DNA from: Pecten maximus
Taxonomy: Eukaryota
Length of the DNA: 64,000 nt
Direction of reading: 5' to 3'
NCBI RefSeq assembly: GCF_902652985.1
Contig: NC_047033.1
Location: 4,402,001-4,466,000, forward strand
Shown: positions 1 to 64,000 of the stretch, piece by piece
How the letters are laid out: the number at the start of each line of letters is the position of its first letter
How positions within the stretch are numbered: position 1 is the stretch's first letter
Program-made: the position numbers and the translations under genes
Notes under the pieces: model-generated
What the model saw: only the letters and a program-made list of their open reading frames with translations
Database searches by the model: none
What the model was told of the DNA's origin: nothing

Positions 1-396
1 ACAACGGGGTGATTGTGTGATGTCGTGAAAAATACGACTACTGATAAAAAAGCTACTGTGAAATGAACACGGAATTACATCTCGTTTGGAGATATAAATT
101 AATCACTATGTTTTATGACATATTTAATTTTAAGTTAGTATGTTCATTTACAAATCAGCTATCGCAGATCATCGATGTCACTATATTATTGACATATAAC
201 CAAATAATATAAACACACGTTAAGAATTAGGAGTACAGAGCTTTGCATTGGATATGATGAACTGTATATAATCAATGCCATCAACTATGACACAAATACA
301 AACGGAATTCCATAGAAATATATGTTTAATATACAATTTTGAAATATTGTACGTCTTATCTACATCGCTAGTTTGAAATTTGTACTAATATTAAAT

Positions 397-560
397 GTCA
401 AACAGTAACGGTTTACAATGAAACAGTGATTGACAATTTCAATCAGTAACAATTTACCATAAACCAGAACTAGACAATGTCAAACAGTAACGGTTTACCA
501 CGAATCAGAGCTTGACAAGTCAAACAGTAACGGTTTACCACGAACCAGAGCTTTACAATG
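397..560. repeat. Short ~39-41 bp tandem repeat (about 4 copies)
   Basis: Recurrent gtcaaacagtaacggtttac(c)a...cagag cttgacaa units. Confidence 0.7.
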
Positions 561-1159
561 CCCGTTATTACTGATAGGTTAATGTGCTTAATTTCTTGCT
601 AGAAATGTCACTTTCTGAAGATAATAACTGTAAAATAATTCATGGATTTTCTCGTATATTTAATTTTATTATTGTTCTTCTAAAGACATATTCATTGATC
701 ATGAAATTTCTTGTATGGCATGCTCTGCATGTTACAGGTGTCGTTGTAAATATTCTTCTGTTGCTCTCTCTTTTTAAGCGTAAACATTTAAATCGTGAAA
801 TAAATACTTAATATGTTATTGTTGATATAGTCAAGGAGAAAAAAAAACATTTTCAGCTGATTTTCACGTGGAATATCTATAGCGGACGATTGCATTCAAA
901 TTCAGATGACCGTCTAGGTTGACCAGCACAGTACGTATATTCGAATCGTCTGAGTAAAATAGGATGTTATTAAAATATATGAATATGGAAATTGTATTAA
1001 TAATGTTAAATTTGTTATAAAAATGTCATTTTTGTATTGTTAGGAAGTTACAATAAATTCAGACATTGTTGCATTTTCAAAGCTTGTTGATTTTTATTGA
1101 CGAATATCTACAAAAGCGTTAATACGCAACGGAAAAACGAAAATCCAGATTGACACAAT

Positions 1160-2262
1160 GGTACAGAAATATAAACACAATCATATTAAAATATAAACAA
1201 TCACACAAAAATATAAACAATCACACAAAAATATATACACAATCGTACTAAAATATATATAAAATCATACTAAAATATAAACACAATCACACAAAAATAT
1301 AAACAATCACACAAAAATATATACACAATCGTACTAAAATATATACACAATCGTACTAAAATATATACAAAATCATACAAAAATATAAACACAATCATAC
1401 AAAAAAAATTAAGACAATCATACAAAAATATAAAGACAATCACTCAAAAATATTAATACAATCATACAAAAATATAAAGACAATCACACAAAAATATAAA
1501 CACAGTCACACAAAAAAATAAACACAATAGTACAAAAAAATTCACGATCACACAAAAATACAAACACAGTCATACACAAATATAAACATAATCATCAAAA
1601 AACATACACAAGTATACAAAAATATGTACAAAGTCATACAAAAATATGTACACAATCATACAAAAATATGTACAAAGTCATACAAAAATATGTACACAGT
1701 CATACAAAAATATGTACACAGTCATACAAAAATATGTACACAGTCATACAAAAATATGTACACAATCATACAAAAATATGTACACAATCATACAAAAATA
1801 TGTACAAAGTCATACAAAAATATGTATACAGTCATACAAAAATATGTACACAATCATACAAAAATATGTACAAAGACATACAAAAATATGTACACAGTCA
1901 AACAAAATATGTACAGTCATACAAAAATATGTACACAATCATACAAAAATGTGTTCAAAGTCATACAAAAATATGTACACAATCATACAAAAATATGTAC
2001 AAAGTCATACAAAAATATGTACACAGTCATACAAAAATATGTACAGTCATACAAAAATATGTACACAATCATACAAAAATGCGTACAAAGTCATACAAAA
2101 ATATGTACACAATCATACAAAAATGTGTAAACAATCATACAAAAATATGTACACAATCATACAAAAATGTGTACAAAGTCATACAAAAATATGTACACAA
2201 TCATACAAAAATGTGTTCAAAGTCATACAAAAATATGTACACAATCATACAAAAATATAACA
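1160..2262. repeat. 22-bp minisatellite (ATACAAAAATATGTACACAATC)
   Basis: Directly visible tandem array, degenerate on the left and homogeneous on the right. It produces the repetitive ORFs at 1624-2282. Confidence 0.95.
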
Positions 2263-2392
2263 TGTTACACACAACTTTATAGCATGTAGATGTATTCCTC
2301 ATTTCAAACTCTAATTACATTCGTCTCTTCAAAGTTTATTCCTCGGATATTAAAACACCTTATTGTGCCTACCAGTATATCATACATAACAA

Positions 2393-4785
2393 AACCCGGC
2401 CCAGGAGGCTACTCTGCACTGACGGCTGTACGTGGTAACACATGGCCCAGGAGGCTACTATGCACTGACGGCTGTACGAGGTAACACCCGGCCCAGCAGG
2501 CTTCTCTGCACTGACGGCTGTACCTGGTAACACGCGGCCCAGGAGGCTACTCTGCACTGACGGCTGTACGTGGTAACACCTGGCCCAGGAGGCTACTCTG
2601 CACTGACGGCTGTACGTGGTAACACGCGGCCCAGGAGGCTACTCTGCACTGACGGCTGTACCTGGTAACACCCGACCCAGGAGGCTACTCTGCACTGACG
2701 GCTGTACGTGGTAACACCTGGCCCATGAGGCTACTCTGCACTGACAGTTGTACGTGGTAACACCTGGCCCAGGAGGCTACTCTGCACTGACGGCTGTACG
2801 TGGTAACACCCGGCCCAGGAGGCTACTCTGCACTGACGGCTGTACGTGGTAACACCTGGCCCAGGAGGCTACTCTGCACTGACGGCTGTACCTGGTAACA
2901 CCTGGCCCAGGAGGCTACTCTGCACTGACGGCTGTACGTGGGAACACCTGGCCCAGGAGGCTACTCTGCACTGACGGCTGTACGTGGTAACACCCGGCCC
3001 TGGAGGCTACTCTGCACTGACGGCTGTACCTGGTAACACCTGGCCCAGGAGGCTACTCTGCACTGACGGCTGTACGTGGTAAAACCTGGCACAGGAGGCT
3101 ACTCTGCATTGACGGCTGTACGTGGTAACACCCGGCCCTGGAGGCTACTCTGCACTGACGGCTGTACGTGGTAACACCCGGCCGAGGAGGCTTCTCTGCA
3201 CTGACGGCTGTACGTGGTAACACATGGCCCAGGAGGCTACTCTGCACTGACGGCTGTACCTGGTAACACCTGGTCCTGGAGGCTACTCTGCACTGACGGC
3301 TGAACGTGATAACAGCCTCCTGGACCGGGTGTTACCAGGTACAGCCGTCAGTGCAGACTAGCCTCCTGGTCCAGGTGTTACCACGTACAGCCGTCAGTGC
3401 AGAGTAGCCTCCTGGGCCGGGTGTTACCATGTACAGCCGTCAGTGCAGAGTAGCCTCCTGGGCCGGGTGTTACCACGTACAGCCGTCAGTGCAGAGAAGC
3501 CTCCTGGGTCAGGTGTTACCACGTACAGCCGTCAGTGCAGAGTAGCCTCCTGGACCGGGTGTTACCACGTACAGCCGTCAGTGCAGCGTGGCCTCTTGGG
3601 CCAGCTGTTACCACATTCAGCCGTCAGTGCAGAGTAGCCTCCTGGGCCAGATTTTTCCACGTACAGCCGTCAGTGCAGAGTAGCCTCCTGGACCGGGTGT
3701 TACCACGTTCAGCCGTCAGTGCAGATTAGCCTATTGGGTCAGGTGTTACCACGTACAGCCGTCAGTGCAGAGTAGCCTCCTGGGCCGGGTGTTACCACGT
3801 ACAGCCGTCAGTGCAGAGTAGCCTACTGGACCGGGTGTTACCACGTTCAGCCGTCAGTGCAGATATGCCTATTGGGTCAGGTGTTACCACATTCAGCCGT
3901 CAGTGCAGAGTAGCCTCCTGGACCGGGTGTTACCACGCACAGCCGTCAGTGGAGCGTGGCCTCCTGGGCCAGGTGTTACCACGTACAGCCGTCAGTGCAG
4001 AGTAGCCTCCTGGGCCGGGTGTTACCACGTACAGCCGTCAGTGCAGAGTAGCCTCCTGGGCCGGGTGTTACCACGTACAGCCGTCAGTGCAGAGTAGCCT
4101 CCTGGGCCAGGTGTTACCAGGTACAGCCGTCAGTGCAGAGTAGCCTCCTGGGCCATGTGTTACCACGTACAGCCGTCAGTGCAGAGTAGCCTCCTGGGCC
4201 GGGTGTTACCACGTACAGCCGTCAGTGCAGAGTAGCCTCCTGGGCCGGGTGTTACCACGTACAGCCGTCAGGGCAGAGTAGCCTCCTGGGCCGGGTGTTA
4301 CCACGTACAGCCGTCAGTGCATAGTAGCCTCCTGGGCCAGGTGTTACCACGTACAGCCGTCAGGGCAGAGTAGCCTCCTGGGCCGGGTGTTACCACGTAC
4401 AGCCGTCAGTGCAGAGTAGCCTCCTGGGCCAGGTGTTACCACGTACAGCCGTCAGGGCAGAGAAGCCTCCTGGACCGGGTGTTACCACGTACAGCCGTCA
4501 GGGCAGAGTAACCTCCTGGGCCATGTGTTACCACGTACAGCCGTCAGGGCAGAGTAGCCTCCTGGGCCATGTGTTACCACGTACAGCCGTCAGGGCAGAG
4601 TAGCCTCCTGGGCCATGTGTTACCACGTACAGCCGTCAGGGCAGAGTAGCCTTCTGGGCCAGGTGTTACCACGTATAGCCGTCAGTGCAGAGTAGCTTCC
4701 TGTGCCGGGTGTTACCACGTACAGCCTTCAGTGCAGAGTAGCTTCCTTGGTCAGGTTTTACCACGTACAGTTGTCAGTGAAGAGT
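2393..4785. repeat. 46-bp GC-rich satellite in two oppositely oriented arrays (inversion junction ~3314/3315)
   Basis: About 20 units of CCCGGCCCAGGAGGCTACTCTGCACTGACGGCTGTACGTGGTAACA, followed by about 32 units of the reverse complement. Confidence 0.95.
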
Positions 4786-4829
4786 GACGGCTTAAATGTT
4801 CTAAAATATCAAATGATTTCTTCTAAATA

Positions 4830-5368
4830 ACCAAGATGCCCAAGATCAGAATAGTGGATCAAATCTTTGACTCTCTAATTGAACCTGTCTTCAAATAATT
4901 GAAGATAGGTTCTATTCAATTAGAGATAGGTTCTATTCAATTAGAGATACATTGTAGTTACAATTCAATTAAAGATAGGTACAATTCTATCTTTAATTGA
5001 ATTGAACCTATCTTCAAATACGAACAAATAGGGAAAGGGGACCGCTCCCCTTGTTGACACCAATGCATTAAAGAAAGGTTCAATTGAATTAAAGATAGAT
5101 GCAATTGATTTAAAGATAGGTCCAATAGAATTGAAGATAGGTTTAATTTAATTAAGGATATGCTGTATTTGAAGATAGGTTTAAATCAATTAGAGATAGG
5201 TTCAATTAAAGTAGAGATAGGTTCAATTCAATTAGAGATAGGTTCAATTTAATTAGAGATAGGTTCAATTTAGTTAAAGATAGGTTCAATTGAATTGAAT
5301 TGAACCTATTTTCAAATAATTGAAGATAGGTTTAATTAATTGAATATATGTTAATCCGGCGTTCCATA
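4830..5368. repeat. ~21-bp repeat region (GAGATAGGTTCAATTCAATTA) with units in both orientations; possible non-autonomous DNA transposon
   Basis: Direct and inverted units form local palindromes (aattgaacct.tcttcaaataattgaagataggtt). The TE assignment is tentative. Confidence 0.6.
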
Positions 5369-5497
5369 GACACAGGAAAATGTTTGGTTGATACAGGCCC
5401 GTTGTGTCTCTTGTGTATGTGTTCCAAGAGTTATCTTTCTTCGTTTGATATAAGCGTCTGTGCGACCAAGACGATTAGTTTCCACTTTGTTTACAAT

Positions 5498-8400
5498 ATG
5501 GCGGACAAGAAGAAACCGAACTCTGCAGACGATCGTGTTGTACAAGAGACAGATAGACAATTCCTCGGTAAGCAATGTAGGAATGAAGCACACAGCAAAG
5601 TAAGGTATCGTGTTCAAGGATACGACACAGGCAGTGTCCTTTCCTGGACTTGAACAAGGCTATAGGCTAGCTAACCTTCACTCGCATAGCTTGCCCGACA
5701 CAGCCTGCGTTGTAAAGTTCGTAAATGTAATGCATGTGATCAAAAGGAATGAAAACAGAATAAAAACAAACCAAATAGATATGTGTAAATTTCAAACTGA
5801 TTCAAAGAAATTATTACATTAAAATAATTTGTGTGACTGAAACTGAACGGAAACAAAATGCATAGATCTCGAGTATAATATGAATGAAGGCAAAGCCTTA
5901 GAAGAGCACAGCTATGACAGTAATCACTCATCGTTAATTTGAGATATATTATAAACATCGAGGTTTTTAATTTGAAGTGAGTGTGTATTGGACAAGTTAT
6001 GAAAAACAGGCTTCATTTTCCACACAAAGAAACAAATTACAAAGTTTGTTTTCTCCTGGGAATTTTGGTATACTTAACGTCCTCAATATATGCTAAGACA
6101 ATGAGAACTATAATGTGGAAGTTTGTAATAGAACATCACATACACGATTTTGGAAAGATAGACCAGAGACGTCACGTATATGATGATATACACGTCTCTG
6201 GATAGACTAATACACATATAATGAAATCTCCTCATTCACATGTTTTGATACACACTGTACAATGATAACTTGTGCTATATTTTTCACGATACCTTATTAA
6301 TCACCATATCTAGTAATCTAAGGTCAGGGTGTAAAGAGGTCGACACAGTTAGATTTTTTTAATTATGAACTTTTAATAAAATACAAGTTTTGATAAAATT
6401 TTATGATAAAAAATGCAACAACTACTGCAGTTAATACAGTTTATACCAACTTAGAAAATACAGAAGATATTGAATCGTTTCCCTTGAATTATCCCATACT
6501 TCACAGACAAAAAACTCTTAAAATATATGCGCTGAGAAAGCGCGGGAATCAGTGGCGAAATCTTTGACGTTGAATTCCCATTCTGAATGGGGTTTTTAGT
6601 TGTGCTTACAATGCTGTTGTCTAATGATAATACAATTAAAAACTGTTCTATATAACGCAGCAAACTAACCTCTATTCTACTCTTGCATCCAATTTGATCA
6701 GCACAGAAACTAGGAAGGTTCAGATTTACATGTAGGTAACCAACGAAATATCTCAAGCCAATCAAATTCGCAAAATGCATTTGCCGACGAAGCCTACCTC
6801 GTCAGTCAAAAGAAAAATAGAAATGGTAACTTTTAAATGAATCAGGCCTTTGACATGGGTTATGCGGATATTTCAAGAATTAAGTAATTTGAACTAACTT
6901 TCAGTTATTTGTTTCAACGAGAGAGAAATCATTCAGATCTGGTCCTGTAGGAAACAAGATTTCAAACATGGCTGCCTCTATTGGAGGCGCGCGACTTTTC
7001 CCGCGGGACACGATTTCACAGTTGAAGGGGTATAGACTATTGATTGGAAATATATATATAGCTTATACACGTGTTGTCTTAAAGAGAGCTTCGCTCTCGC
7101 GCACTTTGGGCGCAATGAGCTGCACTCTTATTAAATTAACCGTTACATACAGTAAAGTCGGTGACAATACGTGTCTTTATAATTTTGATATTTTTACGAA
7201 TTTTGTTTCTTACTTTTTTAATTTAAGGAATAAGTCAAAAGTTTAAATTCATGCTATGCTTTCAGGGCTTTTTGTGGCCGTTAATGCCAAATTGAAATTA
7301 TTTCATATTTAAGCCACATTCCCAAAATGTTCAGTTTACTCTTTCCCAATTTACCAATTTTCTTCCCAAAATGAGACAAAAAGGCCCTTCCCAAATCAGT
7401 GAGAATAAGCCCTGACTTTACTCCTGTAACTTAAGTCTAGAGGCTGCTGCATGGTGGGGGTCATTTCTTGTATGCCGAGCCCGAGCTTTGGATATTTTCG
7501 TTTTGCTCCTTAACGAATAGACTGATTAAATCCATTTTTCCTACATTTGTTTGTGTTATTGTTTGTCACATAACCGTGCCAGAAACTCTAATTTAATCCA
7601 CTGTCAGGTATTATTCACTGACAATACACATACATTCTGTAGGTCGGTAACTTTACACAAAGCTCAGGCTCGGTTGAGTTGTCTGCCCTTAGCAGGGGCT
7701 GGCTAGTCTGGTGATCTGAGGCTCGGTTACTAAAAATTCCAAATTGCCAATGAAATAAACCGAGATTGATGTTGAAGTTGATATTTTTAAAAGAAGTTAT
7801 GTTTACTGGTTACATGCATGTATGAATATCACAAAAATAAAGCATGTATTTTAAATAATTTTCGAAAATGTGAATAGTCGCGCTTAAGTACAGGATACAA
7901 GAAATGGACCCCTGAAAAATGAAAATCAGCGATTTCAAGAGTAATATTTATTTTCGTGAAATTTTGCTGGCACGGTTATGTGACAAACAACACCACAAAC
8001 TAATGTAGAAAAAATGGGTTAAATCAGTTCATCCGTTAAGGAGAAAAGCGAAAATATCCAAAGCTCGGGCTCGGGATACAAGAAATGACCCCCATCGAGG
8101 CTGCTGCATGGTTGGCTATATATTATCTCACATTATATACCCAAAGTAACATACACAGGTAATACACGACACCTTTCAAACATTCCCCACTTTATTGAAC
8201 CTCTAACATTGATGGAGTATCTATGTTTTTACTGTGAAACCATTTTAACAGCACAATTTAACAAAATGGACACATTAGGCCTTACTATTTTGATTAATAT
8301 TTAAATTTTGAAGAGTGATCCGCTGAGTGACATACAACTGACTGACTAACAAAACAAAAGGTTATTAATGTTTGTATACTAAGTTTGGTAAATATCGGTT

Positions 8401-11400
8401 TTGTATGAAAAGGATCCTGTTGTTTTGTGATTTCAGAGAGAACAAGTACAGGGACACTAATCAAAGATGTATTGGAGAAAATCATAAGCAACAGACCTGA
8501 GGATCCTATTGCGTTCTTAGCTGATTAGTTAGTTGTACCAGTTTGAAATAAGGAACTGCTGTTCTCGCATAATTCACAGGGTGATCATGCGGTTGCTAGA
8601 GATACTGTAGGATATATTAATCTGGAACAGCTGACATGAGATATATTATTTTTTTTTATATTTATGATGCTACTCACAATCGGGTAGCTATGTAGTGTAA
8701 CTAAAAATATGTCTCAAATTGATAGCATCATCAATTTTTATGCACATTCATGGCTCCTTCTGAGAGCTTTGCAGTGCCATTAATAGGCGCCTTTCCCACT
8801 TATCATTATTTTATATTTAAGCCAAATTCCCAAATGGGAATTTGTAATTTATTCCTGCAAAAGTCTTTCCCATTTCAACAATTTTCTTCCCAAAATGAGA
8901 CAAAAAGGCCCCATCCCTAACCAGTGAGGAAAACCCTGACATTTCATCAGACATTGGTGATGAATAGGTTTCACCACAACTTACATTATGTAACTATTTC
9001 AAGTATGTGATCAAAATAAACAAACATGGGTCTGTACCGTGGACGGGATACACTTTATCTCTTCCCCTATGTAAGAGCTTGACAAGCCAGTCAAACTCTT
9101 ACACTTGGGTTGAGGTATCTTTGTCCACAGAACAGGTCCTGCATGTAATTAATTTGCATATAGTATACGTAGCTAAGCAAATGTATGCTATAATGAAGTG
9201 TACTTATCCTAATTTTACTTTGGTAATTGATTAATATAAAATGTATATATGTTGAAACAAAAGCATTTAAATTTACCATTTTGGTTTGTCAAACGATAGC
9301 ATTTCATTTCATTATAATATTTCTTTGTCTAAAACATTTTTTTATTCAATTTCAGTTTTGATTCTCTAGAAGATGAGACAAATTTAGTGGTGAAGGCCAA
9401 ACAGATTTTAACAATGACCCACCATAGTCGTCCGGTGTTTGAAACCAATGTTAGGATGGCCTACAACCTCTTACAGAAACACAAAATCTCAAAGAAAGTG
9501 TACGGTGTCAATGGGACAGTTTTCACAGACTTAATTAAAGCACTTTGCAAGTAAGTCAGAATTCAAAGGAAATGTACTTAACAATCTGTCATCAGTTTTA
9601 AAATCAAATTTGAAACTCTTAGATTGGATTTCTTCCATTGAACTAATACAAATGCATATACATACATGAAATAAGTATCAGTCTATTTGTTTGTTTAAAA
9701 ATATGAATGATTGACCAATATTTTAGTATGAATCCTGATTTAAGTGTTTTGGAAATATTTGTCTCATTAAGTTATATTCTTATATTACGTTTTGGCAAAA
9801 ACAGCTATTTCAGTAATTCATAATTTTGACTACTTTTTTCCCATTCATAATTAGGCAGCTACAATATGTTGTCCAGAGCTCAGTTAAATTATACTAAACA
9901 CTTGATTAGTGAAAATCTCATTTCTCTTTCTCTGTGTATGTACATGCACATGTACATTGTATATTCTTTAAAATAGGCAGGTAGGAAAAGACCGAAAAGT
10001 GTTATAGAGTTTGGTGAAAAGATTGTAAAGCTAATTTGAAATTACAAAAAATTATTGTATCAGAATTTTAAAATTGTTGTGAAACTAAGATAAGCCTAAT
10101 AAAATCCCCTTTTGAAAAACTCCATTTTCATCAATACATGTACTCCTTAAAGGAAATAACTTGACTCAAACATTTTCATAGGTATGAATTTAAAGAATGT
10201 TTCTTATCTAAGATTTTTTCCTAACCCCAGGCCCAGACCCCTGAGCTTGAACCTACAGTTCTTTTCAACTCCACACTTTAAAATATTTTTTGGCGTTGAC
10301 AACTAAATGAAATACTGTATTTGACCTTATAAGTGCACCTGTTCCTATAAGTGGGCCTCCACCTTTTTTTCAGGAAAAAATGATGGGTTTGCAAATTGAA
10401 ACATAAAATGTTCGATCTTACAAAGTTACGTATACCTCACTGATCTGTCAATGTAATCTCCAGTATTTTAACCAAAGACTCTGGATTGTTTTCACTACAT
10501 AAAGACAAATTTAAATGGGGAAAAAAAAGAAAAAAAAAATCCCAATCACATTCGACATGAAATTATTTCCTTTGCATGGCTTTATCATACACATAACTTT
10601 TGAGTTTTTCTAAGCAAACAGTGGAGAATACATAAGGTAATGCACAGTATAAGGGGAGATAACTTCTAAAAATGTAGGGGAAATAGAGAAAATATGATTT
10701 TAAACAGCAAGAAATAAACAGGAGATAATTGTCCAGAGCATTGACCTCTGACCCCAGTAAATTGTTTATTTTTGTTGTTTGAAATCATGTTTAATATGCC
10801 TTAGTACATTTTTTTAAGAAGTATAGAAATGGCAGCCATCTTGAAAATCTTTTTCAAACTCAAATACTTTCTTTCTATGGGGCTGCAGAGTAATCGGTAT
10901 AAAGTTCTGTTCTGTCCCCCCCCCCCCCCCCCCCCCCCCCTCCTGTATAATTTAAAAGAACTTACCAGTGAAACAGACTCCTTTTTTTCATTTTCAATGT
11001 TTCAAAATTCTATGGGGATGGCTTCTGACCTACATTACCACGACAGCAGCCATGTCGTTACATATTTATGTGTATTTACAAGCTTTATAATGTATTACAG
11101 AGATATTCCTCAGACTGTTCAGAACAAACTATTAAAGAAACTAGAGTGTGCAGAACATGAATGTATCAAGTTTGATGTATTTAGCTCTGGTGTCTTCACT
11201 TGCTGTGTTTTACTTGGTAAGTCTAACCTACATGTACAATACATTATATTGAGGTCATCTCGTTATCCCATTATCTTTTAATTAAGGCTAAATAAAATTA
11301 TGTACTTTGTTCTGGGGCCAATTTTTCCTAAAAAGAAGAGGGAGTCAATTTTTTACCATTTTATTGATAAAAAACAGATGAGGTCAATTTTGTTTTTATA

Positions 11401-14400
11401 ATCAACCAATCAGTATTCATTTTCATATTGACTGCTTCAAAATGAGGGAAACAATGCTTTTTGTACAGATGTAGATATTGTATGTTTTTATTTATTAATA
11501 TTGTTAGTCATTGTTCTTTATTGAGAAATGTTTTTCCAGATTATGTGAAGCTGTCAGAAATGCTGTTCAAGTCTATTGACCTCCAAAAGAGTGGAAAAGC
11601 TGACAAGGTGTTGTGTGAGACCGTTCTAGATCAATTACGAACAGCTTTGGCTAGCAATAAGGCTGATGCCAGGAGGTAAATACTTGTACAGGCACAGGTG
11701 TCTGCTTCTGGTTAATATTGACGAAAAAAAAAATATAAGCCCCCTACTCCGTTTCATTGGCGATGCATCGTTGAATTTCACAACCACTTTTGGTCACTTC
11801 TCATCTGTAAATCAATGTCACATGGCAAAAGAATATCATGCAATGATATTTAAGGATTTTAAACCAAGGTGCATTACTAAAGTTTGTGTGCATTTGATAT
11901 TTTAGTAGGATTGAATTAAATTCAAGATGAATCGTATCTCACCCCCCACTTATGACTGTTCGAGTGTTACTAGAGTAAAAGTGAGGGTTGATATATTTTT
12001 CTATAAATATTGACCAGAAGCAGATGTGATACCGGTGCCCTATACTGATAAGGTCTCCGAGGGTAGCTTTTGTCTTTGACTTGAAACTGAAAAAAAAATT
12101 CAGTATAAATTCATATTTATCCTCCAGGCTTTTTTATTCATATTTAAGCTGAGATCTGCAAATCTATGGTTTATTCCTGGAATTGTGCTTCCCAATTAAC
12201 CAATTTTCTTCACCAAAATGAGATAAAAAGGCCCCGTCCTGAACCGGTGAAAAAAGTCCCTAATTCTCATGATTAAAATTGATTAACTGCTTTAATTATT
12301 CTGTGCATCATCTGACAGACCAGATATTAGAAATGTGCTTTAGTGATCTCATTTTACAAATGATTCCAGTTAAAAATACTTTATATGATTTATTTCTTAA
12401 ATCCACATTTATCTTACATAAACCATCTCTGACCATTGACAAATTTGTCAGTGCTGTATGAATTAATGTAAACAATATTTTTTTGAGTTCAAATAAAATT
12501 TAACTTTTTGGATGTGTAGACTGAACACTGAAATTATATTCAATAATGACCAGGGCCCCACTGAAATTATATTCAATAATGACCAGGGCCCGTATTCATG
12601 AAACTGTACTCATACTCAAACTCAAATTGTTTCCAATAATGACCAGGACTCTGAATAAATGATTTTTTTTCACTTTATCATAGTTTATCTCCCTTTGATT
12701 TCCTCATTGCTTAGAAGCAGATTCATCGAAACAAAATATACATTGAATACATTCTTTATCACATAACTAGTCTTTACTGCCATGTAATACAGCTGAACTG
12801 TATACTATAATTATCATATGACACATGTGTAATAACACTATTGTGACATCATAATTAATGTACATTAAATGTACTAAGGGAGCCGCGGTGGCCGAGTGGT
12901 TAAGGTGTCCCGACACTTGAACACTAACCCTCCACCACTGGGTTGCGAGTTCGAAACCTACGTGCGGCAGTTGCCAGGTACTGACCGTAGGCCGGTGGTT
13001 TTTCTACGGGTACTCCGGCTTTCCTCCACCTCCAAAACCTGTCACGTCTTTAAATGACCCTGGCTGTTAATAGGACGTTAAACAAAAACAAACCAAACAG
13101 TACTAAGACGATTGTCTTTGTAGAAAAACCATAATGTCCAAGAGGCAATTCACCTGTTTTATAAAGAAATTAGATTTTATTAGTTCTCACTTTAGTCCTC
13201 AAAATTAAGAATTATGTGATAAATACATTTTTACACTTTTGACTATGTCATGGAATTTATCAAACTTCTGAAATAATTTGAATTGCCACTCCATGAATGC
13301 TCCTGACATATCAAATTATTGAACTCTTTTGATAAATTCTATATGCATGTTTATATATATTACAAAATTATTAGTGCAAGATCCTGTACATTGTATATGC
13401 AATGCATTACTTGTATGTCGGACTATACAACTGCATACTCTGTTTGGAAGTACACAATATTAGTGTTTTTTTAAATCAATTTGATGTTATCACAAGACTG
13501 TATTCATGATTGAACTCTAATCACAGTTTACAGTATACTACTTGTTGTCCCACAGTTTAATAAATAATTTTGATAAATTCATTACCAGCAGTCTGATCTT
13601 TTATTTTGTTGATGGTACATACAGCCACTTTCAAAGTGAATCATTTCTTTCTCTACAACTACAACTAACAGATAAGCAGTGTTATTTATTGTCCTATAAC
13701 TGGAACACAGTGCACCTCTTTCTTGTTTTAGTATAGCTTATATAGTTAGCTTATATGTATGTTTTTGTTTAGAGAAATAAGAAAATCAGAATCACTCTAT
13801 ATATATATACACTAAGTTAATAAAGTTTTTAATACACAGTACCAAAGCCTTGATTTCTTCAACACAGGTTTTATTTCAGTTAAATTTAAATGTTTGTTGG
13901 TAATTGATCAACTTATTCATTTATAATATATAATATCAATTCTATGAGGTTCGGTATATTTGCTATATTTAAAAAAAAATCTTTTTTTTTATAAATTATA
14001 GGGTAGTGGAGTCAGGCTATAACCTCGGACCTGATGGATTATACTATGCCCTAGACAAGGTAAACAATTTACATATTTTTGAAATTTGAAAATATTTCAA
14101 ATAGTAAATATTGATTTTTTTTTAAGGTAAAAATTAAAATGTTTGTAAGTTTAAAAATATCTTTAATAATAAACATTGAGATCTATGCTCAAAACAAATG
14201 TAAAATGAACTTATTTTAAATTTGATATATTCTTACTGTTTAAATATTAAATGTTTATGCTCAAGACAAGGTAGATATCAATATAGTTTTGAAAATATTT
14301 ATGACTGTAGACTGAACTACATCACAGTCACAATGGTCAGATGGGTTAAAATTTTGCTTAAAATACATCAGTAATATTTACATACTGGTATTGTTAATTA

Positions 14401-16215
14401 CATAATAAGAAAAAATTGAGAAAAATAATAAAATAATAGATTAAAAGAACAAGATGGTTTCATGGTAGCTCTTCCTGTGTTAGGGTGTTCAGCAGACTTA
14501 GTCTAGGACTACCCAATCCTCACCACGTCCGCTGGGAGAAAAAGTATATCATTTAAAATTTGAAAAATATTTCTGTTTTTAATCCAAGGCGATGAAGAGA
14601 GGACACTTGAACCAAGGGGCTCAGACTTTAGACCAATTTACAACAGAGGCATGCGATGCTTTCTTAACAAAGGTAAAATGACATTTGTATCTACATATGT
14701 TAGTACATTTATATTCAATGGAAGTTCCTCTTGAGACACTCTCAATTTTGTGAGACAACTCCTGGATTTTAGTATATTTGATTCATAATCACACACAATT
14801 TTGTAATATCAAACAACTTTTGGTATAAGATAAAATGTGCACTCCATTGTAAAAGAAGCTGGGAAATTAAGAATATGTTTGCTTCCTGTAGGGTTGGGGT
14901 TGGAGTAACCTTATATAAAGCCTGACCCTGACTGTTGGTGTCTCCTTGTCACCCCATCTCATATGACCCTGGCTGTTGGTGTCTCCTCGCCACCCCATCT
15001 CATATGACCCTGGCTGTTGGTGTCTCCTCACCACCCCATCTCATATGACTCTTGACTGTTGGTGTCTCCTTGCCACCCCATCTCATATGACCCTGGCTGT
15101 TGGTGTCTCCTTGCCACCCCATCTCATATGACTCTGACTGTTGGTGTCTCCTTGCCACCCCATCTCATATGACCCTGGCTGTTGGTGTCTCCTCGCCACC
15201 CCATCTCATATGACCCTGGCTGTTGGTGTCTCCTTGCCACCCCATCTCATATGACCCTGGCTGTTGGTGTCTCCTTGCCACCCCATCTCATATGACCCTG
15301 GCTGTTGGTGTCTCCTCGCCACCCCATCTCATATGACTCTTGACTGTTGGTGTCTCTTGCCACCCAATCTCATATGACCCTGGCTGTTGGTGTCTCCTCG
15401 CCACCCCATCTCATATGACTCTTGACTGTTGGTGTCTCCTTGCCACCCCATCTCATATGACCCTGGCTGTTGGTGTCTCCTCGCCACCCCATCTCATATG
15501 ACCCTGGCTGTTGGTGTCTCCTCACCACCCCATCTCATATGACTCTTGACTGTTGGTGTCTCCTTGCCACCCCATCTCATATGACCCTGGCTGTTGGTGT
15601 CTCCTCGCTGACCCATCTCATATGATCCTATCTGTTGGTGTCTCCTCATAACCTGATCTCTTATGACCCTGGCTGTTGGTGTTTCCTTGACACCCAACTC
15701 ATTCGACCCTGTCTGTTGGTGTCTCCTCGTAACCTGATCTCTTATGACCCTGGCTGTTGGTGTTTCCTTGACACCCAACTCATTCGACCCTGGCTGTTGG
15801 TGTCTCCTTGTAACCTGATCTCATATGACACTGGCGGCTGTTGGTGTCTCCTCAACACTATCCTCATATGACCCTGGTTGTTTGTGTGCATAACCTTGAC
15901 ACCCGATTTCATATGACCCTAGCTGTTTTGAGGATGATTAACACCTAAAAACAAAACAAACCTAAAATAAGAAGTTGTCTTGCAAAGATCAAGCCTGTTT
16001 GACTATCAGGTTTGTGACACAAGCTTTAGTTATATCAAATCAATCCAAAATTCCAGTTAGTTCAAGATGAAATAAAAACCCTAAATTGACATCGTTGTAA
16101 CTTTTGTGAATTTTAAGATTGAAAATATAAATCAAGCTGTACATAAAATATAGGTCATATGTGTCAGGGATTAAGCTACCTTTTGTTTCATTTTCAGGTG
16201 AAAAAGATCCGCTGA
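5498..16215 (+). CDS. TPGS1: Tubulin polyglutamylase complex subunit 1 (8 exons, 255 aa)
   Basis: Exons 5498-5567, 8437-8527, 9356-9550, 11101-11216, 11540-11675, 14002-14059, 14589-14672 and 16198-16215 are all GT-AG, phase-consistent and total 768 nt. The protein contains RPEDPIAFLADYF, THHSRPVFETNVRMAY, LLKKLECAEHECI, FTCCVLLDY, ESGYNLGPDGLYYALDKA and FLTKVK. These are colinear with my recollection of vertebrate TPGS1 (RPEEPIAFLAHYF, HHSQRAAFNNNVSVAY, EAGSRLGPDSLALALDRA, FIAKVK). Confidence 0.92.
7262..7415. mobile_element. Short MITE (TCAGGGCTT...AAGCCCTGA termini, hAT-like), copy 1
   Basis: Terminal inverted repeats. The internal block caattttcttcccaaaatgagacaaaaaggccc recurs at ~8880-8940 and ~12200-12262. 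Confidence 0.7.
7455..8096. mobile_element. MITE with ~128-bp terminal inverted repeats, flanked by a 16-bp direct repeat
   Basis: 7455-7582 is the imperfect reverse complement of 7967-8094. GAGGCTGCTGCATGGT occurs at 7440-7455 and 8097-8112. Confidence 0.85.
8761..8939. mobile_element. Short MITE, copy 2 (same family as 7262-7415)
   Basis: Shares atatttaagcca.attcccaaa and ttttcttcccaaaatgagacaaaaaggccc...cagtgag.aaa.ccctga. Confidence 0.65.
12124..12263. mobile_element. Short MITE, degenerate copy 3 (same family as 7262-7415)
   Basis: Shares ttcccaatt.accaattttcttc.ccaaaatgaga.aaaaaggccc. Confidence 0.55.
12879..13099 (+). mobile_element. tRNA-derived SINE with V-domain-like core
   Basis: A-box (TGGCCGAGTGG), B-box (AGTTCGAAACC), core GGTTTTTCTACGGGTACTCCGGCTTTCCTCCACC and an (A)nC tail. 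Target-site duplication GTACTAAG at 12871-12878 and 13100-13107. A second copy lies at 44419. Confidence 0.9.
14921..15963. repeat. 41-bp minisatellite in TPGS1 intron 7
   Basis: About 24 units of ATGACCCTGGCTGTTGGTGTCTCCTTGCCACCCCATCTCAT, ending in a SINE-tail-like sequence. Confidence 0.92.
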
Positions 16216-18189
16216 TTAATGATGTATGCTAGTAGATCAAGTTTGAACAATGTTTGATGAGACAACATTAACAATTTATATAAGAAATAATTGATCTAAT
16301 CAAAAGTAAGAGTCGGTTGTCAAGACCTGATTCTTTATAATCAGATTTTTCAGGAAACATTCGCAATACATTCCTTTGTGTCTCAACATAAGATGGCGTT
16401 TGTATTCCTATATGCAAAATTGAATCTGTGATCTAAGTATTTTTGTATAAAATTGGCAAAGACATATGTCTCAGTAAATTTCTCACAGTTTTTCCAAACT
16501 GGAGTTTGAACAACAGCTACTGAGGTAAAATGGAAATGGGTAATTTTAAGTGCAATTATAGAATTTTTTATTCGATATAGGATGTATAGAAAATAAGGGT
16601 ATCTTTTGAGCAAACAGGTAAGTTCCAAGACCTAAGGCAAATAAATCTTGCTTTTGGAAATGATAACTTGCTTTTCTAAGAAATTGCCCATTTTCTTACT
16701 GAAATGTATTCTCATTCTACAATGCTCATCGAGCCGACCTACAAAACACACAATTTACAATGGAAAAATTTAAAGCGAGTCGTTTTCCTTTAGAAAGTAA
16801 CGATGATGAATCTGGAGCTGATTAAGTCATTAAGGTCATTCTATTTTAACTCGAGTATGAGGAAGTAGCTTGTAATGTGTTGGTATTGCCAATAATTATA
16901 TATGAAATCGTAGTAATGTAAGGGGATGTTAATGTTCATTCCAATTCATTATGGGATGTTTTTGCGTATATTTTGTATCAACTTATCAATAAGTTATAAA
17001 TGGCTTGATAATATGTATGTATGAGTGCCAGATATTTTTTGTAAGAATGTATGAAATCTTTGTGTATGTTTTGTGTTCATGAAGTGTTTGGAGACTATCA
17101 CGATAAAGTTCTAATTTATACAGATGTGTGTGATGATACATGTTTGTAACTTACCAGCTCTAATTTAAAGTTTTGCCAGCTTAAACCACAGGGCAGCTTC
17201 CTATGGCTTGTTGCGATTGATTTCTTACGATTTATATTTACCCACATTCTCAATCGCCCTGCATACTAATTGGTATCCAAGCCGGGATTTCGGAACCTAC
17301 CAAACATTAACCAGAAGTACGGCGTTGGCTCTATACTTCGAGATTGTATATAAGAATAATTTTAAGCAATGATTTGAGATATGGTAAATCTTTCTGACAG
17401 TTTAATTTTCATATAAGGATTTTGGACCTTCTGGACATCGGTATTGGTCAAAATTTTTGAAGTGCAAAATATTACAGGTTTTTTTTTCAGCATTTTCAGC
17501 CCCAAAAAGTACCTGCACAAATTACACAGGTGTACAAATTACCGGTACATGTGTTTTTATGGTATCATGCAGGGATGTAATATTATAAAGATTATATGTT
17601 TAAGATTAAGTGTGTTTACTAGGTAGATACTACTTGTTCAATGTTAAAGCTTGTATTAGTAAAGACAAAATCTATCCACAGAGATCCACAAAGAATGGGG
17701 ACCTCAATATAGGTTCTATACTGAGGTCTTGAACTTGTAATAAGGTCTCTCACCTGATGTTTTAGCATAAAGAAAATGACCTTGACCTTGACCTTGTTTG
17801 AATGTCTAATATGAGTCTATTTCTCATTAATGGATTGAGAAAGAGGAGAAACATTTAAATCTCGGATGGAGATGGTACAAATTCCAAAGTATATTTGTGT
17901 TTTAAATTCTGGATCAAACATAATGTATATATATTATTTAGGAATCTGAGTTTGGGAACTTGTCAAGTCCCTGTGAAATTTGTTTTCATCATTTTGGTTT
18001 GTCTATTAAAGTCAATTAAAATCAATTTTATGAACAACACCAGTGTCCTTGGACAATATAAAGAGAAACATGTATGAGTAAAACTTCCTATAATTTATAT
18101 TAATGATAAGCAACTCTTGTGATATGGTGAAAAAAAACATGATTTAAGAATGCGAGTCTATTGTAGTGCTAAGTTGTATATGTATTTAA

Positions 18190-18361
18190 ACACAGGGACT
18201 TGGCACAAATTGCCATCCACATGGTCTGTACATATGTATACATTATAAAGTTTTCTACAAAGTTTTAACCATTAACTTAAAATATATATAATATCTATAA
18301 TATTACCTATATATTTCTATACAGATTTCGAAGATTAGAATTCATGGCAAGTCCCTGTGTA
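18190..18361. mobile_element. MITE with ACACAGGGACTTG...CAAGTCCCTGTGT termini
   Basis: Terminal inverted repeats. Related termini flank 23066-23513. Confidence 0.65.
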
Positions 18362-18789
18362 TTTTTGGAAATATTTGTTTATATCATAGTTACCATTTTT
18401 TCTTGGAATTTCTTTTGGAGATTTCATTTATGCATATTTCCCATCTCCAGAAAATTTCAATTTTAATAGTTGCGCTCCAAAACAGGAATCTCCCTGAAAT
18501 AGGAAGAGTTGACAGAAAGGTTAGATATATACATTTACTGTTGTTGAATAAAGGAGAATTGAAATTGTTCTAAACAAATGATATTTTGGATCTTTTTCTG
18601 TTTTGCTTCATTAGAATGAGAATAGCAAACAGCTGTTTTATTGCACAGGTTGTCACCTATTGCACACATGTTCTTTACCATTTACCGGCACAGTCATGTA
18701 GTTTTCATCGCATTAAAACAAACTGTCTAATAATGCAAACTGTCTAATAATGCAAACTGTCTAATAAGACCATTACAGATACATGGATA

Positions 18790-20680
18790 CTCCCTGATAG
18801 CCTCCCAGTTATAATAAAGCCACACATTTCACCACACAGTCACAGGTATACCCCCGATATGCCTCCCAGTTATATTAAAGCCACACAGTCACAGGTATAC
18901 CCCAATATGCCTCCCAGTTATATTAAAGCCACACAGTCACAGGTATACCCCCCGATATGCCTCCCAGTTATAATAAAGCCACACATTTCACCACACAGTC
19001 ACAGGTATACCCCCGAAATGCCTCCCAGTTATATTAAAGCCACACAGTCACAGGTATACCCCCGATATGCCTCCCAGTTATATTAAAGCCACACAGTCAC
19101 AGGTATACCCCGATATGCCTCCCAGTTATATTAAAGCCACACAGTCACAGGTATACCCCCCGATATGCCTCCCAGTTATAATAAAGCCACACATTTCACC
19201 ACACAGTCACAGGTATACCCCCGAAATGCCTCCCAGTTATATTAAAGCCACACAGTCACAGGTATACCCCCCGATATGCCTCCCAGTTATAATAAAGCCA
19301 CACATTTCACCACACAGTCACAGGTATACCCCCGAAATGCCTCCCAGTTATATTAAAGCCACACAGTCACAGGTATACCCCGATATGCCTCCCAGTTATA
19401 ATAAAGCCACACAGTCACAGGTATACCCCCGATATGCCTCCCAGTTATATTAAAGCCACACAGTCACAGGTATACCCCCGATATGCCTCCCAGTTATATT
19501 AAAGCCACACAGTCACAGGTATACCCCCGATATGCCTCCCAGTTATATTAAAGCCACACAGTCACAGGTATACCCCGATATGCCTCCCAGTTATATTAAA
19601 GCCACACAGTCACAGGTATACCCCGATATGCCTCCCAGTTATATTAAAGCCACACAGTCACAGGTATACCCCGATATGCCTCCCAGTTATATTAAAGCCA
19701 CACAGTCACAGGTATACCCCCCGATATGCCTCCCAGTTATAATAAAGCCACACATTTCACCACACAGTCACAGGTATACCCCCGAAATGCCTCCCAGTTA
19801 TATTAAAGCCACACAGTCACAGGTATACCCCCGATATGCCTCCCAGTTATATTAAAGCCACACAGTCACAGGTATACCCCCGATATGCCTCCCAGTTATA
19901 ATAAAGCCACACAGTCACAGGTATACCCCCGATATGCCTCCCAGTTATAATAAAGCCACACAGTCACAGGTATACCCCGATATGCCTCCCAGTTATATTA
20001 AAGCCACACAGTCACAGGTATACCCCGATATGCCTCCCAGTTATATTAAAGCCACACAGTCACAGGTATACCCCCGATATGCCTCCCAGTTATAATAAAG
20101 CCACACAGTCACAGTTATACCCCCGATATGCCTCCCAGTTATATTAAAGCCACACAGTCACAGGTATACCCCGATATGCCTCCCAGTTATATTAAAGCCA
20201 CACAGTCACAGGTATACCCCCGATATGCCTCCCAGTTATATTAAAGCCACACAGTCCCAGGTATACCCCCGATATGCCTCCCAGTTATATTAAAGCCACA
20301 CAGTCACAGGTATACCCCCGATATGCCTCCCAGTTATATTAAAGCCACACAGTCACAGGTATACCCCCGATTTGCCTCCCAGGTATATTAAAGCCACACA
20401 GTCACAGGTATACCCCCGATATGCCTCCCAGTTATATTAAAGCCACATATTATACCATCCAGTCGCAGTGTATGTCTACTCCCTGATTCGCCTTCCAATT
20501 ATATATTAATGCCACCCATTTTACCATCCAGTTGCAGTGTACCTCTACTCCCTGATTCGCTTTCCAATTACCGGATATATGAATGCCACCCATTTTACCA
20601 TCCAGTTGCAGTGTACCTCTACTCCCTGATTCACTTTCTAATTACCGGATATATGAATGCCACACATTTTACCATTCAGT
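18790..20680. repeat. 48-50-bp minisatellite with ~61-bp variant units and longer degenerate edge units
   Basis: GATATGCCTCCCAGTTATATTAAAGCCACACAGTCACAGGTATACCCC(C) tandem array. It is the source of the ORFs at 18859-19855. Confidence 0.95.
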
Positions 20681-20709
20681 TGTCGGTAACTGGATTATTC
20701 ATGCATGGC

Positions 20710-21926
20710 TTTTTAGGTCACCAGAGACGAAGTCCGTCATCCTTTTGTAAACAAATTACATTTTCGACTTCTTCTCAATAACCAATAAAGGGCTAGAGAC
20801 CTGATATTTGGTATGTATCATACTGGGTTGAAGGAATATCAAGATTGTTCAAATGAATGACTTTGACCTTCATTCAAGCGCACAGGCATCAAATATGCTT
20901 AAATTTTTAAATGACTTCTCATTCACCAAGAGGCCAAGAGACCTGATATTAGGCATATAGCATGCTGGGTGAAGGGCTATCAAGATTTTTCATATGAATG
21001 ACCTTGACCTTCATGCAACATCACAGGGTTCAAACATGCTCAAATCTTTAAATGGCTTTCCATCATAAATCAAGAGGCCCAGAGACCTGATATTAGGTCT
21101 GCAGAATGCTTGGATGAAGGGCTTTCAAGATAGTTCAGATGAATGACCTTGATTTCCATTCAAGGTCACGGGTCAAATATGCTTAAAATCTTAAATGATT
21201 TCTCCTCATTAACCAAGAGGCCTCGAGACCTGATATTGGGCATATAGCATGCTGGGATAAAGGGCTATCAAGATCGTTCAAATAAATGACCTTGACCTTC
21301 ATGCAGCGTCACATGGGTTAAACATGCTAAAAACTTTAAATTACTTCTTCTCAATAACCAAGAGGCCCAGAGACCTGATATTAGGCCTGTTGCATGCTGA
21401 GGTGAAAGGTTATCAAGATTGTTAAATGAATGACCTTTACCTTCATTCAAGGTCACAAGGGTCAAATGTGTTAATTTTTTTTCAATAATCAAGAGGCCCA
21501 GATACCTGATATTAGGTATGCAGCATGCTGGGATGAAGGGTTTTCAAATCTATTCAAACGAATGACCTTGATTTTTTTTCAAGACCACAGGGGTCAAATA
21601 TGCTTTAATCTTTGAACAACTTCTTCTCATTAACCAAGAGGCCTAGAGATGTGATATTAGGCCTAACGCATGCTTGGGTAAAGGGCTTCAATGTTTGTTC
21701 AGATTAATGAGCATGACCTTGACCTTCATTTACGGCCACAAGGCTCAAATATGCTAAAATCTTTTAAACGTCTTCTGGAGGATCAACACACATAGAAACG
21801 ATATATTTTACCTGTACGTAGCATACTGGAGTGAACACATTGACCTCATATTCATGGTCACAGGAATCAAAACTACCAAAATATATCAAAATCCAGGTAA
21901 ACGTTAAGGCTCATGGGCCTATTGTT
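20710..21926 (+). mobile_element. Helentron-associated non-autonomous element (HINE-like) with about 7 central ~144-bp tandem repeats
   Basis: Starts TTTTAGGTCACC and ends CAGGTAAACG...GGCTCATGGGCCTATTGTT, matching the bivalve HINE termini as I recall them. Central units with CCAAGAGGCC...TGACCTTGACC...GGTCA recur about every 144 bp (20926, 21070, 21213, 21358, 21490, 21634). Confidence 0.8.
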
Positions 21927-23065
21927 ATGTATGTGTAGTTCCTTTTCATTAGACATGGGTGACCTCTCAGATTTATAATCGGCTCACAGAAAATTAGCAC
22001 ATGTTCCCAATCAATATACAAATGAATATGAAATAAATATTAAATAAACGAAGAGAGCATTACAGCGTCCTAAAATATCGCTCACAAAACCGGAAGTTAG
22101 AAAATCTTCGGGGTGTAATCTTTTGTTTATTCACTTTAAATTCTTAAGAGGAAAAGGGAAGCAGAAACTTTTGGAGGAAGGTTAGTATGAATATGTTTAT
22201 TGTGTCAATATATTCAACAGCAAGTCTTATATCAAATCGATCATCATTACTCTTTATTGATGATAATAACGATTAAAGTTCTGACCAGCAGTGCCCTAAT
22301 ACACTTACATGAAATTGTTTGCTTGGTTTATCGCCCCGTATACAGCCAGGGTTATTTGAGACTGGTATCTTATTGTAGTAGTTGGTGACTACATCACTGA
22401 AAAACATACGGGATGCCCTTCGCATGCCATCTATAGCAATTGGGGTAAAGCTGTCTTTCCCAATGTCATTTCCAAGGCAGCACAGACCTGCCCGTTTCTC
22501 TGCTTCCCGAGAAACCCAAACCGAGTATAAGAAACGTCGAACCACTCACCTAAGATATTCACCTGAAGTTAAATGACCGGCACTCTAACTGAGAGAGTTA
22601 TCGCGACCCGATATGACCCAGAAAGTTTCAAGCTCCGTTGCATAAATAACGTTACAGTATACGTTGTATTTTTTCGGCATAGCCGTATAATATTCTTTTG
22701 GCCCCGGATATGACGCGACAGGTGCCGTAACTGGTCAAGATGAAGTATGTGATTGGTCAATGTAGCGGTAAATGCAAAATGCAGACATGCAGTTAAAAAC
22801 GAAACAAAGTTAAGCTTAATATCTTAGTAAGCCTAATAAGTGGATGTATCTTTTCAAATGACACATTAATACAATTATATTCCTGAATCAAATGCAATCT
22901 TATTATTACCAAAACTGATTCAAACTGTATAATTTTGTTATCTGTCATGAAACGCATTGATTCATTAAATTATTTCACCAGCAGTTAACATAATTATAAC
23001 CACCGTCATTAAAACTATGCCGTTTATCTTTTTAAAAGATATTTCTTGTTTAAATATAAGAGGCC

Positions 23066-23151
23066 TCAGGGAGTTGGCACAAATTCCCAACTCACGGTCC
23101 ATATACATGTACATGTATTATAGATACATGGTCCACACACACACACACACA

Positions 23152-23182
<31 letters not shown>

Positions 23183-23513
23183 CCTCACCCCCCCCCCCCC
23201 CCACACACACATACACACCCTCACACACATATGTATANNNNNNNNNNNNNNNNNNNNNNNNNNNNNNNNNNNNNNNNNNNNNNNNNNNNNNNNNNNNNNN
23301 NNNNNNNNNNNNNNNNNNNNNNNNNNNNNNNNNNNNNNNNNNNNNNNNNNNNNNNNNNNNNNNNNNNNNNNNNNNNNNNNNNNNNNNNNNNNNNNATAAT
23401 ACACACACACACATACACACCCTCACACACATATGTATAAGTATCCTGCCATCTATAATACACACACACACATACATGGACCGTGGGTTGGGAATTCGTG
23501 ACAAGTCCGTGTA
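23066..23513. mobile_element. MITE-like element enclosing a (CA)n microsatellite and an assembly gap
   Basis: Left acaaattcccaactcacggtccat is the imperfect inverse of right atggaccgtgggttgggaattcgt. The termini resemble those of 18190-18361. Confidence 0.6.
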
Positions 23514-23867
23514 CGAGGCGTCATAATTGTAGTAATTTTCCATGTATCATATAACACGTACTACATGTATATACACTTGTAACGAGATCGACACGATCAT
23601 ATGTAAATGAAGCACGCGAGAATGAGTTCACGAAAAGGGTGTTTGCACGTGATAGCTATTTGTTTTCCTTCCGCAAAAGAACTAATAGAAATATTAGATT
23701 GATAGTCCCCATACTTGGAGATAACAAATGAGAAACAACTGTATTTCAATCTTCCTGATATAACGCTGAGTCTATAAATTCGTCTCGTGTTTATGAGTAA
23801 TCGTTGAAAACCCAACATGAATATATATATATAATGTAACACGCACACACTAAACGGAAATTAAGTA

Positions 23868-26183
23868 ATGGATTCATATACGAGAAACCTTCGTACCTAC
23901 TGCCAGTCAAATGGACAATCTCAGGGTAAAACACAACATACCAAATGTCTTGACAGCTATTTTCGACAAAACAGTATGTTCCGTTTGCCAGATTTATATG
24001 ACAGCCAAGATAAGGTATCGGAACACAACATAAATGCATTCTTGGAAAATTCTTATCAAGATGAGAACGGCGGTGATGATTTACTAGAGCCTGTACGTAT
24101 CTCCAATACATGTTCTAAGTCTGTTCAAACAGACTTTTCTTCCAATGAAGTTGTATTATCCGAATACTTGGAGGAGTTTGACCCCCTTTTTGTCAATGTG
24201 AAGGAGAACGACGAACAACAAAGTGAATCGAATCATTCTGGTATGTCGACATTGGCCACAGATGACGAAATGGAGAGTTTTGACTTTTCCAAAGAGGGCG
24301 AAGATGTACTTGTCAACCTGAACTATGACTCCCTCTCCGACGAAAGTGATTGTCCACAATATACGGACAGTGATTTACAGGAAGTGTTAATATCATCGGA
24401 AGTACCACTAACCGGAAGTAAAAAAACGACCGTAAACGCTACGCCTTTAAAAGATCTTGATTTTGAAGTTCACAGCTTGTCGGAGAGAGTGACTTCAATA
24501 TTAACGACAAACGAATCCCTTATTATGAACGGCAGACTTATGTATCACAAAGATGATAGCAGCGACGATGACGAAGAGGAATTCGTTAAAGTTCCAAGAA
24601 ATGTCTTAAAATATGTTCACTTTTCAAATTCGCGTGCTCACCAACAATCCCGGGGAGCTACGTCATGTGAGGATTGTGTCCGTAGTCGAAGATGGTCGGG
24701 GAGAGAACAAAACATGAAAAACGAGGGAAGAAAAAAGAAACAGTCTCCTCCATATACACTTGCGACGAGTTTCTCTCCATCGCGAAAACCGATATCGAAT
24801 ATTTTACCAAACGAAGACGGCAGTATTTGGATTACATTTCAAAACAGCAACATCGTCAAACTTTATGATTACCATGGTAACGCGATCGATTCGATTGACG
24901 TTAGGATGGAGATTGATGACATCACGAGCTCCAAAGACGGGACTCTATATATCTCGTGTCCTAGAGCAAGGTGTATCAAAGTACTCACCAGGACAATGCA
25001 GGTAGGCGGATATATTCGAAATGTAAAATCAAATTAGAATTAAAAACTTATACAGAAATTTAATTACTCACAGCATCTTTGATTAACGTTTAAAAGGTTT
25101 AAACTGTTTCAAAAATTGAACATTTGTCAAAAGCTTTTAACAGAACTATTTTGTATCACGAGCTTAAGACAACGCAAAGCAGTGTAAATATAATTGTACA
25201 TATATCAGTTCGTCACTTTGAAATCGAAGTGAAAATATGCATACATCTGTTTGCTACTACGACATGGACGCATCTCTTTTTAGGGATGTGGACTTGGCAT
25301 AGTGGTAATGGATGCGGGTATTTTTGGCGAGGCGATTCGGTGCCGTAGAACGAGGCCCGGTTAGAGTACGATTTTCTAAGATAAAAAACACGATGCCTCA
25401 CACTTGATTTGAAAGTTTTATGTTATTTTTTTAAGGTACACTAAAGCTAATTGTTAAACTTATTAACATATATATCTATATTTACAGTTACACACTCTAT
25501 TGGTGACCCCGACCTTTGTCCGAGGGATAGTGTTTAGCCCTATCGACAACTGCCTGATTGCCTGTTTGGTTCCTGATCTCACCAACCAGATAGGACAGGA
25601 TTGCTGTAGTCATGGCGCATGCGTAATGCGGTATTCTATTCAACGGCATTGCCGGGCATGCCCGAGAAATACATATTCCGGGTGCTACCACTTCACACGT
25701 TACCATATGCACGTTAATGCGGGAAGCAGGTGTTCAAAGTGCATTTGTTCCCAAGATGTGTATTGTATCAAGTGGTCGAAGGTCACACACGAAAACTTAT
25801 TTAAATATCCTTTCCGAGTCGCTGTGAATTCAAACGGCGATGTGGCTGTGTCTGACCATGGCAACCGGACGGTGCTGCTTTTATCCAATAGCGGAACTTT
25901 GCTAGGCTCGTTTAACCAATCGAATGTGAGATTGTTTATAAACCACGCCCTTGCATTTGACGTCAATAACGATCTACTTATCGTGCAATCGGGACAGAGA
26001 AATATCCTCCGAATACGACGGTATGTAGATTGTTCTACTAGCGTGACGAAATCAACCGTGCCAGAAATGGAATCACAGAGCGTGACGGCCGCGGCGATGG
26101 ATTCTAAAGGAATGTTGCTGGTCGTGATGGATCGGACATTGATCAAAGTTCTCAAGAAAATAGACATTCCACCATTACACTAA
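23868..26183 (+). CDS. Paralog A: acidic disordered N-terminus plus NHL-type beta-propeller (2 exons, ~609 aa)
   Basis: Exons 23868-25001 (CAG|GTAGG) and 25488-26183 (TTTACAG|TTA), phase 0. NHL-like blades: GSIWITF...VKLYDYHG, IDDITSSKDGTLYISC, VRGIVFSP, FKYPFRVAVNSNGDVAVSDHGNRTVLLLSNSGTLL, HALAFDVNNDLLIV. Confidence 0.85.
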
Positions 26184-26869
26184 CCTACATTTATCAAATA
26201 TTCTGCCTGTTTTCCTGTGAGTTCGCCGTGGATGATTTTTGTTCATATGTGTAAAATATCACTGGCAAATTTTCATTGGCTGAGCCATTCGAAACTGACG
26301 GTAAAATTTAGGCATTGACATGACATCAAAAGGGCTGCCTCTGTTTGATTTTAAACAAATTCCATTTTCAAACCTGTCAGAAGAAATGTAGGTTTTCAGA
26401 GTGATGCGATAAATAATTATCTTAAATCTTGTTTCATTTTATATTAAAGACTCCAGAAAAATAAAAATAAAATAAAAACAAGACTCGTTTCATCAAATTT
26501 CCAATGAAATAAATCCTCATTTAAGATCCAATATAAACATGTTTTGTTTATTTCACTGCCTGGTATTAAATGGCTTTACTTACAATGTAGTCGTAAAGTG
26601 TCACAAGCTCGGCTATAACCGGAACAAGGACGTTGCGCCCCTTCAATCAACCAGTAGGTTTAATTTATGTAGGTTATTCCCCAAACATCACGTGGATCTG
26701 AGTTCACGTTAAGGGCCATACACAAAGTAGATCCGGACTCATTTGGTTGTGATCGGGATCTGGGATATAGCTAAACATTAACCAGTAGAAGGACAGATGT
26801 ACAATAAAAAGAAGTTCTACTACATTGAAATAACTACTACTCTAAGAAAAAATCAAAAATCAAAACTCA

Positions 26870-27050
26870 GAATAGATAAGACGAGGTCCAAATAGGAACA
26901 AAATATAGACTTTCATGATAACGTACAGAGGGAATAGGACCAGGTGTCCGGTATAGTGAGCGTCATCTACTTCATCGACTTCACACGCCATACAAATATA
27001 GGTCACGGCGACACGCCATGCAAATCTAGGTCAAAGCTGAGTTAAAAGAC
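26870..27050 (-). mobile_element. Dispersed repeat fragment (retroelement-3'-end-like); family also at 30425, 42340 and 59330
   Basis: Shared block gaccaggtg(c)tcc.gtatagt.agcgtc.tct.cttc.t.gac.acac.cgccatacaaatctaggtca. The family identity is not established. Confidence 0.55.
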
Positions 27051-27090
27051 ATTTCTAATTGCCTACTGACTATAAAAAGCTATGATAATT

Positions 27091-27107
27091 ACAACAACAA
27101 CAACAAT

Positions 27108-27142
<35 letters not shown>

Positions 27143-27143
27143 A
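27091..27143. repeat. (CAA)n microsatellite
   Basis: Directly visible. Confidence 0.95.
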
Positions 27144-28089
27144 TTCTTGGTGTTCTTCTTTCGGTATAACAACACAATACTGATGGATAATTCTTTTGTG
27201 TCCTTCTTTCTTTATTTATTTCTTCTTTCACTTTCTTTTACTTGATTAATAACACATGCAGCTCCGTCTGAAGATATCAGGCGATCTCTAAACAGTAATA
27301 TGAGAGGGCAAATGTAACAGCCGGACAGACGCTCTAACCGTTTGAGGCACCTGGTCATCGTCGTTCAGACTCAGCAACAATATAATACGCATCTTTTACA
27401 TAAAACCCGATCTTACGGGTCCTCTTGTCTTATTTGTACACCCACAAGTCAGTAAAGAAATCGCAGTTTCCAGAGACACTCTCACTGTCATTCGCTTCCA
27501 CACTGTTATCATGGACCTCACCATTAAAATTCCATCCATTGTATGTGAAGAATGTAATCTGCGGATTTAGAAAATATGGCACTGGTTCATCCAATGTCAT
27601 GATTTATAAGAAGGCATAGGAATGGCATCTGCTGCCCCCATTGCATGATTTGTAAGAGGCAACTTAATTTTCTATCTTATCTGTTCTCTTTTTTGTTTTG
27701 TTTTTTCCCCTTCCCAATGTGTCCCTTGACACTGCCTCACTTATGGCCTTTAGCTGAGAGTTCGCCTATGTAAGTCCCCTTTGGGCTCTGTCCCCTGACC
27801 GAGAATACTAGAACCTCTACAACAGTAGTTGCTGTTCCTCTCTGACGCACAGCATTTTGTAACCGGGTGGGGGCGTCCTGTTTGTGGTGTCTGCTGTGTA
27901 CAATGGACTTCAGTGAGGTAGCACTATAAAGTCCAAGTCCCTTCCGCGATACCACAATGGCAATTGTTTATTCTCGTAAACAGTACAGTGCAGAGATTAT
28001 GAATATTAACAAATGGATAACAGTAATGCATGGTAAAACAGGATGGACATCAGTATTGTCATTATTGTGAAATAATTATTTCATTTATA

Positions 28090-28340
28090 TCAATAATAAA
28101 TATCAATGAAATAAGTTCATTTTGAGTTACGTAATTGAATAATGTATGAAATTTACATGTATTTGGTCTATCATAATATTATCTAGACATATGTTTCCGT
28201 CTGCAATTGGGTGTAAGTTGTTGATCACAGTTAAATAAATAATGAAATTGGTCGCCTATTTCTCTTAAATTACATAAAGTGCAAATTCTATTTTCACGTG
28301 GTATATTACACCATCTACCACTTTCACCAAATTTATACGT
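28090..28340 (-). mobile_element. Decayed 3' end of a non-LTR retrotransposon (LINE) ORF2
   Basis: Translates to ESGRWCNIPRENRICTLCNLREIGDQFHYLFNC, the CCHC zinc-knuckle C-terminus typical of invertebrate LINE ORF2 proteins. Confidence 0.75.
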
Positions 28341-28825
28341 AGGCAAATCACAAAAATACCACAGCCTCCTTAAACACACACATACACCTCTACTCCTATT
28401 TTTTCAGAGGGACGTATAAGACAAAGAATTACTTTAGTATTATGATTCAATACCATATGTTTCAGTTGCTATAGTATAACAATTAATATCATTCTGTCAT
28501 TGCAGGGTTAAAATTACCTTCCTGGTCTCAAACGTCAGACAGGAAACATGTCACAATTATGCAGCATTTCAACAGTTTCACATTTCTAAACAAGGTTAAA
28601 ACATTAAACACCGACGTCGAGTCAAGTGTGAAATTTTGACGAGAGTCTATACGGATAGAACACCGATTTGGGAATACTTGGGTGTTTTCAGGTAAATATC
28701 TCATTTATCTATGTTTGTAAGGTAGGTGTTATGTCACGCCCGATTTTATTGTATTTGCACCAGATTCTTAGCGACACCAAACGGTGTCGGAGAATTCCAC
28801 GTCTTCATTTGTACTGCGCTATGGC

Positions 28826-29812
28826 CCTACACCAGACATGGTGACAGAGCCAGAGGAAACTCGGGCTACACCAGGCATGGTGCCAGGGCCAGAGGATGGC
28901 AGAGGAAACCCGGGCTACACCAGACATTGTGTCAGGGCCAGAGGAAACTCGGGCTACACCAGGCATGGTGTCAGGGCCAGAGGAAACTCGGGCTACACCA
29001 GGCATGGTGTCAGGGCCAGAGGAAACTCGGGCTACACCGACATGGTGTCAGGGTCAGAGGAAACCCGGGCTACACCAGACATTGTGTCAGGGCCAGAGGA
29101 AACTCGGGCTACACCAGATATTGTGTCAGGGCCAGAGGAACTCGGGCTACACCAGACATGGTGTCAGGGCCAGAGGAAACTCGGGCTACACCGACATGGT
29201 GTCAGGGTCAGAGGAAACTCGGGCTACACCAGACATGGTGTCAGGGCCAGAGGAAACTCGGGCTACACCAGACATGGTGTCAGGGCCAGAGGAAACTCGG
29301 GCTACACCAGACATGGTGTCAGGGTCAGAGGAAACTCGGGCTACACCAGACATGGTGTCAGGGCCAGAGGAAACTCGGGCTACACCAGACATGGTGTCAG
29401 GGCCAGAGGAAACTCGGGCTACACCGACATGGTGTCAGGGCCAGAGGAAACTCGGGCTACACCAGACATGGTGTCAGGGCAAGAGGAAACTCGGGCTACA
29501 CCAGACATGGTGTCAGGGCCAGAGGAAACTCGGGCTACACCAGACATGGTGTCAGGGCCAGAGGAAACTCGGGCTACACCTGACATGGTGTCAGGGCCAG
29601 AGGAAACTCGGGCTACACCAGACATGGTGTCAGGGCAAGAGGAAACTCGGGCTACACCAGACATGGTGTCAGGGCCAGAGGAAACTCGGGCTACACCAGA
29701 CATGGTGTCAGGGCCAGAGGAAACTCGGGCTACACCAGACATCGTGTCAGGGCCAGAGGAAGCTCGGGCTACACCTGACATGGTGTCAGGATCAGAGGAA
29801 ACTCGGGCTATA
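28826..29812. repeat. 39-bp GC-rich minisatellite
   Basis: About 25 units of CCAGACATGGTGTCAGGGCCAGAGGAAACTCGGGCTACA. It explains the overlapping ORFs at 28726-29914. Confidence 0.95.
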
Positions 29813-30695
29813 CCATTACCACCCATTTATTGTTCTCGGAAAGTAACCATATCACGTGCAGTGACGCCCTCCTTATCTAGATTACGTAAACACTTTGCTC
29901 GCAACCTAATATGATAAATTTGTAATCTGTTCTAGTCATTTAGATTGTTTTGATTTTTAGGAAGTAAATATAGATACACACATTTATAAGGAAAAACCTA
30001 CATCATTTGATGACAAAGAATGTGAATATTTTTTAAATCAATGTCTGAAATGTAAATATTCACTTAAAATGGTTGTCAGACAGGAATGTATTTGCTACTA
30101 ATATTAATGCATTGTGGAAGACAGATAAATATGTAAAACAACCTATGAGATGTAATTCTATAGATCTGTCACCCAGATGGCATTCATATTAGCAATAAAT
30201 ATCATCTGGTAATCGTTCAATCTCTTAGAATAACAAGTAGAAAGAGTGTGTTGTAACGATTTAATGAGTAAAATATAAATATATGTATATACATGTACCA
30301 ATAACAAAAATGCCAACATAATAACAAAAAACATAATTTAAACTGAAAATCGGTAAACCGAAGCGAACATGAACATGAATACGAATACGAACACAAAAAT
30401 AGATTTGCATGGAGACCATTGAAAAAAGAATAAAGACCAGGTGCTCCAGGACTGCAGGCGTCTTCTGCTTCATTGACGACACCCGCCTTACAATTCTAGG
30501 TCGAATCTGTGTTAAGCCACATTCTCAAAATGACAACTTAAGTGATGGTAACGGAACCACTTGGCATATCAACAAGCATAGAACACGTATGACTTCATAT
30601 CTCTTCAATAAATAGACTATTTCCAAATGAGATAAATGTGTTCAAAATTAAATCATGCTGTTTTCTGACTTCATATCGCATAAGGAAACATACAT

Positions 30696-30698
<3 letters not shown>

Positions 30699-30746
<48 letters not shown>
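30699..30746. repeat. (GA)n microsatellite
   Basis: Directly visible. Confidence 0.95.
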
Positions 30747-30748
<2 letters not shown>

Positions 30749-30924
30749 TGGTATGCCCTATATATATATATAAATCACCTTAGACAACTTATCATTTACT
30801 TCCGTGATATTTCCTGGGATGTCTATAGTTATGGATATAGCATAAGTATATATTAGGAGAGATTTACATCGCTAGCGATACGTGTACAAAGTCAATTTTT
30901 CAAGTGAAACAATATCACAGTATA

Positions 30925-30971
30925 TCACATGACCGGAAGTTGGGCAGCGTTATACTCCCGGGATGTCAGTT
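30925..30971 (+). promoter_or_regulatory. Candidate core promoter of paralog B: E-box (TCACATGA) abutting an ETS site (CCGGAAGT), then Inr-like TCAGTT
   Basis: The same arrangement is conserved upstream of paralog C (43161-43210). Confidence 0.5.
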
Positions 30972-31379
30972 TACAACGCACTGAGGTGAACATTTGTAGA
31001 GTGTTAAATTCAAAGGGATATAAATACACAGTTTACATTGTGAATATCGGAACTAGAATTCTCTACTTTCGTATGCCTCCATCCAAGGTTTTAATTACAC
31101 TGATATCGTGTCATGTAGGTTTGCCGTATTGTATGTGGTGTTCCAAGTGAGGAATAGCCATAATGGATTTCTGTCACTATTCCATTCAGCAGATACCTCT
31201 TATCATTACATCGAGATCCCGGAGATAATTTAATTATGTTGATTTTTCAGATAATATATCGCCGCTTTCTTCGTGGGAGCCTACAGAAGAGACAACTCAG
31301 AATCCAGAATTAAAATCTCAACCTGACCTCGCAACTGACTCATTACAATAAACAATAAACGATTTCTAATCTGACTGGG

Positions 31380-34300
31380 ATGGAACAGCCGGAAGGACCC
31401 AGAGGGCTAAATCCGTACTTCCGACAAAACAGCATTTTCCATCTCAACTGTGAGACGTCTAACGTGAACGAAACAGGCAAGGAATCACCCCCTGTTAACA
31501 TTTTAGATACTAAACCACCGCTTGTTCCACGGAACTCCCGAGGCCGAGTACCCCATTTGGTAGAACAACATGAAAGTGATCACTTCAATTGCAGGTATAT
31601 AGACTTCTTGTTTTTTAAAGATCAACACTTAACAGATTAAATACTATCTGAAACTGTATGTATGATGAAAGGGAAAACCAATTAGTGGAAATTTTTTTGA
31701 CAAGAAGTAAATTAAAATGACAAAGATGCAACATGTAAATCTCTGATAATGAGTAACCATGATCGACTGAAAAATAAGAAGTTGCTGTTGTACATTTTTT
31801 GAACTAAACCGAAACTTGATAGAATGCGCCATTTCCTACCTCCAAAGTTTGAGCTAAAACTTTTAGGTGATTATATAATTAACTACATCCAGATGAAATT
31901 CTTTTGCACTCTGTCTGTACATTTCCTATATAAATTTCCAGCAAGCATGTTTCCATTCGTCGGTGTCGATAATACATATTTCCATACTGTTGATGATTTA
32001 TGCATGTTCGAAAAGGAGTGTTTATGTTGTCGGCGGTGTAGCATCTCAAGATAAAGGTTGTTGGATTACTCAATTGAATATGATACTAATAATAGTGCGT
32101 TACTTGACAATGTAAATATTATCACAATAGCTTCAACTTCCTTATGTCAACGAAGATAAAATATACATATATTTATCAGTACAGATGTAGCTGAAGTAGA
32201 TAAGTAACTACTTATTTCATGGTTTCTGTGTTTTTCTCTGCACCTTGTTACCATTAGTGCTTTAGTGTGTTAAGTTATCGACCTGTTCTTCTGTAAATAA
32301 TTTAATAGTAAGGCAGACTGTAACGTTATTTTTTCTTAACCTGCTAATGTTAACAATAGTTAGTTACCGGACCAAAATACTTAAGCCACCCATGGTTAGT
32401 TGTAAAGTGTTTTATAACTTGATAAATTAGGTCCCCTGGGGTTGTTACAGACATATTTAAGTTCAGAAAATGAATTATTTTTACATAGGTCCTATATGGG
32501 GTTTGTTATCAATGGGTTTGACATCAGGAAAATAATAATCACTTTACTGAAGCCCAATGGGATTGTTATAAACGGACTTGTCCTAGGTCCACTGGAGTCT
32601 GTTATAAACGAGTTTGACACAAAGGAAATAACAATAACTTTACCTAGGCCCCCGGGGTTATATTATTAACAGGGTTTGACGACAGGAAAATAATTTACTA
32701 GGTCCCCTGGAGTTTGTTATAAACGTGTTTGACATCAGAAAAATAGTTACTTTACCCAAGCCCCCTGAGATTTTTGTTTAAAACAGGTTTGGCATCAGGA
32801 AAAAATTCCTAGATCCCCGTCCCTGTGGTTTGTTATCAACCTGTTTGACTTCAAGGAAATAATTACTTAACCTAGGCACCTGGGGTTTAATATCAATGGG
32901 TTTGGTATCAGGATAATGATTACTAAGGTTCCTTTGGGTTTGTTTTAAATAGATTTGATTTCAGGAAATATTTTCTTTACCTCTTTTGGTTTGTTACAAA
33001 CGGGTTTGACATCAGGAAAATAATAACTTCAGTCTCCTGGCGTTTGTTAGAAACATGTATGTAAATAGGAAACTCAATAACATCCCATGGGGTTCCAATA
33101 TAGTTTCCTCATATATACATACATGTTTGAGAATTAATTATAACCCCAAACTGTATATATCAACTGCACCGTTATTTGGGGAAAAAAAAAAAAAAAAAAA
33201 AAATCTTTTTTACAAAGTAAAGACAATTTTAGAAATCTGTTTTTCTGTTTATCTTATTTTCTGTGGACGTTTATTTAATACAGTATGGCAGATGATGTCA
33301 CTGATGCTTTAACGTCAGACTGGATTACCAGCCCGATATATGATTTAGACAACACTGCAAAATTATCGCTTTTCAACATAAGTGACAGTTCTGAAAACGA
33401 TTCTAAAATTGGAAATGAAAGGGATATACCAAATACTCTTTACGAATTTTTCGAAGATGATCTGTTTCGGTCGGAACTTAAGAATAATACACTGGAATTT
33501 AGAAAGGACATTGAAGAAGTAGCAACAACTGAAGGTATCAATTTAACTATGTTGACGGATGAGGCAACTCACAATTCTCAACCTCATCTCAAAACTGATT
33601 CATTACCTATACCTTATCCGACTTTGATGGAAAAACAGGAAGGACCCAGAGGGCTAAATCACTACTTCCGACAAGAAAGTATTTTCCATCTCAACTGTGA
33701 GGCGCCCAACGTGAAAGAAACAGGCAATGAGGCGCCTGACGTTACCATTTCAGATATTTCACAGCCGCTTCCTCCACGGAACTCCCAAGGCAGAGTGCCT
33801 CATTTGGCAGAACAACATAAAAGTGACCATTTCAATTGCAGGTATATATATTTCTTGTTTTTTTTCCCAGAAAGATAATTAGTTAACAGATTAAAAGATG
33901 TCAGAATTAGTGTGATGAAAGGGAATATAAAAGTGTATCACTTTTCTGATGAGAAGTAAATCGATAAATGACAATTAAAGACGTTATATGTACATCTTCG
34001 ACAACCTAACACAAGCATTTGATGTTGTATAAGTTAAAACAATACCAGAAATGAATGCAATACTCTTTTACCACCCTTCAAAGTTTGAACTAAAAAGTTA
34101 ATCCTTTTATTTCGAAGTTAATGTATAATTAACTACATCCCGATGAAATTCTACTGTACTTTGTATAATCCAAGTTTTTATTCGTCAATAAGATATACTT
34201 TTATACTGCCGGTAATTTATGCATTTTGACATGCAGTGTTTTCACTGTTGGCGGTGTAGCATCTGCAGATAATGGTTACTGGATTATTCGATTGAGTATG

Positions 34301-37300
34301 AGACTTATAAACATGCTCTTCTGAAGAGAACTGAATGATACGCTAGATCATGGTTATTTATAAAATTTTGTTTTCTTTACCTGTTAAGTTTCACATTGGT
34401 AGGTTACCAGGGACAACTACTTTGGCCGACCGTAGTTAGTTGTAAAAGTGTTTTATTACATAATCAATTCACCGATGCCCCAGTGGTTTGCTATAAATAG
34501 GTTTGACACCAAAAAGGGTTACTAAGGCACAAGGAAAACATACCTAGGTCCCCTTGATTTATCTAGACCCCCTTGGGTTTGTTATAAATGTGGTAGATAT
34601 AGTCAAACAATCACCTAGGTCCCCTTCCTTAGGGTTATTCAGGCCCCCTTGGGTTTGTTATCAACAGGTTTGGCACCAGAAAAATATTTTTTTTAACATA
34701 TACCCGGTTTGAATTAAGAAAAATAAGGACCTAAGTCCCCTGGGGTTTCTTATTTACAGGTTTCACATAAGAAAAATAATTAATTAGGTCCATTATGGTT
34801 TCTTGTCAACAAGTTTGACATCAGAAAAATAATGATTTAGGTCACCCAGGGTTTGTTATAAAGGGGTTTGACACCCAAACATAACTACTAAAGTCCCCTG
34901 GGATTTGTTTTGTTTGTTATCAGGAAACCAAATAATTTAGGTCCCATTGAGTTCCAATGTATTCCTTAATATGTATACACTGTATACGTTTATGGAATGG
35001 AACAGTACACATCACCTGTATAATTATTGGGGAATAACTAGGTATGACAATTAAGAAAAATACTATATATACTATATATTCTACTGTATTTTTTTTCTGT
35101 TGATATTTTGTTAAAGTTGTATTATTCGTTTGCAGTACATTGTTCTCATTCTCTGTTTTATTTCATTTTTATTTCATATCATCACCAGCTCTATATATGA
35201 TTTCGATAACACCACTACAGAATGCCCACATCTCACAACCGACTCTCTATTCTCAATGTCTAATCCAACTAGGATGGAAATGCAGGAAGGACCTAGAGGG
35301 TTTAAGGACTACTTCCGACAAGACAGCATTTTCAATCCTAACCACGTGGTGCCCAACCAGAACGAAAAAGCCAATGAGATGTTCCATAGGAACAAATCAT
35401 TTAACTTTCAGACTGACGCAAATGAATGTGAAGACAACAATAGTGATCATTGTAAAATTACAGATGATACCACTTGTAAATACTCGTTGGGTCATTATGA
35501 TACACCAAGCGCAAATGATGTCTATGTAAGGAAACTCAGGAGACTGGAACAAGAAGTAAACCAACTAGAACGGAGTTTGTGTGACGAATATACAGCAGGG
35601 AAAATTACAAATACTAGCAAGAGAAAGTTGTCCGCTCAACGATCTCTCAGTGACAGCGACATTTCTGAGCTGGTAGATGCTGATAAGGGCCATTCAATCC
35701 CAAATGACAAATATCAAATGGCAAAATCATCAAGCACAGAAGACATCGAAATAAAAACACGATGTAACACAATCAAGAACGCCATTAGCAAAACAAAGTT
35801 CCCTAGCCTTGAAGATATCACACTAGGGGCCAAAGAACTTTGGAGTAATATCAAAACTGCAAGTAGAAATTCTTATGAACCACCGACAAACCTTGAAATC
35901 AAAGTAGATGCACATGTGAAACTGTCATGCCCATGCGATGGGTCGTGTAGGCGTGTGGGGAGGATAGTTGCTACACATGGTGGTTATATATGGGTATCCT
36001 TCACTAAATGTTCTTGGGTGGCCTTGTACAACCATCGACATGTGAAAGTGTTTATGTTGGATACTCGTGGTGGCTATGTAGATAGTCTTGCAGTCTCAAA
36101 GGCCGGAGGTCTCTACATAACCTGTCCCCCACAGAGGAGGATTCTCATGCTCTCAACCAACTTGGAGGTATGCTTCGACACATATTTACTGTATAGATTA
36201 GCTGCTTTATATCTACCACCTGGTTGAAATGTCTCCTTATGTCCTAGATTGCATAGAAAAACTACTTCCTCACTAGTGAAAATTGCATTAGCTAAATCAT
36301 AGNNNNNNNNNNNNNNNNNNNNNNNNNNNNNNNNNNNNNNNNNNNNNNNNNNNNNNNNNNNNNNNNNNNNNNNNNNNNNNNNNNNNNNNNNNNNNNNNNN
36401 NNNNNNNNNNNNNNNNNNNNNNNNNNNNNNNNTTTCATTTTATATTACTTTATAACATCTGTTATTATCTACAACAATTAAAAGTTCGGATGTTTGTATT
36501 TTTATACACAAGAATACGTCTTCTGCTTCACTGTATATATGATAGAAAGGACAAAGGGTCGCAGCAACATGGTATCCATATTTACAACATTCTAGACGAT
36601 CCAATGCATTGTTTGGTTTGTTTTCTTTATGTTCTATAAATACAATGGTGTCATTTCTAAACGGTGTCAGCGAAGGATGGGACCACTGACGAACTCATCT
36701 ATAGTGCCACCATACTAAAATGCCATGCCTATGAGTAATAATCCTAACGTACAATGCCCAATTGAAAGCGTTAAAGAATTTAAAGAAAGCCCCTTTTCCT
36801 TAAATTCTACAATTCGTTTCCATGGACAATTTTAAGTTAAGGAACTACCTTAAGTTAGAAAATTTGTTGAAATCTGGGCCTGATATTGAAAAAGTGGTAC
36901 CCAAATGCATAACATTTTACTTGTCAGAAGGTTAACCAGGCATTAAAGCCATTCTATTGCTCTTTGTCAAGCAAAGCACAAAAAGTATCGATTTTATAGT
37001 TTCAGCCAAGGGAATTATAAATGAAAGATAAGTCGTCCCTAACGAATCATGCAATTTGGAAAACCTACCTGTATGGCATATCCAATTAAGTATTTAGATA
37101 TTTACATTTACTTACTGCTGATTATCTTTTACAGTTGTACGACTCGTGCTGCAACTACGTTGTTCGATTCCTATTAATTATTAAGGAATTCGAGAGAGGT
37201 TTCCTTACATTTTTTAATACTACATGTATAACGATTTATGTTTAGTTTAAAATCCCTAAACTTAAATGATATTAGGAATTTTACGTACAGAAATTCCAAA

Positions 37301-37946
37301 AGTACCCTACTGAAATAATTTAATCTTGAATTAAAACTTATTCTATGTTTTTTCTCTCTCAATTTTTCAGTTGACGGAACTTGGCGTCTTCAATACACTG
37401 TATCCAAGAGGTCTCGCTGTATCACCAGAGGACTATACTATCGTTGTCTGTATGGTTCCACATTTGGAGGGTCGCGATATGTGTGCTCCCTCAAAGGACA
37501 GCTGTCTGATGCGCTTCACGGGACAAAAGTCAAACGAGCTCGGGACAATTGTCAACATGGATAGCTATTTCGGATATCCGATGAAAGTAGTCATTAATGT
37601 GAATGGGGTTTTATTAGTGTCAGATTTTGGTTTGAAATGTTTGTTTGTTTTGGATAAAGGCGGACATATGTTGCGGACATTTTCCGTGTTAGGGGGAGCA
37701 GGTCTGTCTAATGTGCATGCTCTTGCGTGTAACCCTGGTAACTCTTTCTTCGTCGTCCAAGGAGGAAGTGGAACGCTTTCGATCACAGAACTAGTGAATG
37801 GCAACCTAGGGATATTTGAGGAGAAGTCGACATCAAAGAAGGATGTAAAATCTATAAAACGAAACGTTGTGACATCGTCAATGGTAAAAGCCCGTAAGAT
37901 AGCTTTAGCTTCTGGAAATGCCATCATATACGTTTCCCTTGTGTAG
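31380..37946 (+). CDS. Paralog B: internally duplicated disordered N-terminus plus NHL-type beta-propeller (4 exons, ~775 aa)
   Basis: Exons 31380-31594, 33284-33841, 35189-36167 and 37371-37946 have phases 2, 2, 0 and total 2328 nt in frame. Blades: GYIWVSF, VDSLAVSKAGGLYITC, YPRGLAVSP, FGYPMKVVINVNGVLLVSDFGLKCLFVLDKGG. The start codon and the exon-3 acceptor are less certain. Confidence 0.78.
32420..33100. repeat. Degenerate ~55-bp intronic tandem repeat; homologous arrays at 34480-34960 and 44235-44410
   Basis: Recurrent ctaggtcccctggggtttgttataaac.ggtttgacatcaggaaaataat units. Confidence 0.75.
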
Positions 37947-38599
37947 ATATTGACATGAGATACAGGATTGGATTGATATATCTTGGTAGCTCAAAGTGGT
38001 TATCATTGTAAAACAAATCTGTTGGCAGACTCCACATATACAATTTGTATTCTATAGAATAAGTTTAAGCATGCCAATTTTTGTCTAAAAGGAATTGTGG
38101 TCAATAGCAAAAACATGCGAAACGTAAATGCATAAGGTACACTTTTAATAACCTGACTATCTGAAATATATTGTTCCCGGCATCGTTATGTATATCTCAG
38201 TACCTTTGAAATTTACTTCATGTGAAATTGTATGACTGACCGTTCAGGGACAAACTTGTGCTGTCTTTGATGGTCTTAGAAATGACATCAGGCTGATCTC
38301 ACATGAATGGTACCAGCAAAGGGTTGACTACAGGCATGTACGATTGCATTATCGGGGCTGACCAGTGCCTTAAATCATATATAAAATTTATCTACTTCAA
38401 TAGGGCATATCAGGTTTTACCTGTGTTGGATATATTCCCCCTGTTTGATATCAATGGAATATTCTAGCTAGTAGTGGTATCAACAATTGATGGCCGCCGG
38501 CTTGCATTGACTACCGGTATACGTAAGAACACTTGTGTAAATATTCAGTTTTAAATTCAAAATTTTAGCAACAAATGTCATGAACTTATATCAATAACT

Positions 38600-38760
38600 C
38601 CTATTGGCTAGGATGGACGCGCGCAAGGGTCTTACTTTGGGAGGAAAAGGGCTACTCGTAGAAAATCCACTTGGTCGGGCAAGTAACTCAATAGCTTTTC
38701 ATGTTCGACTGGGAAATCGAACCCTGATCGCCTAGGTAACAGGCGAGTGTGTTATCAATC
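38600..38760 (-). mobile_element. Degenerate tRNA-derived V-type SINE remnant
   Basis: Reverse-oriented core (ggaggaaaagggctactcgtagaaaatccac) and B-box (gggaaatcgaacc). Confidence 0.5.
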
Positions 38761-39206
38761 TTCTATCCCATCTGCTCACCAATGTCGCGGTCTTCTACTA
38801 GAAGGACCGTTTAGTGATCACGCAGGCAAATTAGGTTTGTTGTCCTATACAAATGACTAACTTCATAAGTAGACATTACGGTGCCTGTAACACTTTTTCC
38901 GAGTCCAAATATTCTTTGAATTGGATATTGCTTTTGTCGATATCCATTGGGGTAATGAAATGTGTCGGCCTTGAAACAAATTCTTTAAGTTGAGTTTGAC
39001 CTGCTCTGTTTCCACCCTATGCAAAATATAGTCCGTTACCGATTAGTCATTTTCTAATAGCGTAATAGATATAAACATGTCACACAATAGCATGTTTACT
39101 GCACAAATGTGCGATGTGCGATTGAATCGCATAACTAAGCGGACTCGTAAAACCGGACGATCGATATTGCGAAATGGCAAACATACGGAATGAGTCGTAT
39201 CAAGGA

Positions 39207-39461
39207 CGTTATAAACTACAATCGCAATTCAAATTTGTGCGATGAACTTTAACCCATAAAAAAATAATAAAGCTGTAAATATCTGCATAGACCTATAAAA
39301 GTATATGATATATAAATTTCAATGAATAACGTTTACGTTATAAACTACAATCGCAATTCAAATTTGTGCGATGAACTTTAACCCATAAAAAAATAATAAA
39401 GCTGTAAATATCTGCATATACCTATAAAAGTATATGATATATAAATTTCAATGAATAACGT
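39207..39461. repeat. Near-perfect ~128-bp tandem duplication
   Basis: acgttataaactacaatcgc...caatgaataacgt occurs twice with about one mismatch. Confidence 0.9.
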
Positions 39462-40682
39462 ACATATTCACACTTATAGCAGCGAGGGCGTGCTTCCCCA
39501 CGTTTTGGAGAACATAAATACATTTGTAAGACAAAAACAAACCAATTATAGTCAGTTTCTTACTTACCATAGGTAAAATCATGTAAACAAATAGTTACTT
39601 TCATTAGAAATAGAACATACTAGTAATCCAGCATCGCTCTCCGTACGTTTACAGCAAACCGCGGTTAAGGGAATGATTCCGAAGTCAATGAATTGAATGT
39701 TTAATTATTATCATAAATTTATCAAGACCTCATAACATGGATGTTATATTTTTGTCATGTGTAATTACGTTGATTATAATGTTAGCACTAGAAACGTATA
39801 TTATTTGACACCCGACACCTCACGCCTGGATGGCTACTGATAAGAAATAAAATACAAGCCGCATTGGCTACCTTGTTAAAAATGACACCAACTGTACATT
39901 TTCATACCAACATGTTAAGTTTATCATGTCAAATCAGGGGAAAATTAGATTTGATAAAGGTGTGGCATTGAGTCTTATTTGAGTGGAAATCGATATAAAC
40001 ATTAAAAGATAATGAATGATACAAGTAGATACGGCGATAGGTTGAGTTTGACGAGCTTCATCATTAACTTGTGAATTGTTACATCCCTATTGTATGAAGT
40101 TGCTGTAGATATTATGTGTATATAAAGTGTATGAATCGTAAGGAGTGTGGATTGCGTTCGATATTTCTTTGTTTCCATGTAAACAAACTGAATATACATA
40201 TATATTTCCCTGCAATAGTTCCCCGATGTTGATTTTTCAAATACAAACCCTTGTCGTCCTGTAACTACAAACACACACCCCTGTTTCCCTTACATATTTC
40301 AGTTTTGTTAAAGACCGAGTTTGAATACTTATATCAATGCAAAACAATAGTAGCTTAAACCGATATCAATATCATGTGAACATAGGCATGCTTACCGTGT
40401 ACTATTTTGTCCTGGTTATTGATGGAATTAAAATATTAAAACAACACATTGATATGTTAATTTCAGAACTCGGTACATTGTATCACATAATCTGTCAACA
40501 TGATACCTTATGGGTATTATATTTGTTAACAGCGAAACAAGGAAGATAGCACATGACCATGTTATTGTAAACCACTGGCCTGACTGATAAAAACTTCCGT
40601 ATATTTGTATGAATAAGAGTATCTATCTAGCGACAGCACTGATTATATATTCTATCTAGCAAAACTATCTATCTATTCATCT

Positions 40683-41454
40683 TGTCACGCAGTTATTGAT
40701 TACATAATTATTCATTGTGTATATAATTGGTCTGCATATTATTAGCCTTGGCTCGTGGGCATAATTGAAGTTGTATTTAAGTGGCTAAGTTGTCATAGAC
40801 AATTGTTTTGGCTGGGGGCTATATATTAAAATGACCGTGTGAATTCTTGTGGGGGAAGTCTCGTCTGTGACATAAGTTATCGGCAAGGCCCGGATGTGCT
40901 GACCTTTGGGTTAATTTTAGCAGGCCTTATGCATAACATTCAGTCTGAGGTTATCCTCGTACAGCCTCGTTTCAGTGTGCCAAAGTGGACACTTATAGTT
41001 AAGGGAGTTTGGAGAGAACTGTCTTGCGGAAGTCGGGCAATCAGACAGTAAAGCTGAGTTCTGAAATTGGGACCGTTAGAGTAGTGGTTAGGAGTGAGGA
41101 GACTTTAAGGTGGGTTAAGAATTGAGAGCAGTGATGATAGATCGTATAACTAGGATAGAATAGTATAGTATATAAGTATTACCTGGTTAATATAGTGTGT
41201 ATAATTTTAAATAGTGTCGGAGAACAACTGAGAATATGAAGCAACACGTTATAGAGATATATATTAAAAACTGGTGTGGAGTGCGTGGATATTACTTGAT
41301 GGATTAACATGAGTTATGGTGTTGTATATAAAATGAAAATATAACCTTACATTTTTTTGTTGGATTTATTTTGAACTGATTGAAGCGGATTGATAAAATT
41401 GCAATTTAAAATAGACGTAAGTCTGTTGAACAGCTGAGGGATACGTTTGTGACA
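40683..41454. mobile_element. Candidate solo LTR
   Basis: ~770 bp bounded by TGTCAC...GTGACA, with a TATA-like motif near 40820. It begins where similarity to the paralogous region near 50850 ends. No clean TSD is visible. Confidence 0.45.
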
Positions 41455-42624
41455 TATAAAAGACGTAACACTGTTGATTACAGAGGGATACGATTGTTAT
41501 ATATCAATGACGTTACACATTAAAAGACGTATCAAAACGACATGAATTGTACTGTTCAATTTTATTACAAAAATAGTTATTCGCCTCTGCGGTGACAATC
41601 TTTAGTCAGTAATATAAGTACAACGCTCTTGAGTAATTACTTGGTTATGCTGGCCCTAACGGAAATTATGTGGTTTAAACTACGGAAATACTAACTGAAA
41701 ATTACTATTCTGATTAATCCTTATAAATAAAGTACATACTCAAATTATGCTCAGGGATTTTAAGGTTTTAAACACTTAGCAAAAAGTAGTTTACATTTCT
41801 ATAAATGTGGCTGAAGGATTTTACGAAAAACTGACTTTTTGAATTTATCATAGAACAAAGGTTACTCTTTTCTACTAGAACGTACACTTTTTCGAAGGAG
41901 CTCAAGATAAAATCTCGCTTGTTAAGTCTGTATTTCCCCTCATTTTATAGAATTGAAATTACACTTTTGTGTTTTATATTGTTTCCGTGTCAATTAGACA
42001 TGTAACGTACACAGTACACACACTCACAAAATAACTGCCACAATTAAAATTGTTCCACAGTCAAACTATATATTAAAATTCAATAATCATTCTTAAAACT
42101 ATAGTAGGAAGTTAAGACCATTTATAGCGTTTCTTGATTTTGCCTGATAAAAGCTAAGAATATCACCATATAACAAAAATCGCAATTCTAAAAGAACATC
42201 AAGGATTTACGAATTCAAATATGAACGAAATCATCAAAGAAAGCCATCATATTAACGTAGGAACAATTATCGATAAAGCGAGGTCCAAACATGAACGAAA
42301 ATATAGATTATGATGGAGACCAATGAAAAGAGACAATTGGAATAAGACCAGGTACTCCAGTATAGTAAGCGTCTTCAGTTTTATTGAAAACAATCAAACG
42401 CCATACAAATCTAGGTCAAATCTGGGTTAAGTAGTTGAATGTATTGACATCGAAAAGAAGAAAGGAAAATACATTTATCTGTTCTTCTTTCGACATACCA
42501 ACAAAATACCGCCTTTCTGAACAACACATAATGCAATCCTAACAATTAGTAAGAGTGTATGGTAACAATAGGTTCAGTTATATGATTATATATAATCCCA
42601 TTACTAGAAAAACAGAAAGATAGA

Positions 42625-42770
42625 AAACCGAAAAATAAAGAAATTAAAACTCAAGCTCAAATCCGATAAACCTACAAAATAAAGAAATTAAAACTCCAAC
42701 TCAAATCCGATAAATCGACAAAATAAAGAAATTAAAACTCCAACTCAAATCCGGTAAACCGACAAATATG
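42625..42770. repeat. ~45-bp tandem repeat, 3 copies
   Basis: aaaataaagaaattaaaactc.a.ctcaaatccg.taaa repeated. Confidence 0.8.
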
Positions 42771-43160
42771 AACATTAATATATATTTGCATGGATATCTT
42801 TGAAAAAGTACCCGGGGAATAAGAACAGGCAGTGACAACATAACCACTTATTATATCAATAAACATCAGACACGGCTGACTTCAAATAGCACAAAGAATT
42901 GTAATATTTTCAAATGATGTTCTCTGACGTCATAGCGAATAAGGAAATAAAATATATCTAAATGAGATCAGGATGCTATCGACTTCATATCGCTTCAGTA
43001 AAATACCCCCCATAGATTTACAGTAGTATTCGTATCAGAAAAAATACGGCGACAGTAAAAAACGTCCTGTTGCATTTAAGGCATATAAAGTATACACACT
43101 GTGTATTATAAATCCTCTTTTGGAAATCATACAACGCAATTGTTTAAGTGAGATAGCATA

Positions 43161-43210
43161 TCACATGACCGGATGTTTGAGATATTCGGCAGACTCCCGA
43201 TAATTCAGTT
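43161..43210 (+). promoter_or_regulatory. Candidate core promoter of paralog C: TCACATGA + CCGGATGT + TCAGTT
   Basis: Paralogous to 30925-30971. Confidence 0.5.
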
Positions 43211-43468
43211 TACGATGTGTCTGTATATTTACTGCTGTGAATACTTGTAGAGGTTTAAATTACTTCGTAGGGATATAGATACACAGTTTATGTTGTGGAC
43301 ATTGGAACTAGAACACTCCACTTCTGTATACATCCTACGTTATGATCATTTTCATATCGTGACAAACTGTATTTGTCGTTTAAAGTGAGGAATTGACATC
43401 ATAACCTTCCTGTCAATTTCCATGTCAGTAGAATCCTGTGTTTGATACCTGGAATCATTACACCAGCT

Positions 43469-46400
43469 ATGTCTTTCTCTAGACAAGCGGGAAAGCAATA
43501 TCCTGGACATGAATTACCTGTTGAATTTTCAGATATTCCACCGCCGCTCCCTCCGCGAAAACCTTTAGCCAGTCGAGTACAGCATTTGGTAAAACAATAT
43601 GAACCCGATCAATTCAAATGCAGGTATGTACGTTTTTTTGTTTTTGTTTTTATAAAAAGATGGTCAATAAATAAATAAAGGTTAATAAATAATTGATTGC
43701 CTCCCAATGGAGCTTTACCGCATCCTGTCACTATATTTGATATGTAAGCGATTACTTCTTCAGAGAAAGTCGGTGTCGCAGAGATGCATTTTCATACTGT
43801 GAGTGTTCTTCTTGTGACAAACTGTGTTCTTTGTCGGTGGTATATTATCTTCAGATGATGGTTATTGAATTACTGGATCAAACATAATACTGATGTTACT
43901 GAGATGTTTAATAATTTAAAATGTTATCACAATAGCTGCGTATCCTTAAGGTAACAGAGATTAAGTAATTATTACTAATACATGTACATGTATTAATATG
44001 GATTAACTAGATAAGTATTTTCCTTATTTTTAATCTCTGCATCTTGTTACCATATTGCGTACCTACAGTATGTAAAGTTATAAACATACTCCCCTGTAGA
44101 GACCTAAATACTTTGGTAGACCGTGGTCACTTATATCATACTTTGAACTTAACCTGCTAAAGTCTACAATGGTTAATTATCAATAAAACAACTTAGAATA
44201 CCAATGAGTAGTTGTAAACCTGCTTTATTACTTGATTACTTAGGTCCCCCGAATTGTTGTTATAAACAGGTTTGCCATCAGGAAAGTAATGACATATGCC
44301 TTCCTTAGGTTTATTTCAACGAGTCTGATATCAGGAAAGTAATGAGTAATGTCACCTGAAATTTGATCTAAACATGTTTTATAACAGAAAAACAATTGCT
44401 TAGGTCCCATTGTGTCTAGGGACCGTGGTGGCCGAGTGGTTAAGGTGTCCCGACACTTTATCACTAGCCCTCCACCTCTGGGTTCCGAGTTCGAAACCTA
44501 CGTTGGGCAGTTGCCAGGTACTGACCGTAGGCCGGTGGGTTTTTCTCCTGAAACACCTGCTTTCATCCACCTCCAAACCTGGCACGTCCTTAAATGACAC
44601 TGGCTGTTAATAGGACGTTAAACAAAATAAATCGACCAAACCCATTGTTCTGATATAAACATGTGATATTCGTTTGCAATGCGCTCTTCTCATTCTTTCT
44701 GCGGTTTTATTTCATACAGAATTGCAGAATTGTTGATGAGCTCTTCCAACGATGATGTCACTGATTCATCAACGACAGACTCATTTACCAGCCTTATATA
44801 TGATTTCGACATTGCAGAATGCTCACTTATGAATATTAGTGACAGTTCGGAAAACGATTCTGATATCGAAATAGACACGGATTTACCAAATACTCTTGAC
44901 GATTATTTTGAAAATGATATGTTTCGATCGGATCCAAAGAATTTTACACCAGAATTTCGTGAGGAAATTACAACACAGAGTAACAAGGTACCCATTATGA
45001 CGGAAGAGACAAATTTCAAATTTCAACCTCATCCTACAACAGACTCTCTACAGTTGTCAATGTCTAATTTACCTGAAATGGAAAAGCCGGAAGGCCCCAG
45101 AGGGCTAAATCACTACTTCCGACAAGACAGTATTTTCCATGTTAACCATGAGGCGCCTCACAGGAACAAAACAGACAATGAAGCGTCACATGGGAACAAA
45201 GCATGCAACTTTCAGAATAACGTAAATGAATCTGAAGACAACAATAGTAATAATTGTGAAATTGGAAACGCTGCATCTTTTGAAAGCTATGGAGGATACC
45301 AGGATACTCCAAGCGCATATGATATATATCTAGAGAAACTCAGGGAATTTGAACTAGAAAGGAACAAACTAGAACAGCTTTTGTGGAATAAAAACAACGC
45401 ACAGAATCTTGCAACTACTAGTCACAGGAAGTTGTCCTCTCAGCGATCTGTCAGTGAAAGCAACGTTTTTGAGTCGGTAAATTGTGAAGATATCCAATTA
45501 AATCAGTCTCCTGATGAAGACCGTTCAAACCAAAATGACAAATTTGAAATGGCACAATTATTAAGCACAGACGACATCCAAATCAAGACCCGATGTAATA
45601 AAGTCAAGCACGGTGCGGTTGGCATGACAAAATTTCCTAGCCTTGAACATATCACACTCAGGGCTAAAGCACCTTGGACTAATATGAAAAATAGTGAACC
45701 ATCGACAAAGCATGAAATCAATGTAAATGCACGTGCGGAACTGTCATGCCCATGCCATTTGTCGTGTAGGCGTGTTGGAAGGATAGTTGCTACACATGAT
45801 GGTCAGATATGGGTATCCTTCACTAAATGTTCTTGGGTGACCTTGTATAACCTGCGACATGTGAGCGAATTTACGGTCAATACTCATAGTGGTTATGTGG
45901 ATAGTCTTGCAGTATCAAAGACCGGATGTCTCTTCATAGCCTGTCCTCTACAGAGAAGGATTCTTAAACTGTCAAAAAACAAGAAGGTATGCTTTGATAC
46001 ACTTTTACAATAATCATTTGCTTCTTTCTTTAGAACAAGTTGATTTGTTTTATTAACATAAACTTAAATAAATTATCCAAGTGACGCAACGGAAAGTATA
46101 TTTGTGCTTTGTCAACGACCACAACTCGATCATCAGACCGTATATTGTGATGCGTAAAATCATGACGGTATTTTTGTTCCCGACCCATTTTGACCCCCTG
46201 GAAGAGAAAAAGAACATGTATAATTTGGTTTTGTTTCACTTGCTTGTTAACGAGTGACGCACGTAATTATAGTGTTATCACACCGAAATACAGTACCACA
46301 ACGGACTTCAGGCGAGCCAGTCCTAAAATTTGTTCATTATTGTTGTAAAGAAGAAATTATGACAATTGTGGTAATTTGTTTAGATTATGGCAGATCTTCC

Positions 46401-49400
46401 ACCATGTAGGAATTGGTCCTGATATTATCGATTGCAAATTACGATGTCATTAAATATATTATAGATTCTAGCGGTTACTTATCGATACTTATCCCTATTT
46501 GTTTGTGTTGCTATTTCTAAGATATATACACTCTTTTTATAACAAACTCTGTCAATGAATTCGGGAGATATCAACAGACGTTTGAAGACTACATCCCGTT
46601 TATGCTAACTGCATGCTTCTTGTGAAAGCGAAAGTGATGCTGAATTTAGCGATGCTCGCTCACTCTAGGATACTGCCGAATACTGCCAGCAGGACAATAC
46701 ATCCGGTCACAGTATACTAAAAATAGGCGAACCAATCTTTCCATTCTCAAAATACGGTGTAATAAGCATTATGGGGGATTAGCAAGTGAGATAGGGAGAC
46801 TGGCATGTATCGGGAAGGGAAACGTGAGGACGTATGCTCTAATATTTCGTAACATAGGTTTTTAGAGCGCTCATTAGTCAAAGGTCGATTATGAAATGAA
46901 ATATGGAGATAGGTAAGAAAGAAATTAATTTTATGTTTTTTGCGATCACAATTGCTCCACGCATGGAGGTCAATAACAACCGACCAATCAGATCGTGAAT
47001 AACATAAAATTATTTGCGAGATGGCGATCGAAGTACCCCAGATATTTATAGGCAAGGAAAACCAAACAGGTAAAAGGGGCGAAGTGTAGCAATATAAATA
47101 AGTTTGTTTTGGTCTAATATTCGACTTTAACATTTCTTATGGAATAAGGCATCTAATGTTCGGCTTATCGAATAGGCCTTTTAAAATATTCTCGATCGTG
47201 CACGACTTAAGAAAAATTGTCTATTAATGAAGTTACGAGACTGCCTATGAAAGTTTCACCTCTCTCTCTATTTTGTCATAATCGACGTTTGACTAATGAA
47301 CGTGCTAAACACCAATGAAAAAAAAAGTTGTATAGAAAGAAAAGAAAAAATAATATCCCTTTAGTTGCCTTTTACAAATCAAGGAAAACTGGTAACCGGT
47401 ATAATTCTTACAGCTAAGCTGCAGGTATGATGCATATATTATGATAATTAAGATTAAAACAAAAACATTACTTAATTAACTTAATTATCTTTAGTTCTAG
47501 TCATGATTTCATGCAATGTTAGTTTAAGAAAGTAATTAAAAAAGCAAAACATAATATGCTGTCGTTTTTTCCATCCTTCCGACCGTCAGAATTTACATAA
47601 TAATGAAAAACATTAATTTTCTCTTATTATCTTTCAATTTGATCATAAATTACAAAAATATTTTCATTACGATGTAATAATAAAATACTAGGATAATAAT
47701 CTCTGCTTTGAAATAGAAACATTCGTCTAAAATGATATCCTAGGTAATTATTATCTGCAATTTCGTCGAAAAACTAATAAACGTTGAAATTGAGTATCTA
47801 AGATATAGTATGCAAGGTATTTGTTTAATTCATTTATTAATTCTGTCAGTTTTTCTTTGAACTTTGGACATGCATTTTTCAGATGTATTGTAGACCCTAC
47901 AACTTATCGAAGCTACACTTTAGTTTACATGGTACAACTATTGATAGACATTATGTTTGGATTCATTATATATTAAACAATGTTTTATTGTCAGTTTATA
48001 CCATATGATAGTATCTACAATGTACAACAATCAAAAGTAGGTCGGATGTTTGTATCTATATATATACAAGAACACACCTTCTTCCTGTTAGAGTATCTGT
48101 TTCTTCATATATATGATAGAAAGGGCAAAGATTACAGCAATATTTCAACCATGACAATAATATCTGGACAATCAAATATATCGTCTGGCTTGACGTTGTT
48201 TTACGTTATATTGACACAATAATGTCATTTATAGACGATGTAAATGAAGAATGGTGTCATCATACTAGCCAAACCTGGAAACAGTCGTGTAACATCCGAT
48301 CCTGTCATATTATACTATCAACAGGACCTTATCGCCTAACTGACGAACTCTTTTATAGTACCATCGCCAGGAAATGTCACAGCTGGGGCCAGTTTTATCA
48401 GTATTCCTTGCAGAATTTAATGAAGGTTTATTCGCTTAATTTTAAGGAATGTTGATGAAAATATTGCCAGTTATTTATAGTATGACACGCAAATTCATCA
48501 AATTATACTGACAACGGGTAACATGACCTTACATCCTTTTTAATGATCTACGTCAAGCAAAGAACAGGAAAAACCAAATTTATAAATTTAGTTTAAGTAT
48601 GTTTAAATATATATTGTTATTTATTCAGTATTTAACGCAACACATGCTAAATCACAACCTGAATATAGTTGTCGCCGGATTAACCCTTCAATATCTTTTT
48701 ATTTTATTTTATTTAGATTAAGCATGTGTTACATTTGATAGTGAATAAATAATGATGTGTGTTTAGTCTAGTCTGACATGCTCAAACTAAAATGGAGATA
48801 TAAGGAATCCAACATAAAGAAGTTCCAAAATTTACTTACTGAAATAATTTCATCTTGAATTAAAACTTATTTTGCATCTTTTTCCTATTCTTCAGTTGAC
48901 GGTACTCGGCGTCTTTGACTCACTGTATCCAAGAGGACTCGCGGTATCACCAGATGACGACACTGTCTTTGTCTGCATGGCGCCACATCTTGAGGGTCGC
49001 GAGATGGGTGCTCCTTCAAAGGACAGCTGTCTGATGCGCTTCGCGGGGCAGGAGCCAAACGAATCCCGGACAATTGTCAACATGGATAGCTATTTCGGAT
49101 ATCCGATGAAAGTAGTCATTAATGTGAATGGGGTTTTATTAGTGTCAGATTTTGGTTTGAAATGTTTGTTTGTTTTGGATAAAGGCGGACATATGTTGCG
49201 GACATTTTCCTTGTTAGGGGGAGCAGGTCTGTCTCAGGTTCATGCTCTTGCGTGTAACCCTGGTAACTCATTCTTCGTCGTCCAAGGAGGAAGTGGAACG
49301 CTTTCGATCACAGAACTAGTTGATGGCGACCTAGGGATATTTGAGGAGAAGTCGACATCAAAGAAGGATGTAAAATTGATAAAACGAAACGTTGTGACAT

Positions 49401-49471
49401 CGTCAATGGTAAACGCCCGTAAGATAGCTTTAGCATCTGGAAATGCTATCATATACGTTTCCCTCGTGTAA
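43469..49471 (+). CDS. Paralog C: disordered N-terminus plus NHL-type beta-propeller (3 exons, ~665 aa)
   Basis: Exons 43469-43623 (CAG|GTATGT), 44720-45986 and 48896-49471 have phases 2, 0 and total 1998 nt in frame. Close paralog of B. Confidence 0.85.
44419..44640 (+). mobile_element. tRNA-derived V-type SINE, copy 2 (paralog C intron 1)
   Basis: Highly similar to 12879-13099. Flanked by CCCATTGT at 44406 and 44641, a probable TSD. Confidence 0.88.
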
Positions 49472-52400
49472 ATATTGACATGAGATACAGGACTGGATTG
49501 ATAAATCTTGGTAGCTTAAAGTCATTATCATTGTAAAATATCTAAGCTGTTGACAGAAAAATTGTATTTCATAAATCAATGGCAATGGTGATTTCGGGGG
49601 TGGTTCAGATCGCATTAGTAGGCCAATTTGCGTCTAAAAGAGATTTTGGTCGCTAAACACTTGAAACCAAATGCATAATGTACACTTTTCATAACCTAAA
49701 TATCTCAAACATGTTGCCACTGAAGCATGCATGTTTATCTCAGTAATATTTTACCGTCCCTTGGGAGTGCATTACTGACCGTTCTGCCCCAGTGTTCCGC
49801 ACCAGTTAATAACGATTAAGCCTACCTCTGTATCCCTGATCAGTCGGTCCTTGTTCCCGTTTTATTGTCAAAAAATTGAGCCATTTTAGTAACCACCAAC
49901 TGTCGTCATATCGGCTCGACTGTGTATTAAGATTTCATCCATGATCAAAGTTTGTTCCGGGAGACTATTCGAAAAATACCGACCTCTTAATCTATCAACG
50001 TTGTTCAATTAAATACAAACTAAATAACATGATGTTATTAATAATGAATAAAATTACTAACATGTTTATCATATTTTTAACATTTTCATGTACTATTTGT
50101 TTACCAAACGGTACTCGACAACAGGCTGTTCTAGTTGTTAAACCCAATATTGTAGCTGTCGGTAACGTTTCGATAGGCTCGATACCGTGCCATGATCATG
50201 GTGACAAGTCGTCTATTAGATGATATGAATACCAGGATCGCAATGTATATGTACATACATGGATGCGAATTGTACACATAGTATAAATATTCATCACAGT
50301 ACAACGACGACAGGAAATTCAAATATTTACCTTCAGATCATAAACACATAGTGTATATGATACATCGCGCTAATCATTTGATATATAACATAATAACACA
50401 AATGACGAAGGAAGACAATTTTTGACTCATGCCATGACCAGGCCTCGAACTCGCTATCTACGGCACCCTTTCGCCTAGCCAGAAATACCGCAGCTTAAAT
50501 CTTATTTATTTTATTGAAATTTTTAAATTTGATTTTGAATATCAATATCAATATGAATTAAGCATAGCTGAAACAGATAACACAGGCATGCTTATCGTAT
50601 GTTGGTTTTTTATGTTATAACCATATGATCATTTTTAAATAATGTAAATATTAATTTCAACACTCTGCATCACATACCCTTCCATCACATATATACATTC
50701 TACCTTGTAAGTATATCTTAACAGTGAAACAAGGAAGATCACACATGGTCATGTTGTAAATTTCTGGTGTGACTGATAAATACTTCCGCATATTTGTATA
50801 AATAACACTCCGTATATATCGCCAGCAACATTATTTATTCATTCATAGATATGAATTATCTTAGAAAAAATGTAGATATTGAGGTCTACGAAGTTTATCC
50901 GAAGAAGTATATCTCATTCAGCAAATATAATCTGCTTACTTTTCATGTAAACAATGAAACAATGTACAACATTTAGATAGTATACACCCTTGACCTATTT
51001 CCTGAGTAAATTTCCTCTTTCCTGAGTTATTTGTCCTTTTTCTGTATAAATTGTCCTTTTCCCTAAATTATTTGTCCTGAATGATAACATTTTTCATTGT
51101 GTATGAACAATTTTTTTTCTCGGGTCTAATGAGACAGTAGTTCGTTAAATCATAAATGTTGGTCTTCAAGCAATGTGTATGCATTCCAATGTTACAACAC
51201 ACTAACATAGGACAGTCACTAATTGATTATCAGTCAAACCATAATGAAGTCGACCATTGTTATCTCGTAGTAAGTGGAGTCATTAAAAACCTGGAGATGT
51301 TCCGAGTGTCCAAGGTAGCTAAATATCTTTCATATAGAAGTTCTGCTGTTGTAAATGATTTTTCTTCTAATTAAGCGAGGTCTTCCTATTATCAAAATTC
51401 AAGATAACGATTTTTGACATTTTGTTGTTAACAAAGGTTCATGTGTTAGAAAATGTCAGGTATGCTGTAAAAAAAACCTGGTTGGTAAGGACTCCCGAAC
51501 CACTAGATAACTCAACTGTGCCTCACCATAGGGACCAACCAATGAATTGAAAGAGACTTTTGAAATTCCCCTGTGTAAAGAAATTTGATTCAGGGATAAA
51601 ATGTTTGGCAGCCACTGATTGGCAAGTATATTATAAAGTTCTTACCATTTTCAAAATGGCTACCCAGGGAAAAGTTGGAGCTGAATAACCCATTTCTTTT
51701 TTAATAAAGTGTTCTATGAGACCCTAAACTTTTATTATAAATCATAATTGCCACATAGAATTCAAAAATGATATACTCCAAAAAATGTACACCAAAGTCT
51801 ATGGTAAAATAATTGGTTAGTTGGTCTCTATAGACCTACTTGGAATGAACTCTATTAACTTTTAAGTCATATAATTGTTTTCATGTCATAACTTTATAAT
51901 ATTAGTTGATCTTGATTCATGTATATGTTCTACAGCCTTATAGCTTGCTAGGTAGGGACTTTCCTAATCACTTGCTCTCTGGCTTATCGTGTTTTCTATA
52001 GATTATTCCCGGTTATGTATCTGATATTATGTCTTTTACAGAAATGTTAATATGATATTTGACACTCAAAGAAACAATTTTGTAATGTGTTTTTATAGTA
52101 AAAGGTTTATATTTGACATCCGATATATCTAGTTTTACACTATAGACGACCATGCCTTCATTATTTACCATTATGGTTGAATCTTGAAACTAGTTTTAAA
52201 TCAAAATATGTTTTCCTGTTTTTAATCTAAGACTACTTCATTTGGTAATAAAAAATAATCGAATAATCGCACCACTTGAATCATCACAAGGCTATCCTTG
52301 CTTTTACGAAAACTACGTATTTTTGATACGGAAATATCTACTGAAACTTACCAGTATGTTTGATCCGTATAAAAAAGTGCATCATCAACATATATCTAGT

Positions 52401-53753
52401 TTCTTAAGGGTTATAAACACATAGCAGATAACCTCAAAATTTTTATAAATATTTTTGAGGAGTGTTTACGAATTTTTGACATGTATTATGTTTCAGTTAT
52501 GTATAACATATATTCAGTCGACTAACTAAATTCACCATCCACCGGAGGAACTAAAGGAAACATTTTCGCTTATCGAATCAGTAGGAAGCAGCCAGCATTT
52601 ATCGCACTCAAATAATGCGTACACACATGAAAACCAAGGCAAAAATAGGAAGTTAAGGCCCTTAAAATAAACCAGACGGCGACGAGGTAGGAAACAATTT
52701 TTGATAATCCAAGTTGGGTGATTTAAACTTAGAATACTAGCATGTAAACTAAATATGAACAAAAACAACAGAAAATAAAACCATATCAACAAAACCATAA
52801 CTCTTTTTCAAAATCAATAAGACAAGGGCAAAAAAATGAACAAAAATAAGCTTGAATGGAATATGAGAATAAGAGCACATGTTTCGCAACATCCGTAATG
52901 TCCTCAAAGTGAGAACCTGGGTAAAGTAAGGGTCTTTGATGTCTTGATGTACATAGTTAAGTTCTAATATTTCAGGCGGTGTAAATAGTTTTCGCGCATC
53001 ATTTCATTTAATACCATATCGTTATCATTAATTGAAACCAAATTTGAATTGAGAGGTACTAAAAACCCGTCACTTCATCACGTCGTCACTGATGATGTCA
53101 TTTATGTAGATATAATTACTTTCTGTTTGACGGACGCGAAGAAGTAACAAGTTTTTAGCCTCTCCTAATATTCGCATGAGGGATAGGAAAAAACGTTCTA
53201 AGAATTTACATCACGATTCTTGCTCATCACCCAGTGGAAAAACGCACAATTATGAAATGAATCACTTGGTGAGGAAAATGAAAGTAACGTTGCGTAGTTA
53301 GTGGTATTATTTTCAAGCTTTAATCCTGATGACATCAAGCACAAACTATTAAATTCATTTCCTTTTTAAAAAAAATCATCATACAACACAAGATCACAAA
53401 CTGAGTGAGATATACTTTTATGCTCTTAAATTCTTTCATGACTGCATTCAGAGAAAAGAAATCTGTATGAACTTAACATCTAACATTACTGACTTTGGTG
53501 GGATTTATATTTAATATCGACATAATGACTAATTTTTAGTGCATAACGGACTTTTTTCCGTGATACACTACGCCAGCGTATATCACTTATTTCTGAGGAC
53601 AGTACAGCGACACCGTTTTTCCTCAGGATTGTGCACTGAAAGATTGTCAGTTAAGAAAGGTTTTACCAAACATTCAAGGAAGATATAGAGGGCATTCTTA
53701 TCTTCTAACATATTCCGCAACCACCTCCTCCAAGGAAGAAATTGATAAATGCT

Positions 53754-56700
53754 ATGGCGAGGCAAGTCAATACAGAAAACACTACCAGCGTGGATATGTT
53801 TTGCCGAGCGATCCAGGAAGACAATGATGATATGTTTTGCCGAGCGATCCAGGAAGATAATGATGATATGTTTTGCCGAGCGATCCAGGAAGACAATGAT
53901 GCTATGCATTGTTTGATATTCCCACACATTCCGCCGCCACCTCTACCAAGGAAAAACATCAGAATTCCTATGAAGAGACCAGTCAATCTAAATGATCAAC
54001 ACAAGTGTGGGTAAGTAATGGCTATTGTAATATAGAGCATGAAGGAAGCTGTTATACGCCCAGGCCCCGCTTGTATGAAAATACTTAAGTGTTGAGATTT
54101 CTTTATACAAGCGGGGCCAGGTAACTCTATTACAGCTTAATAACCCTTAGGATAACAAGAGGCCAAGGGCCACGTAGTTCTCTGGGCATGGTATTATGAT
54201 TCTATTTATTGTTGTCGATTTCTTGCATTTGGTAATTATAATTTGTTTGTCAGAATCAACATCTCAACTATAAACGATTTTTAATAATGTAGCTCTTACG
54301 ACTTTTTCAGTTAAAATCTCAAATTTTCCGCTCAGTCAGCAACCGAAAATCAACAATCAACCGATCATCAATCAATCTGTAACCGAATAACCGATAAAAT
54401 GTTATCATCAATAAAAAATCTATAACTGAAGAATGAGCAATAAAACGGTTATTATGATGTATCACAGTATTATAGTATTATAATCTATAATTATTTGCTT
54501 GTGAATTATGTGCACGCTATATTCTTACCTTGAACTTTCCGATGACATACAAGAGTCCTTTAACATCGTACCATTTCTGATTATTTTTATTTCTATAGCT
54601 GTCGTCGTCCGAATGATGTTAATGTTGTCAATGTTTGTACGTTATAAACTATCGTTATAATGGACATTTTGAGTATCTGCATGTTTACATTTGAGGGAAT
54701 TAAAATTATTCAAAAAACGTTCATATTTACTACTTTTATAGAAAAGAAATATTTTAGTCACAGACCGTATCAGATAGCGAGGAACAACAGTCAAAACGAC
54801 CCCTACTTAAGCTGGCTCACTGCGTACACTCCTATTGTGGTTGATAAGGGAGATATAGTAAGGCCATGTATACATGTGTGCAACGTTGAACCCAACATAC
54901 ACTTGTACACATGTGCTTCACCGTGGTTACTAAAAATAGACATTAAAACTTAAAATTTTTAAATAAAAGAATTCCAGTTGATATCGAATATTCTTATTGT
55001 TATCAACACAACAACTTTACAATACCTATTATCTGGCATCACAACATACAGCCATGAATGCACAGTTAGGTTGAAATATTTTCGACCGATGGCTATAGTT
55101 CTCGGGGCTATACTTAGCCCCTAAGAATATGTAAATATGTTAGGACCATCTTCTACTTTTACCTCATTTAATGAATATTTCATAAGCGTACATGCTTATT
55201 ATTAGATAGGAATAAAAAAATAAAAAAAATGATATATTTCTACGAATGTTCCATAAAGATTACTGTTCATCACCTGATGTTAAAACATATTATTGATGAA
55301 CTACTCAGTTAGGAATTTCAAAAACATTGTTAATCAACTTTTTATTGACGTGATATCGCCCAGATTAAATGATATCATATAGATTTATAACACATACGTT
55401 AGTACTCATCCAATAATTAAAACATACATATACTATTGCCGTAATACATTCGTAAGTTAGGGGAATTGCACATTGTTTCATTTATTATATTAACAAGTGT
55501 AAACATTGGTCTGTTGCCTGCGTACTGAAAATATAATGCATACATTTAAAGATGCTACGTCTTCGTGTAATAATGATCATTAAAAAAGGCTTTAACTCAT
55601 CTTTTCATCTTTTAATTTAAAAGTTAACTATAAATCAATTGCATTCCCAAGAAATTACACCGCTTCTATATTTATACATTAGTGACAGATTTATACGATG
55701 AGCGTGCATGTATTGTTGTGACGGGAAATATACATATATAGGATGACGGTGTAGTATAAAAATGTAATTCAATTAAATTTTGCGAATTCTTTATTTCGCG
55801 AAATTATCTCTTATTAGACGTATTCACGAATACATGATTTCGCGAACTCTGATCTAGAAATGACTTTAAATTCACGAGTGATGAGCTATTGGAGACATGG
55901 AATCAAGACTTCTATACAGGCACCGATAGCTTCATATTGGTAACTGTTTTGGTTTTTACTGTCATCAATTCTTTTTGTGATTATACCAGAACAGTCACGC
56001 GATTCAGTAAAGTGATATATACCATGGTACATGCTAGCTCATATATGTAGTAAGTAGACAAATAAAACCTACAAATGGGAACATTTCACCTGCTTTTTAT
56101 GTTTGGAGAGTGAGTGAGTTGAATTTTTCCAACTCCAGTTTTTTTGATACACGTGCTCCACTTCCGACTTTCATCTACATCTACATTCAGCAATACGGAG
56201 TTGTTATCAAAAAAGTGCACTTCTAAATATTCATGATTTTAAAGGTAATATGTTTCTAGCATTTTTTTGGTAATTATATATATGGTATATACATGTAATG
56301 ACATAATTAACGGAAATGGATGTCATCCAGATTTGTTAGTTTCGTACAAATAATCTTTAAGGATTTGAATTCGCGATTGACTCTCCTCGCTTGTTAACGC
56401 AAAAATAAATTCCACACGAAGTGGTTTGCAGCACATAATTTAAAAATGCCATTGTCAAAAATCTGGCATCCACAGTATCGGATTACACACAGCACCTCAG
56501 CAGTGACGGAAAACAGCTGTAATTTAGAATCCTTGCAAGTGCGTCAATTCGAGTGTCCTACTTACAAATGAAACAACGTTTAAAAGGCGAACATATATGG
56601 AACATTTTTGATACCATTTCACAAGAAAATGCTTATTTTTGATGACTGTTACACAAAAGATAGAATACATGGTCAATGCCTTTAACTATATAAGCGGTAT

Positions 56701-59700
56701 TTTTGACTCGGGACAGAAAAACAAAGACATGTAACTTTGTCTTTCTTTACCCTCGCCAAAATACAGCTTATATTTCAAGACACTAAACACATATTCTCTC
56801 TATATAGGATGTTAATCTCAGTATAGTGGTTTATGTATTTAAAAGTATACATTTCACTTTATGAGAGATGGCATGTGCTACATGTACTTTGATTTTAGAT
56901 AATTAATTATTTTCTTTCACATTATATAGTTTGGAAGCCCAAGACACAGATTTGATCGATCTAATCACATTTGAGGATGAGGAAGAAACTGAAGAATTGA
57001 CAGAAATCGCTCCGGAAGATTCTAGAAACTATACGGATGGTGTACCTATGAATAGGGATATAGAACATGTGAATGTCGAGTCCGAAAATGAGCAAAGTCT
57101 TGACAATTTGTTTAAAGATGACTTATTGAAATATTCGTTTGATTTTGTCGAATGTAGAAGAACGTCCCAAACTCCGGATTTGGACATATTTTCAAACGAA
57201 GATGTTGACAGGCAACATACGAGTCACTATACGGCCACAAATCCATTTATTTCAATAACTGAACCAGCAAAACAAATATTTTCAACTCCGAAACCGCTGT
57301 CAGTTCACTCTGCGGGCAGCCAACATCTGAGTGATGCTACGGCCACAAATCCATTTATTCCGATACCTCAACAAGAAAAACAATTTTATTCAACTGTTCA
57401 ACCGCGGAAAATTCACTCCGCGGGAAAGGCACATCTGAGTGACGCTACAGCAACAAATCCGTTTATTTCCATATCTGAACCAGAAGAACAAATACATTCA
57501 ACTCTTAAAACGCGGACGATAGAAAAATATAGTCCTTTTCAACAGGAGAAGATTGCATTTGGATTTGAATCATCGGTCGACAACGGCTCCGGGGAAAATT
57601 ATCAGAAAAGGCCCCGACTTAATGAGGAAGTCTCCATATCCAAATCATTATGTGAGTTGAACATCTTCTCCGGAGAAGACAATCCTGATACACCTGACAT
57701 TGTTGGTCAGGCTGGTCGCGACAAGCAACAGAATAATCCTTTTCTAAGAAAAGGGACATTTGACATCGTTACTAAACAAAACGATCATGAAAGCTGTCTA
57801 CAGAATTCTGTGGTGGATGAGACTATGTCTTCGACTGACCCCAACTCTGTGGAATGTCACGATGAGATACATACCTATGATTGTGATAACCAGATATATC
57901 ATGACACGGTTGTATTCAACAGCAATTCATGGCCAAAGGTGCATGATATGAACAAGGATCATTTTATTCAATGCACATCTGAAACAGGGCAGCTACCAGC
58001 ACTGCCAAGTCCGTGTTCTGTAGATAAATCAACTGGACTTTATCTAAATACGACTCAACATGGATCACAAGAAAAGCAGGACTGTGTGGTATATGACTAC
58101 CCAGCAAATTGTCAATCAGGAGAAATACGTCACAGGTATACGTCCTCAGATGATGAAGGCGAATACATTACTATGTCACCTATTGTAAGCAAATGCCGTA
58201 CTCATATTAACAAAAACAAGGCAGTCCAACAAAGTTCATGGAAATATGAATCAGGAAGTGACGCAAAGAGAGACCCTGACCGAACAAAAAAAGCACACCC
58301 ATTTCTTACCTCCCAGCGCTCTCTAAGTGACAGTGATATCTGCGGTCCAAACGTTTTTGGAGACAGCAAGCTAGATGCAGGGGTAGCGTACGATTGCAAC
58401 GATGGAAGGCAAATGAAAAAACATAAAAGCAAAGATAACGGTAAATTCAACGAAGGGAATTTTTTAACCAAGTTCTTCAAGCGCAACCGAAAAAACTCAC
58501 AGCTATCTACAGCAAAGCCGGGCGGTTATTTAAATCTGTTTTGTCCGTGCGGGGGTTCCTGTGACCGAATAGGGAATTTGGTGACGTCATCAGAAGGGCA
58601 GATGTGGGTTTCCTTTCTCCACTGTACTTGGGTGTCACTATACGACCACCGACTACGATTCCTGCATAAGTTTGACGCCGGTGGTATTGTGGATGATCTC
58701 GCTGTGTCGCCAGCCGGTGTCCTATATATCTCCTGTCCTCGACATAGGAAAATTCTCATGCTCACCACTAACCTAGAGGTATGTGTTGGCTTTACAGCTC
58801 AAGATATATATTCCAGAGTGTGTACGATTATATCAACGTGGTAAACAAAATAATCTAATGTTTATTTAAAGATTCAATTCAAAATTTTCTTTCACAAATT
58901 CTATCATGATATAAATTTTGCAGCTAAATTGCTGTCTTTCTCAGATAGGGCTATTTTTCTAGCACTAATATATTAACGATTTCCCAAAAACAATTGGTAA
59001 TCAACAATTCTTTCTCAATTTCTACTCATTTTAATATAATAATGCTGCAAATACAATTTCAGTGTTTCTTGAGTAAAATATCGCATTGGAATCATATTAT
59101 GAGAAATACCTACTGAAGCAAGAAAGGAAAAATGCTCGAAAAAATGAACCGGCTTTGAAAATTCTCGAAATAATCTTTGCATTGCTGATTAATCACATAT
59201 ATACTTTATTACTAATTCAAACGATAAACGATAAGATGATGGCAAAAGAATAGCAATTGCTTAATAGCAATTGCTTAACCAAGGGCAAAAAAAAATAAAA
59301 AAAATATAGATTTGCACTGAAACTGAAGTAGAATTAGACCAGGTGTACCGGTATAGTAAGCGACTTCTGCTTCTTCGACGACACACGCCATACAAATCTA
59401 GGTCACGGCGACACCCGCTATACAAATCTAGGTCACGACGACACACGCCATACAAATCTAGGTCACGGCGACAAACGCCATACAAATTTAGGTCACGACG
59501 ACACAAGCCATACAACTCTAGGTCACGACGACACCCGACATACAAATCTAGGTCACGACGACAGACGCCATACAACTCTAGGTCACGACGACACCCGCCA
59601 TACAAATCTAGGTCACGACGACACACGCCATACAAATCTAGATCACGACGACAAACGCCATACAAATCTAGGTCACGACGACACAAGCCATACAAATCCA

Positions 59701-62088
59701 GGTCACGACGACACAAGCCATACAAATCTAGGTCACGACGACACACGTCATACAAATCTAGGTCACGACGACACACGCCATACAATTTTTTATCAAATCT
59801 GGGTTAGGTTAAGTCACATCCGTGGTTGAGCGTTTGGTTAGTGAAAAGCTATGAGCAGAATATAAAATATCACGGCATGATTTTTCAGGCAAATAAGAAA
59901 AACTATATCCTCTTGTTTAAAAACATTCATTGAATTATTTTTTCGTTATAAAAGAAGTAACTTTGCCATAGATAGGTATATTATATATCATACAAATATA
60001 TCATGGGTTTCTGGGCAAAAGTCCAGAATATTTGACACGGGGTACTTGTAATCGACCGCTGTTCTATTGCTCGAGGCAGAAGCCTGAGTGCAATAGAACA
60101 TCGGTCGATTACCAGTACCGAGGGTCAAATATTCTGGACTTTTGCATAGACGCCCATGATATACTTGTTTTATTACATAATCACTAAAACACACTTAGAA
60201 TCACTGAAATTTCAACATCCCTATAGGCCTAGAAGTAGCCTGGCAGTATTGACATCTTAGTGACTAAGACGCTTGAAATGGTATTACAATTTCGAAATAG
60301 TCATTTTAGCCGTTTAATAGTATACATTTATTGTATGGGTCTGAGGGAAATACCACTTTTATTGTCCCCCGAGGCATGAACTATTTTCCGAGGTGAAGCA
60401 AATACAACTGCACTGCACTGCACTGCACTGCACTGGAGCTTAATGTTGAGTGCGCCCAAATGAATATGTTACCATTATGTTTTCTATTTATACATTAAAC
60501 CTTGTGATGTGATACACATCTATACCATGGCTCTTAAAACAATCATTCAATGTAAATCTTATGAGTAATTCTATTTCCGTGAATTCATTTCAGCCATACA
60601 CGAGGACGTATTGTAAAAATCCACAGTTCTCGGTTCAGTTTGTCAGCCCTGTCATCTTCACGCTATGTTAACTCAAAACGTTTAATTAAGAACCATACTC
60701 AAATAACATTACAATTATAATTAAAGCTAAACTGTTCCTCTTATATATTATAGTTTAATGTAGGGCAGAATTTGAATATTTTTTTTGCAAATATCTAATT
60801 ACCAAAATTAAATATTGATATTATAATTAACGTGAGGAATGACTCTACTAAATCATAACTCAATGATAGTCAGACTAGAACAAGTCTTAAACAAAGCTTT
60901 AGTTACTCATCCATAAATAGACTAAATTATGAAATATTTTAAAATAATATTATCTATATCATCTAAAGTAAATATTACTTTACTAATTCAACTATTTGAT
61001 AGGAAATTTATATGAAGTGTGTTCGTGGCTTATTAAAAGAAACATTATAATAAAACAAACTGCAATAATACAGGATACACATTTGCTTAATTGTATGTTA
61101 ATATCGGTTAAAATTCTACACTTTTATGATATCAAATTCGTACTATAAATTAAGATTAAGAGAAGCTGCAATTTTTAAGCATTTTTGTGATTACATTGTT
61201 TCCCTTGCAGCGTTTAAACCTGCCTCGAAGGATCAATTTGTATAGAAAGCTCTTTTGTAAACTCTTTCATTGTAGTGTACTCAAAATTTTAGCGTGTAAC
61301 ATAACTGTAAGATATTAGCGAAATGATGAGTTATGGTTACGGCGAAAAGCGTTAAAATGAAATAACCACTAAAATATGTATGCCTACATGATGTTCATCA
61401 CACTAAGTTAATATTAATGGTTATGCTAATCCAAGTATACGCCTTATTTCTTTATTTCAGTGTATACAGTAAATGCAAAACTAGGGATAAACAATAATAT
61501 AATTATACTTGTTTACTGTAGTTGGGGACAATGTGTCATTTCAACAAGCTGCATCCACGAGGACTTGCAATTTCCCCGATAGATGGATCTGTGGTTGCCT
61601 GTTTGACGTCAGAAGAGCTTGGACACTTGATGACTGGCTCTTCAAATAACTCTCTGATGAAATTTGCAGGAAAAAGAAAGAACGAAGAAGGAAAAGTTTT
61701 GAACAAAGGCGATTTTCTTGGTTATCCCATGAGGCTTGCCATTAACATAAATGGATATATCTTAGTCTCGGATTTCGGTTTGAGGTGTATGTTTGTTTTG
61801 AACCAAGGAGGGCTCATGCTAAAGAAGTTGACCATATTAGGAGAACGACAGCTATGCCAAGTGCACAGCATTACACATGGTCATGGTGAAACCTTTTACG
61901 TTGTACACGGCGGGCGTGGTAGGTTAATCATCACACGACTGCAGGAACACCGGGGTTGCGTAACACAGGAGACTTCACGACGTTTGGACCCAGACATTTA
62001 CTGTAAAGTTCGAGCATCTACTGTTACTCAGAGAGGTCAGCTAGTAGTAACCTCTGGATCGGTAGTTAAATACATCTCTCCTGATTAA
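53754..62088 (+). CDS. Paralog D: NPF-repeat disordered N-terminus plus NHL-type beta-propeller (3 exons, ~890 aa)
   Basis: Exons 53754-54010 (TGG|GTAAGT), 56930-58778 and 61522-62088 have phases 2, 0 and total 2673 nt in frame. Blades: GQMWVSF, VDDLAVSPAGVLYISC, HPRGLAISP, LGYPMRLAININGYILVSDFGLRCMFVLNQGG. Confidence 0.85.
54063..54118. mobile_element. Tiny palindromic MITE (GGCCCCGCTTGTAT...ATACAAGCGGGGCC)
   Basis: Perfect 14-bp terminal inverted repeats. Confidence 0.6.
59330..59820. repeat. 30-bp minisatellite (~13 units) expanded inside a dispersed repeat, in paralog D intron 2
   Basis: TACAAATCTAGGTCACGACGACACACGCCA units. The flanks match the repeats at 26930, 30425 and 42340. Confidence 0.9.
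59997..60163. repeat. Long inverted repeat (74-bp arms, 19-nt spacer); probable palindromic non-autonomous transposon
   Basis: 59997-60070 pairs with 60090-60163 with about 9-10 mismatches. The spacer is tcgaggcagaagcctgagt. Confidence 0.8.
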
Positions 62089-63601
62089 TAATCTGCAGTA
62101 AAGTTCGATCATCTACAGTTAATGAAAAAGTCAGCTTGTAGTTTCCTCCAGAACTGTAGTTAAATACGACTCTCCTGATCTCCTGTTGCATTATCTTGTT
62201 GAGAGTGAATTAATATTGTTTGTTTTACTTTATTTTTGTGGTTGAAATGCGTCAAGAAGGAAAGAAAACATTGAACCTGTAGGCTATAGTGTTGACGAAT
62301 GCATATGACGTGACTTATTTACATTAAAAAGTAACGGACGATTTTATTAACTTCAAAATCTTTAGAATTCTCATTTGCAAAAAAACCCCCAAAAAAACCG
62401 CTTGAATGTGTAAACAAAGCTTGTAATTGTGCTTTTGCAAAATACATGTATAGTACACCATATTACATTTCATCAAAAACATTGATTATTCAAGAAGTCA
62501 GCTGACCCCATGCGCAACCTCAGCTGTTAAAAGGTTGGCAGGCTATCCACTGCTTCATTCATACCTTGAAATATTGTGCTTAATTATAATAATTAAAACG
62601 ATGATTTTAGTATAAAGTTATCTAGTATGTATTTTGTTTATCTTGTGTGCTGAGATGTTTGGTATGTGTTGTTGAACGACATATCAACAGCTATGGTAAT
62701 TTTAGATGGCATCTCCTATGTACGGATTGCATGCGTGTGTTGAGTGAGTGCGTGATTTGGAAGGCGGCAGTCTATTGGCGGGCAAGCCAACGTTGACGTC
62801 AATGTATTGTTGCTGCGACGGCATGTAATGGTCGATAACGTGCAAAGAGCACGTGCAGATTGTCTCAACACTAGGGAGAGATAAGAAAAGCTCACACCCT
62901 TAATATTGTAGATGTCTCTGTCAAGGGTAACAGAAAAGTAATTATTCTATCGTTGAACGATTATGGAGTTGAGCTTTCGATCTCCATGTTTTATGTTGAA
63001 ACATGTTTGTGATGGTGTTCGCAGGGTTTCAGGGGTTGGGGTTGGTGATGGGTTGTCGGAGAATTGAGAAAATAAAATCTAAGAATCTGTGCGTGCGACA
63101 TTAATATCATTTCATTACTTTCTCTTTCCGGCTTTCCTACGTTTGCACTCTTTACCTTTAATGTTTTGATGAAATTTACTCAATAAAAACATCCTAAAAT
63201 CTGTCAGACTTTCTGATTTGTTGTATATCAAATTGACTCAACCATTATTCCATCGAAGCAACAAAAAAACAAATATTTGCAGATACGTACAGTCTTTTAT
63301 TAGTTCAGTAATTAACATCAATATGATAACAGAGTTAATATTACGAGGAGGAATAAGATAATATAACACGTGCTATTGATCCTAAATTGTTATATGCGAT
63401 TGACAGTTAGCTACAATATATTTAAACAATTTTTTTTTTTTTTTGCAAAATATGAAAATAGCGTAAACTATACTATTTAGTCTAATTAATGATTATTTGT
63501 AATAACTCAAAGAATGTATTGTATTGTCTTCTGGATGATATATCACACAAATTAAATTGGATCGTTTCTGTTTAAATTATGTTTAATTGATATGATTATA
63601 A

Positions 63602-64000
63602 TTAATGCGGACCAAAAAAGAAGTGGTTATTACCACTAGATGGTGACGAATCACTTTGCGCCATGTCCATTTCACCGATCAAATGGCCAACGAACGTACC
63701 GTAAACCTGATTCTTCTGACCAAATAGGGTGAAACTCTGCGCTTGTCTGACCTGGACGAAAACTCTTTCCCCTTTCCCGGCGAAGACAATGACGGAGTTC
63801 CCTGCCGAGGAATGACTATTGAAGCCTGCCAGAGACACCAATAGTTCGGTATTTTTCACCAGTTCCAGCCACATTGCATTATCGGTGTTCGCATCATAAG
63901 CATGGAATTCGAATTTGTAGATCCCTGACTTGGGAGCGGTAAATACTCCTGTGTTCTGGTCGTATCCACCACCAAGATTAGTGAAAATTTTGTCATATCT
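63602..64000 (-). CDS. C1q-domain-containing protein, 3' part (runs off the window)
   Basis: Open frame from the window edge: YDKIFTNLGGGYDQNTGVFTAPKSGIYKFEFH...WLELVKN...SSAGNSVIV...GERVFVQV...YGTFVGHLI, which are canonical globular C1q motifs. Confidence 0.92.
   Translation of the reverse strand, partial: RYDKIFTNLGGGYDQNTGVFTAPKSGIYKFEFHAYDANTDNAMWLELVKNTELLVSLAGFNSHSSAGNSVIVFAGKGERVFVQVRQAQSFTLFGQKNQVYGTFVGHLIGEMDMAQSDSSPSSGNNHFFFGPH

What the first reader, a model, noticed from the sequence alone, without database searches (positions are those of the whole stretch)
23868..62088. Tandem array of four 'TRIM-less' NHL-propeller genes with long motif-packed disordered N-termini: a candidate undescribed adaptor/receptor family
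Seen in sequence: four same-strand paralogs share a phase-0 intron at the same position inside the propeller, and B, C and D also share a phase-2 first intron after a ...C(R/S/G) junction. None shows RING/B-box Cys-His patterns. Instead, 300-600 aa of acidic low-complexity sequence carries short islands that stay conserved while the surroundings diverge. Established: expanded bivalve NHL proteins are usually TRIM-like (B-box/coiled-coil/NHL), and NHL propellers bind RNA or protein. Inference: the TRIM module has been replaced by a linear-motif scaffold, giving a cargo-binding propeller coupled to endocytic, autophagic or kinase docking sites, diversifying by tandem duplication next to a C1q-domain gene.
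Basis: partly seen in the sequence, partly recalled or inferred. Interest (0 to 1): 0.85.

Follow-up and report, generated by a model that had tools for sequence, protein, structure and literature searches.

The report
Scallop NHL-propeller genes without TRIM module
Four neighbouring king-scallop genes belong to a small, uncharacterised scallop-and-oyster protein family that joins a long acidic, motif-studded disordered arm to a TRIM-type NHL beta-propeller with no ubiquitin-ligase module; the family is real and apparently undescribed, but its proposed adaptor role is only inferred.

Summary
The window (Pecten maximus) carries four intact same-strand paralogues, NCBI LOC117317990, LOC117317659, LOC117317660 and LOC117317859, all named 'uncharacterized protein'. 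Each has an acidic disordered N-terminus of 298-619 aa (pI about 5). Each also has a basic propeller of about 270 aa (pI about 9), split by one phase-0 GT-AG intron at the same codon.

B, C and D share a phase-2 first intron after a Cys codon. The assembly gap at 36303-36432 lies inside B's propeller intron and touches no coding sequence.

AlphaFold models of C and A give six-bladed propellers. Their five best structural matches are the NHL domains of TRIM2, TRIM71/Lin41, Brat and Mei-P26 (Z 25-27). No RING or B-box is found in any of the 13 full-length family proteins, or in any frame of the 64-kb window. The nearest outside relatives mostly carry both.

The family forms a supported clade of scallops plus oysters, with the same intron site. 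Subfamilies A, B/C and D predate the scallop genera.

One N-terminal motif (L-D/N-x-Y/F-F-x-x-D/N-(S)-hydrophobic-F/L) is present in every member. Only D orthologues carry 4-6 NPF motifs, and two of the three also carry a clathrin box.

The adaptor function is inference. RNA reads could not be checked. I class this as a new variant of a known kind, of moderate interest.

The parts
23868..26183 (+). Gene A (LOC117317990, 609 aa). Exons 23868-25001 and 25488-26183; propeller coding from about 24762.
   Evidence: Exact GT/AG model reproduces P0004. AF2 propeller residues 296-601, pLDDT mostly 85-95. TRIM2/TRIM71/Brat NHL Z 25.7-26.2.
23949..23981 (+). Family motif in A (LDSYFRQNSMF).
   Evidence: AF2 pLDDT rises to 52-73 over residues 21-40, while the rest of the arm stays near 30.
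24564..24593 (+). Acidic run followed by F-x-x-V in A (LIR-like candidate). Conserved in the Argopecten orthologue.
25647..25748 (+). Cys-rich insertion (CxxC ... CxxCxC) inside A's propeller. Specific to subfamily A.
   Evidence: Alignments. Present in Pecten, Argopecten and Ylistrum (P0011). AF2 confidence is low for residues 437-466.
31380..37946 (+). Gene B (LOC117317659, 775 aa). Exons 31380-31594, 33284-33841, 35189-36167 and 37371-37946. Three copies of the family motif.
   Evidence: Exact model reproduces P0002. Internal 2.25-kb tandem duplication: 31355-31616 matches 33602-33863 at 82%.
36303..36432 (.). Assembly gap, inside B's phase-0 propeller intron (36168-37370).
   Evidence: No residue is missing relative to C at the junction.
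43469..49471 (+). Gene C (LOC117317660). Exons 43469-43623, 44720-45986 and 48896-49471; propeller coding from about 45741.
   Evidence: AF2 of P0001: propeller 370-649 with pLDDT 80-92, helix 235-271. Brat NHL Z 26.7.
43538..43558 (+). PPPLPPR in exon 1 of C (class II SH3-ligand pattern). Equivalents lie in B (31515-31532) and D (53934-53954).
   Evidence: Also present in Mizuhopecten, Argopecten and oyster members.
45105..45137 (+). Family motif in C (LNHYFRQDSIF). A second, shorter copy lies at 44895-44924.
45438..45470 (+). Ser-rich acidic island (SQRSVSESNVF...) in C. It is the best-conserved island of subfamilies B/C and D. An aromatic-x-x-V/L pattern follows in most members.
53754..62088 (+). 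Gene D (LOC117317859, 890 aa). Exons 53754-54010, 56930-58778 and 61522-62088; propeller coding from about 58530.
   Evidence: Exact model reproduces P0003.
56961..56975 (+). Clathrin-box pattern LITFE followed by an acidic run, in D.
   Evidence: LIIFE sits at the same place in the Argopecten D orthologue.
57230..57743 (+). NPF region of D. A 108-nt (36-aa) coding tandem repeat carries three NPF motifs, and a fourth lies at 57735-57743.
   Evidence: Tandem repeat. NPF counts are 4, 4 and 6 in the three D orthologues against about 0.1 expected, and zero in the ten other members.
63605..64000 (-). Neighbouring C1q-domain ORF, cut by the window end. Not part of the family.
   Evidence: Pfam C1q E 3.6e-17.

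Best explanation
These are four functional, tandemly arrayed members of a small bivalve family found in scallops and oysters. The proteins appear cytosolic. Each has an acidic, intrinsically disordered N-terminal arm carrying conserved short linear motifs. This arm is joined to a basic six-bladed NHL propeller of the TRIM-NHL type. There is no RING, no B-box and no long coiled coil.

Shown here: the gene structures, the fold, the absence of a TRIM module, the clade, the conserved motifs, and moderate purifying selection.

Inferred: the proteins act as non-enzymatic adaptors. The propeller would bind a ligand (protein or RNA). The arm would recruit partner machinery through a class II SH3-ligand pattern (PPLPPR), the family motif (L-D/N-x-Y/F-F-x-x-D/N-(S)-hydrophobic-F/L), and a Ser-rich acidic island followed by aromatic-x-x-V/L. 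Subfamily D would be specialised for EH-domain and clathrin endocytic machinery, through 4-6 NPF motifs and an L-hydrophobic-x-hydrophobic-E box.

The stated confidence covers the whole statement. The structural part alone I would put at about 0.9, and the adaptor mechanism at about 0.4.
For: - Intact exon models with GT/AG sites and shared intron phases.
- AF2 propellers at pLDDT 80-95, with arms below 50.
- The five best structural matches for both models are TRIM-NHL domains, Z 24.8-26.7, rmsd 2.5-3.2 A, 243-259 residues aligned; Foldseek agrees.
- A family profile hits TRIM3, TRIM2, TRIM71, Brat and Thin NHL chains at E 3e-12 to 1e-7.
- No RING or B-box in 13 members or in the six-frame window. 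Among 46 nearest outside relatives, 25 have a B-box and about 20 a RING. The closest relative in the same genome has a B-box plus NHL in one exon.
- The family forms a clade at 98/94 support. Scallops are at 99/95 and oysters are sister.
- Orthologues of A, B/C and D occur in Argopecten, Mizuhopecten and Ylistrum, as neighbouring loci.
- The family motif is present in all 13 members. Under a strict pattern it was found in no non-family protein among the 174 held.
- NPF is enriched only in D orthologues; none of 5000 shuffles per protein reached the observed count.
- The propeller has pI 8.5-9.5 in most members, against pI 4.3-5.8 for the arm in most members (up to 6.2).
- dN/dS between B and C is 0.47 in the propeller and 0.66 in the arm.
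- A 2445-nt Logan contig encodes the whole 670-aa Argopecten B/C protein across the intron junction, so it is a spliced transcript.
Against: - No binding, localisation or expression data exist for any member.
- RNA reads for Pecten could not be examined, so the first exons rest on NCBI models.
- Short-motif patterns are permissive.
- The aromatic of the LIR-like site is lost in Pecten B and D.
- AP-2 motifs (DPF/W, FxDxF) are absent from the D orthologues.
- No membrane-binding or ubiquitin-binding domain is detected.
- The ligand of the propeller is unknown. Its basic charge fits RNA binding at least as well as protein cargo.
- dN/dS values are fairly high.
Confidence: 0.5

Rival explanations
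1. The proteins are RNA-binding post-transcriptional regulators of the Brat / Mei-P26 / LIN-41 kind. The basic NHL propeller would bind specific RNA motifs, and the disordered arm would recruit repressor or decay factors rather than trafficking machinery. This overlaps with the adaptor reading and differs mainly in the ligand.
For: The five best structural matches are all RNA-binding TRIM-NHL domains. The propellers are basic, at pI 8.5-9.5 and net charge +4 to +15 in most members. From established knowledge, Brat works without a RING.
Against: Sequence identity to those domains is only 11-15%. The RNA-contacting residues were not examined. Two members have near-neutral propellers (Ylistrum B/C pI 7.4, Ostrea pI 6.5). 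NPF repeats plus a clathrin box in subfamily D point to membrane traffic.
Confidence: 0.25
2. The gene models are incomplete. Under this reading the real transcripts begin with unannotated RING/B-box exons, so these would be ordinary TRIM-NHL genes.
For: There is an assembly gap 470 nt upstream of A's start codon, at 23238-23395.
Against: No RING or B-box coding potential exists in any frame of the 64-kb window. Annotated models from seven species all lack them. The Argopecten transcript contig holds a complete 670-aa ORF without them. Genes B, C and D are each preceded by another family member rather than by free space.
Confidence: 0.03
3. These are decaying remnants of TRIM-NHL genes with no remaining function.
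For: dN/dS is relatively high, at 0.47-0.66 between B and C. B has a messy internal duplication.
Against: All four reading frames are intact. The three subfamilies are kept in four scallop genera, and a homologue with the same intron is kept in oysters. Motifs are conserved within otherwise diverged arms. dN/dS is below 1.
Confidence: 0.05

Closest known systems
TRIM-NHL proteins (TRIM2, TRIM3, TRIM71/LIN-41, Brat, Mei-P26, Thin)
   Same: The C-terminal six-bladed NHL propeller. These are the best fold matches (Z 25-27) and they match at the sequence-profile level (E 3e-12 to 1e-7).
   Different: No RING, no B-box, no filamin domain and no long coiled coil. Only a predicted helix of about 37 residues is present, and only in subfamily B/C. 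Instead there is a 300-600 aa acidic disordered arm with its own motifs, and the propeller is split by a family-specific phase-0 intron.
Expanded bivalve RING/B-box-NHL (TRIM-like) genes, for example the same-genome ORF L011:730-2274
   Same: They are the nearest sequence relatives of the propeller and occur in the same phylum.
   Different: Those genes carry a B-box and/or a RING, and the one relative examined here (L011) is a single exon. The family here forms a separate clade (98/94), has only four members in this genome, and has a different N-terminus.
NHLRC2 and other non-TRIM NHL proteins
   Same: An NHL propeller without a TRIM module; NHLRC2 scores Z about 22.
   Different: There is no thioredoxin-like domain and no C-terminal beta-stranded domain. 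NHLRC2 ranks lower structurally than the TRIM-NHL domains.
NPF/clathrin-box endocytic adaptors (from my own knowledge: epsin, Numb, stonin-type proteins; EH-domain ligands)
   Same: Subfamily D has 4-6 NPF motifs, a clathrin-box pattern and a proline-rich SH3-type site in a disordered region.
   Different: There is no ENTH, ANTH or PTB membrane or cargo module, and no AP-2 motifs. The folded domain is an NHL propeller. This is a resemblance in how it may work, not a family relationship.

Membership tests
NHL-repeat six-bladed beta-propeller | A six-bladed propeller fold of about 270 residues | tested here: met
   AF2 models of C and A at pLDDT 80-95. Brat/TRIM2/TRIM71 NHL Z 25-27, rmsd 2.5-3.2 A, about 250 residues aligned. 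Foldseek E about 1e-12.
NHL-repeat six-bladed beta-propeller | Sequence match to the NHL repeat | tested here: met
   Single-sequence Pfam hits are weak: best E 1.6e-4, and 8 of 13 members at E <= 0.05. A family profile hits TRIM3, TRIM2, TRIM71 and Brat NHL chains at E 3e-12 to 1e-7.
TRIM / RBCC proteins | N-terminal RING finger | tested here: not met
   None in 13 members, and none in any frame of the window.
TRIM / RBCC proteins | One or two B-boxes | tested here: not met
   None found, although 25 of 46 nearest outside relatives have one.
TRIM / RBCC proteins | A long antiparallel coiled coil after the B-box | tested here: inconclusive
   One predicted helix in C (residues 235-271, pLDDT about 70). 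Its KLRELEQE core is conserved only in subfamily B/C. There is no TRIM_CC Pfam match.
NHLRC2 | A thioredoxin-like domain N-terminal to the NHL | tested here: not met
   No such Pfam match. The N-terminus is predicted to be disordered.
Clathrin/EH-associated endocytic adaptor (a functional class, for subfamily D only) | Several NPF motifs plus a clathrin box in a disordered region | tested here: met
   NPF counts of 4, 4 and 6 against about 0.1 expected. LITFE and LIIFE in Pecten and Argopecten D.
Clathrin/EH-associated endocytic adaptor (a functional class, for subfamily D only) | AP-2 appendage motifs or a membrane/cargo-binding module (ENTH, ANTH, PTB) | tested here: not met
   No DPF/W or FxDxF in D orthologues. 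No such Pfam domain.
Selective autophagy receptor (a functional class) | A functional LIR that binds Atg8-family proteins | not testable with these tools
   There are only pattern-level candidates: S-D/E-S-D-I/V-Y/F-x-x-V/L in most B/C members, and an acidic run plus F-x-x-V in A. The aromatic is lost in Pecten B and D.

The most novel reading that the evidence does not exclude
This may be a pteriomorph-bivalve family of ligase-independent, TRIM-derived receptors. A propeller inherited from the expanded B-box-NHL repertoire would recognise a specific intracellular ligand, possibly non-self. The disordered arm would deliver that ligand directly to clathrin/EH endocytic machinery (subfamily D) or to Atg8/SH3 machinery (subfamilies A and B/C). 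The universal L-D/N-x-Y/F-F-x-x-D/N-(S)-hydrophobic-F/L motif would be a new docking or autoinhibitory element that contacts the basic propeller.
Probability: 0.12. Interest if true: 0.7.

Novelty: new variant of a known kind. Interest (0 to 1): 0.45.

Why it matters
Bivalves have greatly expanded TRIM-like NHL genes, whose roles are mostly unknown. This family shows one route by which such a propeller was uncoupled from ubiquitin-ligase chemistry and attached to a linear-motif scaffold.

The family is old enough to be shared by oysters and scallops, with the same intron. It is small enough (four genes here) to study directly. Subfamily D gives a concrete, testable link between an NHL propeller and EH-domain/clathrin machinery.

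If the adaptor reading fails and the propeller binds RNA, the family would instead be a ligase-free Brat-like regulator specific to molluscs. Either outcome is of moderate, specialist interest.

Tried and rejected
Pecten expression and 5' ends therefore remain unverified here.
The species of the unnamed family fragments P0013-P0015, P0046 and P0144 could not be found. By BLASTP they are divergent members or exon-sized fragments, so the family may be wider than scallops plus oysters.
- Word-indexed homologue searches. The three searches returned only Pecten's own records and one Argopecten orthologue.
- ESM Atlas. It gave only generic NHL clusters.
- Literature. Searches for all twelve locus names and for NHL/TRIM expansion in bivalves found nothing on this family.
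- Other motif classes for the family motif. I considered the eIF4E-binding pattern (Y-x4-L-hydrophobic) and FFAT, AP-2 and LIR patterns, and rejected them. The spacing varies by one residue between copies, and the first aromatic is not always Tyr (pattern comparison from my own knowledge).
- Upstream ligase exon. I considered the minus-strand ORF at 28182-28403 (E 0.019 to a RING/B-box protein) as a hidden exon and rejected it. It is on the wrong strand, has no Pfam match, and from its sequence looks transposon-like (not tested).
- Joined spliced models. Searches were run exon by exon by reference, and full-length work used the database's own records P0001-P0004. Exons were concatenated only inside local scripts, to check that they translate to those records.


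Full report
**What is in the window.**

ORF listing and translation show four same-strand genes. Each has a large N-terminal coding exon and a C-terminal exon of about 190 aa. Exon-by-exon searches by reference identified them as Pecten maximus loci:
- LOC117317990 (A, P0004)
- LOC117317659 (B, P0002)
- LOC117317660 (C, P0001, isoform X2)
- LOC117317859 (D, P0003)

All four are named 'uncharacterized protein'. I recovered exact exon boundaries by requiring GT/AG sites and identity of the translation to these records:
- A: 23868-25001 | 25488-26183
- B: 31380-31594 | 33284-33841 | 35189-36167 | 37371-37946
- C: 43469-43623 | 44720-45986 | 48896-49471
- D: 53754-54010 | 56930-58778 | 61522-62088

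Full-length work used the database's own records.

**The gap.**

The N run at 36303-36432 begins 135 nt downstream of B's exon-3 donor and ends 938 nt upstream of the exon-4 acceptor. B's protein aligns to C's across that junction without a gap. The gap is therefore intronic and does not bear on the reading frame; only the intron's length is uncertain. A second gap (23238-23395) sits in a microsatellite 470 nt upstream of A's start codon.

- The propeller intron is phase 0, GT-AG, and falls at the same alignment column in all four genes.
- The first introns of B, C and D are phase 2 (exon 1 lengths 215, 155 and 257 nt), directly after a Cys codon. A has no such exon, in Pecten or in its Argopecten orthologue.
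- The N-terminal regions are 298-619 aa long, with pI 4.6-5.0. The propellers are basic, at pI 8.9-9.2 in the four Pecten proteins.

**Fold and family.**

Pfam gives only weak NHL-repeat hits. AlphaFold2 models of C (P0001) and A (P0004) both give a confident six-bladed propeller at pLDDT 80-95, with a disordered arm.

An exhaustive structural comparison puts the NHL domains of Brat, TRIM2, TRIM71, Lin41 and Mei-P26 in the top five for both models. Scores are Z 24.8-26.7, rmsd 2.5-3.2 A, with 243-259 residues aligned. Other six-bladed propellers follow within 1-3 Z units. Foldseek agrees. A family profile also hits TRIM3, TRIM2, TRIM71, Brat and Thin NHL chains by sequence, at E 3e-12 to 1e-7.

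**No TRIM module.**

None of 13 full-length family proteins has a RING or B-box at E <= 0.05. A sensitive search of the N-termini of 19 RING/B-box relatives against every open frame of the window found nothing on the + strand.

Among 46 of the closest outside hits of the profile search, 41 have NHL, 25 a B-box and about 20 a RING. The nearest relative elsewhere in this genome is a single-exon B-box-plus-NHL ORF.

**Distribution and history.**

A profile search of 1.84 billion representatives gave 463 hits, but only 11 below E 1e-30. The strong hits are all from scallops: Mizuhopecten, Argopecten and Ylistrum. They carry consecutive locus numbers, which indicates a conserved cluster.

Weaker hits with the same N-terminal motif, a PPPPLP site and a propeller come from the oysters Saccostrea, Ostrea and Crassostrea virginica. 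An Ostrea genomic ORF runs out of frame-conserved sequence exactly where the scallop intron lies. The phase-0 intron is therefore shared.

A maximum-likelihood tree of propeller domains gives these results:
- the family is a clade (98/94);
- scallops are a clade (99/95), with oysters as sister;
- subfamilies A, B/C and D are each represented by two or more genera;
- B and C are a recent Pecten duplicate pair.

The root is not established. 'TRIM module lost or replaced' is the likelier direction, but it is inferred. Unnamed exon-sized fragments (P0013-P0015, P0046) are divergent members from unidentified species, so the range may be wider.

This genome has only these four members.

**Are they working genes?**

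- All frames are intact.
- dN/dS between B and C is 0.47 in the propeller and 0.66 in the arm.
- A 2445-nt Logan contig encodes the entire 670-aa Argopecten B/C protein across the intron junction, and so is a spliced transcript.

**Motifs.**

- **Family motif.** One motif, L-D/N-x-Y/F-F-x-x-D/N-(S)-hydrophobic-F/L, occurs one to three times in every one of the 13 members. This includes the oysters, where it is followed by an acidic run. Under a strict pattern it was found in no non-family protein among the 174 proteins held.
- **SH3-type site.** A class II SH3-ligand pattern (PPLPPR or PPPPLP-K/R) lies in exon 1 of C and D, with a PPLVPR variant in B exon 1, and in Mizuhopecten, Argopecten and oyster members.
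- **Ser-rich island.** A Ser-rich acidic island (R-K-L-S-x-Q-R-S-L/V-S-D/E-S-D) is the best-conserved island in B/C and D. In most members an aromatic-x-x-V/L follows it. A carries an acidic run plus F-x-x-V at the corresponding place. These fit the LIR pattern, but the aromatic is missing in Pecten B and D.
- **NPF and clathrin box.** NPF occurs 4, 4 and 6 times in the three D orthologues, against about 0.1 expected, and never in the other ten proteins. The repeats that carry it have expanded independently. A clathrin-box pattern (LITFE, LIIFE) followed by acidic residues is shared by Pecten and Argopecten D. AP-2 motifs are absent.

**Mechanism.**

The best-supported reading is a non-enzymatic adaptor. 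A TRIM-type propeller binds a ligand, and a disordered arm recruits machinery, with D specialised toward EH-domain and clathrin traffic. The steps from motif to partner are inferred.

The main rival is a Brat-like RNA-binding regulator. This is favoured by the basic propeller and by the identity of the best structural matches. It differs mainly in the nature of the ligand. Incomplete models and pseudogenes are unlikely.

**Verdict.**

This is a new variant of a known kind: an NHL propeller with a novel, lineage-restricted N-terminal architecture. It is uncharacterised in databases and in the searchable literature. Interest is moderate.

Earlier notes from this scan on the same window agree with what I tested: D's NPF/clathrin signature and B's internal duplication. 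The internal duplication is a 2.25-kb unit, with 31355-31616 matching 33602-33863 at 82%. Other notes on this genome concern the separate B-box-NHL arrays.

Noticed in passing
window 25647-25748 (gene A, exon 2): Subfamily A carries an insertion of about 45 aa in a propeller loop, with a CxxC ... CxxCxC pattern. It is conserved in Pecten, Argopecten and Ylistrum and absent from B/C, D and oysters. AF2 confidence there is low. It may be a zinc-binding loop.
   Followed up: partly
window 23928-23987 (gene A residues 21-40): In the AF2 model of A, the stretch holding the family motif reaches pLDDT 52-73 with a short helix, while the rest of the arm stays near 30. This may mean the motif is modelled against the propeller.
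   Followed up: no
window 37228-38202 vs 48749-49745: The last exon and flanks of B and C are more alike (83% DNA identity; propeller dS 0.19) than their N-terminal exons (about 74%; dS 0.43). This suggests gene conversion at the 3' end of the pair.
   Followed up: partly
window 45012-45059 (gene C, exon 2): NCBI isoform X2 (P0001) lacks 16 aa that the window encodes. The 48-nt stretch has no GT-AG boundaries and is too short for a usual intron. It may be an indel polymorphism or an annotation adjustment.
   Followed up: partly
window 53793-53906 (gene D, exon 1): A 36-nt coding tandem repeat (3.2 copies) gives three copies of a 12-aa unit at D's N-terminus.
   Followed up: no
window 2394-4785: Two arrays of the same 46-nt satellite (20 and 32 copies) meet head to head at about 3314, in opposite orientation. 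They form a large inverted satellite junction with raised GC content.
   Followed up: no
window 28827-29815, 59376-59785, 14923-15927, 18832-20447, 1153-2259: There are several further satellites: 39-nt x25 between A and B; 30-nt x14 inside D's propeller intron; and 41-nt, 49/146-nt and 22-nt arrays upstream. They create long spurious ORFs in several frames.
   Followed up: no
window 28182-28403 (minus strand): A short Cys/His-containing ORF that looks like a transposon remnant. It gave the only weak hit (E 0.019) to a RING/B-box protein, and it has no Pfam match.
   Followed up: partly
window 63605-64000 (minus strand): A C1q-domain coding exon (Pfam E 3.6e-17), cut by the window end. It is on the opposite strand to the NHL genes.
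   Followed up: partly
oyster proteins P0175, P0179, P0017 (not in window): Oyster members share further conserved islands that are absent from scallops (R-G-S-C-P-G-F-x-G-T-W-E-R-D-S-L-L and K-Y-D-N-L-L-A-N-E-G-L-E). They also carry two to three acidic-flanked copies of the family motif.
   Followed up: no

What the first reader, a model, noticed from the sequence alone, without database searches (positions are those of the whole stretch)
56930..57745. Paralog D carries an endocytic-adaptor-like signature: 36-aa NPF repeats and a clathrin-box-like motif
Seen: a 108-bp coding repeat occurs three times (57231-57510), each copy starting TATNPFI. There is a fourth NNPF near 57735, and DLIDLITFEDEEE sits at the start of exon 2. 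Established: NPF binds EH domains (Eps15, intersectin, EHD), LITFE fits the clathrin-box consensus L-hydrophobic-x-hydrophobic-[DE], and PPPPLPRK in exon 1 is an SH3-ligand type motif. Inference: D may be an epsin/stonin-like trafficking adaptor using an NHL propeller as its cargo module, a combination I do not recognise. The NPF repeats are absent from A-C.
Basis: partly seen in the sequence, partly recalled or inferred. Interest (0 to 1): 0.7.

Follow-up and report, generated by a model that had tools for sequence, protein, structure and literature searches.

The report
Scallop NPF-rich NHL trafficking scaffold
A scallop gene joins a six-bladed NHL propeller to a long arm, predicted to be floppy, whose repeated NPF motifs are kept in three scallop genera, so it likely tethers that propeller to the cell's membrane-uptake machinery, a pairing of parts not found in the papers searched.

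Summary
Gene D is Pecten maximus LOC117317859 (890 aa, three exons, exon 2-3 splice seen in transcript contigs): about 620 residues predicted disordered, then an NHL propeller with no RING, B-box or filamin domain. It has four NPF motifs, three from a 108-bp repeat. NPF is the only tripeptide present at least twice in all three arms, which are only 28-36% identical. No close paralogue has NPF in its arm. Corrections: the proline motif is family-wide; LITFE fits only the relaxed clathrin box, which arises by chance in about 20% of shuffles; canonical AP-2 motifs are missing; the fourth NPF is a variant of an older family motif. Best reading: an EH-domain-binding scaffold, more likely for Eps15/intersectin-type than EHD-type domains, built on a RING-less TRIM-related propeller. 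Binding, localisation and the propeller's ligand are untested. It works like an epsin/stonin arm but is neither protein.

The parts
53754..54010 (+). Gene D coding exon 1 (aa 1-86), with a 36-bp triple repeat (12-aa unit) and the proline motif
   Evidence: model equals XP_033728707.1; GTAAGT donor at 54011; exon 1-2 junction not seen in the 8 runs laid
53931..53954 (+). PPPPLPRK, SH3-ligand-type motif (PxxPxR / PxxxPR); family-wide, not D-specific
   Evidence: LIFPHIPPPP and PRK identical in Argopecten; PPPLPPRK in C and Mizuhopecten P0035
56930..58778 (+). Gene D exon 2: most of the arm (predicted disordered) and the first propeller blades
   Evidence: transcript contigs cover parts of it
56949..56987 (+). 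DLIDLITFEDEEE: relaxed clathrin box (LITFE, 56961-56975) with acidic tail
   Evidence: IDLI and FEDEE identical in Argopecten; strict consensus not met
57108..57128 (+). LFKDDLL: family-wide F-x-x-D-[LMIF]-[FL] motif containing DLL (DLF in Argopecten D and in B)
   Evidence: present in 9 of the 13 proteins/gene models scanned, including all three D orthologues that have this region; DLL/DLF bind clathrin weakly in AP180 (PMC5694535, PMC11246429)
57231..57516 (+). 108-bp (36-aa) coding repeat, 2.7 copies, each starting TATNPFI; NPF at 57240, 57348, 57456
   Evidence: no other strong copy in the genome
57531..57539 (+). SPF: site that is NPF in Argopecten (NNPFRF) and Mizuhopecten (SNPFQK); likely a lost NPF in Pecten
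   Evidence: alignment
57735..57764 (+). Fourth NPF (NPFLRKGTF), in register with the family motif N-[HP]-Y-F-R-Q-[DNE]-S-I-F of A, B, C
   Evidence: NPFLR identical in Argopecten
58092..58328 (+). Distal arm: YDYP (58092), YITM (58164), QRSLS (58314); possible phospho-sites
   Evidence: QRS[LV]S in 9 of 13 family members scanned but not in Argopecten D; YxxM and YDxP each in 2 of 3 D orthologues, near chance
58530..58778 (+). NHL propeller, first part (aa about 620-702), opening with CPC-x-x-x-C
61522..62088 (+). Gene D exon 3: rest of the propeller (aa 703-890) and stop
   Evidence: GT..AG joint 58778 to 61522 in contigs of 4 of 4 runs laid

Best explanation
Gene D encodes a predicted-disordered arm with four NPF motifs joined to a C-terminal NHL propeller, and it likely acts as a scaffold that docks on EH-domain proteins of the endocytic coat, with the propeller likely holding a still unknown partner. 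Shown: the gene model, the exon 2-3 splice, the motifs, their retention in three scallop genera, the fold class of the propeller, the lack of RING/B-box. Inferred steps: (1) the family's arm already had a proline motif and weak coat-type hydrophobic-acidic motifs; (2) the D lineage gained NPFs and amplified them separately in Pecten (36-aa unit) and Argopecten (21-aa unit), which would raise avidity, since single NPF-EH contacts are weak (KD above 100 uM, PMC6524969); (3) non-acidic flanks point to N-terminal EH domains (Eps15/intersectin type) rather than EHD; (4) LITFE and DLL would touch the clathrin terminal domain and PPPPLPRK an SH3 protein; (5) the propeller would bind a protein or RNA and so be carried to coated pits or early endosomes. 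Step 5 has no direct support.
For: Orthologues: Argopecten 6 NPF, Mizuhopecten 4 NPF, Pecten 4, in arms 28-36% identical while propellers are 57-68% identical. With repeats collapsed NPF (2, 4, 4) is the only tripeptide present at least twice in all three arms; any tripeptide does that in 44 of 3000 shuffles and reaches 2/4/4 in 0 of 3000 (shuffles ignore shared descent). Of 12 identical runs of 3 or more residues between the Pecten and Argopecten arms, 8 are parts of the named motifs, 4 of them NPF blocks. NPF spacing differs (36,36,93; 23,35,21,21,84; 12,47,79), with one site lost in Pecten and one unaligned site in Mizuhopecten: turnover with the number kept. Inside the Pecten repeat TATNPFI has 0 amino-acid changes and 3 silent ones between copy 3 and the others, while the spacer has pN 0.24-0.29 and pS 0.21-0.27. 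Of 34 other relatives fetched (19904 residues) 3 have one NPF and none has two. Residues 1-619 have pLDDT under 50. The genome has EH domains: 7 matches over the Pfam cut-off, one a complete EHD-type domain. A TRIM-NHL precedent in trafficking: TRIM3 in the CART recycling complex (PMC3782429 passages).
Against: No binding or localisation data. Several NPFs do not guarantee EH binding: worm FBXB-75 and vps-11 were expressed but not recovered by EH baits (PMC3570524 passages). No DPF, DPW or FxDxF in any D protein. LITFE and LIIFE fail the strict clathrin box, the relaxed one is met by chance in about 20% of shuffles, and the Mizuhopecten model lacks that region, so it rests on 2 species. NPF4 is a variant of an older motif of unknown partner and is not kept at that place in Mizuhopecten. 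The within-repeat signal is modest when tested fairly: NPF columns invariant p = 0.08, a run of 7 anywhere p = 0.014, and the 7-codon motif was chosen after looking. Only three orthologues with an arm were found. The closest solved propellers include RNA binders (Brat, TRIM71). Low pLDDT from a 5-sequence alignment is weak proof of disorder.
Confidence: 0.58

Rival explanations
1. EHD/recycling-endosome scaffold: the NPFs bind the C-terminal EH domain of the scallop EHD protein and D acts at recycling tubules, much as TRIM3 does in CART.
For: An EHD-type EH domain is in the genome. 6 of 14 NPFs have one acidic residue at +1..+3. Epsins, listed as EHD1 and EHD2 partners in pull-downs, show that EHDs take such ligands (PMC13282721 Table 2). 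AP-2 motifs are missing.
Against: EHDs prefer NPF followed by acidic clusters (PMC13282721 section 8.2; PMC3570524); 0 of 4 Pecten NPFs have an acidic residue at +1..+3 and none of 14 has two.
Confidence: 0.14
2. Signalling scaffold: the arm mainly gathers SH3, SH2 and 14-3-3 partners (proline motif, YxxM, YDxP, RSxS), and the NPF-like motifs bind something other than EH domains, perhaps the partner of the family's Y-F-R-Q-D-S-I-F motif.
For: The proline, FxxD[LM]F, YFRQDSIF and QRS[LV]S motifs are older and wider than NPF, two reaching an oyster protein. NPF4 is in register with YFRQDSIF and a B-like block reads NPYFRQNSIF. The IDLI plus acidic tail also resembles a SUMO-interacting motif (recalled consensus, not tested).
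Against: NPF1-3 and the Mizuhopecten NPFs share only the tripeptide with each other, not the longer motif; what is kept in B/C-type proteins is L-[IM]-[ST]-F, not IDL; YxxM and YDxP are each in 2 of 3 orthologues and near chance.
Confidence: 0.15
3. RNA regulator of the Brat/TRIM71 kind whose arm drives granule or partner binding; NPF is secondary.
For: Fold hits include Brat, TRIM71 and Mei-P26 NHL domains; the D propellers are net basic (K+R 27-32 against D+E 17-21).
Against: Identity to those is about 14-15% and TRIM2 scores as well or better; the RNA-binding residues were not tested; it does not explain why NPF was kept and amplified only in D.
Confidence: 0.07
4. Neutral sequence: the repeat is a chance minisatellite in a tolerant disordered region and the motifs do nothing.
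For: This window has 40 tandem-repeat rows, exon 1 of D has another repeat, and the spacer of the 108-bp unit evolves at pN about equal to pS.
Against: NPF enrichment in three genera, different repeat units that each carry NPF, four NPFs without any repeat in Mizuhopecten, and motif blocks standing out as the identical runs.
Confidence: 0.06

Closest known systems
Clathrin-associated sorting proteins with NPF arms (epsin, stonin, AP180/CALM; domain content recalled, AP180 from PMC11246429)
   Same: One folded module at one end and a long unfolded arm with several NPFs, a clathrin-box-like motif and DLL/DLF.
   Different: The folded module is an NHL propeller, not ENTH, ANTH or mu-homology; no DPF/DPW/FxDxF; one DLL, not a dozen; no sequence homology found; seen only in scallops.
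TRIM-NHL proteins (TRIM2, TRIM3/BERP, TRIM71, Brat, Thin) and molluscan RING/B-box-NHL proteins
   Same: C-terminal six-bladed NHL propeller (Foldseek E 5e-13 to TRIM2; profile E 1e-5); TRIM3 works in endosomal recycling (PMC3782429).
   Different: No RING, B-box or filamin domain, so no predicted ligase; the N-terminus is a motif arm; the propellers form a separate branch from the TRIMs (100/99).
EHD ligands (MICAL-L1, rabenosyn-5, Rab11-FIP2)
   Same: Several NPFs.
   Different: Those have acidic clusters after NPF (PMC13282721); D does not.
Paralogues A, B, C and relatives (scallop P0005, P0008, P0035; oyster P0016)
   Same: Same propeller family, proline motif, FxxD[LM]F, YFRQDSIF-type and QRS[LV]S motifs; neighbouring genes in three scallop genomes by accession order and contig length.
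   Different: No NPF in the arm; all uncharacterised.

Membership tests
EH-network ligand / clathrin-associated sorting protein | Several NPF motifs in an unfolded region | tested here: met
   4 NPF at aa 190-355; aa 1-619 pLDDT under 50 (shallow alignment)
EH-network ligand / clathrin-associated sorting protein | NPF kept in orthologues above background | tested here: met
   4, 6, 4 in three genera; only tripeptide at least twice in all three arms
EH-network ligand / clathrin-associated sorting protein | NPF-dependent binding to an EH domain | not testable with these tools
   needs a binding assay
EH-network ligand / clathrin-associated sorting protein | Clathrin box | tested here: inconclusive
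   relaxed L-phi-x-phi-[DE] met in 2 of 2 orthologues that have the region; strict form met in 0 of 3; relaxed form arises in about 20% of shuffles
EH-network ligand / clathrin-associated sorting protein | AP-2 appendage motifs (DPF, DPW, FxDxF) | tested here: not met
   0 in P0001, P0002, P0004
EH-network ligand / clathrin-associated sorting protein | Localisation to coated pits or endosomes | not testable with these tools
   needs imaging
Epsin | N-terminal ENTH domain and UIMs | tested here: not met
   no such Pfam hit at E up to 1; no folded N-terminal domain predicted
Stonin | C-terminal mu-homology domain | tested here: not met
   C-terminus is an NHL propeller
TRIM-NHL | RING and/or B-box with coiled coil | tested here: not met
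   no RING/B-box hit in P0001-P0003, while the same scan finds them in TRIM relatives
TRIM-NHL | Six-bladed NHL propeller | tested here: met
   model aa 620-890 mostly pLDDT 60-91; top Foldseek hits TRIM2, Brat, Thin; Atlas features 0.96 to NHL clusters, TM 0.80-0.83; Pfam NHL itself is under or at cut-off
RNA-binding NHL (Brat/TRIM71) | Basic/aromatic RNA-binding top face | not tested
   only net charge counted
EHD-selective ligand | Acidic cluster after NPF | tested here: not met
   0 of 4 in Pecten; 6 of 14 overall have one acidic residue at +1..+3, none two

The most novel reading that the evidence does not exclude
A TRIM-related NHL propeller that lost its ligase half was rebuilt in scallops into a true clathrin-coat adaptor: NPF arrays, amplified twice independently, recruit it to Eps15/intersectin and the NHL propeller selects cargo (a membrane protein tail or an RNA), making NHL a new cargo module of endocytic adaptors, while the NPF-less paralogues B and C send the same module elsewhere.
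Probability: 0.22. Interest if true: 0.72.

Novelty: new variant of a known kind. Interest (0 to 1): 0.46.

Why it matters
If right, it adds the NHL propeller to the folded modules that ride on endocytic motif arms, and gives a compact natural case of how such an adaptor arises: one member of a tandem cluster gains NPFs, two lineages amplify them with different repeat units, and sibling genes without NPF are built-in controls. The reach is limited: the D type was found only in scallops, nothing has been measured, and each part is a known part.

Tried and rejected
Complex prediction of a scallop EHD-type EH domain with one 36-aa repeat: no verdict (0.23, mark 0.34, controls not folded); it is no evidence either way, and the Eps15/intersectin-type EH domains could not be tried because only exon fragments were at hand. 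Exon 1-2 junction: not seen in 8 runs laid (low cover, contigs only), so it rests on the RefSeq model, splice signals, phase and the Argopecten alignment. More D orthologues: three word-indexed searches (length-limited, the last scored only the 7989 best candidates and missed even P0002) and one full HMMER scan of 50% clusters (32 hits) gave none with an arm beyond Pecten, Argopecten and Mizuhopecten; one unnamed 218-aa fragment (P0009) falls in the D branch but has no arm. Atlas search with aa 50-370: no usable hit. Pfam hits zf-SCNM1, INO80F, DUF3659 are under cut-off and were dismissed. Repeat as mobile or satellite DNA: rejected, 1 strong match (itself) of 11 listed, the next at E 0.007 with stops. 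first failed on a wrong start coordinate and on bad cut sites; corrected in 61 and 64. Tree used only the exon-3 part of 25 rows; left out P0003, P0006, P0007 (near copies/isoforms), P0010, P0027 (lack that part), P0028-P0033 (not used; anchor failed for P0031, P0032). Papers: no paper found with the six accessions, with 'NHL domain'+endocytosis+NPF+clathrin, or scallop+'NHL repeat'+'tripartite motif'; the one hit and the 12 were seen only as listings and look unrelated; (a recalled motif) found none. Three primary papers were not held. Most subscription papers and all supplements were not searched. Earlier-findings look-ups were empty.

Full report
What is there. The window is from the scallop Pecten maximus: exon 2 of gene D is 100% identical to part of XP_033728707.1, LOC117317859, 890 aa, 'uncharacterized'. 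Exons 53754-54010, 56930-58778 and 61522-62088 translate exactly to it. The exon 2-3 splice (GT..AG) is bridged by contigs in 4 of 4 runs laid, and contigs cover NPF repeats in 3 of those 4 (the runs' RNA status is a guess, but the spliced joint shows RNA). The exon 1-2 joint was not seen in 8 runs laid. D is the last of four related genes; own-genome searches with the two propeller halves gave 4 and 5 matches, four in this cluster each time and one weak extra (lower bounds).

The observation. The third copy is partial. A, B and C have no NPF in their arms.

Anatomy. AlphaFold gives pLDDT under 50 for aa 1-619 and an all-beta propeller for aa 620-890 (5 sequences only). Foldseek ranks TRIM2, Brat and Thin NHL domains first (E 5e-13 to 1e-12, about 15% identity); the profile search finds TRIM2, TRIM3 and TRIM71 (E 1e-5 to 6e-4); the Atlas agrees. 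Pfam finds no RING, B-box, filamin, ENTH or mu domain. A full HMMER scan gave 32 hits: the scallop family first, then an oyster protein and RING/B-box-NHL proteins. In a tree of the exon-3 part (25 rows) D and B/C types group at 100/99, the three D orthologues plus one unnamed fragment at 91/94 (below the tool's starred level), and all 13 rows without a TRIM label on that side are split from the TRIMs at 100/99; the root is a midpoint, so descent from a TRIM is inferred, not shown.

The conservation test. The Argopecten orthologue (880 aa) has 6 NPFs, partly in its own 21-aa repeat, and keeps LIFPHIPPPP, PRK, IDLI, FEDEE, NPFISI, ATNPFI twice and NPFLR: 8 of the 12 identical runs in a 36%-identical arm. 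Mizuhopecten P0004 (658 aa, model starts after the clathrin-box region) has 4 NPFs with no repeat. NPF is the only tripeptide found at least twice in all three arms, also after collapsing repeats (2, 4, 4); any tripeptide does so in 44 of 3000 shuffles and none reaches 2/4/4. These shuffles do not model shared descent, but low arm identity (28-36%), different spacings, and a site that is NPF in two genera and SPF in Pecten argue for selection on the motif. Within the Pecten repeat the motif codons show only silent change while the spacer drifts (pN 0.24-0.29, pS 0.21-0.27); tested fairly this is modest (p 0.08 for the three NPF columns, 0.014 for a run of seven anywhere). The one listed transcript variant inside an NPF codon (57461) is silent. 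Of 34 other relatives 3 have one NPF and none two.

What is and is not D's own. The proline motif is in C and a Mizuhopecten B/C-type gene, and a similar one in oyster P0016. [DN]-L-[IM]-[STI]-F is in two D and two B/C-type proteins. F-x-x-D-[LMIF]-[FL] and QRS[LV]S are in most B/C/D members. Y-F-R-Q-D-S-I-F-type motifs are in A, B, C and the oyster protein, and D's fourth NPF lies in register with it; a B-like block reads NPYFRQNSIF. So the family arm is an older motif platform and the NPF array is D's addition; NPF4 may have come from the older motif (inference).

What the motifs mean. From passages read: most EH domains bind NPF, but two worm proteins with several NPFs were not recovered by EH baits (PMC3570524); EHD-type domains prefer acidic flanks (PMC13282721); single NPF-EH contacts are weaker than 100 uM (PMC6524969); the clathrin box is L-phi-x-phi-[DE], strictly L(L,I)(D,E,N)(L,F)(D,E), and DLL/DLF bind clathrin weakly (PMC5694535, PMC11246429); TRIM3 binds myosin V and acts in the CART recycling complex (PMC3782429). 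D's NPFs are not acidic (0 of 4; 6 of 14 across orthologues have one acidic residue). LITFE meets only the relaxed box, which 20% of shuffles also meet. DPF, DPW and FxDxF are absent. The scallop genome has 7 EH matches over cut-off, one a whole EHD-type domain; naming the others as Eps15, intersectin, Reps or synergin would be inference.

Mechanism. Most likely (0.58) D is an EH-binding scaffold of the endocytic coat: clustered NPFs would give avid binding to tandem N-terminal EH domains, LITFE and DLL would add weak clathrin contacts, the proline motif would bind an SH3 protein, and the propeller would bring along an unknown ligand. Sequence, conservation and fold are shown; every binding step is inferred. 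Rivals: EHD/recycling scaffold (0.14), signalling scaffold with non-EH partners (0.15), RNA regulator (0.07), neutral repeat (0.06).

Novelty. It works like an epsin or stonin arm but fails their defining domains, and it has the TRIM-NHL propeller without the tripartite motif. No paper was found for the accessions or for NHL with NPF and clathrin (open-access library only, supplements not searched). I rate it a new variant of a known kind, interest 0.46: real, conserved and testable, but limited to scallops and unmeasured.

Noticed in passing
window 31380-31594 (+): Extra short copy of B's first coding block (NPYFRQNSIF ... PPLVPRNS ... ending at a GT like the 33279-33841 copy); B's 5' part joins exon-2-like and exon-1-like sequence, a sign of partial tandem duplication.
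   Followed up: partly
window 53691-53753 (+): In frame just upstream of D's annotated start lies a second, decayed copy of the LIFPHIPPPPLPRK block with a stop in it; exon 1 also holds a 36-bp triple repeat at 53793-53906 that Argopecten lacks.
   Followed up: no
window 23958, 33663, 35310, 45114; oyster P0016 aa 5-12: Family motif Y-F-R-Q-[DNE]-S-[IM]-F kept from scallops to an oyster in an otherwise unalignable arm; partner unknown.
   Followed up: partly
window 58542-58562 and the same place in B and C: CPC-x(2,3)-C at the start of the propeller in B/C/D types, with further conserved cysteines; possibly a metal site.
   Followed up: no
window 43469-49471 (+): Paralogue C is LOC117317660 (two isoforms), exon 1 at 43469 with PPPLPPRK; B and C propellers are very close (branch lengths 0.04-0.08), a recent duplication. 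A is LOC117317990.
   Followed up: partly
window 63602-64000 (-): C1q domain (PF00386, E 4e-17) of a gene on the opposite strand running off the window end.
   Followed up: no
P0003 and P0004 (Mizuhopecten): Two 96%-identical D-type models on different scaffolds, one truncated; could be haplotypes or a recent duplication.
   Followed up: no
window 2394-4785: Two adjacent 46-bp satellite arrays in opposite orientation meeting at 3314 (consensus units are reverse complements).
   Followed up: no
window 59376-59785: 30-bp satellite in D's second intron, heavily covered by contigs from other loci in all four runs laid.
   Followed up: no
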